From: Candidatus Omnitrophota bacterium
GTDB taxonomy: Bacteria; Omnitrophota; Gorgyraeia; Zapsychrales; JANLHA01
NCBI GenBank assembly: GCA_963662715.1
Contig: OY759724.1
Coordinates: 1,980,001 to 2,012,000, forward strand
Length of the DNA stretch: 32,000 bases
Direction of reading: 5' to 3'
The notes under the pieces were generated by a model that searched no databases, was not told where the DNA came from, and saw only the letters and a program-made list of their open reading frames with translations. The position numbers and the translations under genes are program-made. How positions within the stretch are numbered: the stretch's first letter is position 1; every line of letters begins with the position of its first letter. Below are positions 1 to 32,000 of the stretch, one piece after another.

Positions 1-1
1 A

Positions 2-889
2 ATGGTGTTCGATTACAGCCCGCTGACCATTGACATCGTGGCCGCAAAGTACGACGCCAATACTTTAGTCGGTGTTGGCAGCCAGGATGACGACATTGAC
101 ATCTTCGGGATCAACGCGAACTGGGAATTAGGCGATGACTTGGGTACGGTCCTGGAAGGTTATTTCTGGAGCAAAATTGACCAGAGCGTTAAGGATGACG
201 CTATCGGGAATAAGGCGGACACCGTTTACATGCCTGGTATCCGTATGGAAACCAATCTTCTGGACGGCCTTTGGCTTTCCGGAGAACTGGCTTTTCAGTT
301 CGGTATCAAGTCCTACGGGGTTCAGGATATCGTTGCTGAACGCGAGGCTGCGGGCGCTCAGATCATTGCAAATTATATGGTTCCTTTTGAAAGCACAAAG
401 GCTTGGAGCCCGGTCCTGACAACAGCGTATAGCTATTACTCCGGGGACAGTGATCCATCTGACCTCACCGATGTCTATGAGGCCTGGGATCCGGTCCTGG
501 AAAATCAGGGTGGCGGAAAGATTTTCAACACCCTTTTTAATGCCACTAACTGTCACGTTGTAAAGGTTCGCGGAGCTATTGTTCCTATGGAAGATCTGAC
601 TGCGGCTTTTGAGTGGAACGGCTTGTGGTTAGATAAACCGTTAGCCGATACAGACGGAGACGGCCTGACATCTCTGACGTTGATGCAGCCGGATGACAAT
701 GACATCTCTGTATCAACAGATACGGATAAACATATCGGGGATGACCTTTCTCTCGAGTTGGTCTATGACTATACTGAAGATGTCAAGATCGGCGCGAGCT
801 ATGGATGGTTTTTCCCGGGAACAATGTTCACGTCTGACAATGATCAAGTGGCTTCCCAGTTAATGCTCAATGCGATTGTTAATTTCTAA
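2..889 (+). CDS. Outer-membrane beta-barrel protein, C-terminal part (porin/alginate-export-like); 5' end lies outside the window
   Basis: The ORF is open from the window edge. It is D/G/Y/W-rich with an alternating beta-strand pattern. It ends ...QLMLNAIVNF, with terminal Phe and alternating hydrophobics typical of a BAM beta-signal, and a strong terminator follows. Family assignment is by eye only. Confidence 0.55.
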   Translation: MVFDYSPLTIDIVAAKYDANTLVGVGSQDDDIDIFGINANWELGDDLGTVLEGYFWSKIDQSVKDDAIGNKADTVYMPGIRMETNLLDGLWLSGELAFQFGIKSYGVQDIVAEREAAGAQIIANYMVPFESTKAWSPVLTTAYSYYSGDSDPSDLTDVYEAWDPVLENQGGGKIFNTLFNATNCHVVKVRGAIVPMEDLTAAFEWNGLWLDKPLADTDGDGLTSLTLMQPDDNDISVSTDTDKHIGDDLSLELVYDYTEDVKIGASYGWFFPGTMFTSDNDQVASQLMLNAIVNF

Positions 890-920
890 TTAACAATATA
901 CATTGTTGTTGTTGATGTAC

Positions 921-954
921 AAGCCCCTGCTTAATTTAAGCAGGGGCTTTTTTG
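921..954 (+). terminator. Rho-independent terminator of the barrel gene
   Basis: AAGCCCCTGCTT (921-932) pairs perfectly with AAGCAGGGGCTT (938-949), giving a 12-bp GC-rich stem with a 5-nt loop. A T6 run follows at 948-953. Confidence 0.85.
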
Positions 955-1187
955 TCTGTGTCGTTGGGGCCGGGGAGAAATGTCGGAGGTGAACGGTGGC
1001 TTGGGAGATGTCGGGCAGCCACGGGGTGCGGCGTTCGGCAGGAGCTGTTATCGACCGGACGGGAGCAGAAAGACGTGAATTAGTCGGGGAAGATCATCCG
1101 TCCCCTCATGGATTATAAGTCCCGACGAGAATTTTTTCGCGACAGTGTTAAAAAAAACAAAATTATATTTTAAAAAGATTATTTATT

Positions 1188-1196
1188 TGTTATTAT
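1188..1196 (+). promoter_or_regulatory. Possible extended -10 promoter (TGtTATTAT) for the 1263-4129 operon
   Basis: TG at 1188-1189, one spacer base, then TATTAT at 1191-1196, inside an extremely AT-rich block (1141-1262). This is the same TGnTAT.. architecture seen at five other intergenic sites in the window. Confidence 0.3.
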
Positions 1197-1262
1197 AAAA
1201 ATAAATATCTAAAAATTAAACGTTTTATCGAGTTCTAAATCATTAAAATAGAGGAAGTTAAA

Positions 1263-1838
1263 ATGACCAGAGATGAAATTTATGACCATCTGGCTCAGGT
1301 ATACATAGGGAAAAAGAGTAAAAACGATAAGGAAAAGAAAAAACAGCTCAGCGCCTGGCTTGTTATTAACATTGTTATTACTGTTGTTATTTTTGCGAGC
1401 GCTTTTTATGGCTTTACGGCCTTTTTAACTCACCGGGGAGAATCTTTCGAAAACAAGGTGATCTATTCCCTGAATAAAGGTCCGTTGCGTGTTAATTATG
1501 ATCTGACATACCCATATCCTCCGGTCAAGACCTTTTCCTTAACAACCCCACATGTTAATGCCGGTAAGTACCAGAAATTGCAATTTGCCATCAGAGGATT
1601 GGAGGACGGATATCCCGGAATTGTCCGCATAGAAATCAAGAATGCCCGGAATGAAATATCTTCTGTCTTTGTCGACGGGGTCAACCTGGGGTGGAAACGT
1701 TTTGAAATCCCTTTTGCCGAGTTTGATAAAATTACCGATTGGACCAGTATTACCGAGGTGTCTTTTATCCTGGAATCGTGGAATACTGATAAACAAAAAG
1801 GAATTATCCTTATAGACGAAATTTGCTTTTCCAGCTAA
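1263..1838 (+). CDS. Single-pass membrane protein with C-terminal CIA30/CBM11-like beta-sandwich (putative carbohydrate-binding) domain
   Basis: AGAGGAAG RBS precedes the ATG. A Lys-rich N-terminus is followed by a TM segment (WLVINIVITVVIFASAFYGFTAFL). The C-terminal pattern LQFAIRG...VRIEIKN...WKRFEIPFAEF...VSFILES...ILIDEICF resembles CIA30/CBM11-type domains. Domain call is from memory. Confidence 0.7.
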   Translation: MTRDEIYDHLAQVYIGKKSKNDKEKKKQLSAWLVINIVITVVIFASAFYGFTAFLTHRGESFENKVIYSLNKGPLRVNYDLTYPYPPVKTFSLTTPHVNAGKYQKLQFAIRGLEDGYPGIVRIEIKNARNEISSVFVDGVNLGWKRFEIPFAEFDKITDWTSITEVSFILESWNTDKQKGIILIDEICFSS

Positions 1839-1856
1839 AAAGGAGGCTAATGTAAA

Positions 1857-3008
1857 ATGAGAATCATATCCATTGCGAATCAAAAAGGAGGATGTGGGAA
1901 AACCACGACGGCGATTAACCTCTCCTCGGCGCTGAGTCATAATAATAAAAGAACATTGTTGATTGACTTGGATCCGCAATCGCATGCGTCCCTGGGGTTG
2001 AATTTCGAGAACCAAGACAGCCTTTATAATGTGATTTCTAAACTGACGCCTCGTAAGCTGAAAATCCGTAATATTATAAAAAATGTCGACACGAATTTTG
2101 ATATCGTCCCTTCAAGCATTTTGGTCGGGACGCTTGAGCAGGAACTGGCCGATGAGATCGGGCGGGAGACAAAGATTCTGGAGATCATTAATGAAATTAA
2201 GGAAGACTATGACTACATTCTTATTGACTGTCCGCCAAGTCTCGGTATCCTAACCGTGAATTCCATCAGAGCCTCGGATGAGGTCATCATACCCGTCGAG
2301 ACAAGCCGTTTTTCCATGCAGGGGGTTGAGCATCTTATGGACATTATCCATCTGATCCGCGACCGGCTGAATCACCAGGTGGACTATAAAATATTGATCA
2401 CGATGTTCGATTCGCGTTTGAGACATTCATTTTCTATGATGTCAAGCATAAGAGAGAAGTTCAGGGATGTCTTGTGTGACACAATTGTGCATATTAACGT
2501 TAAGCTGAAAGAGTCGGCGGTTATGGGGCAGACCGTGACAGCGTACGATAAATACTGCCGTGGTTCCAAAGATTATTTCAGCCTGGCCAAAGAACTGATT
2601 GCCGCTGAACAGACGGTGGAGAATCCTGAGGCGGCCGTTTCTGCCGGGCGGGAGGTTCCTGCGGAGACAGCCGGCAGTGAAATTCCTCAGGCACTTTCAG
2701 AAAGAATGCAGGAAACGATCAGGGTCCATGCCGGAGAGATGTGCATGACGACATTTACACTCGCTGCTCCGGATGCCAGGTCTGTCTACGTTACGGGCAG
2801 TTTCAATGACTGGTCCTTGGATGAAAATTGCCGGATGCGCCTTGAAGGAGATTCTTGGGTCGTCAAGGTGCCTTTGCGCCCTGGAACCTATAAATATCAA
2901 TTTATTGTTGATGGCCGATGGAAAGAGGACCCGGCAAATCCCCGGCAAGAGCGGAATTCCTTTGGCGATATTAATTCCTTGCTAGAAGTGGTCCCGGTCA
3001 ATGCCTAG
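1857..3008 (+). CDS. ParA/MinD-family ATPase fused to a C-terminal CBM48 / AMPK-beta glycogen-binding domain
   Basis: AAGGAGG RBS. Deviant Walker A NQKGGCGKTT, DLDPQ, and Walker B ILIDCPPSLG. After a roughly 45-aa linker comes FTLAAPDARSVYVTGSFNDWS...WVVKVPLRPGTYKYQFIVDGRWKEDPANP, a classic AMPK1_CBM/CBM48 signature (about nt 2742-2990). Confidence 0.9.
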   Translation: MRIISIANQKGGCGKTTTAINLSSALSHNNKRTLLIDLDPQSHASLGLNFENQDSLYNVISKLTPRKLKIRNIIKNVDTNFDIVPSSILVGTLEQELADEIGRETKILEIINEIKEDYDYILIDCPPSLGILTVNSIRASDEVIIPVETSRFSMQGVEHLMDIIHLIRDRLNHQVDYKILITMFDSRLRHSFSMMSSIREKFRDVLCDTIVHINVKLKESAVMGQTVTAYDKYCRGSKDYFSLAKELIAAEQTVENPEAAVSAGREVPAETAGSEIPQALSERMQETIRVHAGEMCMTTFTLAAPDARSVYVTGSFNDWSLDENCRMRLEGDSWVVKVPLRPGTYKYQFIVDGRWKEDPANPRQERNSFGDINSLLEVVPVNA

Positions 3009-3324
3009 AAAGCAGGCCCTGAAAGAAGACCCCATTTCCGAAGGAAAGATTTTTGCCATTCTGGCCTATCTGTCGATACTCTGCATCATTCCCTTATTGT
3101 TTAAAAAAGATAATCAATTTGTTTTATCTCATGGGAAACAAGGACTCGTGTTATTTATCGGCGAGGTAGGTGTTTTTGTTCTCAGCATTATCTTCCCGTG
3201 GCTGTTGAGGATAGGTTTGTTTTGCCTGGGAATATATTCTTTTGTCGGGATCATTTCTGCTTTGCAGGGACGAACCATAAAACTTCCTTTTATCTCGCGT
3301 ATGGCAGAGAACATTACTCTTTAG
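3001..3324 (+). CDS. Small multi-pass membrane protein, DUF4870-like
   Basis: The start overlaps the ParA-CBM48 stop by 8 nt, suggesting translational coupling. ILAYLSILCIIPLLFKKDNQFVLSHGKQGLVLF resembles the DUF4870 AYL...HaKQ motif. There are two to three hydrophobic helices. Confidence 0.7.
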   Translation: MPRKQALKEDPISEGKIFAILAYLSILCIIPLLFKKDNQFVLSHGKQGLVLFIGEVGVFVLSIIFPWLLRIGLFCLGIYSFVGIISALQGRTIKLPFISRMAENITL

Positions 3325-3388
3325 CTGTTTTTCCGTTTCCTGTCCCTTCGTTTCTTATTAACATTAATATTATTTTCATTGAAATATT

Positions 3389-4129
3389 ATGCCTATAATA
3401 GAGAATATTATTTCCTTTTTCGAGAGAATGCTTGGGACCCCTCATCCCAAGAAAAAGAAACGAAGTTTGCCCAGGAATAAATCGGTAAGCCGCAGAAAAA
3501 CAACCCGGGCAAACGAAGGAGCCCGTAAGCCGGGACCGGGCCGGCTTTCTTCCCCTGGACAGCAAAGCCGGAAGCCTCAGGCAAAGAAGGGCGCTTCAGC
3601 GGCCAGGAAAGTCAAAAAGAAAGTTGTTGCAAAAGAAAAGGTCGCGGCGCGAACAAAACGATATAAAGGTGAAAATAAAAAGACCGGGACAGCCCCTTCA
3701 GTTAAAAAGAAGGCCGTCCATACGCCGAATAAGGCTCGGCAGAGCCCTGTTCGTGGCAGAGCCCTGCCTGAGGTAAAGAAAAAAAATTCTGGGAAGCCGG
3801 TAAAGCAAGCGCAAAAAAAAGTTAAAAGGCCTTCTGCGGGCAATGTGGGAGACAGGTGTGGTTCAGCGGCGATAGAGTTTGACCGGGTGGGGCAAGTAAC
3901 TCATTATTTTTCTAAAATTATGGTTTGTGTGGTTAGGGTTGAGGCGGCGGCCATCTCGCTGGGAGACCAAATTGTCATTAAAGGGAAGAAAACCAAGCTT
4001 TCTCAAAAGGTTCAGTCTCTTCAGGTTGAGAGTGTTGACGTGAAATCGGCCAAGAGAGGTCAACTGGTGGGCCTCAAAGTCGTCAGTCAGGTTTGTCCGG
4101 GTGATGTTGTCCAGAAAATAAGAAAATGA
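3389..4129 (+). CDS. Highly basic (histone-H1-like K/R/A/P-rich) protein with C-terminal EF-Tu-domain-2-like beta-barrel ('translation elongation factor-like protein' family)
   Basis: About 150 aa of KKK/RK low-complexity sequence. The C-terminus then reads GQVTHYFSKIMVCVVRVEAAAISLGDQIVIKGKKTKLSQKVQSLQVESVDVKSAKRGQLVGLKV, matching the small HYF.KI..AV..L...L..GD.I.I.G family from memory. The start codon is uncertain (an in-frame Met lies 13 codons in). Confidence 0.7.
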   Translation: MPIIENIISFFERMLGTPHPKKKKRSLPRNKSVSRRKTTRANEGARKPGPGRLSSPGQQSRKPQAKKGASAARKVKKKVVAKEKVAARTKRYKGENKKTGTAPSVKKKAVHTPNKARQSPVRGRALPEVKKKNSGKPVKQAQKKVKRPSAGNVGDRCGSAAIEFDRVGQVTHYFSKIMVCVVRVEAAAISLGDQIVIKGKKTKLSQKVQSLQVESVDVKSAKRGQLVGLKVVSQVCPGDVVQKIRK

Positions 4130-4216
4130 ACCAATAATGCCAGGCCTCCCAAAGATGCGAAGAAGGAATTCATCGGAAAGATAGATGAGTATCTATTTAA
4201 GGTCTGGTGTATCTAT

Positions 4217-4244
4217 TTGACAGAAATATTCTTTTTGTTATAAT
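4217..4244 (+). promoter_or_regulatory. Near-consensus sigma70-type promoter (TTGACA-N16-TGtTATAAT) for the glycosylation island
   Basis: TTGACA at 4217-4222, a 16-nt spacer containing TG at 4236-4237, and TATAAT at 4239-4244. A direct repeat GTATCTATTT (4189-4198 and 4209-4218) abuts the -35. A roughly 250-nt leader precedes the ATG at 4496. Confidence 0.55.
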
Positions 4245-4495
4245 TTTCTCTATAAGCTTCTCGGGCGGAAAACGTTATGTTAATTGGCGCAGGCTTGATG
4301 AGGGGCAAACAAGATAAACCCGGAGAAGGACGTTAAAAAAATCACGCCTATTATTAAAATATGCATTATCATATTTTCCCTGATGCTCCTCGCGCAAAGT
4401 CATTGGTTTTCATGTAAGACAGAATTGATAATTCACGGCTAAATTTAAAACTGTGCCTTCATAGCGGTGGGAAGGATAATAAAGGAAAATGATAT

Positions 4496-5392
4496 ATGTC
4501 CAACGTCAATAAGTCCCCCATGCCTTCCAACGGAAATTTATTTATGATTTTTTCGGCTTTAAGGCCCTATCAATGGATTAAAAGTGCCTTTGTTTTTCTG
4601 CCGTTGATTTTCGGCGGCAAACTTTTCCATGTCCCCACGTTTATAAAGACAGTCTGGATGGCTTTAATATTCGCCCTTGCCTCCAGCGCCGTCTATGTCC
4701 TGAATGATATTTATGACTTAACCGAAGATCAAAAACATCCGGATAAATGCCGCCGGCCTCTAGCCGCGGGGGTTATGACCCTGTCCCGGGCCAGGATGAT
4801 CATTGTTTCTCTCTCGCTTATTACGCTTGTCTTGTCATATACCGTTAACATTCATGCCGCATTCATCATTATGGCTTATTTTCTTTTGAATTACCTGTAT
4901 TCGAAATATTTAAAGCATATCGTCATTATTGATGTTTTTTGTATCGGAGCTTTTTATTATTTGCGCATCCTGGCCGGGGGGGTTGCCAGCGATGTTTATT
5001 TGTCAAACTGGATCATTATGTGTTCGGTTTTGTTGGCTTTATTCATCGGATTTAATAAACGCAAATATGACGTTGATTTTGAAAAAGACAATCACGCCCA
5101 GACAGATTCTTATACCCGTTATTATATTGACAGAATGATATCCGTCATTGCCTCCTCCTTAATTATGAGTTATGCCCTTTATGTCATGGACCGGGAAACG
5201 ATTGCCAAATTTCATACAACGGCCCTGATTTATACGGTGCCTTTTGTTTATTACGGGATTTTCCGATATATTTATCTGGTTGATATGAAATTACTGGGAG
5301 GCGATCCGGTGCGCATTCTCTGGAAAGACGGAGTTTTGAAATTGACCGTTTTGTTGTGGCTCCTGACGTGCACCGTCATCATATACGTTTGA
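4496..5392 (+). CDS. UbiA-family prenyltransferase, decaprenyl-phosphate 5-phosphoribosyltransferase (DPPR synthase)-like
   Basis: RPYQWIKSAFVFLPLIF...VYVLNDIYDLTEDQKHPDKCRRPLAAG carries the NDxxDxxxD motif (nt 4703-4729) followed by HPxKxxRPxAxG. That combination is characteristic of the Rv3806c/DPPR-synthase branch. A second acidic motif is YDVDFEKD. The protein is polytopic. Confidence 0.85.
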   Translation: MSNVNKSPMPSNGNLFMIFSALRPYQWIKSAFVFLPLIFGGKLFHVPTFIKTVWMALIFALASSAVYVLNDIYDLTEDQKHPDKCRRPLAAGVMTLSRARMIIVSLSLITLVLSYTVNIHAAFIIMAYFLLNYLYSKYLKHIVIIDVFCIGAFYYLRILAGGVASDVYLSNWIIMCSVLLALFIGFNKRKYDVDFEKDNHAQTDSYTRYYIDRMISVIASSLIMSYALYVMDRETIAKFHTTALIYTVPFVYYGIFRYIYLVDMKLLGGDPVRILWKDGVLKLTVLLWLLTCTVIIYV

Positions 5393-5429
5393 ACGTGCAG
5401 ATGAATTAACAGGGCGTTTTTGAAATTTT

Positions 5430-6173
5430 GTGATGATGTCTCCGGCACATATGAAATTATCCGTTATCATCCCTTTTTATAATGAAAAGGGGAACATCAG
5501 CTTTGTTCTTGATGAAATCAACGAGGTCATGGGGCCCCTGGATATCCCGTATGAAGTCATTGCCGTGGATGACGGAAGCGAGGATGCCACCCCGGACATC
5601 CTCCGGCGCTACTCTCAGGATTGGGAGCAGATGACCGTTGTGACTTTTCCTGAAAATAAGGGAAAGGATGCGGCCATGTTCGCCGGTTTTCATGCCGCCG
5701 GCGGGGATGTGATCGTGACTTTGGACGGGGACGGCCAGAACGACTTTCACGATATCGTTCTGATGCTTCCCTGGTTAAAGGACTATGACGGGGTTTTCGG
5801 CGCCAGAGTCAACCGGCAGGACCCTTTCAGCAAGAAAATCGTTTCCCGGGTGGCGGCTTTTTTCCGGAAGTTGATTCTCAAGGATGACGTGAAAGATACG
5901 GCTTGCGCTTTAAAAGTTTTTAAACGCCACGCGCTCGCGAGCCTCTTTCCGATGAGAGGGGTTCATCGTTTTATCCCGTTTTTATTCCATCTCTCAGGAT
6001 TGACTTATAGAATCGTTCCGGTGCATCATCGGCCGAGAAGGGAGGGCCGGTCAAAATTCTCTCTTAAACGGTTTTATTTCGTTTCGACCATTCTTGATCT
6101 TATGTTTATGTGGTGGTTTAAGTTGAACTATATTCGATGTCAGCGTGAGGAAGGCGGTCTTGGTAGAAAATAA
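5430..6173 (+). CDS. GT2 glycosyltransferase, polyprenyl-phosphate sugar synthase-like (DPM1/Ppm1/ArnC/GtrB type)
   Basis: LSVIIPFYNE...VIAVDDGSEDAT...NKGKDAAMFAGF...VTLDGDGQND (DxD), with C-terminal hydrophobic segments. The start is ambiguous: GTG 5430, ATG 5433, 5436 or 5451. Confidence 0.85.
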   Translation: MMMSPAHMKLSVIIPFYNEKGNISFVLDEINEVMGPLDIPYEVIAVDDGSEDATPDILRRYSQDWEQMTVVTFPENKGKDAAMFAGFHAAGGDVIVTLDGDGQNDFHDIVLMLPWLKDYDGVFGARVNRQDPFSKKIVSRVAAFFRKLILKDDVKDTACALKVFKRHALASLFPMRGVHRFIPFLFHLSGLTYRIVPVHHRPRREGRSKFSLKRFYFVSTILDLMFMWWFKLNYIRCQREEGGLGRK

Positions 6174-6186
6174 CTCTCAACCGGGT

Positions 6187-7386
6187 ATGTCAAAAAAGAT
6201 TTGTCATGGATGGTTTCTTCCCCCTGTCCTCATTTTAACCAGCTTTTTTTTAACAGTCATTTTTTTGGAAATCCTGGCCCGTCTTTTTTTGCCGGTTCCT
6301 CCGAGACTCGTCATCGAGAATTTGAACAAACCCGGCCAGAGCGATTATACGGAATATGGAGACTTCCATGTTGACCAGGATGGGCATATTGAGAGTGAAC
6401 GGCTTCCGGGAGGATTTTTTCTTTACTCGCATACGGGCACGCGGCTTAAAAGAAATGCCAGGGGAGTGGTGCGTAACCATGCTGTTTCGAATACCGATGT
6501 GGACATCTCAACCAATTCTTTGGGATTCCGTCACCGGGAACTTGGCCCGAAGAAAAAAAATGAACTGAGGATTTTGGTCCTGGGAGACAGTATCACTTTC
6601 GGAGACTTTGTCCCGCAGGATCAGACATATCCTGCTTATCTTGAGCGCCATTTGCGGGCGATGTTCCCGGCCAAACATATTGAAGTCATTAACGCCGGGG
6701 TCGGGGGGGTTGATCTTCAGAACGAGTTTGCCATTCTCATGGAAAGCGGTCTTTCCGTTGAGCCGGATATTGTTCTGGTAGGCCTGTACCTGAATGATGC
6801 CCATGAGTCCCCTTTCTTGAAAATCAGCCGTTTGCCCTCCTGGCTGGACTGGAGTCATCTCGCAAGATTTGTCCTGGGCAAGGTGGATAAATTGCGTGCG
6901 TTATACCGGGAGCATAAGTGGGAGGAGCAATCTCCCGAGGCTTGGAAGGAGGCCAGGGCAAGGTTTGCCAGGCAGAACCCTTTACGGGAAGGCGGCGGTA
7001 ATACAGATGCGTCCCTGAATTGGGAGATTCACCATGCGTTCAGGGACTGGGGCTATGCCTGGGATGACGGGTACTGGGATAAGGTTCTGGACATTATTGA
7101 TATGATGGCCGATGTCAGTCAGGACCATCATTTTAAATTGGCTTTCTGTTATTTCCCGGTTCGTTTTCAGATCACAGCCGCCCATCTGAAGAATGAGCCT
7201 CAGCAAAGATTTGAAATGGAAATGCAGCGGCGGCGTTTGCCGCATTTGGATTTGCTGCCTGTTTTAAGATCCAAATATTCCGGAGATCAGCAGGACCTGT
7301 TATATGATCATTGTCATTACCGGCCGGAAGGTAATGCTTTTATCGGGGAAATGTTAGCCCGTTTTATGGCAGATCATTTGCTGTGA
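6187..7386 (+). CDS. Membrane-anchored SGNH/GDSL hydrolase (glycan O-acetyl esterase/transferase-like)
   Basis: All four SGNH blocks are present: LVLGDSITFG (I), INAGVGG (II), GLYLNDA (III) and DHCHYRPEG (V, DxxH). The N-terminal TM is WFLPPVLILTSFFLTVIFLEIL. I prefer ATG 6187 over the track's GTG 6145, which overlaps the upstream gene. Confidence 0.8.
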   Translation: MSKKICHGWFLPPVLILTSFFLTVIFLEILARLFLPVPPRLVIENLNKPGQSDYTEYGDFHVDQDGHIESERLPGGFFLYSHTGTRLKRNARGVVRNHAVSNTDVDISTNSLGFRHRELGPKKKNELRILVLGDSITFGDFVPQDQTYPAYLERHLRAMFPAKHIEVINAGVGGVDLQNEFAILMESGLSVEPDIVLVGLYLNDAHESPFLKISRLPSWLDWSHLARFVLGKVDKLRALYREHKWEEQSPEAWKEARARFARQNPLREGGGNTDASLNWEIHHAFRDWGYAWDDGYWDKVLDIIDMMADVSQDHHFKLAFCYFPVRFQITAAHLKNEPQQRFEMEMQRRRLPHLDLLPVLRSKYSGDQQDLLYDHCHYRPEGNAFIGEMLARFMADHLL

Positions 7387-7453
7387 ATTTCATCACAGGC
7401 CATGAGGGCTTTATCCCGGACGGAAGCTGTCCGGGCAAACCCAGGAGAACAAA

Positions 7454-8173
7454 ATGGAAGGACCTTTAACGTTGATCATGCCGGTTTTCAATGAAGCCGA
7501 AACCATAGAGAAGGTGATCCGTGATACTTACGGAGAAGTGAGCCGCTGGCAGACGGCGGTGAACTTCATTATTGCGGAAGACGGCAGTCAGGACGGGACA
7601 AAGGAAATATTATATGAACTTCAAAAGGATATCCCTTTCACCTTGGTAAGTTCGCAGGAACGTAAAGGCTATACCCGGGCCTTCAAGGATGCCCTGGCTT
7701 TGGCCGGGACCCCCTGGGTCCTTTTCAGCGACTCGGACGGGCAGCACGACCCCCGGGACATGAAGAAGCTCGTTGATGCCGCGGAAGGGTATGATATCGT
7801 CAGCGGATGCAAGACCCCGCGGCATGACCCTCCGCACCGGCTGATGTTATCGTTTTTTTATAATTCTTTTATTCATGTGCTGTTTGGCCTGAAAATGAAA
7901 GACTGCAATTCCGGTTTTAAGCTCATCCGGAAATCCGTTATCGATCAGGTTCTCCCGCAGCTTCAGGATATGCGGGATTGTATTATGTCAGAATTTATCT
8001 TGAGGGCCTATTTATTAGGTTTTAGAATTAGGGAAATCCCCGTAACGCATTATGCCCGGCCTTTCGGGCAGACGGCTATTTTTCAACTGAAACAGTTGCC
8101 GGGTATCATCTGGGGGCTGCTTAAGGCCTTGGTTCATATTAAACGGGAAGATCAAAGAAGAAAAGCGATATGA
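7454..8173 (+). CDS. Second GT2 glycosyltransferase, polyprenyl-phosphate sugar synthase-like
   Basis: AGGAGA RBS. LTLIMPVFNE...IIAEDGSQDGT...RKGYTRAF...LFSDSDGQHD (DxD). Its length and layout match 5430-6173, but the sequence is clearly divergent. Confidence 0.85.
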   Translation: MEGPLTLIMPVFNEAETIEKVIRDTYGEVSRWQTAVNFIIAEDGSQDGTKEILYELQKDIPFTLVSSQERKGYTRAFKDALALAGTPWVLFSDSDGQHDPRDMKKLVDAAEGYDIVSGCKTPRHDPPHRLMLSFFYNSFIHVLFGLKMKDCNSGFKLIRKSVIDQVLPQLQDMRDCIMSEFILRAYLLGFRIREIPVTHYARPFGQTAIFQLKQLPGIIWGLLKALVHIKREDQRRKAI

Positions 8174-9495
8174 AGATCCTTATATTAGGCGCGGGGCTCG
8201 CCGGTTTAGAGTGCGGGCGGCAGCTCCGTCAGCGGGGGTGTGATTTTGCAATTCTTGAAAAAGAGTCGCAGATCGGCGGCCTCGCCAGGACCAACAAGAC
8301 GGGGGATTATGCCTGGGACTTCGGCGTGCATGCTCTTTACAGCCGGCATCCTCATATGACCCGGTATCTGCACAGCCTGCCGTTGGACTACGTTCCGTCG
8401 GAACGGAGAGTTTCCATTTATCATACATCAGGCAGAAACGCGCCCCCGTATTTGATTAACTATCCTTTTGAGGAAGGCATCAAGGGCCTGCCCTGGAAGG
8501 ACCGCTGGGAATGCATCGGCGGATATTTCATTTCGAAATTTCGGCATCAATCCGAATATTGTCATTTGCAGGATTGGATCGATCACGGGCTGGGCTTCGG
8601 GATCGCCAAGCATTTTATGACGCCCTACAACCGGAAAATCTGGAACTGTCCCCTTGAGGACATTTCCATGGATTTGGTCAATGCGAAGATTCATCCCGCT
8701 TCACTCAAGAATTTTCTTATGGCCGCTTTCGGCAGGGAGGTTATCGGGCGAATCTATCAATGGAAATTTGTTTATCCCCGCAGGGGCATTCAGGCCTTAA
8801 TGGATTACACGGCGCAAGACATCCGCGATAAGATACGGGTCAAAAAGCAGGTGGAGAAAATAAGACGGCAGGGTACGGGCTGGGAGGTTTTAACGACCGA
8901 CGGGGATATTGAGAAGGCGGATAGGGTGATTTCTACGATCCCTTTGGTGGAATTATTGAAAATGGTTGAAATGGAAGGCCTGCACAAGAGTTTTTCTCAG
9001 CTGAAATGGAATGACACGTATTTCATTCTTGTCGGATTAAGAAAGGGATGCCGGTTTTCATTGCTGAACGACTGCCACTGGGCTTTTTTTAAAGAGCAGG
9101 AAATTTTCTACCGGATCACGATGATGCATAATTTCAGTGAGGAGTTTTTGCCCGCCTTGGTTGCGGAGGTGACAAATAAGGAAGCCGTCCGGCAGATGTC
9201 CCCGGAACAAATACAGGCCGGGGTCCTCAAGGACTTGACGCGTTTGAACATTATCAAGAACTCCCGGGATGTCGCTGTCACGGACATACGATACGTTCCT
9301 TATACGTACCCTATCCCTACGGTCGATCTGGATTCCGTCAAGGATACGATCACCCGGCGACTGGAAAGGGAAAATATATTGCTTGTCGGACGAAACGGGC
9401 GCTGGGATTACCTGAACATGGACGGGATACTCCGGTCCGTTTCCGAATTTATCCGGGGCTATTTTGGTGATGAGCCGGACGGCCCGCCGCTTTAG
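8170..9495 (+). CDS. FAD-dependent oxidoreductase, UDP-galactopyranose mutase-like
   Basis: ATGA start/stop overlap with the upstream GT2. Rossmann motif KILILGAGLAGL...ILEKESQIGG. FMTPYNRKIWNCP resembles the Glf Y(T/N)xKxW motif. C-terminal LLVGRNGRWDYLNMDGIL resembles the Glf GRLaeYkYyDMd motif. The fold is confident; the exact chemistry is not. Confidence 0.8.
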   Translation: MKILILGAGLAGLECGRQLRQRGCDFAILEKESQIGGLARTNKTGDYAWDFGVHALYSRHPHMTRYLHSLPLDYVPSERRVSIYHTSGRNAPPYLINYPFEEGIKGLPWKDRWECIGGYFISKFRHQSEYCHLQDWIDHGLGFGIAKHFMTPYNRKIWNCPLEDISMDLVNAKIHPASLKNFLMAAFGREVIGRIYQWKFVYPRRGIQALMDYTAQDIRDKIRVKKQVEKIRRQGTGWEVLTTDGDIEKADRVISTIPLVELLKMVEMEGLHKSFSQLKWNDTYFILVGLRKGCRFSLLNDCHWAFFKEQEIFYRITMMHNFSEEFLPALVAEVTNKEAVRQMSPEQIQAGVLKDLTRLNIIKNSRDVAVTDIRYVPYTYPIPTVDLDSVKDTITRRLERENILLVGRNGRWDYLNMDGILRSVSEFIRGYFGDEPDGPPL

Positions 9496-9636
9496 GGCCG
9501 GTTTATCTCCAGGGCGCTGGCTTTTATAACAGTCCCCCCAGGAGGGCGGAAGGGGGGGAACGGACACGGGCAGCGACTGGCCGTGTGTTTGTGAAATCAA
9601 TGAATGGATACATTGCTTCTGTAAGATCTCTCCTTT

Positions 9637-11298
9637 ATGAAAATTCAATTAAGAAAAATATCCCCTGGGGCTGTCTGTCACAATGAATGTTTCCCCGCTG
9701 TTCTGTTTGTGATCTTTTTTGTCTTGAGCTGGCTGTTCATGCAGCACACTTTCAGTTATAAAGACGATACATTTTTCCTGAGACATAAAGTCTGGAGCGA
9801 TTTCGGGGCGCATATCCCTCTCATCAGATCTTTTTCCATGGGAGATAATTTCTCCCTCGAACACCCCCTGTTCCCGGGAGACCGGATGCGCTATCATTTC
9901 CTTTTTTATTCCTGGGTCGGACTTCTTGAGCAATGGGGGCTTAATATCGCTGTGGCTCTTAACCTGCTCAGCGCCTTTGGTTTGGCTTTGTTGATGTGGC
10001 TCATCTTTCGTCTGAGTGAAAAGATGTTCACCAGCCGTTTAGCCGGGCTGCTCGCGGTCCTGCTTTTTCTTTTTAACGGATCCCTGTCCTGCCTGTTTTT
10101 CTTCCAGAAACATCCCTTGCACTGGAGTTCCTGGCAGGACATTATCACGGCAGACTCTTTTGCTTCGTTTGGGCCCTGGAACGGGATCGTAAGTATTTTC
10201 TGGACCCTGAATATCTACACCAATCAGCGGCATTTGGCTTTAAGTTATGCCGTGATCCTTTTATGTTTGTGGCCGCTGATGACCCTGGCTTTTGAAGGGA
10301 GAAAGATATCCTTAAGGAATAAGATCGCGATCGGCATGGTCGCGGCGCTTGCCCCGTTTCTTCATCATACGATTATCCCCGTTGTTTTTACATATGTTGT
10401 GATGTGGATGATATTTTGTCCCCGGATGGCAAGGGCCATAGGCCCTTATTATCTGTTCATGTTCCTTTGCGCGGTCCCGGCATTATGGTATATGAACGAC
10501 GGCTCTTCCGTTGATTTTGTCTATTCCCCGGGGTTTGTTCAGCAGCCCAAAAACTGGGTGGAGTGGGCGGAATACTGGATGTATAATCTGGGGCTTTATA
10601 CCGTTCTCATACCCTTTGTCTTTATATGGGCGAAGAAAGGGGGCCGCGTCTGGCTGGCTTCGTCTTTCATCCTTTTTATTGTCAGCAATATCTGGCGGTT
10701 TTCTCCGGACATGTTTAATAATCACAAGCTGATCAATTTCTTTATGATTTCTGTGCAGATTGTCGTTGCCGGATTTCTTGCGCAATGGCTGCGGAAACCC
10801 GGTCTTTTCCGGGCAGGAGCCGTGGCGTTTTTGCTGACTTTGACTTTTTCCGGAGTGATTGATTTTTTCCCGATCCTGAATGACGGCCGGGGGGCCCTGC
10901 GGGACTTCCGCAGATCGCCCGCAGCTGTCTGGATTCAGGAGAATACGTCTCCGCAGTCCGTGTATTTATGTACGAACGGGATGAACTCTCCCCCTTCGTT
11001 CCTGGGGCGCCGGATTTATATGGGGTACGTTTATTTTCCCTGGTCCGCCGGCTTTCCCGCCTATGAAAGACTCCGGGCGATTGAACCCGTTTTTCATGAG
11101 GATACGGACCAGGAATCGGTTTGCCGGCTGCTTCAGCAGGAGCATATCGATTATATTGTCGTCGAACCCGGCACCGATGCCTGGCCGGAGATCGATATCC
11201 ATGACAGTCTGTTATTAAAGACATGGACGCCAATCTTCAAAACAGATGATCGCTACAAGATTTATTCTGTCAAGGAGGAATGTGCTGAGACACGTTAA
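9637..11298 (+). CDS. Large polytopic membrane protein, GT-C-like glycosyltransferase candidate
   Basis: 553 aa with more than 10 hydrophobic helices. The first predicted loop is acidic (YKDDTFF...WSDFGAHIPLIRSFSMGDNFSLEHPLFPG). A roughly 120-aa soluble C-terminal domain follows. No family was recognised by eye. Confidence 0.7.
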   Translation: MKIQLRKISPGAVCHNECFPAVLFVIFFVLSWLFMQHTFSYKDDTFFLRHKVWSDFGAHIPLIRSFSMGDNFSLEHPLFPGDRMRYHFLFYSWVGLLEQWGLNIAVALNLLSAFGLALLMWLIFRLSEKMFTSRLAGLLAVLLFLFNGSLSCLFFFQKHPLHWSSWQDIITADSFASFGPWNGIVSIFWTLNIYTNQRHLALSYAVILLCLWPLMTLAFEGRKISLRNKIAIGMVAALAPFLHHTIIPVVFTYVVMWMIFCPRMARAIGPYYLFMFLCAVPALWYMNDGSSVDFVYSPGFVQQPKNWVEWAEYWMYNLGLYTVLIPFVFIWAKKGGRVWLASSFILFIVSNIWRFSPDMFNNHKLINFFMISVQIVVAGFLAQWLRKPGLFRAGAVAFLLTLTFSGVIDFFPILNDGRGALRDFRRSPAAVWIQENTSPQSVYLCTNGMNSPPSFLGRRIYMGYVYFPWSAGFPAYERLRAIEPVFHEDTDQESVCRLLQQEHIDYIVVEPGTDAWPEIDIHDSLLLKTWTPIFKTDDRYKIYSVKEECAETR

Positions 11299-11302
11299 TT
11301 TT

Positions 11303-13018
11303 ATGACAAGGAAACCATTTATAACAAGTCTTTGTCTGGCCGCTATTCTTCTTGCGGCGGCTGGCTTTCGTTTTGTCGGGATCAACTGGGATTACGGATA
11401 TCAGCAGCATCCCGATGAACGCATGCTGATGCTCGTTGCGAGCCGGATCCGGTTTTTTGACAAGCTTGACCCGGATTTTTTTAATTACGGAAGTTTTCCG
11501 GTTTATTGTGTGCGCGCCGTCGCTCAATTAAGCGATGCTTTGTTTCACACCCGGTGGGCCAATTATGACGGCATGCTCTTTGTCGGCCGGGTTTTGGTTT
11601 CCCTTCTTGACATCCTGATGGTTTATTGTGTCTATCGGCTGGCCGACAAGCTTTTCCGTGTCCCGAGGCTGTCCCTTTGCGCCGCGGCGTTTTATGCTTT
11701 AAGTTTTTTCCCTATCCAGAACAGCAATTTTTATATCGTTGATAACTTTGTAAACTTTTTCCTGACATTATTATGCGGCCTTCTTCTGCTGTATTTAAAA
11801 AAGGCCTCTTTAAGCAAGGTTGCCGGCCTGGCGGCCCTGTTCGCCGTTTTATTAGCAACAAAAGTGACTCCGGTGATTTATTTACCGGTCATTCTTTTAA
11901 TGCTGTTTTTTCAGGTCCGGGGTTTTCGGTGGCATCTTTTGCGTCCGTGGTACAGGCCGTTTCAGTACCAAGTGTTGTTTGTGTTGCTTTGTCTGGCCTG
12001 CCATTTTGTCCTCATGCCGTATGCCTATATCCGGTTTGATAAGTTCTGGAGTGATATCACCTTGCAGATGCAGATGAGCCGGGACCCTTATGTGTTCCCT
12101 TACACGCTGCAATACGTGGGGACAAAGCCTTACAGCTACTATTTTATCAATATGTTCTTCTGGGGGCTGGGCCCGATGCTGTCTTCGTTTTTCCTCCTGG
12201 GGCTTTTGTCGGTTTTTCTTCCGGGTGCGCAGCAGGCGAAAAGACAGGGACGAGTGTTTGTCTTCGTCCTGGTCTATGTTTTATGGAATTTTTATTATTT
12301 TGCCGTTTTGGGCCGGTCGGCGGTCAAGTTCATGCGCTATATGCTGCCTTTATATCCTTTCGCAGCCGTGATGGCGGCGGCGGGATTTGAATGGACCTTA
12401 AGCTTATTTAAAAGAAAAAAAATGCAGGGGCTTTATTTTGTTGCCGCCTTCGGGTTCATTTTCCTATGGACCGTCTGCTTTGTTGATATTTATTCGCGTC
12501 CTCTCACCAGGATTGAAGCCTCCAAGTGGATTAACCGGCACATCCCGGCCGGAGCTGTTTTAGCGGTGGAACACTGGGACGAACGTCTGCCGTTGTTCGG
12601 TGTTGACCGGTATGTTTTCGTAGAACTGCCGCTGTACGAATATCCGGACCAGGAGAGAAAGTGGGCGGGGATGAAAGATAAACTCCGGCAAGCCGATTAT
12701 ATTATTATCGCCTCACAAAAATTGTTTGTCCCTTTGCAGAAGCTGGGAAATTGTCAGGAGGTCGCAAGGTGCTATCCGAGAAGCGGGGATTATTACAGAA
12801 AGCTCTTTGCCGGGCAGCTGGGTTTTGAGAAAGTCGCTGAGTTTACCTCTTATCCGGGATTAACGGTTTTGGGCCGGCGGTTTGACTTTCCTGATGATCA
12901 GGCCGATGAATCCTTTTCCGTTTATGATCATCCGAGGGTTTATATTTTTCAAAAGAGGGGCTTTTCCCAATCCGAACGGCAGTATCCTTTTCCCGCGGAG
13001 TCACCGGGGCGGCAGTGA
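11303..13018 (+). CDS. GT-C glycosyltransferase, ArnT/PMT (GT39/GT83)-like
   Basis: I prefer ATG 11303, 5 nt after the upstream stop. The N-terminal TM is followed by GINWDYGYQQHPDERMLMLV, placing an acidic HPDE motif in the first extracytoplasmic loop as in GT-C enzymes. About 12 helices are followed by a roughly 170-aa C-terminal soluble domain. Confidence 0.75.
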   Translation: MTRKPFITSLCLAAILLAAAGFRFVGINWDYGYQQHPDERMLMLVASRIRFFDKLDPDFFNYGSFPVYCVRAVAQLSDALFHTRWANYDGMLFVGRVLVSLLDILMVYCVYRLADKLFRVPRLSLCAAAFYALSFFPIQNSNFYIVDNFVNFFLTLLCGLLLLYLKKASLSKVAGLAALFAVLLATKVTPVIYLPVILLMLFFQVRGFRWHLLRPWYRPFQYQVLFVLLCLACHFVLMPYAYIRFDKFWSDITLQMQMSRDPYVFPYTLQYVGTKPYSYYFINMFFWGLGPMLSSFFLLGLLSVFLPGAQQAKRQGRVFVFVLVYVLWNFYYFAVLGRSAVKFMRYMLPLYPFAAVMAAAGFEWTLSLFKRKKMQGLYFVAAFGFIFLWTVCFVDIYSRPLTRIEASKWINRHIPAGAVLAVEHWDERLPLFGVDRYVFVELPLYEYPDQERKWAGMKDKLRQADYIIIASQKLFVPLQKLGNCQEVARCYPRSGDYYRKLFAGQLGFEKVAEFTSYPGLTVLGRRFDFPDDQADESFSVYDHPRVYIFQKRGFSQSERQYPFPAESPGRQ

Positions 13019-13108
13019 CCCTGCTTGGGCGTGGGGGAGGAGAGACGAGCCGGAGAAGGACGCGTACTTTTAAAATAATGATTCTGTGCGTGGGCCAGGA
13101 TCAAAATA

Positions 13109-13117
13109 TGATATAAT
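13109..13117 (+). promoter_or_regulatory. Possible extended -10 promoter (TGaTATAAT)
   Basis: TG at 13109-13110 and TATAAT at 13112-13117, in the 200-bp AT-rich gap before 13220. There is no good -35, which is acceptable for extended -10 promoters. Confidence 0.4.
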
Positions 13118-13219
13118 TCCCTAAAATTAAGGAAGAATGCCGGATTCCTAAAATTTATAAATATTTAAAGGCCGTTTCCTTGTCCCGGGTCCTCTGAGGC
13201 CGCATGTGATTTCCTGTCC

Positions 13220-14926
13220 ATGGATACAAAAAATAATATGATATGTCCTCAAAACCGGTTTTCCCTGAACAGAAATTTTCTCCTTTTTATCGGTTTTTTT
13301 ATCTTGATTATTATTGAGTTCTGTGCCTACCAGTGGCAAGGCAAGCTGTCCTTCATCGCTTCAAGGCTTTGGCTGCTGCATGGGAGCTTTTATGTCCTCT
13401 GCAGTCTCGGTGTTATAGTCAAAACCTTGAAAAAAGATTTTCAGGAAAGAAATTTCCGCGGGCTGTTAATTTTTTTCCTCTTTGGTTTGGTCCTTTTTCA
13501 TACGGTGGGTTCCCGGGGAATAACCATAAATCACGAAAGCACGCAACAGGTGGCGGACGGCTGTGGTTTCTTTAAGCAGCCGGATTTCAGCTACACCAAA
13601 ATAGGTTTTCTGGGATATCCGGCCCGTCAATATCTGCTCCTGGCCCTTCCGTCCCTGATGTTCGGCCGGAGTCTCATAACTCTCCGGTTGCCTTATGCCG
13701 CAGCCTTTTTTCTTGGGGTGATGCTGTTTTATTGCGGACTTAACCGGTATTTTGACGAAAGGAAAACAGGCCGGACCCTGCTGGCCCCGTTTGTCACCCT
13801 GTCATTGCTGTGTTTCCCCGTCCTTGTCAGTATCCTGATTTCCTTTGAACAGGCTGTCCTGCCTTTATCCTTTACTTTGCAGGCGACGGGGTGGTTTTTA
13901 TTGTGTCTGAAAACGATAACCCGTCTGCGGGCTGTTTGTCTGGCGTTCATCGGCGCCTTGTTGGCGACGGCGTACACCCCCGGGCTCGCTTCATGGGGCC
14001 TGCTTATTGTCCTGCTGGGCGTTCAAATATGGCGTGAGGGCCGATTGAAGGATTTTAACTCAACGGTCCTTTGGATAAATGTCCTGTTATTCGCTGGTCT
14101 TGTCGGAGCATTTTCGTTCTTTACGCGTATCGATCTGTTTTCCCGGGAGAGCGGATTATGGATTCCCCATTATTTGATAGGCCCCTATTTGTTGGATGTC
14201 TTCAAGGCTCTTTTTATCCCTTTCGAACAGGCCTTTCTTCCTGTTCCCGTCGTTATTTATTTCATGTTATCCTTAATGTCTGTATTCCGTCGCCGGGATT
14301 TTGCCGTATCTCTCTGGGCGATGCTGACAATTTTTCTGGCCACGCAGCTGGGAGGATTTGCCAAACCGGCACCCCCTTACAGCCTGCACAGGGCCCTGGT
14401 GATCATTCCGCCGCTTTTGACCTCTATGGCCTTGACCATAGAGTCCTGGGTGGCGGATAAAGGTGTCAGAGTGTTGAAAAGGGTCGTTTTTTTCGCCCTG
14501 TGCCTGGGGGTTTTGTTTGCCGGCAAGAATTTGTACGAAAGTTTAAAACTTTGCCGCAGCGGTCCCCGGGATGTCGTGATATTTAATGTCCTGGATGCGG
14601 TCGAGGAGTTCGGGGTTGATAAGTCCGGTAAAATGAGGATTCTTGTCGCTCCCGGCAATTTAAATTATAGCAACCTTTATGACTGCTTCAGATATTTTCT
14701 GCCGAAGTCCGAATTCTTATGGCACCCGACCACCGTTGGTAAGCTTGAGAATATGGATGCCCCTGCTTTTGTTTATCTTGATAGACCGGAGTGGCGTGCA
14801 GGAATTATGGACATGATGAAGGGAGGGCAGGGCCATTATGCCATCATTAGATTTCATTATGATAATAAAGAGATACAATTTCTCAGAATTATTTGCGTCT
14901 CGGAGAAAAACAAAGACAGAAAATGA
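13220..14926 (+). CDS. Large polytopic membrane protein, GT-C-like glycosyltransferase candidate
   Basis: 568 aa with many helices. IGFLGYPARQYLLLALPSLMFG resembles the ArnT-type first-loop/helix region. A C-terminal soluble domain of about 150 aa follows. Assignment is tentative. Confidence 0.7.
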   Translation: MDTKNNMICPQNRFSLNRNFLLFIGFFILIIIEFCAYQWQGKLSFIASRLWLLHGSFYVLCSLGVIVKTLKKDFQERNFRGLLIFFLFGLVLFHTVGSRGITINHESTQQVADGCGFFKQPDFSYTKIGFLGYPARQYLLLALPSLMFGRSLITLRLPYAAAFFLGVMLFYCGLNRYFDERKTGRTLLAPFVTLSLLCFPVLVSILISFEQAVLPLSFTLQATGWFLLCLKTITRLRAVCLAFIGALLATAYTPGLASWGLLIVLLGVQIWREGRLKDFNSTVLWINVLLFAGLVGAFSFFTRIDLFSRESGLWIPHYLIGPYLLDVFKALFIPFEQAFLPVPVVIYFMLSLMSVFRRRDFAVSLWAMLTIFLATQLGGFAKPAPPYSLHRALVIIPPLLTSMALTIESWVADKGVRVLKRVVFFALCLGVLFAGKNLYESLKLCRSGPRDVVIFNVLDAVEEFGVDKSGKMRILVAPGNLNYSNLYDCFRYFLPKSEFLWHPTTVGKLENMDAPAFVYLDRPEWRAGIMDMMKGGQGHYAIIRFHYDNKEIQFLRIICVSEKNKDRK

Positions 14927-14956
14927 TTCCGCTGCCATGAATTTCCTGGGGGTTCT

Positions 14957-16555
14957 ATGACCCGGCTATTTATCAGTTTCCCAATGTTCCGCGGTGTTTT
15001 TCTGGGTGTGCTTCTGTCTCTGTTGTGCATCCTGAAGAAGGAATGCTTTGTCCGTATTCAGCTAATAAGAAAGATTCTTCTTGCGGCCCTTGCTTATTTA
15101 GCCATCCCTTCTCTGTTGTTTTGTTTTTCTTTGCCTCTCCCGCTTCCTCATCGCAGCGCGCTTTGTCTTCTGGTCATGTACTGCTTCTTTTCTTCCGTCC
15201 GGAAAATTAAGAACCACAGAACTTTCCCGCCGTGTGATTACGAATATAAAATAAGGCTCGATTTTTTCCTCATGGGTATTTTGTTATTGGCGTTGAATCA
15301 AGGGGCTATCTTTTTTGACCTCAGTGTGGTGGGGGACTGGCATAAACATCGCAGTGTTTTGATGAGCCTGTACGAGAATCCCTGGGACCCCTTGTTATGT
15401 ACAGGCTTTGATTGCTCCGCCCAGGTCGCTCCGGGCATGCATCTGGTTTATTATTACGCCATGTATCTTCCCGGCGTGTACGTTTGCAAATTGTTGGGAG
15501 GAATGGTTTCGTCTTTGGCCGGGCCGTCCCTTTGGAGTATCCTGTCGGTGTCTTTCCTGATCTGGAATCTTTTGGGGATGATGATTGTTTTTCTCCTGTT
15601 GCCTGTCGTGTGTCAGGTCCTGTTTAAAACAAAAGACAGGGTGTCCTGGGGGATTTTTTATCCTGTCTTAATATTTTTCGCGGGCATGGATTATTGGTTC
15701 ATCTGGATTCACAAGAAAACCTGGCTGATCGGTCATGCCGAATGGGGGGCGACGGCCTATAATGCGCAGATGAGTTCTTTTATCAGTATGTGGTCATGGG
15801 TCCCTCATCAGCTTGTTGTCGGGTTCTTAGGGATATCCCTGCTGATCTTGTTCAGCCGGAATTTTTCTTTGTTCCCTTTCTGTTTGTGGACTGTTTTCCT
15901 GCTGTCCGGGGCCAGTCTGGCCTGGATCGGCAGCATTCCGATATTGGTTTATTTTCTTGTCGTCCGGTTCCTGGACATCCGTCAGGAATTGTCCTGGGGC
16001 TGTCTGCGGAATATTTTTGCCGCGAACCTGATAAACATCCTGGCCGGACTTTTTATAACGATGACCATTTTTCTGTTTTACAGCACGAAGGTGGAGGCCG
16101 AGGGATTTGATATCTTATTAAAGAGGACAACGGTGGGGGATTTCCTGCTGTTTCATTTTATCGAATTTTATCCGACGTTTATGCTGGTTGTCGCGTATCG
16201 TCTGTTGCGCCGGACTGTCCCGCCCATTCTAGGGTTTTTATTCGGATGGATTGTCTTTATTGCCATGTTTCACGGCGGCAACTGGAATGATCTGGTGATG
16301 CGGGGAAGCCTGCCGGCGTTGTCTGTTATTATGATTTTCTGTGCTTATGCCGTTCAGGCCGTGATTCAGAAAAAACGGACCGCATCCCTTATTTTAGTGC
16401 TGCTTGTGCTCCTGCTGACCTTCCCTTTATTTTTAAATGAATATTTTGTCGCTTTGGAGGGGATGCATCCTCAGCTGGAGGAAGGCTACGCTGTTTATAT
16501 GCAGTATGCCGGAGACGGCCGTGTCCGGGGGGTTTGGAAACTGTTTAACCTGTAA
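14957..16555 (+). CDS. Large polytopic membrane protein (GT-C-like or polymerase-like), function unresolved
   Basis: 532 aa, almost entirely hydrophobic helices, with one loop reading VVGDWHKHRSVLMSLYENPWDP. No soluble domain is evident. It lies 30 nt after the previous gene on the same strand. Confidence 0.7.
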   Translation: MTRLFISFPMFRGVFLGVLLSLLCILKKECFVRIQLIRKILLAALAYLAIPSLLFCFSLPLPLPHRSALCLLVMYCFFSSVRKIKNHRTFPPCDYEYKIRLDFFLMGILLLALNQGAIFFDLSVVGDWHKHRSVLMSLYENPWDPLLCTGFDCSAQVAPGMHLVYYYAMYLPGVYVCKLLGGMVSSLAGPSLWSILSVSFLIWNLLGMMIVFLLLPVVCQVLFKTKDRVSWGIFYPVLIFFAGMDYWFIWIHKKTWLIGHAEWGATAYNAQMSSFISMWSWVPHQLVVGFLGISLLILFSRNFSLFPFCLWTVFLLSGASLAWIGSIPILVYFLVVRFLDIRQELSWGCLRNIFAANLINILAGLFITMTIFLFYSTKVEAEGFDILLKRTTVGDFLLFHFIEFYPTFMLVVAYRLLRRTVPPILGFLFGWIVFIAMFHGGNWNDLVMRGSLPALSVIMIFCAYAVQAVIQKKRTASLILVLLVLLLTFPLFLNEYFVALEGMHPQLEEGYAVYMQYAGDGRVRGVWKLFNL

Positions 16556-16621
16556 TGTGCTCCCCTTGCGGTGCAGAACCCTGAGATTGAAATCTGATGA
16601 GCGGGAGGTTGAAATCAACGC

Positions 16622-17659
16622 TCACATGAATTTTTTCACCAGCCCCAAAAGCCCTTGCTTCCAGGCCGCTGTGTGGGTGATCCCTGCTTTACGGCTTTTG
16701 ATGTCCTGATAATTCTCCAAATACCAGGCATAGGTCTTGATAAGAATCTGTGCGTTGGAATAGCGCGGGGACCATTTCAGGGTGTTTTTAAGTTTGTCAA
16801 TGGAGACATAGGAATCTTTATCCGCGGTATCGTAAACCCATTGATAAAGAGGAGAGAGCCGGATAGCTTCCAGGAAACGCAAGAAACCTTTAATTGTGTT
16901 CGCTGAAGTGGGGAAGAGGGTGGAGCCCGATTCCGCAAAATGGAATAAGGCTTCCAGGTCATCCTGGACCGTGCTGAATTTTTCTGCCGCGACATTAAAG
17001 ACGTCGTTGAACGCTGCGTCCTGTTTCTGAACAAAAAGCGCGATGACGTCAACCAGATCATCGACCGCCAAAAGCTGGTAGGAGTTCTGTCCGTCTCCGA
17101 TAACCGGAATCTTCTTGCCGTCATGCACCCAGTCAAAAAGGATTTCAAAGACGCCCAGCCGGCCGGTGCCTAAAAATGTCTTTGGCCGTAAAATCGTTAC
17201 GTTAAGGCCTTTTTTTATATATCCAAGACACAGTTCTTCTGCGGCGATTTTGGATTCGCCGTAAGGCCCGACGCCCATTAACCGGTCGCTTTCTAGAATG
17301 GGATGTTTTTCCGGAATGCCGTAGACAGCCGTCGAAGAGATATAAATCACTCTCTGAACATGGTGGGTATGCGCGGCATCCAGGATGTATTTTGTCCCGC
17401 TGACATTGGTGGAAAAAATATCCGCTTTTTTCCAGAGGGGGAGCGCCGCAGCGGCATGAATAACGATATCCATCCCTCTGACAAGCTCCGGGATGTTTTC
17501 TTCCTGCCGGATATCCCTGCGGATAAAACGGCAGGATTTTTTTAAAGGATTGTCGACCGAAGCGATATCCACCAGCGTGAGTTTATGATTTTGTTTAAGC
17601 AGGGAATGCGCACAGTGTGTGCCCAGGAAACCGGCTGCGCCTGTAATGAGAATATTCAT
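16622..17659 (-). CDS. NAD-dependent epimerase/dehydratase (extended SDR)
   Basis: MNILITGAAGFLGTH (GxxGxxG) and the YGESK catalytic YxxxK motif; 345 aa. It is the only minus-strand gene in the island. Confidence 0.9.
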   Translation of the reverse strand: MNILITGAAGFLGTHCAHSLLKQNHKLTLVDIASVDNPLKKSCRFIRRDIRQEENIPELVRGMDIVIHAAAALPLWKKADIFSTNVSGTKYILDAAHTHHVQRVIYISSTAVYGIPEKHPILESDRLMGVGPYGESKIAAEELCLGYIKKGLNVTILRPKTFLGTGRLGVFEILFDWVHDGKKIPVIGDGQNSYQLLAVDDLVDVIALFVQKQDAAFNDVFNVAAEKFSTVQDDLEALFHFAESGSTLFPTSANTIKGFLRFLEAIRLSPLYQWVYDTADKDSYVSIDKLKNTLKWSPRYSNAQILIKTYAWYLENYQDIKSRKAGITHTAAWKQGLLGLVKKFM

Positions 17660-17725
17660 GGAGGCCCCTTCTTTAAAAATGAGAGAAAAAAGATATTTTT
17701 GTTCCGTTCAGGAAATTAGTGTTTT

Positions 17726-17734
17726 ATTATATCA
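17726..17734 (-). promoter_or_regulatory. Possible extended -10 promoter (TGaTATAAT on the minus strand) for the SDR gene
   Basis: The reverse complement of 17726-17734 reads TGATATAAT, identical to the element at 13109-13117. It lies about 67 nt upstream of the start codon at 17659. Confidence 0.4.
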
Positions 17735-17789
17735 CAGAGGAAAAGTCTTCCCAAAAGCCAAACGAGGTAATTTGTCGGTTAAAAAATAA

Positions 17790-19889
17790 ATGAATCCTAT
17801 CCTGATAAATTTAGGTCTTATCGTTTTTGCCTGGTTCATGACGCTCATTCTTCAGCTGTTCGCTGTCCCGGTGATCGTCGTGAAGCTCCGGAACGTGTTG
17901 TTCGACGCCGGATGGGCTTTCGGCCGGCTGGTGTCCTGGTTAAGCCTTGGCCTGCCGATATGGTTTTTAGCCCATTTCCAATGCCCTGTGAATAATCAGC
18001 CCGGGCTGTTTATCGTTTTTTTCCTTTGGGCGGCTTTGAGCTGGAGAACTTTTCATAAGAATAAGGATGAAATAGTGCTTTATCTGCAGGAAAAGTGGCC
18101 CTGGCTCCTTGCAGAAGAAGTTGTTTTCGCGTTTGGCTTTTTCTTTTTCAGCCTCATGCGGGGTTTTGCTCCTGATATCCTTGATTTAGAGAAGTTCATG
18201 GACATGGGCCTGATGGCCTCTTATCTCCGCGCTGACACTTTCCCGGTTTTGGATATGTGGTTTGCCGGAGAAACCATGAACTATTATACATTCGGGCATT
18301 TTTTGGGTTCCATCATGACGAGGTTCTGGTCGGTGCCTTTACATTACAGCTATAATTTATTATTGGGCCTTGTGTTCGGCCTGACAATGGTCCACAGCTT
18401 TGGTTTTGTTTTGAACCTTTTACAGAGAAGCGGGGATGAAACAGCCCCGCCCCTGGGCCCGCTGGTCTGGGGAGGGGCTGTCGGGGCTTTTTTGATTGTT
18501 TTTGCCGGGAACAGCCATGCGATTTGGTACGGGATCAAAAACCACGGCTGGCAGGGATATTGGTATCCGGACGCGACGCGATTTATTCCCTACACGATTC
18601 ATGAATTCCCGGCGTATTCATTTATTGTCAGTGACCTGCATGCCCATGTCTGGAATTTCCCCCTGGTGATCGCCTTATTGACAGCGATTTTTTTGTGGTA
18701 CCGCGCGGTATTGATTTCCGAACAGCCGAGACGGATTTATCTTCGGGCTTTTTTTGTGAGTTTGATGTTCAGCATCTGTTTTATGACCAGCGCCTGGGAC
18801 GGGGGTATCTATGCGCTACTTTTAGGTGTTTGCGGAGTGAGCCTGCTGATGTTTTATCCGAAACGTTTCCGGCATATTGCCGCTTCTCTGGGGCTCATGG
18901 GGTGTCTGTCGGCCTTGATTTCTTCAGCCTGGTGGTTGCATTTCCGTCCTATTTCCGAAGGGGTCGGGATAGTGGAAACCAGTACTCATTTCTGGCAAAT
19001 GTTGATTGTCTGGGGCGGGTTAGGCCTCGGGAGTTTTTTGGCTTTCAGCATCGCTGACCATCAAAACAGACATTTGATTTATATGGCCCATGTCGTTAAA
19101 AGAAGAAAGCAGGCTGTCTTAGGTCTTGTGATGGCGCTTATTGCGGCGGCCTGGATTCTCATATTGCTCCCGGAACTTATTTATGTCAAAGACATTTATC
19201 CGAATCATCCCCGGGCCAACACGATGTTTAAATTTACTCTGCAGAGCTATATCTTTATGTGCCTCTCAACAGGCTGGGCTTCGGGTTTTATTTGGCTGAA
19301 AGAGTTTCTGCCGCATAATAAATACCGCTTATGGATCAGGGGTTTTTTGTCATTCGTTCTTATTGTTGTTGTTTCTTCGCTTTTAATTTATCCGTATTTC
19401 GGCTATCGGGACAGATACGGTCAGTTGAAAAATTTTAAAGGACTCGACGGATTAACCTGGCTTAAAGAAAAATATCCTGATGATTATGCGGCTGTCTTAT
19501 GGCTGAATCAAAATGTCTCCGGACAGGCTGTTATATTAGAGGCGGTGGGCACCAGCTATTCTGAATTCAGCCGGATATCGGCTTTTACCGGCCTTCCGAC
19601 GGTCGTTGGCTGGCCGGTCCATGAATGGTTGTGGCGGGGTTCATACGATATCCCGGGTTCACGCATCGAAGAAGTCAGGAGGATGTACGAGAACCCGGTC
19701 TCTTATAATTCGGCCATGTCTTTTGAAAAGTACCTGGTGGATTATATATTTGTGGGAGCCAAGGAGCGGGAGGCCTATCCTGAGCTTAAAGAAAGGCAGC
19801 TCCGGGCGTTAGGAAAGGTGATTTTTGAACAGGGAGACACGTTGGTCGTTAAACGTAATATAAGCCCTGCGATGTATCCGATTTATTAA
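17790..19889 (+). CDS. DUF2298 (Chlor_Arch_YYY) family large membrane protein, GT-C-like
   Basis: DLEKFMDMGLMASYLRADTFPVLDMWFAGETMNYYTFGHF matches the DUF2298 signature (EKpMD...fPP.DpWfaG..inYYYfG) from memory. 699 aa, polytopic, with a C-terminal soluble domain. Confidence 0.85.
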   Translation: MNPILINLGLIVFAWFMTLILQLFAVPVIVVKLRNVLFDAGWAFGRLVSWLSLGLPIWFLAHFQCPVNNQPGLFIVFFLWAALSWRTFHKNKDEIVLYLQEKWPWLLAEEVVFAFGFFFFSLMRGFAPDILDLEKFMDMGLMASYLRADTFPVLDMWFAGETMNYYTFGHFLGSIMTRFWSVPLHYSYNLLLGLVFGLTMVHSFGFVLNLLQRSGDETAPPLGPLVWGGAVGAFLIVFAGNSHAIWYGIKNHGWQGYWYPDATRFIPYTIHEFPAYSFIVSDLHAHVWNFPLVIALLTAIFLWYRAVLISEQPRRIYLRAFFVSLMFSICFMTSAWDGGIYALLLGVCGVSLLMFYPKRFRHIAASLGLMGCLSALISSAWWLHFRPISEGVGIVETSTHFWQMLIVWGGLGLGSFLAFSIADHQNRHLIYMAHVVKRRKQAVLGLVMALIAAAWILILLPELIYVKDIYPNHPRANTMFKFTLQSYIFMCLSTGWASGFIWLKEFLPHNKYRLWIRGFLSFVLIVVVSSLLIYPYFGYRDRYGQLKNFKGLDGLTWLKEKYPDDYAAVLWLNQNVSGQAVILEAVGTSYSEFSRISAFTGLPTVVGWPVHEWLWRGSYDIPGSRIEEVRRMYENPVSYNSAMSFEKYLVDYIFVGAKEREAYPELKERQLRALGKVIFEQGDTLVVKRNISPAMYPIY

Positions 19890-19914
19890 TTATTTTTTGT
19901 CGGGGAGGGGAATT

Positions 19915-20352
19915 ATGAAAAGAATAACTAAGATGACCAGAGATGAAAAAAATTTGTATAAACGGTATCTTCTTTGGTGTTATAAGACGACCCGCGAATC
20001 CCTGGAAAGGATTGACAGGAAATTTACGCAGTTGGATATCGATAAGTTTGTCTATGACGATATCTGCAAATGTCCTGAACTGCGAGACAAGTCTAAAGAG
20101 AAAAAATATCAAGGGAAACTTGTTGAATTTAAGCAGTATATAACGCATAAAGAGAAAAGTGCTTATGTTGAAAAATTTGAACGGGGCAAGATCCCGGAGT
20201 TAAAAGCAGATTACTGGTATTGGGATAAACGATTAAAAGCCATTAAAAAAGCCGTAAGACATTTCTTGGGGGCAAGAGCTTTAACCCAAATTGAGCGAGC
20301 TTATGAAGAGGAAATGGAGCGGCGTATTTTGGCGGCACGGGAGCATTCCTGA
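19915..20352 (+). CDS. Hypothetical cytoplasmic, highly charged helical protein
   Basis: GGGGAGGGG RBS 5 nt before ATG 19915, preferred over the track's TTG 19897. No TM segment and no recognisable motif. Confidence 0.65.
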   Translation: MKRITKMTRDEKNLYKRYLLWCYKTTRESLERIDRKFTQLDIDKFVYDDICKCPELRDKSKEKKYQGKLVEFKQYITHKEKSAYVEKFERGKIPELKADYWYWDKRLKAIKKAVRHFLGARALTQIERAYEEEMERRILAAREHS

Positions 20353-20465
20353 AAAAATATTTTAACAATGGACGTTTTAATTTGTTTGTTATTTTGTAAA
20401 TTATTGCAATTAAATATTTTACGGCTAGACAATTTGTTAAGACTTCTTCAATTCAGATAAAAATA

Positions 20466-20474
20466 TGTTATAAT
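20466..20474 (+). promoter_or_regulatory. Extended -10 promoter (TGtTATAAT) immediately upstream of the small pilin-like gene
   Basis: TG at 20466-20467 and TATAAT at 20469-20474. A weak -35, TTCAAT, lies at 20447-20452 (16-nt spacer). The ATG at 20483 is only 8 nt past the -10, implying a leaderless mRNA or use of ATG 20495. Confidence 0.45.
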
Positions 20475-20482
20475 ATAACTAA

Positions 20483-20722
20483 ATGAAGAAAGAAATGCTG
20501 AAGAAATTATTTAACAAGAAAGCCCAGCAGACAGTTGAGTTTTTGTTGGTGTTTACGGTTGTCGTCGTGGTTATTTTTGTCTTTATGAGGCCAGGCGGTG
20601 AATTTCAGACCGAATACCCCAGGGCTCTTAATGCCCCTGTTCAAAGTATGGTCGAAGTTGCCGATATGGTTTGGGGAGACGCAACCGGAACATTGCAGGT
20701 CTCCTCTCCGGGCCCTCCGTGA
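20483..20722 (+). CDS. Small Flp/archaeal-type class III signal peptide (prepilin-like) protein
   Basis: A basic leader (MKKEMLKKLFNKKA) is followed by QQTVEFLLVFTVVVVVIFVF. This fits QxTxE with Glu at +5 after a putative A|Q cleavage, then a roughly 20-aa hydrophobic helix. The predicted mature size of about 65 aa is Flp-like. The N-terminus is paralogous to that of 21042. Confidence 0.65.
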   Translation: MKKEMLKKLFNKKAQQTVEFLLVFTVVVVVIFVFMRPGGEFQTEYPRALNAPVQSMVEVADMVWGDATGTLQVSSPGPP

Positions 20723-20803
20723 TCCGTATCCTTTTATTCCCGTAGAATTTTACACTGCCTTTTTACATAATAATACTTTTGAGAGCAGGCTTTTATCCTT
20801 ATT

Positions 20804-20826
20804 AGGCCTTATAAAGGCCTTGTGTT
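20804..20826 (+). terminator. Weak hairpin, possible terminator after the small pilin-like gene
   Basis: AGGCCTT (20804-20810) pairs with AAGGCCT (20814-20820), followed by TGTGTTTG. The stem is short, the loop tiny and the U-tract imperfect. Confidence 0.25.
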
Positions 20827-20990
20827 TGCTGTCTCATACATATCAAAAAATCCGTTATTGGGGCGTTTCCCGTATAATAAAAGCGATTCGGGCCTATGCA
20901 CGCATCATTTTATTGGTTTATGGCTTATGCCCAAGTTATTAGGTAAATCCAGAGAGAAATACAAAATTTTTTATTGATTTTTGAAAATTA

Positions 20991-20999
20991 TGTTATACT
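20991..20999 (+). promoter_or_regulatory. Extended -10 promoter (TGtTATACT) for the large pilin-like gene
   Basis: TG at 20991-20992 and TATACT at 20994-20999, in a context (ATTATGTTATACTAATATTAA) that parallels the element at 20466 (ATATGTTATAATATAACTAA). Confidence 0.4.
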
Positions 21000-21041
21000 A
21001 ATATTAAATTATCTCTATAAAAATTGATACTTCATTAAACC

Positions 21042-22355
21042 ATGAAAGTTGTTAATAAAAAAGCCCAACAAATCATAGAGTACCTTTTGCTTGTTGCTGT
21101 TGTGGTTGTTGGAATCTTGTCTTTTGTCGGGCCTTTCGGGCCTTTTCGTCCTGCGGTAGAGGACTCCATAAAACAGTCTTTAGCGCAGATTAATGCTGAA
21201 ACAGCAAAACACTGCAGTGATCCCAGCTGTTTCTCCGTAATCGCCTGCCCGGATGCCCTTTTCTGCCAGCTGGCTTATATGGGTGATGTCGGCGCGTGTC
21301 AGCAGTGTGAAGCCTGTTGGCCTTGTTGCGGCGACGGGACCTGTGGTGCAGGGGAAGACAGTGGTAGCTGCCCGGAGGATTGTATCGCCTGCGGGGATCC
21401 CGCCTATGACTGCTCGACGCAAGCCAATTGTGCGGCCTGTGCAGCCTGTTCTCCCTGCTGCGGAGATGGTGTTTGCGATGCCGGGGAAACGGCACTTTCT
21501 TGTCCTGTTGATGGCTGTGCCGCTGCCTGCGGGGAACCGGGTTTTGACTGTGTCGCTGGCTGCGGCAGTTGTGCGGCCTGTTCTCCATGCTGCGGAGACG
21601 GCGTTTGTAATGAAGACCCGGCGTCATGTGTCGCAGACTGTCCTATAGGCTGCGGTCATCCTTCGTATGATTGTAGTATTCCGGCAAATTGCGCCTCATG
21701 CGGTTATTGCCAGCCCTGCTGCGGTGATTCCCAATGTACCTCGGGGGTTGAGACTTATTGCGGGACAGGCGGGACAGATGCCTGTACATTGGATTGTACC
21801 GCTGACTGTCCTAATGGTGTTTGTGATGACTGTGCCGGAGAGAACTCGACGAACTGTCCGGAAGATTGCGGGGCGCTGTGCGGGGATGGCACGTGTGATT
21901 ATCCGGGGACGGAAGACTGTGACGCCTGCTATCAGGACTGCGGATATTGCAGCTGGTGGACCGGTGCCTGGGGGGCTTGTCTCGGTGACTGCACGATCCC
22001 TTCCTGTATTCAAACGAGAACGGTCGAATGCCGGGATTTCGGTTCCAACAGCGTTCTTTTCGGATACTGTGAAGCCTCTGGAGAACCTGAGCCGACCCAG
22101 ACATGTACTTGCCCTACTTGTACGCCGACGCCGACCCCAACGCCGACGCCAACCTCAACCCCGACTCCGACAGTGACGCCGACCCCGACGGAAACTCCGA
22201 CTCCGACGCCGACTCCGACAGTGACGCCGACCCCGACAGTGACGCCGACGCCGACGATTACCCCGACCCCGACAGATACCCCGACGCCGACCCCAACGCC
22301 GACGATTACCCCGACCCCGACAGATACCCCGACGCCGACCCCAACGCCCGGCTGA
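21042..22355 (+). CDS. Pilin-like (class III signal peptide) Cys-rich repeat surface protein with TSR-like module and C-terminal Thr-Pro tail
   Basis: The N-terminus is MKVVNKKA|[18 protein letters not shown] (Glu+5, Tyr+6). Residues 58-360 contain 62 Cys by my hand count, in tandem CG.P.YDC....C..C..C.PCCGDG.C..GE...CP.DC modules. Residues 304-357 resemble a thrombospondin type 1 repeat. Residues 361-437 are (TP)n. Confidence 0.85.
21384..21797 (+). repeat. Three full tandem ~41-52-aa Cys-rich modules (protein-level repeat, partly visible in DNA); partial units flank them on both sides
   Basis: The modules are [86 protein letters not shown] and [32 protein letters not shown]...TLDC. In the DNA, TGTTCTCC(C/A)TGCTGCGGAGA(T/C)GG(T/C)GTTTG recurs near 21448 and 21578. 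Confidence 0.8.
22122..22352 (+). repeat. Thr-Pro dipeptide-coding microsatellite-like repeat, including a 48-nt tandem duplication
   Basis: The region encodes 77 aa, of which 67 are T or P by hand count. The unit 22254-22301 (ACGATTACCCCGACCCCGACAGATACCCCGACGCCGACCCCAACGCCG) repeats at 22302-22349 with one mismatch. Confidence 0.95.
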
Positions 22356-22478
22356 TGCCTGAATCCTGTTATTCTTAGAATATCCCTTTTTGTCCGTAAG
22401 CGGGGTTCTTTCTTCTCGTGAGACTCGGGGAAAGAGGCATTTTTGTTTTGCAAGCCTTTACGTCATTCACTTCTTTTC

Positions 22479-22506
22479 TTGCAAAACTTAATGAATATAT
22501 TAAAAT
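22479..22506 (+). promoter_or_regulatory. Possible promoter TTGCAA-N16-TAAAAT for 22637
   Basis: TTGCAA at 22479-22484, a 16-nt spacer, and TAAAAT at 22501-22506. Confidence 0.3.
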
Positions 22507-22636
22507 ATTAAAAGTTGTCTCTGGATTTTTTTCGGTATAAAGGTCTGTCGCCCGGGATAATATCTTTTCTGCAGACAGGATGAGCCTGTCTGCAAAATTT
22601 GTTTATGAAGAGGCTGAATAACGTATTGTATTAAGA

Positions 22637-24493
22637 ATGGTTGTCCCCATGATGATGAATTTTTTAACTTTATTGTTATCAACGTGTTGTCTTTGTTATG
22701 TGTTCATCCTTGCGCGGGCTATGAGCTTATGCCTGCATCAGGAAGTTTTCTGGCTGAGCCTTGCTCTGGGAGGTTTTTTCAGCGCGGGATGTGCGGGGTT
22801 TTTCTTTTGGATGCGACGTTCTAAAACCGATAAAAATTCTTTGATTTTTATCGAAATGGGCCAGACAACAGCCGGAGCGCTTGCCGTTCCTTTCATGTAT
22901 TTGAGTTATTGTTTGAGCCTATATATAGGGGAAACATTGAATTACTACGCGGGTCTGTTTTTGTTTTTCTCTTTATATTTGTTTGTCGTTCTTTTTCTGG
23001 GTCTTTGTTCGGGAGGGGCTTTGTTTCTCTTGTCTCGAGGGAACGGCAAAGATTCAGCCCGGAATGAAATCGTTCCGGAACGCCTCAGGTTCCACTTTAC
23101 AGGGTTTCTGTTGTCTGTCATCGTTTTTGTCGTCTTCTGTTGGCTGCGCCGTGAATTGTTTGTCATCGGATTTTGGTTGGGTTTATTGAACCTCGGTATT
23201 GTCTGGGTTTTGATTTTTATCCTAAGACCCCATGAGCAGAATCGGACGCGTAATATTACGGCCGCGAGTATTCTCCTTTTTTTGCTGACGGTCGCTCTGG
23301 TCCGTCAGGCCTCTCTGGAACAGTATTTTTTAAAAAAGTTGTATTTTGTCAAGCCTGTGCAGCAGATTATGGATGTGTTCCGCCTGGACCCGGAGTGGCA
23401 GGATATTACCCGGTATAGAACATCTCATAATAATATTGATATTGTTCCCTTTAACCCTAATCCTTTTGATATTTGGCTGTTGTCTTCATACAGCAGGAAA
23501 TATTTAGACAACCCGGCCTATCCCTGGGCCTATTTTATACTTTTAAATCATCAGCTTCTTCAGAATGCCCAGTGGGATGAATTTCATCATGAATATTTTA
23601 TTCATGTCCCTATTATTCTCCAGGGACAGGTCCCCAGAAAAGTTCTCATATTGGGAAACGGGGGAGGGTTGTTATTAAAAGACCTTATTCAATATGATTC
23701 TATCGAGAGCATCACTTGTGTTGAACGCGATCCCGAGATAATGGATTTCTTCCTGAGTCATTCCATGATGCAGTATATGGGCAGTGGTTCCCTGGGGGAC
23801 CCCCGGGTTGAAATCGTTGATGAAGAAGGCCTGTTATTCATGCAGGATAAAGCCCGGGATTACGATGCTATCTATATAACGTCTCCGGATGTTTCGGGTT
23901 ATGAATTCAGTCAATATTATAGCCAGGAATTTTTCCGTTTTATCGGAGAACATTTGAATGAGAACGGTTTTATCGTGATTGATCCTAAAGGGATTGTTGG
24001 TCCCGGTCCGGAGACCGTTACGGACCGACGGCTTAACCCCTGGCCGAAATATTTAAGTACTCTGATGTCTTCCGGGTATAAAACAATCGTGCCTTATGCC
24101 ATAAATTTGGAGCCCGACAATCCGAAAATTCTTGAGAAAATAGGAATTGTCCTCTACGGCCGGGACTTTTTTGCGTCCGGTTCCTGCGACCCTCAAATTT
24201 CATCTTGTGTGCCTGAAGAAGAAAAATTGCATGCTGTCAAACGCATTGTTTCATCATTCGTTAAAAGTTTCCGGCAGGGATTTATTTTTATGAAGAAAAA
24301 AGAGACTCCCTTGTATTCGGATGTTCCCCTGGCAGGCGTTCCTTGGCAGGTTTTAAATCAGAACCGGGTTGACCGGGCCCTGGCATGGCGTCCGGCTTTC
24401 CCGGAATCCTTTGATAGCACGCAAGTCAATTCTCTCCTGCGGCCCACGTTGCCCGTGTTCCGGTTGCGTTCTTTATTGCCCATATCCGAATAA
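22637..24493 (+). CDS. Polytopic membrane protein fused to a spermidine synthase-like (class I SAM-dependent aminopropyl/methyltransferase fold) domain
   Basis: The N-terminal ~225 aa hold about 7 hydrophobic helices. Then come YRTSHNNIDIV, LLNHQLLQNAQWDEFHHEYFIHVPI (the spermidine synthase LDG..Q...DE..YHE..H.P signature with the Asp replaced), KVLILGNGGGLLLKDL and VERDPEIMDF. Confidence 0.8.
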   Translation: MVVPMMMNFLTLLLSTCCLCYVFILARAMSLCLHQEVFWLSLALGGFFSAGCAGFFFWMRRSKTDKNSLIFIEMGQTTAGALAVPFMYLSYCLSLYIGETLNYYAGLFLFFSLYLFVVLFLGLCSGGALFLLSRGNGKDSARNEIVPERLRFHFTGFLLSVIVFVVFCWLRRELFVIGFWLGLLNLGIVWVLIFILRPHEQNRTRNITAASILLFLLTVALVRQASLEQYFLKKLYFVKPVQQIMDVFRLDPEWQDITRYRTSHNNIDIVPFNPNPFDIWLLSSYSRKYLDNPAYPWAYFILLNHQLLQNAQWDEFHHEYFIHVPIILQGQVPRKVLILGNGGGLLLKDLIQYDSIESITCVERDPEIMDFFLSHSMMQYMGSGSLGDPRVEIVDEEGLLFMQDKARDYDAIYITSPDVSGYEFSQYYSQEFFRFIGEHLNENGFIVIDPKGIVGPGPETVTDRRLNPWPKYLSTLMSSGYKTIVPYAINLEPDNPKILEKIGIVLYGRDFFASGSCDPQISSCVPEEEKLHAVKRIVSSFVKSFRQGFIFMKKKETPLYSDVPLAGVPWQVLNQNRVDRALAWRPAFPESFDSTQVNSLLRPTLPVFRLRSLLPISE

Positions 24494-24517
24494 TTTCTCC
24501 TGAAATTATATTTCTAG

Positions 24518-24544
24518 AAGAGGAATAAAAACGGCCTCTTTTTT
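24518..24544 (+). terminator. Weak candidate terminator after 22637-24493
   Basis: AAGAGG (24518-24523) pairs with CCTCTT (24535-24540) across an 11-nt loop, followed by T-run to 24544. Confidence 0.3.
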
Positions 24545-24634
24545 CCCGGCCGGCAGAAGGCATCATATTTTTAAATAGGAAAGCCTGTGTTTTCTTTGAG
24601 ATTTTTAAAGGAGAAATAATTTATGCGAGGGGGC

Positions 24635-24868
24635 TTATTCAGATGGTTTGTAAGACTCCAGCCTTTTTTTCTGCAGTTCCTTTTGCTGTTCCAGCAGCTT
24701 GCGTTGCTGTTCTTTTCTTTCAGCCTGCAATCTTTCCATGTCATTCGAACCGGAAAAAATGTTTTCTATGGCGGAGGAACTGGAAGAGTTTTCTGCGGAG
24801 GAAGAATCAAAGGGCTGCGAGCAGCCCGTGCATAATATTATACATAAAAATAAGCTAAAGAATTTCAT
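24635..24868 (-). CDS. Small putative lipoprotein with Q/K/E/R-rich helical tail
   Basis: MKFFSLFLCIILCTG|CSQP has a signal peptide with a lipobox-like CTGC. A Ser-rich linker follows, then ERLQAERKEQQRKLLEQQKELQKKRLE. No clear RBS. The plus-strand ORFs over the same DNA look like shadows. Confidence 0.5.
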   Translation of the reverse strand: MKFFSLFLCIILCTGCSQPFDSSSAENSSSSSAIENIFSGSNDMERLQAERKEQQRKLLEQQKELQKKRLESYKPSE

Positions 24869-24916
24869 CGTGAGAAAGGTCAGGGGTAAAAAATAGTTGT
24901 TCCGGTGCGGCCGATT

Positions 24917-25144
24917 TTAACGTCTCTGCAGATCCTTTATCCTCTGTTCCCTGTCTTGTTGGAGCCGACGTTGGCGTTTTCTGACCTCCTCGGCTGTATT
25001 CTGGGTGTAACGCTGCTGCTCTGCTGAAACGGAAGCATCGACTTCTGGTTTGCTGTTATAAGTTTTTTCAACGAAGTACAGCCATCCGAAGTAGAGGGCC
25101 AATAACCAAGCGATTCCTGCTACTAGAATAATAAATCCTCGCAT
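24917..25144 (-). CDS. Small single-pass membrane protein with Q/R-rich helical tail
   Basis: The N-terminal TM is GFIILVAGIAWLLALYFGWLYFV and the tail is EEVRKRQRRLQQDREQRIKDLQRR. TATACT on the minus strand (plus 25151-25156) lies only 6 nt upstream of the ATG, so the mRNA may be leaderless. Confidence 0.5.
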   Translation of the reverse strand: MRGFIILVAGIAWLLALYFGWLYFVEKTYNSKPEVDASVSAEQQRYTQNTAEEVRKRQRRLQQDREQRIKDLQRR

Positions 25145-25417
25145 AGAAGTAGTATAACTAAAAAAAACAGAATCTTCAATAGCAAGATAATAGTTCTTGA
25201 TCTTTAATAAAAATTATGTCAAATTGGTTACGTTACTTCCTGGGGAATCGGGGGTTCCGGTTCTCTGCAGCCGTTGATGGGCATTATGGAATGCCTTGGG
25301 ATGCAGCCTGTCGCGCAACGGCAAGATGTCAATGCCGATGGTCTTTTCGCTCGTTGAGTCATTACGTCATTCGTAAGAATAAATTTAACAATTCGCAGTA
25401 TTAAGGAGGAGTGCGTT

Positions 25418-25807
25418 ATGGATGAAGGATATGATTTTAAAAAGGAATGGCCTAAAATTCAGAAAGAATTGCGACGAATGAGTGACGAAGCCCTGAAAGT
25501 GGTTAAGAAAGGAGAGAAGGAATTAGTCAAATTTTCTAAAGTCAGCAGGGTTCATGTTGATTCCGCTGCCTTGCGGCTGAAACAAGAACATTTGTTCCAT
25601 CTTTTGGGCAGGGAATATGTTAAAGCAAAATTCCCCGGGACGCATTCCCCGAAAATGAAAAAACTTATAGGGGAGTATAGTAAGCTGGAAAAAGAACTGA
25701 CTGTTCTCAGGCAGGAGTTGAAAGCAAAGGGCCCCGTGAGGAAGAAGAAAACTTCAGGAACAAAAAAAAGGACTAAACAGGCGTCTTCAGCCGGTAAGAA
25801 AGCTTAG
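25418..25807 (+). CDS. Hypothetical coiled-coil protein with basic C-terminal tail
   Basis: Strong RBS AAGGAGGA 7-8 nt upstream of the ATG. The protein is a charged helical 129-aa product with no recognised motif. Confidence 0.7.
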   Translation: MDEGYDFKKEWPKIQKELRRMSDEALKVVKKGEKELVKFSKVSRVHVDSAALRLKQEHLFHLLGREYVKAKFPGTHSPKMKKLIGEYSKLEKELTVLRQELKAKGPVRKKKTSGTKKRTKQASSAGKKA

Positions 25808-25863
25808 CTGTCCCGGCATAATTCGTTGATTTATCAGATTTCGGGAGTATGGAGTTATAAGGC

Positions 25864-25892
25864 TTGACTATTCTGAGACCTGATAGTATAAT
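25864..25892 (+). promoter_or_regulatory. Consensus-like sigma70 promoter TTGACT-N17-TATAAT for rpsO-pnp
   Basis: TTGACT at 25864-25869, an exact 17-nt spacer, and TATAAT at 25887-25892. It lies about 55 nt upstream of the rpsO start. Confidence 0.65.
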
Positions 25893-25947
25893 ACACGCCA
25901 CGTTTATAACTATTAATAATTAATATAATTAGGGAGGAAAAGGTAAA

Positions 25948-26217
25948 TTGGTGTTAATTAAGGAAAGAAAAACTGAAGTGATCGACAATTTTAGAGTGCA
26001 TGCGAAGGACACCGGGTCGGCAGAAGTCCAGGTGGCTTTGTTAAGTGAAAAGATCAAATATCTCTCGGAACATCTGAAGGTTCATCGCAAGGATTTCCAT
26101 TCTAGACGCGGTTTGCTTATGATGATTGGAAAAAGACGGCGTCTTTTATCCTACCTTAAAAAGAAGAATCCACAGAGATACGAAGAAACCATTAAGAAAC
26201 TCGATTTACGTAAATGA
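25948..26217 (+). CDS. rpsO: 30S ribosomal protein S15
   Basis: [52 protein letters not shown] is unmistakably S15. The RBS is AGGGAGGA. The start is TTG 25948 or GTG 25951. Confidence 0.95.
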
Positions 26218-26226
26218 GGTTAATAC

Positions 26227-28338
26227 ATGACGTTAGGACGAATTGAAATCCCTTTCGGTGCCCAGAATCTAATTATTGAAAGCGGCAGACTTGCCAAACA
26301 AGCTAATGGTGCAGTAACAGTGACTTATGGCGGGACTGTCGTTCTTGTAACAGCCTGTATGGCTAAAAAACCCAGAGAAGGAATAGATTTTTTCCCTCTT
26401 ATGGTTGAATATCAAGAAAAAACATATTCTGCCGGCAGAATTCCGGGGGGATTCTTTAAACGGGAAGGCCGGCCGACGGAAAAAGAGATTTTGACAGCCC
26501 GGGTCATTGACCGGCCGTTAAGACCGTTGTTCCCGGAAGGATTATATAATGATGTGCAGATCGTTGCTTCAGTCTTGAGCAGTGACGGTGAATATGACCC
26601 GGATATCCTCGCTCTGGTCGGGGCTTCGGCCGCTTTGATTGTTTCGGATATCCCGTTTGACTTCTCTCTGGGGGCTGTGCGGGTCGGCTGTATTGAAGAA
26701 CAGTTTATTTTAAATCCTTCTTATGCGCAGAGAGATGAGAGTGATTTGGATTTTATTGTCGCTGGACATGAAGACGGAATTGCGATGATTGAAGGCGACG
26801 GGAAGTCTATTTCTGAAGAAAAAATTTTGAATGCTTTGAAATTCGCTTATGAAGCCTTAATCCCTATTGCCGCGATTCAGAATGAATTGCGCAAAGAAGT
26901 CGGAAAGCCCAAACAGGAGGTGGAGGTCCGCCTGCCGCATCCGGGCCTGATTGATAAAATCAGAAATTTGGCGCAGGGACGGTTGACGGATGTTTACAAA
27001 ATCGGTGACAAGGAAGAACGCGAAGACGCTTTACACGAAATTTTTGAAACCCTTGTCCAGGATATGTCTGTTTTTGATGAATTTAAATCAGAAGAGGATG
27101 ATGAGATTAGCGAATCCTCAATCCGCCGGATTTTTGACCAGATTGAATATGAAGAGGTGCGGCGTCTTATCCTTAAAGAGGGCCGCCGGGCAGATGGCCG
27201 GGGGCTGAAAGATATCCGTCCCATTACCTGCGAGGTGAACGTTTTGCCCCGCACGCATGGGGCCAGCCTTTTCACAAGAGGGCAGACACAAAGTCTGGCC
27301 ATTGTGACTTTGGGGACGAAAAGAGATGAACAGCTGATTGAATCGCTGGAAGAAACGTCTTATAAGAATTTTATGCTGCATTACAACTTCCCCTCTTTCA
27401 GTGTCGGAGAGACCCGGCCTATGCGCGGACCTGGCCGTCGGGAAATCGGGCATGGAGCTTTAGCCGCGCGGTCTCTTGTCCCTGTATTGCCGACTAAGGA
27501 TGAGTTCCCTTACACGGTCCGGGTGGTTTCGGAAATATTGGAATCTAACGGATCTTCGAGCATGGCTTCTGTCTGTGCCGGCTGTTTATCCCTGATGGAT
27601 GCCGGGGTTCCGATCAAGGACACGGTTGCCGGGATATCCATAGGATTAATCACGGATGAAGAGGATCAGCTCCTTATTACGGATATCATGGGATTAGAGG
27701 ACCATTTCGGAGATATGGATTTTAAAGTGGCCGGGACACGAAAAGGGGTAACGGGTATTCAGCTTGATTTGAAAATCAAGCAGGTCAACCTGGATCTTTT
27801 AGCTAAGGCGCTTGAGCAGGCCCGGGAAGCCCGTTTATTCATCCTGGACAAAATGCATGCGGCGATTGCTTCTCCAAGAGAGGAGTTGTCGGAATATGCG
27901 CCAAGAATTATGAGTTGTCAAATTCCGACAGAGAAGATCGGAGAAGTGATCGGGCCGGGCGGCCGTGTTATCAAAAAGATCATGGAGGAGACCGGTGTGA
28001 CCTCCATCGACATTGAGGATGACGGGAAAGTGCTTATAGCATCTTCTGATAAGATCGCTGCCGAAAAAGCGCTGGAAACCATAAAAGCTATCATCGAGGA
28101 GCCGGAAGTCGGAAAAATTTATATGTCGACGGTTAAACGCGTCACAAACTTCGGCGCGTTTGTCGAATTTCTCCCCGGGAAGGAAGGCTTGGTTCACATA
28201 TCCGAGTTGTCAGACACTTATGTCAAAGACTGTAATGATGTTGTGCATGAGGGAGACCGGTTTAAAGTAAAACTTATCGAGATTGATAAGTTGAAGAGGG
28301 TTAACTTGAGCAAAAAGCAGGCAGAAGCTGCTGAATAA
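26227..28338 (+). CDS. pnp: Polyribonucleotide nucleotidyltransferase (PNPase)
   Basis: 703 aa with two RNase PH domains (FPLMVEYQEKTYSAGRIPGGFFKREGRP; RREIGHGALA), a KH domain (IGEVIGPGGRVIKKI) and an S1 domain (VTNFGAFVEFLPGKEGLVHISEL). The canonical rpsO-pnp synteny is present, with a 9-nt gap. Confidence 0.97.
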   Translation: MTLGRIEIPFGAQNLIIESGRLAKQANGAVTVTYGGTVVLVTACMAKKPREGIDFFPLMVEYQEKTYSAGRIPGGFFKREGRPTEKEILTARVIDRPLRPLFPEGLYNDVQIVASVLSSDGEYDPDILALVGASAALIVSDIPFDFSLGAVRVGCIEEQFILNPSYAQRDESDLDFIVAGHEDGIAMIEGDGKSISEEKILNALKFAYEALIPIAAIQNELRKEVGKPKQEVEVRLPHPGLIDKIRNLAQGRLTDVYKIGDKEEREDALHEIFETLVQDMSVFDEFKSEEDDEISESSIRRIFDQIEYEEVRRLILKEGRRADGRGLKDIRPITCEVNVLPRTHGASLFTRGQTQSLAIVTLGTKRDEQLIESLEETSYKNFMLHYNFPSFSVGETRPMRGPGRREIGHGALAARSLVPVLPTKDEFPYTVRVVSEILESNGSSSMASVCAGCLSLMDAGVPIKDTVAGISIGLITDEEDQLLITDIMGLEDHFGDMDFKVAGTRKGVTGIQLDLKIKQVNLDLLAKALEQAREARLFILDKMHAAIASPREELSEYAPRIMSCQIPTEKIGEVIGPGGRVIKKIMEETGVTSIDIEDDGKVLIASSDKIAAEKALETIKAIIEEPEVGKIYMSTVKRVTNFGAFVEFLPGKEGLVHISELSDTYVKDCNDVVHEGDRFKVKLIEIDKLKRVNLSKKQAEAAE

Positions 28339-28627
28339 ATATATTTTGCTTCTTAGGCAAAACGGAATTTGGGAATGCGTTTGTTTTATGAAAGTTCCGG
28401 AAGCGAAATGGTCTTTAAAGAGAACTATAAATATTAGAAATAGATTGAAAAATTTCTAATGTGATAGAAAATAAGATAAGAAAGCAACAACAGACTCTCA
28501 GGTTTCTTCAATAAACTATTGTATCTGTGTGTATAATCCTGAATATTTTCAGGCTTGCCGCTCCTGGATGAAATCAAGACCGCAATTTGTATTTAATTGA
28601 TTCGTTTTTGGTTTTTATCGATCTCCG

Positions 28628-30880
28628 ATGAAAAAGGAACTCCTCAATGAAATCCAAGGAATTGTCGTTCTTGCCATTGGCTTGATTCTCCTCGCCAGTC
28701 TCATTTCTTTTGTTCCGGAAGACCTCCCCTGGTACAGCACGCAAACCCAGGGGGCCGTGAGCAACCTTGTCGGTATCGTCGGTGCTTATACCGCCGGGAC
28801 ACTTTTTTTCGCTTTTGGTTACAGCGCTTACTGTCTGGTTATCTTCCTTTTCTTCTGGAGTTGGAACCAATTTTCCCAGCAGGAACTGGATTTCACTGTC
28901 CCGAAGGTCCTTATTGCATTTATTCTTTTTTGCGTTGTGAGTTCTCTGCTGGCTATGGCGGGGGATGGGGCGAGTGTCGCCCGTTTTGAACGGGGCGGCC
29001 TTATTGGCTTTGTTTCGGCCGATTATCTTGTCCGTTATTTAAGACCCACCGGAGCGTATATTATCCTTTTAACATTGGGATCGCTCACCCTGGTTTTAAC
29101 AGGGGAGTTTTTAGTTTCTCCCCTGCTTTTTAAATTAACCGAATGGGGCCGGCGGTTCCTGTTTTATTGCCGGGACGGATTGCTGGAATGGGTTGAACAG
29201 AGGAAAGCCAGGGCGATAACAACTCCTAAAAACAAGCCGCGTTTTAAAATAAATATTCAACAGCCGCAGAGAAAGAAAGAGACGGCCGAGGTTGCTGAGG
29301 AGGACGAAGAAGAGGATGAAGAATATGAAGAGGAGGAATATGAGGAAGCGGAAGATTCTTTCCAGCCTGCTCCCGGTCGCCGGAAGCCCAGAATACGCAT
29401 TGCAAAATCTAAAGGAAAGTCGCCTGATCCTGAATCTTTGACCCCTAAAGTCGTTGGGGAATATATTATCCCGAGTTTAGAGCTTCTGGCCTCTCCGCCT
29501 CAAATTCCGACTTCAAAGCTGGAGAGTGATCTGGAGGAGGGGGCGAGGACATTGGAAAACACGCTGGGAGACTTTAACGTCAGTGCTCGGGTTGCGGATA
29601 TAGAGCGGGGGCCGGTTATTACGCGGTATGAACTGGAGCCGGCGCCTGGGGTGAAAATTCAGAAAATTACAACATTATCTGACGACATCGCTTTAGCGAT
29701 GCGGGCGGCCGCGATACGGATCGTTGCTCCTATCCCGGGCAAGAACCGCGTCGGGATAGAAGTTCCCAACAGTTCAACGGCAGCGGTTTTTCTTAAGGAA
29801 GTGTTAACGGAAAGCAATTTTCAGAAATCCAAGTCAAAACTTATGCTGGCCATCGGGAAGAATATCTCGGGGCGACCGATTATCGCAGATTTGGGGGAAA
29901 TGCCTCATTTATTGATCGCCGGGACCACCGGAGCCGGCAAGACGGTTTGCGTGAACAGTTTAATTATGTCCATGTTGTTTAACGCCACCCCCGATGAAGT
30001 GAAATTTCTTATGGTTGACCCGAAAATGGTCGAACTTGCCCAGTATAATGATATTCCCCATATGCTTTGCCCGGCCGTAACCGACCACAAGAAAGTCTCT
30101 TCGGCTCTTAATTGGGTCGTGGGGGAAATGGAAAACAGGTATCAGATGTTGTCGAAAGCCGGTGTCCGGAATATCAAGGCCTATCATGCCAAAGGGATGA
30201 GTCTGCCGTATATTGTGATTATTATTGATGAGCTGGCGGACCTTATGCAGGTGTCGGCCAAGACCGTTGAAAGCGCTATTACACGTCTTGCCCAATTATC
30301 AAGAGCGGTGGGGATCCATCTGATTCTGGCGACTCAGAGACCTTCGGTCGATGTCATCACCGGGGTCATTAAGGCGAACTTTCCGGCCAGGATATCCTTT
30401 AAAGTGGCCTCAAAGGTCGATTCAAGAACCGTTTTGGATATGAACGGGGCCGAGACTTTGCTGGGGAAAGGGGACATGCTTTTTATGAAGCCGGGTGATG
30501 CCAAGCCGACCCGGGGGCAATGCAGTTATGTTACGGACGACGAAGTTCATCAGGTGATTGATTTTATCAAGAATCAGCAAGAGCCGACTTATGACAACAC
30601 GATCCTTACGTCACAAAAAGGGGGCGGGGCCGGGGATTCTGACCATAAAGATGAATTGTACGACGAGGCCGTCCGGTTGGTCATCGAGACCAATCAGGCT
30701 TCGGTCTCTATATTACAGCGGCGCATGAGACTGGGGTATACGAGAGCCGCCCGTCTGATCGACATGATGGAGCAGGACGGCCTGGTAGGCCCTTACTGCG
30801 GGAGTAAGCCGAGAGATATTTTAGTCGACCGTGAAGAATGGCTTATGGAACATCTGAACCAGAATGAAAGTGAAGCATAA
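28628..30880 (+). CDS. ftsK: DNA translocase FtsK/SpoIIIE
   Basis: Four N-terminal TM helices and an acidic/basic linker. The motor has Walker A LLIAGTTGAGKT, Walker B IVIIIDELADL and ILATQRPS. The C-terminal gamma winged helix reads SILQRRMRLGYTRAARLIDMMEQDG. Confidence 0.95.
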   Translation: MKKELLNEIQGIVVLAIGLILLASLISFVPEDLPWYSTQTQGAVSNLVGIVGAYTAGTLFFAFGYSAYCLVIFLFFWSWNQFSQQELDFTVPKVLIAFILFCVVSSLLAMAGDGASVARFERGGLIGFVSADYLVRYLRPTGAYIILLTLGSLTLVLTGEFLVSPLLFKLTEWGRRFLFYCRDGLLEWVEQRKARAITTPKNKPRFKINIQQPQRKKETAEVAEEDEEEDEEYEEEEYEEAEDSFQPAPGRRKPRIRIAKSKGKSPDPESLTPKVVGEYIIPSLELLASPPQIPTSKLESDLEEGARTLENTLGDFNVSARVADIERGPVITRYELEPAPGVKIQKITTLSDDIALAMRAAAIRIVAPIPGKNRVGIEVPNSSTAAVFLKEVLTESNFQKSKSKLMLAIGKNISGRPIIADLGEMPHLLIAGTTGAGKTVCVNSLIMSMLFNATPDEVKFLMVDPKMVELAQYNDIPHMLCPAVTDHKKVSSALNWVVGEMENRYQMLSKAGVRNIKAYHAKGMSLPYIVIIIDELADLMQVSAKTVESAITRLAQLSRAVGIHLILATQRPSVDVITGVIKANFPARISFKVASKVDSRTVLDMNGAETLLGKGDMLFMKPGDAKPTRGQCSYVTDDEVHQVIDFIKNQQEPTYDNTILTSQKGGGAGDSDHKDELYDEAVRLVIETNQASVSILQRRMRLGYTRAARLIDMMEQDGLVGPYCGSKPRDILVDREEWLMEHLNQNESEA

Positions 30881-30882
30881 GC

Positions 30883-31731
30883 ATGTCTGATGCCCAACAA
30901 AAACATCGTCCAAAGGGCGAAATACTCAAGGAAGCCAGGGAAGCCCAGGGGTTATCGTTGCTGTCGGTTCATGAAGCCACAAAAATCCCTTTGGATGTCC
31001 TGAAGGCTATTGAAGAGGGCTATACGGTCAGAACCCTGTCGCCGTTTTATCTTAAGGGGTTCGTTAAAATGTATGCCCAGCATTTGGGTGTCGATATCCA
31101 TCAGGTCATTGATAATTATCACCGGGAAAAATTGCCGAAAAAAATAGAAGAAGAAAAAGAACGCGTTTCGGTCAGTTTTGATATTCAAAGATTCTGGACA
31201 AAGAATATTCAACAGCAGTTTTTTAAAGGGGCTGCCGTTCTCCTGGCCCTTTTCCTGGTTTTCCGGGTCGTCGGGTGTATTAAGAATAACAGGCAGCAGC
31301 GGGCTCAGAAGGGAGATACGGAAGTTTCTGGCACAGCTCCTTCTTCCGAAGAGGATGCTTCTCAAGCCGGACAGCAAGAGGAGGGAAAGGAACAACCGAA
31401 AACTTCTGCTCCGGCCCCGACAGTTCCGCCCAAGAAGGAAAAAACTCCTCCGGAACCTGTTGCCTCGGTTAAAGAAGTTCGCTTAACGGTAAAAGCGAAA
31501 AAGAGCGGTTGGTTGCAAGTTAAGGTGGACGGGAACCTGGTGTTTCAGTCGATATTAAACAGCGGCGCGACTGAGACGTGGGAAGCCGAGCAATCCATAG
31601 AACTTTCCGGTAAGAATATTCATTCCCTGGAATATGAAGTGAATGGGAAAGTTCTGGGGGAACTCGGACGCACTGACCGTTCAGCCAGACGGGTGGTTAT
31701 TACTAAAGATGGATTTACCGTTAAGCAGTAA
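30883..31731 (+). CDS. rodZ: RodZ-like cytoskeleton protein (HTH + TM + DUF4115)
   Basis: The N-terminal HTH is LKEAREAQGLSLLSVHEATKIPLDVLKAIEEG. A TM (AAVLLALFLVFRVVGCI) and a P/E/K-rich linker follow. The C-terminal DUF4115-like beta domain reads VRLTVKAKKSGWLQVKVDGNLVFQ...EYEVNGK. The start is 2 nt after the ftsK stop. Confidence 0.75.
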   Translation: MSDAQQKHRPKGEILKEAREAQGLSLLSVHEATKIPLDVLKAIEEGYTVRTLSPFYLKGFVKMYAQHLGVDIHQVIDNYHREKLPKKIEEEKERVSVSFDIQRFWTKNIQQQFFKGAAVLLALFLVFRVVGCIKNNRQQRAQKGDTEVSGTAPSSEEDASQAGQQEEGKEQPKTSAPAPTVPPKKEKTPPEPVASVKEVRLTVKAKKSGWLQVKVDGNLVFQSILNSGATETWEAEQSIELSGKNIHSLEYEVNGKVLGELGRTDRSARRVVITKDGFTVKQ

Positions 31732-31838
31732 TCCTCAAGTTTGCCATTCCAGTCTTTTTTTCATATTTTAGAAAGAAGGGTCGCCCGTAGCCTCGGGGAA
31801 GAAGTCGTAACCAAGAAAACGGCTACAACATACGTCCA

Positions 31839-32000
31839 ATGGATAAAGATTTTTTTACTCAACATATTCATCCCGGTGAGAAAGTGGGAATGATTAACCT
31901 GGGATGTGCCCGCAATCTGGTTGATGCTCAGGAGATTTTAGGACGGCTGCAGGAGGAAGGCCGCCTTGTCGTCAGCCCTTCAGACGCGTCGGTGATTATT
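31839..32000 (+). CDS. rimO: Ribosomal protein S12 methylthiotransferase RimO, N-terminal 54 codons (runs off the window)
   Basis: This ORF is not in the supplied track. My translation is MDKDFFTQHIHPGEKVGMINLGCARNLVDAQEILGRLQEEGRLVVSPSDASVII. The LGCxxNxVDxE...L...G...V....DA.vii(VNTC) pattern matches the RimO/MiaB N-terminal domain. Confidence 0.7.
   Translation, partial: MDKDFFTQHIHPGEKVGMINLGCARNLVDAQEILGRLQEEGRLVVSPSDASVII

Follow-up and report, generated by a model that had tools for sequence, protein, structure and literature searches.

Bacteria of the phylum Omnitrophota encode a protein in which an intact Soj/ParA-type deviant-Walker-A ATPase is followed by a linker and a C-terminal CBM48/AMPK-beta-type module. 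We established directly its architecture and fold, the conservation of the fusion and of individual residues in both halves, and the place of its gene in a four-gene operon. Together, these features suggest that the nucleoid and stored glycogen are linked in Omnitrophota in a way that has so far gone undescribed. We favour a reading in which the protein acts as an ATP-cycled tether between the nucleoid and glycogen particles, to which we assign a probability of about 0.4. It also seems possible, and we propose it tentatively, that nucleoid and glycogen are coupled in Omnitrophota by the CBM48-ParA protein acting jointly with two membrane proteins and an activator, rich in Lys, that is specific to the phylum.

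A ParA/Soj-type ATPase fused to a CBM48 module

Within the window, the whole stretch of 32,000 nucleotides that was analysed, the ORF listing gave the fusion as a single ORF of 383 aa (1857..3008, + strand), which starts with ATG and is preceded by the Shine-Dalgarno sequence AAAGGAGG. The motifs from which the initial annotation had deduced a ParA-CBM48 fusion (KGGCGKTT, DLDPQ, IDCPPS, YVTGSFNDWS and YKYQFIVDGRWKEDPANP) are all present, and the Pfam, PDB and Foldseek searches bear the deduction out. The ATPase domain spans residues 1-255 (1857..2621), as judged by Pfam, NCBIfam, PDB and Foldseek searches and by alignment. It is followed on the same strand by a flexible linker rich in Ala, Glu and Pro (residues 256-279; 2622..2693), by a semi-conserved helix, 'LSERMQ...', seen both in the alignment and in the AlphaFold2 model (residues 280-294; 2694..2738), and by the CBM48/AMPK-beta-type module (residues 295-380, from Pfam and the alignment with 1Z0N), which with a short tail and the stop codon occupies 2739..3008. 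In Pfam, residues 1-175 matched AAA_31 with 185.8 bits (cutoff 27) and residues 306-380 matched AMPK1_CBM with 58.2 bits (cutoff 26.8); the protein also matched CbiA (63.2 bits), CBP_BcsQ (48.6 bits) and CBM_48 (25.7 bits; cutoff 22.4). In the AlphaFold2 model, whose mean pLDDT is 72.8, a disordered segment (residues 262-280, pLDDT below 50) separates the ParA core from a helix (282-292) and a beta-sandwich (296-378).

The same architecture was common to all of the best 120 database homologues, at 99% coverage, and was found at 81 of the 81 genomic loci fetched, essentially full length in 80 and as a partial match (query residues 133-378) in one. Because the fusion recurs in this manner, an assembly or frameshift artefact is excluded as its source. 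The linker, originally put at roughly 45 aa, is likewise real; across the family it measures 9-80 aa, is rich in Ala (17%), Glu (16.5%) and Pro (10.9%), and is conserved neither in sequence nor in length. In an alignment of 78 sequences, the mean pairwise identity was 75.7% for the ATPase and 67.1% for the CBM, as against 13.6% for the linker. The helix that precedes the CBM showed a mean identity of 39.7%, with S281 and M284 nearly invariant. This distribution points to strong purifying selection on the ATPase and CBM halves and not on the linker.

Checked against databases for its spread, the architecture gave matches in at least 362 GTDB species genomes, and the best 80 matches were all Omnitrophota MAGs. 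The phylum counts roughly 705-714 species representatives (bioRxiv 10.64898/2026.06.07.730766). The four-gene operon that carries the fusion gene is close to core in the phylum. In its ancestral order, found in many species, the operon lies upstream of rpsO-pnp-ftsK-rodZ. This synteny bears on whether the protein could be an ordinary partition ParA of a plasmid or other mobile element that acquired an extra domain by chance, a reading for which one may invoke a weak NCBIfam similarity to the plasmid RepA, SopA and PrgP families. The gene, however, lies on a 3.36-Mb contig and keeps its chromosomal context across many species, all of the plasmid-family scores are far under cutoff, and no ParB or centromere-binding gene adjoins it. 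We regard a mobile-element origin as scarcely credible.

The ATPase half is closest to chromosomal ParA and Soj

In a PDB sequence search, the ATPase half was closest to Myxococcus xanthus ParA (8RAY, 167.9 bits), followed by Soj (1WCV and 6IUB, about 128-130 bits), and matched McdA only weakly (56 bits). The best Foldseek matches of the AlphaFold2 model were also Soj/ParA proteins, with E values of about 1e-21 and a TM score of about 0.82; 9A6N, 8RAY, 2BEK and 6IUB were retrieved with E values from 1e-21 to 1e-19 and target TM scores of about 0.8. K10, K15, D37, D39 and D124, which make up the deviant Walker A, A' and B motifs, were unchanged in 78 of 78 sequences. By these motif residues and its Soj/MinD-type fold, the protein belongs to the ParA/MinD superfamily of deviant Walker A ATPases. 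Other memberships were considered and rejected. A MinD identity was discarded with a TIGR01968 score of 58.3 (cutoff 212.9) and a C-terminus formed by the CBM, not by an amphipathic membrane-targeting helix; a BcsQ identity, with a TIGR03371 score of 69.3 (cutoff 157.85) and no bcs genes in the conserved block. For BY-kinases, plasmid RepA/SopA/PrgP and NifH/Mrp, NCBIfam scores were far under cutoff and the fold ranking favoured Soj.

To map functional residues, we used the roles assigned in M. xanthus ParA (PMC12462528), where V116, L150, L152, L155, L187 and L192 form the pocket for the partner peptide and Y81, E82, D110 and E117 the Arg-docking site. In the fusion ATPase, the predicted pocket is formed by L129/G130/I131/V134/L166/L171. 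Five of the six reference positions are still hydrophobic, the exception being V116, replaced by Q95, and the pocket is for the most part invariant in the 78 sequences. At the Arg-docking site, two of the four residues are kept (Y57 for Y81, E96 for E117) and two are changed (N58 for E82, L89 for D110), all of them invariantly so in the 78 sequences. In M. xanthus ParA, the E82A and D110R substitutions almost or completely abolish ParB-stimulated ATPase activity (PMC12462528). Where M. xanthus ParA has the DNA-binding R238, the fusion has K216, an invariant Lys in the 78 sequences, so the charge is kept.

The ATPase half resembles the chromosomal ParA/Soj proteins of M. xanthus (8RAY), Thermus thermophilus (1WCV/2BEK) and Helicobacter pylori (6IUB) in its fold, its signature Lys and A' and B motifs, the basic residue at the DNA-binding position, the predicted, largely hydrophobic partner-peptide pocket and the Y81/E117 equivalents. 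It differs from them in the extra C-terminal CBM48 and in the Asn and Leu at the E82 and D110 equivalents, and is about 37% identical to M. xanthus ParA and T. thermophilus Soj, which are 53% identical to each other across phyla. It also scores 114.3 against the NCBIfam family ParA_partition (NF041546), below the cutoff of 180, and so falls short both of orthologue-level identity and of the equivalog score for the ParA of a chromosomal ParABS system. No parB or parS lies nearby, as it does in those systems: tblastn with a Bacillus subtilis Spo0J probe detected no adjacent ParB in the window or in the 81 loci (10 kb on each side), and no parS consensus with up to two mismatches occurred in the 1.23 Mb of these loci.

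These differences weigh on a second reading, in which the protein is the working ParA of Omnitrophota for segregation, replication or division control, and the CBM48 is a sensor through which glycogen reserves modulate the cycling or localisation of the ATPase, glycogen not being its cargo. Both its sequence and its fold put the ATPase half in the clade of chromosomal Soj/ParA proteins, the operon lies upstream of rpsO-pnp-ftsK-rodZ and JGI annotates the gene as 'chromosome partitioning protein', all of which is consistent with this reading. Glycogen sensing is an established role of the AMPK-beta CBM (PMC2642990), and parB (K03497) appears in the KO lists of at least two Omnitrophota genomes in the PMC10066038 supplement, yet it is never adjacent to the fusion gene. 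The low identity, the score under the ParA_partition cutoff, the invariant loss of two Arg-docking residues and the lack of ParB genes and parS sites at the loci surveyed argue against this reading, which we consider unlikely.

The C-terminal module is a predicted alpha-glucan binder

In a PDB sequence search, the C-terminal half was closest to the CBM of AMPK beta1/beta2 (1Z0N, E 9e-10), and AMPK1_CBM (PF16561) was present on all of the best 120 homologues. The nearest CBM relatives outside the fusion family are tandem CBM48 arrays, some joined to GH13 or GH57 alpha-glucan enzymes and some carrying the name glycogen-binding protein. CBM48 modules are typically specific for alpha-glucans. We take the sugar platform of rat AMPK beta1 to consist of W100, K126, W133, L146, G147 and N150. 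The AMPK residues are kept and invariant in the 78 sequences at W319 (W100), W355 (W133), G370 and N373 (N150); F369 occupies the position of L146 in 76 of the 78 and D371 is present in 77, while an invariant Q348 stands where AMPK has K126. The expectation of conserved sugar-stacking Trp and Lys residues was therefore borne out for both Trp and failed for the Lys, and the replacement of K126 by an invariant Gln counts against the glycogen-tether reading. By its sequence, the module is a predicted alpha-glucan (glycogen)-type CBM48.

As a rule, the genes of ParA-type positioning systems lie next to those for their cargo. No glg or other glycogen-metabolism gene was found within 10 kb at any of the 81 loci, which would be unusual for a ParA-type system if glycogen is the cargo. 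Possibly, then, the domain no longer binds sugar and serves as a protein-protein or oligomerisation module, much as the AMPK-beta CBM docks on the kinase domain. The missing linkage to glg genes would agree with this, as would the Gln and Phe at the K126 and L146 equivalents and a surface motif of the beta-sandwich, ERNSFGDINS, that is conserved beyond what sugar binding on its own needs. Against it stand the invariance of both stacking Trp, N373 and G370 in the 78 sequences, scores well over the Pfam cutoffs and closest relatives in alpha-glucan enzymes, and we judge a non-sugar role to be quite improbable.

In keeping with the tether reading, glycogen synthesis is reported for 9 of 12 Omnitrophota genera from Ace Lake (PMC8542988), a study that also has trehalose-only genera, and the PMC10066038 supplement has glgC/A/B/P KOs in KO lists, apparently one per genome, for at least two genomes.

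The fusion gene lies in a conserved four-gene operon

The neighbourhood of the fusion gene was surveyed by tblastn at the 81 loci, over 10 kb on each side. The four genes of the operon are separated by median gaps of 23, -8 and 15 nt. The first gene (1263..1838, +) was characterised by tblastn, AlphaFold2 and Foldseek. It codes for a 191-aa protein that spans the membrane once. The cytoplasmic N-terminal peptide of this protein (MTRDEIYDHLAxVYxGK) is near-invariant and is followed by a basic stretch; the TM helix comes next, and the extracytoplasmic part is a CBM11-like beta-jelly-roll. The gene was present at 73 of the 73 loci with room for it, at the median gap of 23 nt from the ParA gene. 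The family, annotated as 'hypothetical', was detected in Omnitrophota only (450 matches). Pfam matches to CBM_11, MAM and CIA30 were weak; the AlphaFold2 model (pLDDT 83.7) had its best Foldseek match in CBM11 (E 3e-8), followed by CBM30, CBM28 and CBM4.

The third gene (3001..3324, +), which shares its first 8 nt with the end of the ParA gene, codes for a small membrane protein of 107 aa with three hydrophobic segments discernible by eye. Its match to the DUF4870/MamF_MmsF family (PF09685) is weak, at 19.7 bits, and the counterpart at locus L001 was also flagged as PF09685. This gene was found at 71 of the 78 loci with room, with the median gap of -8 nt. The fourth gene (3389..4129, +), described from tblastn, alignment and profile searches, codes for a Lys/Arg-rich protein of 246 aa; the gene was detected at 68 loci, where the median gap is 15 nt. 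In the protein, an N-terminal amphipathic peptide leads into a disordered, basic region of which K+R make up 32%, and the C-terminal part is a beta-barrel of the EF-Tu-domain-2/IF2 type; 15 of 17 family members matched GTP_EFTU_D2 (best E 7.7e-9), and the best PDB profile match was eIF5B (E 0.01). The family is confined to Omnitrophota (936 matches). A ParB-like hydrophobic/basic pattern in the N-terminal peptide was found in 42% of the Lys-rich sequences versus 7% of shuffles, and in 0% of the 191-aa family. On these patterns, the Lys-rich protein is the most probable candidate for a partner of the ParA. The initial annotation had further proposed that the fusion would operate without a ParB/McdB-type adaptor. 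That view is weakened because the conserved operon contains three Omnitrophota-specific proteins; the tightness of the operon across the phylum, the largely retained pocket and the ParB-like peptide of the Lys-rich protein likewise speak for a partner.

Upstream of the operon, the window holds the 3' part of a gene for an Alginate_exp-family outer-membrane beta-barrel (2..889, +; tblastn and PF13372). This gene was found at 62 of the 81 loci, its median offset being -1811 nt, and its full-length counterparts are about 470 aa long; a representative (L011:7146-8555) matched PF13372 with 43.4 bits (cutoff 25.2), and PF13372 is also present in the 462-aa gene at locus L001. It ends at an intrinsic-terminator-like hairpin of 13 pairs with a T-run (921..949, +), and a promoter-like site, TTTAAA-16-TATTAT with TG, which is a weak consensus match only, precedes the operon (1169..1196, +). 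The porin gene is a conserved upstream neighbour and a transcription unit of its own. Two further candidates were rejected. The downstream UbiA/GT2/GDSL genes occur only in the four closest genomes and represent an inserted island, and the 129-aa coiled-coil gene at 25418 is distinct from the gene of about 141 aa found after the block elsewhere, being a member of another family that is only loosely linked.

The conserved neighbours of the fusion gene are membrane or envelope-type proteins rather than glycogen genes. Conceivably, the cargo is a membrane assembly of the 191-aa CBM11-like and DUF4870 proteins, perhaps with the Alginate_exp porin, which the ParA would position or regulate much as BcsQ, FlhG or ParC do; the ligand of the CBM48 would then be a glycan primer or a glucan intermediate in the cytoplasm. 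The fixed spacing of the operon partners across the phylum would fit this reading, as would the 191-aa protein, which combines a near-invariant cytoplasmic peptide with an extracytoplasmic fold of a glycan-binding type, and the conserved outer-membrane neighbour. BcsQ and like ParA/MinD relatives act on polysaccharide secretion machines, and the fusion matches CBP_BcsQ. The conserved block, however, includes no glycosyltransferase or synthase, GT2 and UbiA being limited to the four closest genomes; the score for the BcsQ equivalog is under half its cutoff and BcsQ ranks far down in the fold search; a strong terminator separates the porin gene; and the ParB-like pattern is missing from the N-terminal peptide of the 191-aa family. 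Moreover, no exported alpha-glucan is indicated that would suit the usual specificity of a CBM48. We find an envelope cargo rather unlikely.

A model for the ATP-cycled tether

The glycogen tether that we favour may work as follows. The ATP-bound fusion protein would form the usual sandwich dimer, a step suggested by the deviant Walker A, A' and B motifs, all of them intact, and the dimer would bind nucleoid DNA non-specifically, as the invariant Lys at the DNA-binding Arg position of Soj/ParA would allow. Its two CBM48 modules, given the conserved sugar platform, could hold glycogen particles. The ATPase would probably be stimulated by a partner, most probably the N-terminus of the co-operonic Lys-rich protein. 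Repeated binding and release may then spread glycogen over the nucleoid or tether it there, and this may promote its inheritance at division. It counts against this model that a ParA covalently fixed to its cargo cannot operate as a classical diffusion ratchet, because there it is a cargo-bound activator that clears ParA from beneath the cargo. A further point against it is that most Omnitrophota are reported to be ultra-small cells (PMC10066038), and at such a cell size active spacing of granules may matter little.

Comparison with known systems

McdA/McdB, PomZ/PomXY, PpfA and ParC are ParA/MinD-family ATPase systems for non-DNA cargo, presumably nucleoid-bound. Like McdA/McdB and the orphan ParA systems, the Omnitrophota operon encodes, beside the ATPase, a small putative partner part of which is basic or disordered. 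Unlike in McdA-type systems, where the cargo module resides on the adaptor, the predicted cargo module here is covalently attached to the ATPase, and the operon does not adjoin genes for the proposed cargo. The partner families are Omnitrophota-specific and, by all searches run, unrelated to McdB or PomX. Nucleoid attachment for inheritance is also known for PhaM and PhaF on PHB granules and AlgP on polyphosphate granules, proteins with Lys-rich, histone-H1-like tails. The 246-aa protein shares such a tail with them; in contrast, they have neither ATPase nor CBM and are unrelated in sequence. With BcsQ, the fusion has in common a ParA/MinD fold tied to polysaccharide biology; BcsQ, however, ranked 36th in the fold search with 18% identity, and bcsA/B/R/E are not among the neighbours here. 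Finally, AMPK beta, plant PTST and yeast Atg45 are non-enzymatic CBM48 proteins that couple another activity to glycogen or starch (PMC2642990, PMC6322578 and PMC11145338). The fusion shares with them the CBM48 fold, both stacking Trp and the equivalents of Asn150 and Gly147; it differs in that its CBM48, a predicted binder, sits on a bacterial P-loop positioning ATPase and has Gln for K126 and Phe for L146.

Significance

ParA/MinD ATPases are a general bacterial means of placing chromosomes, plasmids, carboxysomes, chemoreceptor arrays and division sites. To our knowledge, all known ParA/MinD systems reach their cargo through a separate adaptor. A literature search for ParA together with CBM48, glycogen or Omnitrophota returned no publication on this architecture, in line with the original impression that no system of this kind had been characterised, and no description of a ParA/MinD system for glycogen. 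If the tether reading is correct, Omnitrophota would provide the first case of a ParA/MinD system that serves storage granules made of polysaccharide, and the first of such a system whose ATPase carries its own cargo-binding module. A ParA found throughout a phylum and covalently joined to a predicted alpha-glucan module would add a new class of cargo and a new wiring scheme, with the ATPase fixed to the cargo and the activator acting in trans, that challenges the standard diffusion-ratchet picture. Alternatively, the protein may represent a bacterial form of AMPK-style glycogen sensing that is coupled to the cell cycle. Three phylum-specific protein families, so far uncharacterised, are defined by the operon and come with a clear hypothesis for experiments; the operon also offers a concrete, testable way into Omnitrophota cell biology, a field that is almost uncharted. 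If true, the tether would be a core feature of cell biology across a whole phylum of ultra-small, host-dependent bacteria.

Architecture and spread of the fusion protein

A single ORF with an ATG start, preceded by a strong Shine-Dalgarno sequence (AAAGGAGG), lies at exactly 1857-3008 (+) and encodes a 383-aa protein, ParA-CBM48. Pfam assigned residues 1-175 to AAA_31 (185.8 bits; CbiA also matched, with 63.2 bits) and residues 306-380 to AMPK1_CBM (58.2 bits; curated cutoff 26.8), and CBM_48 was likewise above its cutoff (25.7 versus 22.4 bits). A PDB sequence search divided the protein cleanly into two halves. Residues 2-249 best matched M. xanthus ParA (8RAY; 167.9 bits), T. thermophilus and H. 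pylori Soj matching the same residues with ~128-130 bits, and residues ~306-378 matched the AMPK beta1/beta2 carbohydrate-binding module (1Z0N; E 9e-10). An AlphaFold2 model, for which 47 homologues were used as input (mean pLDDT 72.8), consisted of a ParA core, an unstructured stretch (residues 262-280), a short helix (residues 282-292) and a beta-sandwich (residues 296-378), and Soj/ParA structures topped its Foldseek ranking (E ~1e-21, target TM ~0.82). The ORF, Pfam, the PDB and the model therefore agree on the fusion of a ParA-type ATPase to a CBM48 module proposed in the initial annotation, all the quoted motifs of which are present.

ParA-CBM48 belongs to a family and is no isolated accident: its two-domain architecture recurs in each of the 120 best database homologues (99% coverage, 63-100% identity), and public annotation is generic only: where any name was attached, it was 'AAA family ATPase [Candidatus Omnitrophota]', 'hypothetical protein' or 'chromosome partitioning protein'. 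The spread of the architecture, which the initial annotation had proposed to check, was assessed in GTDB, with one genome per species, by scanning for the peptides H[IVT]NVKLKE and TGSFNDWS, both specific to the family. A relative is encoded in at least 362 genomes, the best 80 of which are all Omnitrophota MAGs; some of these carry the label 'uncultured Planctomycetales', a placeholder from one bulk submission series. Set against the roughly 705-714 species representatives of the phylum, mostly incomplete MAGs (bioRxiv 10.64898/2026.06.07.730766), this places the gene close to core in Omnitrophota. When the CBM half alone was used as a query against 1.84 billion cluster representatives, the fusions fell into a few tight clusters (60-73% identity), and the remaining near-top matches were proteins with 2-19 tandem CBM48 copies (roughly 30-45% identity). 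Over 78 full-length sequences, mean pairwise identity was 75.7% for the ATPase region, 67.1% for the CBM region and 13.6% for the linker, which is Ala/Glu/Pro-rich and 9-80 residues long. This indicates strong constraint on both domains, with the linker acting as a flexible tether.

The CBM half and alpha-glucan

The CBM half was aligned to rat AMPK beta1, and the residues that contact ligand in the AMPK CBM-cyclodextrin structure were counted over the 78 sequences. The equivalents of W100, W133, G147 and N150 (W319, W355, G370 and N373) are invariant; K126 is replaced by an invariant Gln, Q348, and L146 and T148 correspond to F369 (76/78) and D371 (77/78). Judged from this alignment, the platform of aromatic residues is preserved and a single polar contact differs; of the stacking Trp/Lys residues invoked in the initial annotation, the Trp residues are kept and the Lys is not. 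That the CBM has turned into a protein-interaction module seems improbable to us. The closest non-fusion relatives of the CBM half are tandem CBM48 arrays, fused in some cases to a GH13 alpha-amylase (P0122) or to GH57 (P0234) and in another named 'glycogen-binding domain-containing protein' (P0124). Among the top matches to the CBM are very large proteins with 16-19 tandem CBM48/AMPK1_CBM repeats (P0121, 1812 aa, from the giant bacterium Candidatus Epulopiscium viviparus; P0148, 6207 aa; P0256, 5928 aa).

A direct reading of the ParA-CBM48 sequence found no signal peptide, which places the CBM module on the cytoplasmic side, where glycogen would be the obvious alpha-glucan. Glycogen synthesis genes were reported in 9/12 genera of Ace Lake Omnitrophota (PMC8542988), and the supplement of PMC10066038 lists glgC/glgA/glgB/glgP KOs for at least two genomes.

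The ATPase half

Functional residues of M. xanthus ParA (PMC12462528, source of 8RAY) were transferred via a HMMER alignment. The signature Lys K10, the Walker A K15, D37/D39 and the Walker B D124 are invariant in the 78 sequences, and an invariant Lys, K216, sits at the DNA-binding Arg R238 of M. xanthus ParA. In the ParB-peptide pocket, five of the six tested hydrophobic positions remain hydrophobic (L129, I/F131, V/I134, L166 and L171), the sixth, V116, being changed to Q95. In M. xanthus ParA the ParB peptide docks its central Arg/Lys onto four residues, of which Y81 and E117 are termed invariant (PMC12462528). These two are kept (Y57 and E96), and the other two are invariantly altered (E82 to N58, D110 to L89). 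Single substitutions such as E82A or D110R at these positions of the M. xanthus protein almost or fully abolish ParB-stimulated ATP hydrolysis (PMC12462528).

The ATPase half is ~37% identical to both M. xanthus ParA and T. thermophilus Soj, which belong to different phyla and share 53% identity. It falls under the NCBIfam ParA_partition cutoff (114 versus 180). With an approximate ParB query, no ParB-like gene was found within 10 kb of ParA-CBM48 in the window and 81 fetched loci carrying the gene, and the parS consensus, with up to 2 mismatches allowed, is absent from 1.23 Mb of DNA around it. We conclude that the ATPase half is not a standard ParABS ParA and represents a divergent lineage within the Soj-like clade. 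From the residues retained, dimerisation, DNA binding and control by a partner peptide have very probably been preserved. A glycogen-sensing cell-cycle ParA would also agree with its Soj-like character, with the AMPK precedent and with a gene order that ancestrally lay close to ftsK and rodZ, but the divergence from orthodox ParA, the changed ParB-docking residues and the lack of parB/parS nearby make this unlikely.

Operon and genomic surroundings

The window's proteins were used as tblastn queries against the 81 loci. The matches form a co-directional block with fixed offsets, comprising an Alginate_exp-family outer-membrane barrel (62 loci of 81), a 191-aa protein (73/73 loci with room), ParA-CBM48 (81/81), a DUF4870-like small membrane protein (71/78 loci with room) and a Lys-rich protein (68 loci). 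Median gaps from the 191-aa protein gene through ParA-CBM48 and the DUF4870-like gene to the Lys-rich gene are 23, -8 and 15 nt, and 289 nt follow the porin gene. A strong terminator hairpin (13-bp stem and T-run) at 921-949, 3' of the porin gene, indicates that the latter is transcribed separately, despite the conserved synteny. Together with a promoter that matches the sigma-70 consensus in 12/12 positions (4217-4244) and opens the next transcription unit downstream, it delimits the operon to 1263-4129.

In most genomes rpsO-pnp-ftsK-rodZ (25948-31731 in the window) follows within a few kb of the block, a chromosomal synteny that effectively excludes a plasmid ParA. In the window an inserted island of ~20 kb (4217-24493) for envelope-glycan biosynthesis, at the start of which the sigma-70 promoter lies, separates the operon from rpsO; it encodes UbiA, two GT2, GDSL-like, amine oxidase, PMT_2-like, DUF2298, epimerase and spermidine-synthase-like membrane proteins. 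Among the 81 loci, tblastn found the downstream UbiA/GT2/GDSL genes to be common to the four closest genomes only. AT skew is strongly negative over the island (down to -0.30, window 10001-24000) and near zero in the operon and the pnp/ftsK region, consistent with T-rich membrane-protein genes or foreign origin. Just upstream of rpsO, and in the same relative place in 14 fetched loci, lies a gene (25418-25807) for a coiled-coil protein of 129 aa whose C-terminal tail is rich in Lys; no family match was found, and its architecture resembles the granule- and nucleoid-binding PhaM/PhaF type. In 38 loci of the set L002-L081 a conserved ~141-aa gene follows the Lys-rich gene at about +2260 nt relative to the start of ParA (for example L049:5698-6120), with no Pfam match and no counterpart found in the window. 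Locus L046 alone has a second, distant ParA/MinD-like gene directly downstream of the block (L046:11688-12272; 26% identity to the ATPase half).

Operon partners

The 191-aa protein family is confined to Omnitrophota, annotated 'hypothetical' and almost constant in length. A near-invariant N-terminal peptide, MTRDEIYDHLAxVYxGK, is followed first by a run of basic residues and then by a TM helix. The positive-inside rule predicts a cytoplasmic location for the peptide and an outward-facing C-terminal domain. The latter is a predicted beta-jelly-roll (pLDDT ~90) closest to CBM11, CBM30, CBM28 and CBM4. In the DUF4870-like protein, which has only a weak PF09685 match, three hydrophobic segments can be made out by eye. 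Possibly, ParA-CBM48 positions or regulates a membrane complex built from the operon's own products, in agreement with the rule that 'cargo is encoded next door' and with the near-invariant, predicted cytoplasmic tail of the 191-aa protein; however, there is no conserved synthase and ParA-CBM48 is not a member of BcsQ or MinD, and we regard this as doubtful.

The Lys-rich protein, also Omnitrophota-restricted (P0394-P0513), starts with an amphipathic peptide, continues with a disordered middle of 24-136 residues (23-51% K+R, acidic residues almost absent) and ends in a conserved barrel, which in 15/17 members matches EF-Tu domain 2 (best E 7.7e-9) and has eIF5B as its best PDB profile match. 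It is repeatedly misnamed 'translation initiation factor IF-2' by JGI and often shortened by gene callers to a 79-147-aa C-terminal part. [quoted passage not shown] As the sequences are related, this enrichment is suggestive and not a probability. The pattern suggests the protein, encoded two genes downstream of ParA-CBM48, as a conserved candidate activator. The view that fusing the two domains makes an adaptor, as proposed in the initial annotation, or an activator dispensable is thus left unsupported.

A possible link between nucleoid and glycogen

The literature search turned up no description of a ParA protein fused to CBM48, nor of glycogen being handled by a ParA-type system, in line with the initial annotation, which knew of no characterised system. 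Each component is already familiar; the combination of ParA with CBM48, its phylum-wide conservation and the operon with three lineage-specific partners appear to be undescribed. Beyond architecture and conservation, what we infer as the best-supported picture, with a probability of roughly 0.4, is an ATP-cycled nucleoid-glycogen tether. The lack of glg genes within 10 kb of the operon in the 81 loci, the membrane/envelope type of its neighbours and the very small cells reported for most Omnitrophota (PMC10066038) count against this picture. Because the ATPase is fixed to its cargo, the scheme would be one of tether-and-release or hitch-hiking, unlike the classical diffusion ratchet. ATP-loaded dimers would bind the nucleoid via K216 and adjacent basic residues and offer two CBM48 modules on flexible tethers, by which glycogen particles would be held. 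A partner peptide, for which the N-terminus of the Lys-rich protein is the best candidate, its basic tail lying on DNA or another polyanion, would enter the dimer-interface pocket and trigger ATP hydrolysis, and the resulting monomers would release DNA and remain on glycogen. Such cycles would distribute glycogen over the nucleoid or hold it there, and both daughters would in this way inherit it.

What the first reader, a model, noticed from the sequence alone, without database searches (positions are those of the whole stretch)
4496..22355. Candidate undescribed surface-protein/pilin glycosylation system: lipid-phosphate sugar donors plus five GT-C-like enzymes next to a Thr/Pro-tailed pilin-like substrate
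Seen: eleven consecutive genes (4496-19889) encode a DPPR-synthase-like UbiA enzyme, two divergent GT2 polyprenyl-phosphate sugar synthase-like enzymes, a TM-anchored SGNH hydrolase, a Glf-like flavoenzyme, an extended SDR and five different large polytopic GT-C-like proteins. About 600 bp downstream lie two prepilin-like genes, one carrying a 77-aa (TP)n tail. I could not recognise any Wzx/Wzy pair, WbaP/WecA-type initiating enzyme, ABC exporter or run of soluble GT-A/GT-B enzymes, so it does not look like a standard O-antigen or capsule locus. Established: polyprenyl-monophosphate sugars plus GT-C enzymes are the toolkit for glycosylation on the outer face of the cytoplasmic membrane. Actinobacterial Ppm1 (GT2) and Pmt (GT39) O-mannosylate Thr/Pro-rich secreted proteins. 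Mycobacterial UbiA (Rv3806c)/DprE1/DprE2 make decaprenyl-P-arabinofuranose for Emb/Aft GT-C enzymes. Pseudomonas aeruginosa PA7/Pa5196 uses homologues of that pathway plus the GT-C enzyme TfpW to O-arabinosylate its pilin. Inference: this island builds one or more lipid-linked (possibly furanose) donors and decorates the adjacent pilin-like proteins with a complex O-glycan. Alternative acceptors such as lipid A/LPS or another envelope polymer remain possible.
Basis: partly seen in the sequence, partly recalled or inferred. Interest (0 to 1): 0.85.

Follow-up and report, generated by a model that had tools for sequence, protein, structure and literature searches.

The report
Lipid-linked-sugar glycosylation island beside pilin-like genes
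An uncultured Omnitrophota bacterium carries a gene island that makes membrane-lipid-linked sugars and five enzymes that attach them outside the cell membrane; the target is not known, and the Thr/Pro-rich pilin-like protein encoded next door is the leading candidate.

Summary
Window 4496-19889 encodes eleven genes:
- a decaprenyl-phosphate phosphoribosyltransferase-like UbiA enzyme;
- two ArnC/DPMS-like GT2 enzymes;
- a membrane-anchored SGNH hydrolase;
- a flavoenzyme related to eukaryote-type UDP-galactopyranose mutase (UGM);
- an extended SDR;
- five polytopic proteins, all linked to the GT-C fold (two by predicted structure, three by profile).

Two pilin-like genes follow. One has a 77-aa TP tail.

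The 'lipid-phosphate donors plus GT-C' reading is well supported. It is a more elaborate relative of the pentofuranose three-component systems (Kelly et al. 2024), the mycobacterial arabinan toolkit and TfpW.

The pilin-acceptor idea is plausible but unproven:
- Adjacency is kept only in one Omnitrophota clade, where the flanking genes are kept too.
- The pilin-like genes have their own conserved promoters.
- The core (UGM-like + GT-C + DUF2298) occurs in 78 Patescibacteria loci with no pilin-like gene.
- Yet in 31 of 65 such loci the gene just upstream encodes a membrane-anchored, Pro/Thr-rich surface protein. This supports a broader 'TP-rich surface protein' acceptor.

No flippase or 5-phosphatase gene lies in the island.

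Verdict: a real, new variant of a known kind, of moderate to high interest.

The parts
4217..4244 (+). Sigma-70-type promoter-like site (TTGACA-16-TATAAT with TG extension) upstream of the island
   Evidence: 12 of 12 consensus matches. TTGACAG...TGTTATAAT is conserved in window, L001, L002 and L006 while the surrounding DNA diverges.
4496..5392 (+). UbiA-family polyprenyl-phosphate phosphoribosyltransferase (DPPR/PPPR synthase-like). No fused phosphatase domain.
   Evidence: NF008977 at 241 bits, above the 234 cut-off. Full-length match to solved DPPRS 8j8j, E 3e-36, including NDxxDxxxDxxHPxKxxRPxAAG.
5430..6173 (+). GT2a: short polyprenyl-phosphate sugar synthase-like GT2 (ArnC/PgfS/DPMS-like)
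   Evidence: Glycos_transf_2 E 4e-28. Best NCBIfam matches are ArnC and PgfS, both below their cut-offs. Found in the Omnitrophota loci only.
6145..7386 (+). SGNH/GDSL hydrolase with an N-terminal membrane anchor; catalytic domain predicted to be periplasmic. The likely true start is the ATG at 6187.
   Evidence: Lipase_GDSL_2 31.6 bits against a 32.9 cut-off. The GDS, GxND and DxxH blocks can be read in the translation. Absent from all 78 Patescibacteria loci.
7454..8173 (+). GT2b: polyprenyl-phosphate sugar synthase-like GT2; its stop overlaps the start of the UGM-like gene
   Evidence: Glycos_transf_2 E 4e-23. The only solved relatives are ArnC (E 2e-14) and Pyrococcus DPMS. A GT2 sits directly upstream of the flavoenzyme in 13 Patescibacteria loci.
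8170..9495 (+). Cytoplasmic flavoenzyme related to eukaryote-type UDP-galactopyranose mutase
   Evidence: Amino_oxidase E 6e-23. Aspergillus UGM 3ukk/3ute E 6e-28 over residues 3-337; T. cruzi UGM 4dsg over residues 2-414. Directly upstream of the 9637-type gene in most Patescibacteria loci (66 of 78 with the window protein as seed; 78 loci in all with a Levybacteria seed).
9637..11298 (+). GT-C-fold glycosyltransferase P6 (DUF2298-related family, no Pfam hit of its own)
   Evidence: AF2 pLDDT 89.2, pTM 0.91. Foldseek: DPY19 E 4e-10, STT3, AglB, PglB, AftA. Invariant S54-D55-F56 near the N-terminus. 1316 homologues; relatives in 312 species genomes.
11246..13018 (+). GT-C-like P7 (PMT_2/ArnT-like). 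The likely true start is the ATG at 11303.
   Evidence: PMT_2 25.7 bits against a 26.1 cut-off. The orthologue in L001 hits PMT_2. Family profile against the P8 family 95% (E 3e-8) and against the P6 family 93%. An HPDE motif follows TM1.
13220..14926 (+). GT-C-fold P8 (rare family, 11 proteins found)
   Evidence: AF2 pLDDT 76, pTM 0.83. Foldseek: ArnT 5ezm E 1.6e-6, STT3, AftA, AftD, PglB, EmbB. Absent from relatives L001-L012.
14957..16555 (+). GT-C-like P9 (no Pfam or PDB match by sequence). Travels with P8 as a two-gene cassette.
   Evidence: 499 relatives in the exhaustive search. Family profile against the P6 family: 94.4% probability, E 9e-8, 342 columns, with P9's invariant D127 aligned to P6's invariant D55. 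The P8-P9 pair is found elsewhere, next to PMT genes, in L092 and L097.
16622..17659 (-). Extended SDR (GalE/RmlB-like). Candidate epimerase of the lipid-linked pentofuranose or of a nucleotide sugar.
   Evidence: Epimerase E 2e-42. Solved relatives are NDP-sugar epimerases and dehydratases. A 45-46% identical SDR lies in the same UbiA-containing cassette in Patescibacteria loci L047 and L082.
17790..19889 (+). GT-C-like P11, DUF2298 / Chlor_Arch_YYY family
   Evidence: PF10060 E 3e-80. TIGR03662 at 413 bits, above the 300 cut-off. Family profile against the P6 family: 98.4% probability, E 8e-15, 475 columns. Paired with P6 in 66 of 78 Patescibacteria loci.
19897..20352 (+). Conserved soluble ~144-151-aa protein of unknown function, between the island and the pilin-like genes
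   Evidence: Present in all 11 Omnitrophota loci and in none of the Patescibacteria loci. No family match.
20483..20722 (+). Small pilin-like protein (79 aa) with a class III/Flp-like N-terminus (KKA|QQTVEF + hydrophobic helix). Has its own promoter-like element.
   Evidence: Class_IIIsignal E 0.006, below threshold. Conserved in L001-L012. Conserved TATGTTATAAT upstream. The L007 orthologue carries a P/T/S-rich tail.
21042..22355 (+). Large pilin-like protein (437 aa): class III/Flp-like N-terminus, about five Cys-rich CCGDGxC repeats and a terminal 77-aa (TP)n tail (DNA 22122-22352). Candidate acceptor.
   Evidence: Translation. Tandem DNA repeats. Cysteines and tail conserved in six orthologues. 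No Pfam or NCBIfam match. Family found only in close relatives.

Best explanation
This is a chromosomal glycan-diversity island of an Omnitrophota bacterium. It glycosylates envelope targets on the periplasmic face of the inner membrane, using polyprenyl-monophosphate sugars.

Inferred donor synthesis in the cytoplasm:
1. The UbiA enzyme transfers ribose-5-phosphate from PRPP to polyprenyl phosphate. After dephosphorylation by an enzyme not encoded here, the GalE-like SDR may epimerise the lipid-linked ribofuranose to another pentofuranose. ORF13 of Citrobacter youngae O2 works this way.
2. The UGM-like flavoenzyme makes a UDP-furanose (for example UDP-Galf). The translationally coupled GT2b loads it onto polyprenyl phosphate.
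3. GT2a makes a further polyprenyl-P-hexose.

After flipping (no flippase gene in the island), five GT-C enzymes transfer these sugars. The membrane-anchored SGNH enzyme adds or removes an acyl group.

The acceptor I consider most likely is the Thr/Pro-rich segments of surface proteins. The first candidate is the (TP)n tail of the adjacent 437-aa pilin-like protein. The number and kind of GT-C genes differ between close relatives, so the glycan probably varies between strains, as a serotype does.

Shown: the gene families, the GT-C folds, the conservation and the neighbourhoods. Inferred: the sugars, the order of reactions and the acceptor.
For: Families and folds.

One conserved strong promoter lies ahead of UbiA, and the genes are tightly packed.

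Units kept across phyla:
- The GT2b/UGM-like/P6 unit: the flavoenzyme is directly upstream of P6 in 66 of 78 Patescibacteria loci, and a GT2 is directly upstream of it in 13.
- The UbiA/HAD/SDR plus P6/P7/DUF2298 cassette is found in Patescibacteria loci L047, L058 and L082.

Precedent: an SDR epimerase acting on undP-Ribf, and complex systems with several GT-C enzymes (PMC11127046).

Evidence for a protein acceptor:
- The pilin-like pair with TP tail follows the island in all related Omnitrophota loci, down to 45% identity. There (L007) the small pilin-like protein itself has a P/T/S tail.
- In 31 of 65 Patescibacteria loci the gene immediately upstream of the module encodes an N-terminally anchored protein with a Pro/Thr-rich stretch, against 5% of background ORFs. 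These proteins belong to at least two different families.
- pilN/pilO-like genes precede the module in about 35 loci.
- True PMT-family genes sit in the same loci.
- The best structural matches of P6 are peptide-modifying GT-C enzymes: DPY19, STT3 and PglB.

Variable GT-C content (3, 4 or 5 genes) among close relatives.
Against: - There is no direct evidence of any glycan or of a modified protein.
- The Omnitrophota loci also share their unrelated flanking genes, so pilin adjacency there may reflect relatedness only.
- Both pilin-like genes have their own conserved promoter-like elements.
- No pilin-like N-terminus lies near the module in any of the 78 Patescibacteria loci.
- The Patescibacteria loci are related to one another, so the 31 of 65 count is not a count of independent events.
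- An LCP (LytR-CpsA-Psr) gene about 5 kb downstream in 38 loci, plus nearby FemAB and MurJ genes, would fit a wall-polymer target equally well.
- The L007 island contains a GT9 heptosyltransferase-like gene, a family typical of LPS core synthesis.
- The island has no flippase gene and no 5-phosphatase gene.
- The role of the flavoenzyme is unresolved: it could be a mutase or a DprE1-like oxidase.
- The pilin nature of the two proteins rests on sub-threshold matches. No pilus assembly genes lie in the window.
Confidence: 0.45

Rival explanations
1. The donor and GT-C chemistry is the same, but the acceptor is a glycan or glycolipid rather than a protein. The island would build or decorate an envelope polymer: LPS core or O-chain, or a lipoglycan, in the diderm Omnitrophota, and a wall-linked furanose polymer in Patescibacteria. 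The models are mycobacterial arabinogalactan/LAM and the Citrobacter pentofuranose side-chain system. The pilin-like genes would then be mere neighbours.
For: - All characterised systems that start with a DPPRS-like enzyme, except the one serving TfpW, act on polysaccharides (PMC11127046).
- UGM + DPPRS + several GT-C enzymes + LCP is the arabinogalactan gene set. An LCP gene lies about 5 kb downstream of the module in 38 Patescibacteria loci, beside FemAB and MurJ.
- A GT9 heptosyltransferase-like gene sits inside the L007 island.
- The best structural match of P8 is ArnT, a lipid A transferase, followed by AftA, AftD and Emb.
- The pilin-like genes have separate promoters.
- The core is widespread without pilin-like genes.
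Against: - The window has no initiating phosphoglycosyl transferase, no cytoplasmic polymerising GT, and no Wzx/Wzy or ABC exporter to supply a polymer acceptor.
- Patescibacteria have no outer membrane (my own background knowledge), so lipid A or LPS cannot be the ancestral target of the core.
- The positional enrichment of anchored TP-rich proteins immediately upstream (24 of 37 TP-rich ORFs lie 1-3 kb upstream, against 1 in the 10 kb downstream) is not explained.
- PMT-family protein mannosyltransferase-like genes share the loci.
Confidence: 0.38
2. The island is not one pathway. It would be a cluster of several independent extracytoplasmic modification units that happen to lie together and have different acceptors. 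Candidate units are UbiA+SDR+GT-C, GT2b+UGM-like+P6, GT2a+another GT-C, and the inserted P8-P9 cassette.
For: - The units occur separately elsewhere. The P8-P9 pair sits next to PMT genes at another site in the same relative that also has the island (L097 and L011).
- UGM-like+P6+DUF2298 occurs without UbiA or SDR in most Patescibacteria loci.
- In L098, UbiA, PMT, PMT_2, a P8-like gene, PAP2 and DUF2298 occupy the same slot without P6 or the flavoenzyme.
Against: - A single conserved promoter precedes the island, the genes on the + strand are tightly packed and some overlap.
- The whole set is kept together over 45-65% protein identity within Omnitrophota.
- UbiA, SDR, P6, P7 and DUF2298 also travel together in three Patescibacteria loci.
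Confidence: 0.12

Closest known systems
Three-component pentofuranose side-chain systems (Citrobacter youngae O1/O2 ORF15/ORF14/ORF12, plus the ORF13 epimerase; Kelly et al. 2024, PMC11127046)
   Same: A DPPRS-like polyprenyl phosphoribose synthase that starts from PRPP. A GalE-like SDR that can change the pentofuranose. GT-C enzymes acting outside the cytoplasm. Use of polyprenyl-monophosphate donors. The paper also notes uncharacterised elaborate versions with several GT-C enzymes, FAD oxidoreductases and epimerases.
   Different: No fused or separate phosphoribose phosphatase, and no MATE or GtrA flippase, in the island. There are five GT-C enzymes, from DUF2298-like and PMT_2-like families; their relation to GT136 was not tested. 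The island adds two ArnC/DPMS-like GT2 enzymes, a UGM-like enzyme and an SGNH enzyme. No O-antigen locus lies around it.
Pseudomonas aeruginosa Pa5196/PA7 pilin arabinosylation (TfpW with PsPA7_6246-6249; bioRxiv 10.1101/2020.04.19.049825)
   Same: A DPPRS-like donor pathway combined with a GT-C enzyme that O-glycosylates a pilin on Ser/Thr. In that system TfpW may do without a dedicated flippase, which could parallel the lack of a flippase gene here.
   Different: There are no DprE1/DprE2 homologues. The pilin-like proteins here have a class III/Flp-like N-terminus and a long terminal TP tail, not a type IVa pilin. The donor genes lie next to the transferases here, whereas the TfpW reconstitution supplied the Araf biosynthesis genes as a set separate from pilA and tfpW. 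There are five transferases rather than one. Glycosylation is unproven.
Mycobacterial/corynebacterial arabinogalactan and LAM toolkit (UbiA Rv3806c, Rv3807c, DprE1/E2, Glf, Emb/Aft GT-C enzymes, Lcp1)
   Same: A DPPRS homologue (E 3e-36 to the solved enzyme), a UGM-type flavoenzyme and several GT-C transferases with fold similarity to AftA, AftD, AftB and Emb. An LCP gene lies nearby in the Patescibacteria versions.
   Different: The UGM-like enzyme is of the eukaryote type. There is no DprE1/E2, no PAP2 phosphatase in the window, no GlfT-type cytoplasmic galactan polymerase and no WecA-type initiator. The GT-C enzymes are not Emb/Aft family members by sequence.
Actinobacterial protein O-mannosylation (Ppm1 GT2 + Pmt GT39)
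   Same: A DPMS-like GT2 makes a polyprenyl-P-hexose. A PMT-related GT-C enzyme is present, and Thr/Pro-rich secreted proteins are the presumed targets.
   Different: The window has only a sub-threshold PMT_2 match and no PF02366 PMT domain. True PMT genes appear only in the Patescibacteria loci.

Membership tests
GT-C fold glycosyltransferases | Polytopic membrane protein whose fold matches solved GT-C enzymes | tested here: met
   P6 and P8: AF2 models match DPY19, STT3, PglB and AftA, and ArnT, STT3, AftA and AftD, with probability 1.00 and E down to 4e-10 and 1.6e-6. P7, P9 and P11 are joined to them only by profile-profile matches of 93-98% probability.
GT-C fold glycosyltransferases | Conserved acidic residue in the first extracytoplasmic loop | tested here: inconclusive
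   P6 has an invariant D55 and P9 an invariant D127, and the two align to each other. P7 has HPDE after TM1. P8 has a nearly invariant E106 and an invariant D122. The position of these residues relative to the membrane was not checked on the models.
Three-component pentofuranose glycosylation system (Kelly et al. 2024) | Polyprenyl phosphoribose synthase (DPPRS-like UbiA) | tested here: met
   NF008977 above its cut-off; 8j8j E 3e-36 over the full length.
Three-component pentofuranose glycosylation system (Kelly et al. 2024) | Phosphoribose 5-phosphatase (fused HAD-type PRP domain or a separate enzyme) | tested here: not met
   The UbiA protein is 298 aa with no extra domain. tblastn with the HAD-like proteins of the Patescibacteria loci finds nothing in the window (best E 0.35). 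No PAP2 or HAD hit among the window ORFs. The gene may lie elsewhere in the genome.
Three-component pentofuranose glycosylation system (Kelly et al. 2024) | Dedicated MATE (or GtrA/SMR) flippase encoded with the system | tested here: not met
   No such Pfam or NCBIfam hit among the ORFs of the window. There is no unassigned gap in the island large enough for such a gene.
Three-component pentofuranose glycosylation system (Kelly et al. 2024) | GT-C enzyme of family GT136 | not tested
Only the GT-C fold was shown.
Mycobacterial DPA pathway | DprE1 (VAO-type FAD) and DprE2 (classical SDR) 2'-epimerase pair | tested here: not met
   The flavoenzyme is of the Amino_oxidase/UGM type with no FAD_binding_4 hit. 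The SDR is of the extended Epimerase type (adh_short only E 0.007). A functional analogue cannot be excluded.
UDP-galactopyranose mutase | Homology over the FAD and substrate domains to solved UGMs | tested here: met
   E 6e-28 to Aspergillus UGM over residues 3-337; T. cruzi UGM over residues 2-414. The NCBIfam bacterial UGM model matches only the N-terminus.
UDP-galactopyranose mutase | Conserved UDP- and sugar-binding residues; mutase activity | not tested
   A residue-level alignment to a solved UGM was not made. Activity needs an assay.
Type IV / Tad (class III signal) pilins | Short basic leader, cleavage site, Glu at +5 and a hydrophobic N-terminal helix | tested here: inconclusive
   The motif KKA|QQxxE(F/Y) plus about 20 hydrophobic residues is present and conserved. 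Pfam Class_IIIsignal reaches only E 0.006 on the 79-aa protein, below its cut-off, and finds nothing on the 437-aa protein.
Type IV / Tad (class III signal) pilins | Linked prepilin peptidase and assembly genes | tested here: not met
   None in the 32-kb window. The rest of the genome could not be examined.
TfpW-type pilin O-glycosylation | Pilin shown to carry the glycan; GT-C enzyme required | not testable with these tools
   Needs glycoproteomics and genetics.
O-antigen / capsule locus | Initiating phosphoglycosyl transferase, Wzx/Wzy or ABC transporter, cytoplasmic GT-A/GT-B enzymes | tested here: not met
   None among the window ORFs. The related locus L007 does carry a GT9-like gene and extra GT2 genes.
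Protein O-mannosyltransferase (GT39, PMT) | PF02366 PMT domain | tested here: not met
   The only hit is PMT_2, at 25.7 bits against a 26.1 cut-off, on P7.

The most novel reading that the evidence does not exclude
The UGM-like flavoenzyme, the 9637-type GT-C enzyme and the DUF2298 GT-C enzyme form the core of a previously unrecognised protein O-glycosylation system. It would be shared by Patescibacteria (Microgenomates) and one Omnitrophota clade. It would use lipid-linked furanoses, including a polyprenyl-phosphate hexofuranose donor (I know of no described example), to coat Thr/Pro-rich tails of pilin-like and other anchored surface proteins of ultra-small bacteria. Strain-variable GT-C cassettes would diversify the glycan.
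Probability: 0.25. Interest if true: 0.8.

Novelty: new variant of a known kind. Interest (0 to 1): 0.6.

Why it matters
How Patescibacteria and Omnitrophota, mostly uncultured ultra-small bacteria, glycosylate their surfaces is almost unexplored. A 2024 Saccharibacteria pilus preprint calls it 'unexplored glycosylation processes' (PMC11623550).

This island gives a concrete gene set that can be cloned:
- A GT-C pair (the 9637-type protein plus DUF2298) with relatives in at least 312 species genomes and no assigned function.
- That pair is usually coupled to a eukaryote-type UGM-like enzyme.
- Candidate protein substrates are encoded next door.

If the TP tails are the acceptors, this would be only the second link I know of between a DPPRS-type pathway and pilin glycosylation, after TfpW. 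It would assign a function to DUF2298. If the acceptor is a glycan, it extends the pentofuranose three-component concept to two more phyla. Either way, the variable number of GT-C genes among close relatives points to serotype-like surface diversification. That is relevant to phage and host interactions of these organisms.

Tried and rejected
- Sequence searches of P6, P7 and P11 against solved structures, and profile searches with the P6, P8 and P9 family alignments, found nothing useful. Fold assignment needed AF2 plus Foldseek, or profile-profile comparison.
- Pfam scans of the P8 and P9 family members gave only noise.
- hhalign of a family profile against a single sequence was too weak to decide. 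It worked once both sides were families.
- The window's own proteins are not indexed for contig look-up, so the rest of the source genome could not be examined. A 100% identical protein is on record on a 3.36-Mb contig.
- A metagenome scan with the pilin-like alignment returned only three close relatives. The association could therefore not be tested from the pilin side.
- Rfam (gathering scores on the whole window; E-value mode on the 5' leader) and the tRNA scan found nothing. A PRPP-type riboswitch ahead of UbiA is not supported.
- The polytopic proteins are not transporters or Wzy-type polymerases: transporter matches had probability below 0.3 and TM-scores near 0.1.
- I rejected filing the island as a standard three-component system, because no flippase or phosphatase gene lies in it.
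- I rejected filing it as a DPA pathway, because it has no DprE1/E2.

Full report
**Source and layout**

The window comes from an Omnitrophota genome. A protein 100% identical to the 9637-11298 product is on record on a 3.36-Mb contig, and the nearest named relatives are Candidatus Omnitrophota. The finding's coordinates are correct. Eleven genes occupy 4496-19889, ten on the + strand and one SDR on the - strand. A perfect TTGACA-16-TATAAT site with a TG extension lies at 4217-4244. It is conserved in three relatives while the DNA around it diverges, so the island probably has its own promoter.

**Donor-side enzymes**

- The UbiA protein passes the curated NCBIfam cut-off for decaprenyl-phosphate phosphoribosyltransferase (241 against 234 bits). 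It aligns end to end with the solved enzyme 8j8j (E 3e-36), including the NDxxDxxxDxxHPxKxxRPxAAG segment.
- The two GT2 proteins are short (247 and 239 aa). Their best matches are ArnC, PgfS, PpgS and dolichyl-phosphate hexose transferases.
- The only solved relatives of GT2b are ArnC and Pyrococcus DPMS, all polyprenyl-phosphate glycosyltransferases.
- The flavoenzyme matches eukaryote-type UDP-galactopyranose mutases over nearly its whole length (E 6e-28). Other flavoenzymes match only the FAD-binding N-terminus.
- The SDR is an extended, GalE/RmlB-like enzyme.
- The SGNH protein has an N-terminal membrane anchor, readable GDS, GxND and DxxH blocks, and a just-sub-threshold GDSL_2 score.

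**The five polytopic proteins**

Direct sequence and profile searches against solved structures failed. The fold evidence came from other routes:

- P6 (9637): an AF2 model from 38 homologues is confident (pLDDT 89, pTM 0.91). Its top 16 Foldseek matches are all GT-C enzymes: DPY19, STT3, AglB, PglB and AftA, with E from 4e-10 to 6e-5.
- P8 (13220): the model is of moderate confidence (pLDDT 76, pTM 0.83). It matches ArnT, STT3, AftA, AftD, PglB and Emb.
- P7 (11246): it falls 0.4 bits below the PMT_2 cut-off. Its L001 orthologue is listed with PMT_2. Its family profile matches the P8 family (95%, E 3e-8) and the P6 family (93%).
- P11 (17790): a strong DUF2298/TIGR03662 member. Its family matches the P6 family at 98.4% (E 8e-15, 475 columns).
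- P9 (14957): it has no Pfam or PDB match. Its family (499 relatives in the exhaustive search) matches the P6 family at 94.4%, and the invariant Asp of each family aligns to the other.

All five are therefore GT-C or GT-C-like. They form two groups: DUF2298-like (P6, P9, P11) and PMT_2/ArnT-like (P7, P8). The refutation 'they fold as transporters' fails, because transporter matches had negligible probability.

**The pilin-like genes**

The two downstream genes have N-termini of the form basic leader, A|QQxxE(F/Y), then a hydrophobic helix. This fits a class III/Flp-type signal with Glu at +5. Pfam Class_IIIsignal matches only the 79-aa protein, and only below threshold. The 437-aa protein has about five Cys-rich CCGDGxC repeats with no family match, and a terminal 77-aa (TP)n tail. 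Both features are conserved in six orthologues.

**Comparative genomics within Omnitrophota**

Relatives at 65% identity (L001-L006, L010-L012) and at 45% identity (L007, L008) keep the island, a 144-151-aa unknown protein and the pilin-like genes. They also keep the unrelated flanking genes (porin, ParA-CBM48, SpeE-like). Adjacency at this range therefore says little about function.

The informative point is variation. The number of GT-C genes is 3 in L002, 4 in L001 and L006 (which carry a different, 495-aa PMT_2-like gene), and 5 in the window. L007 instead carries a radical SAM gene, a GT9-like gene, an extra GT2 and a GT22-like gene. In L007 the small pilin-like protein carries a P/T/S tail.

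P8 and P9 are a mobile two-gene cassette. In L092 and L097 they sit beside PMT genes at another site. L097 comes from the same MAG that also has the island (L011). Both pilin-like genes have their own conserved extended -10 elements.

**Comparative genomics beyond Omnitrophota**

The P6 family has 1316 detectable homologues, and relatives in 312 of the 185,579 species genomes scanned. Nearly all are Patescibacteria of the Microgenomates group. In 78 such loci:

| Neighbour of P6 | Loci |
|---|---|
| UGM-like gene directly upstream | 66 |
| DUF2298 gene nearby | 66 |
| PMT_2-like gene | 41 (window P7 as seed) |
| GT2 directly upstream of the flavoenzyme | 13 |
| HAD-like gene (DxDGV) after P6 or between SDR and UbiA | 29 |
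| UbiA | 3 |
| SDR | 8 |
| LCP gene about 5 kb downstream | 38 |

(A Levybacteria PMT_2-like protein used as seed finds a relative in 63 loci in all.)

L082 holds the compact cassette DUF2298 / P6-P7 / SDR-HAD-UbiA / flavoenzyme. The pentofuranose branch and the GT-C core therefore do travel together across phyla, at 29-46% identity.

No ORF with a pilin-like N-terminus lies near the module in any Patescibacteria locus. However, ORFs with a stretch of at least 60% Pro/Thr cluster 1-3 kb upstream of P6: 24 of 37 lie there, against 1 in the 10 kb downstream. The gene immediately upstream of the [GT2-]flavoenzyme-P6 unit has a 30-aa stretch of at least 50% Pro/Thr, behind an N-terminal anchor, in 31 of 65 loci. 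The figure for background ORFs is 5%.

These neighbours belong to at least two families (fn3/Big_13, about 450 aa; CARDB, about 200 aa). In about 35 loci they follow pilN-like and pilO genes (Pfam PilO 38.5 bits). In L098 the same slot holds UbiA, PMT, PMT_2, a P8-like gene, PAP2 and DUF2298. The loci are related to one another, so these counts are not independent events.

**Literature**

Kelly et al. 2024 (PMC11127046) defined three-component systems: a polyprenyl phosphoribose synthase with a phosphatase domain, a MATE flippase and a GT-C enzyme of family GT136. These systems add pentofuranoses to O antigens outside the cytoplasm. The paper showed that a GalE-like SDR (ORF13) converts undP-Ribf to undP-Xylf. 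It also noted uncharacterised elaborate versions with several GT-C enzymes and epimerases. TfpW uses a homologous donor pathway to arabinosylate a pilin. I found no functional work on DUF2298, and nothing on pilin glycosylation machinery in Patescibacteria.

**Interpretation**

The island is best read as an elaborate relative of these systems. It could make up to three lipid-linked donors:

- a pentofuranose, through UbiA with or without the SDR;
- a possible hexofuranose, through the UGM-like enzyme and GT2b;
- a hexose, through GT2a.

Five GT-C enzymes and an SGNH enzyme would then act in the periplasm. Two expected parts are missing from the island: the 5-phosphatase and a flippase.

The acceptor is open. 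I put about 0.45 on Thr/Pro-rich surface proteins, including the adjacent pilin-like protein. I put about 0.38 on an envelope glycan or glycolipid, and about 0.12 on a cluster of independent units. The kind of system is known. The GT-C families, their coupling to a UGM-like enzyme, their spread in Patescibacteria and their TP-rich neighbours are new as far as I could find. I therefore classify it as a new variant of a known kind, with interest 0.6.

Noticed in passing
window 1263-3008: A 191-aa membrane protein with a weak CBM_11 match is followed by a ParA/MinD-type ATPase fused to a C-terminal glycogen-binding AMPK1_CBM/CBM48 domain. The pair is conserved in all Omnitrophota relatives. It may be a ParA-like positioning system for a carbohydrate granule.
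   Followed up: no
window 13220-16555; L092 119-3390; L097 10001-13293: P8 and P9 form a two-gene GT-C cassette. In relatives it lies at a different site, beside PMT/PMT_2 genes and behind a 1015-aa TPR protein and a MamF_MmsF-like protein. In this genome it has been inserted into the UbiA island.
   Followed up: partly
window 21300-22100 (residues about 90-350 of the 437-aa protein): About five repeats of a Cys-rich module (CxxCxPCCGDGxC...CPxDC) with no Pfam or NCBIfam match. Roughly 60 cysteines, all conserved in six orthologues.
   Followed up: partly
window 20440-20480 and 20990-21030; window 4217-4244: Three promoter-like elements share the extended -10 form TG(T/A)TATA(A/C)T. They lie ahead of UbiA, the 79-aa gene and the 437-aa gene, and each is conserved in relatives.
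   Followed up: partly
window 22637-24493: A 618-aa protein with a polytopic N-terminal half fused to a spermidine-synthase-like domain (PRK03612 type). It is conserved directly after the pilin-like genes in the relatives.
   Followed up: no
L082 1329-5742: In a Patescibacteria locus, two large collagen-triple-helix-repeat proteins lie upstream of the GT-C cassette. One has MerR/HTH domains and the other a Peptidase_S74 (endosialidase chaperone) domain, which recalls phage tail fibres.
   Followed up: no
L014-L089 record titles: Many MAGs labelled 'uncultured Pseudomonadales' or 'uncultured Gammaproteobacteria' (binchicken and SRP co-assemblies) carry the same locus, in the same gene order, as named Levy-, Woese- and Daviesbacteria. 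L011 is labelled Planctomycetales but is syntenic with Omnitrophota. These labels look unreliable.
   Followed up: no
L009 11659-12249; L082 14345-14977 (-): A roughly 200-aa HAD-like protein (motif DxDGV) with no Pfam hit lies directly after the P6 homologue, or between SDR and UbiA, in 29 Patescibacteria loci. It is a candidate phosphoribose 5-phosphatase and is absent from the Omnitrophota island.
   Followed up: partly
window 24635-24868 (-): A small ORF with a lipoprotein-type signal (MKFFSLFLCIILCTGC) lies in an otherwise ORF-poor 0.9-kb stretch between the SpeE-like gene and the 25418 gene.
   Followed up: no
window 3389-4129: A 246-aa protein with a very Lys/Arg-rich N-terminal half and a weak EF-Tu domain-2-like C-terminus lies directly upstream of the island promoter. 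It is conserved, but diverges fast, among the relatives (35-53% identity).
   Followed up: no
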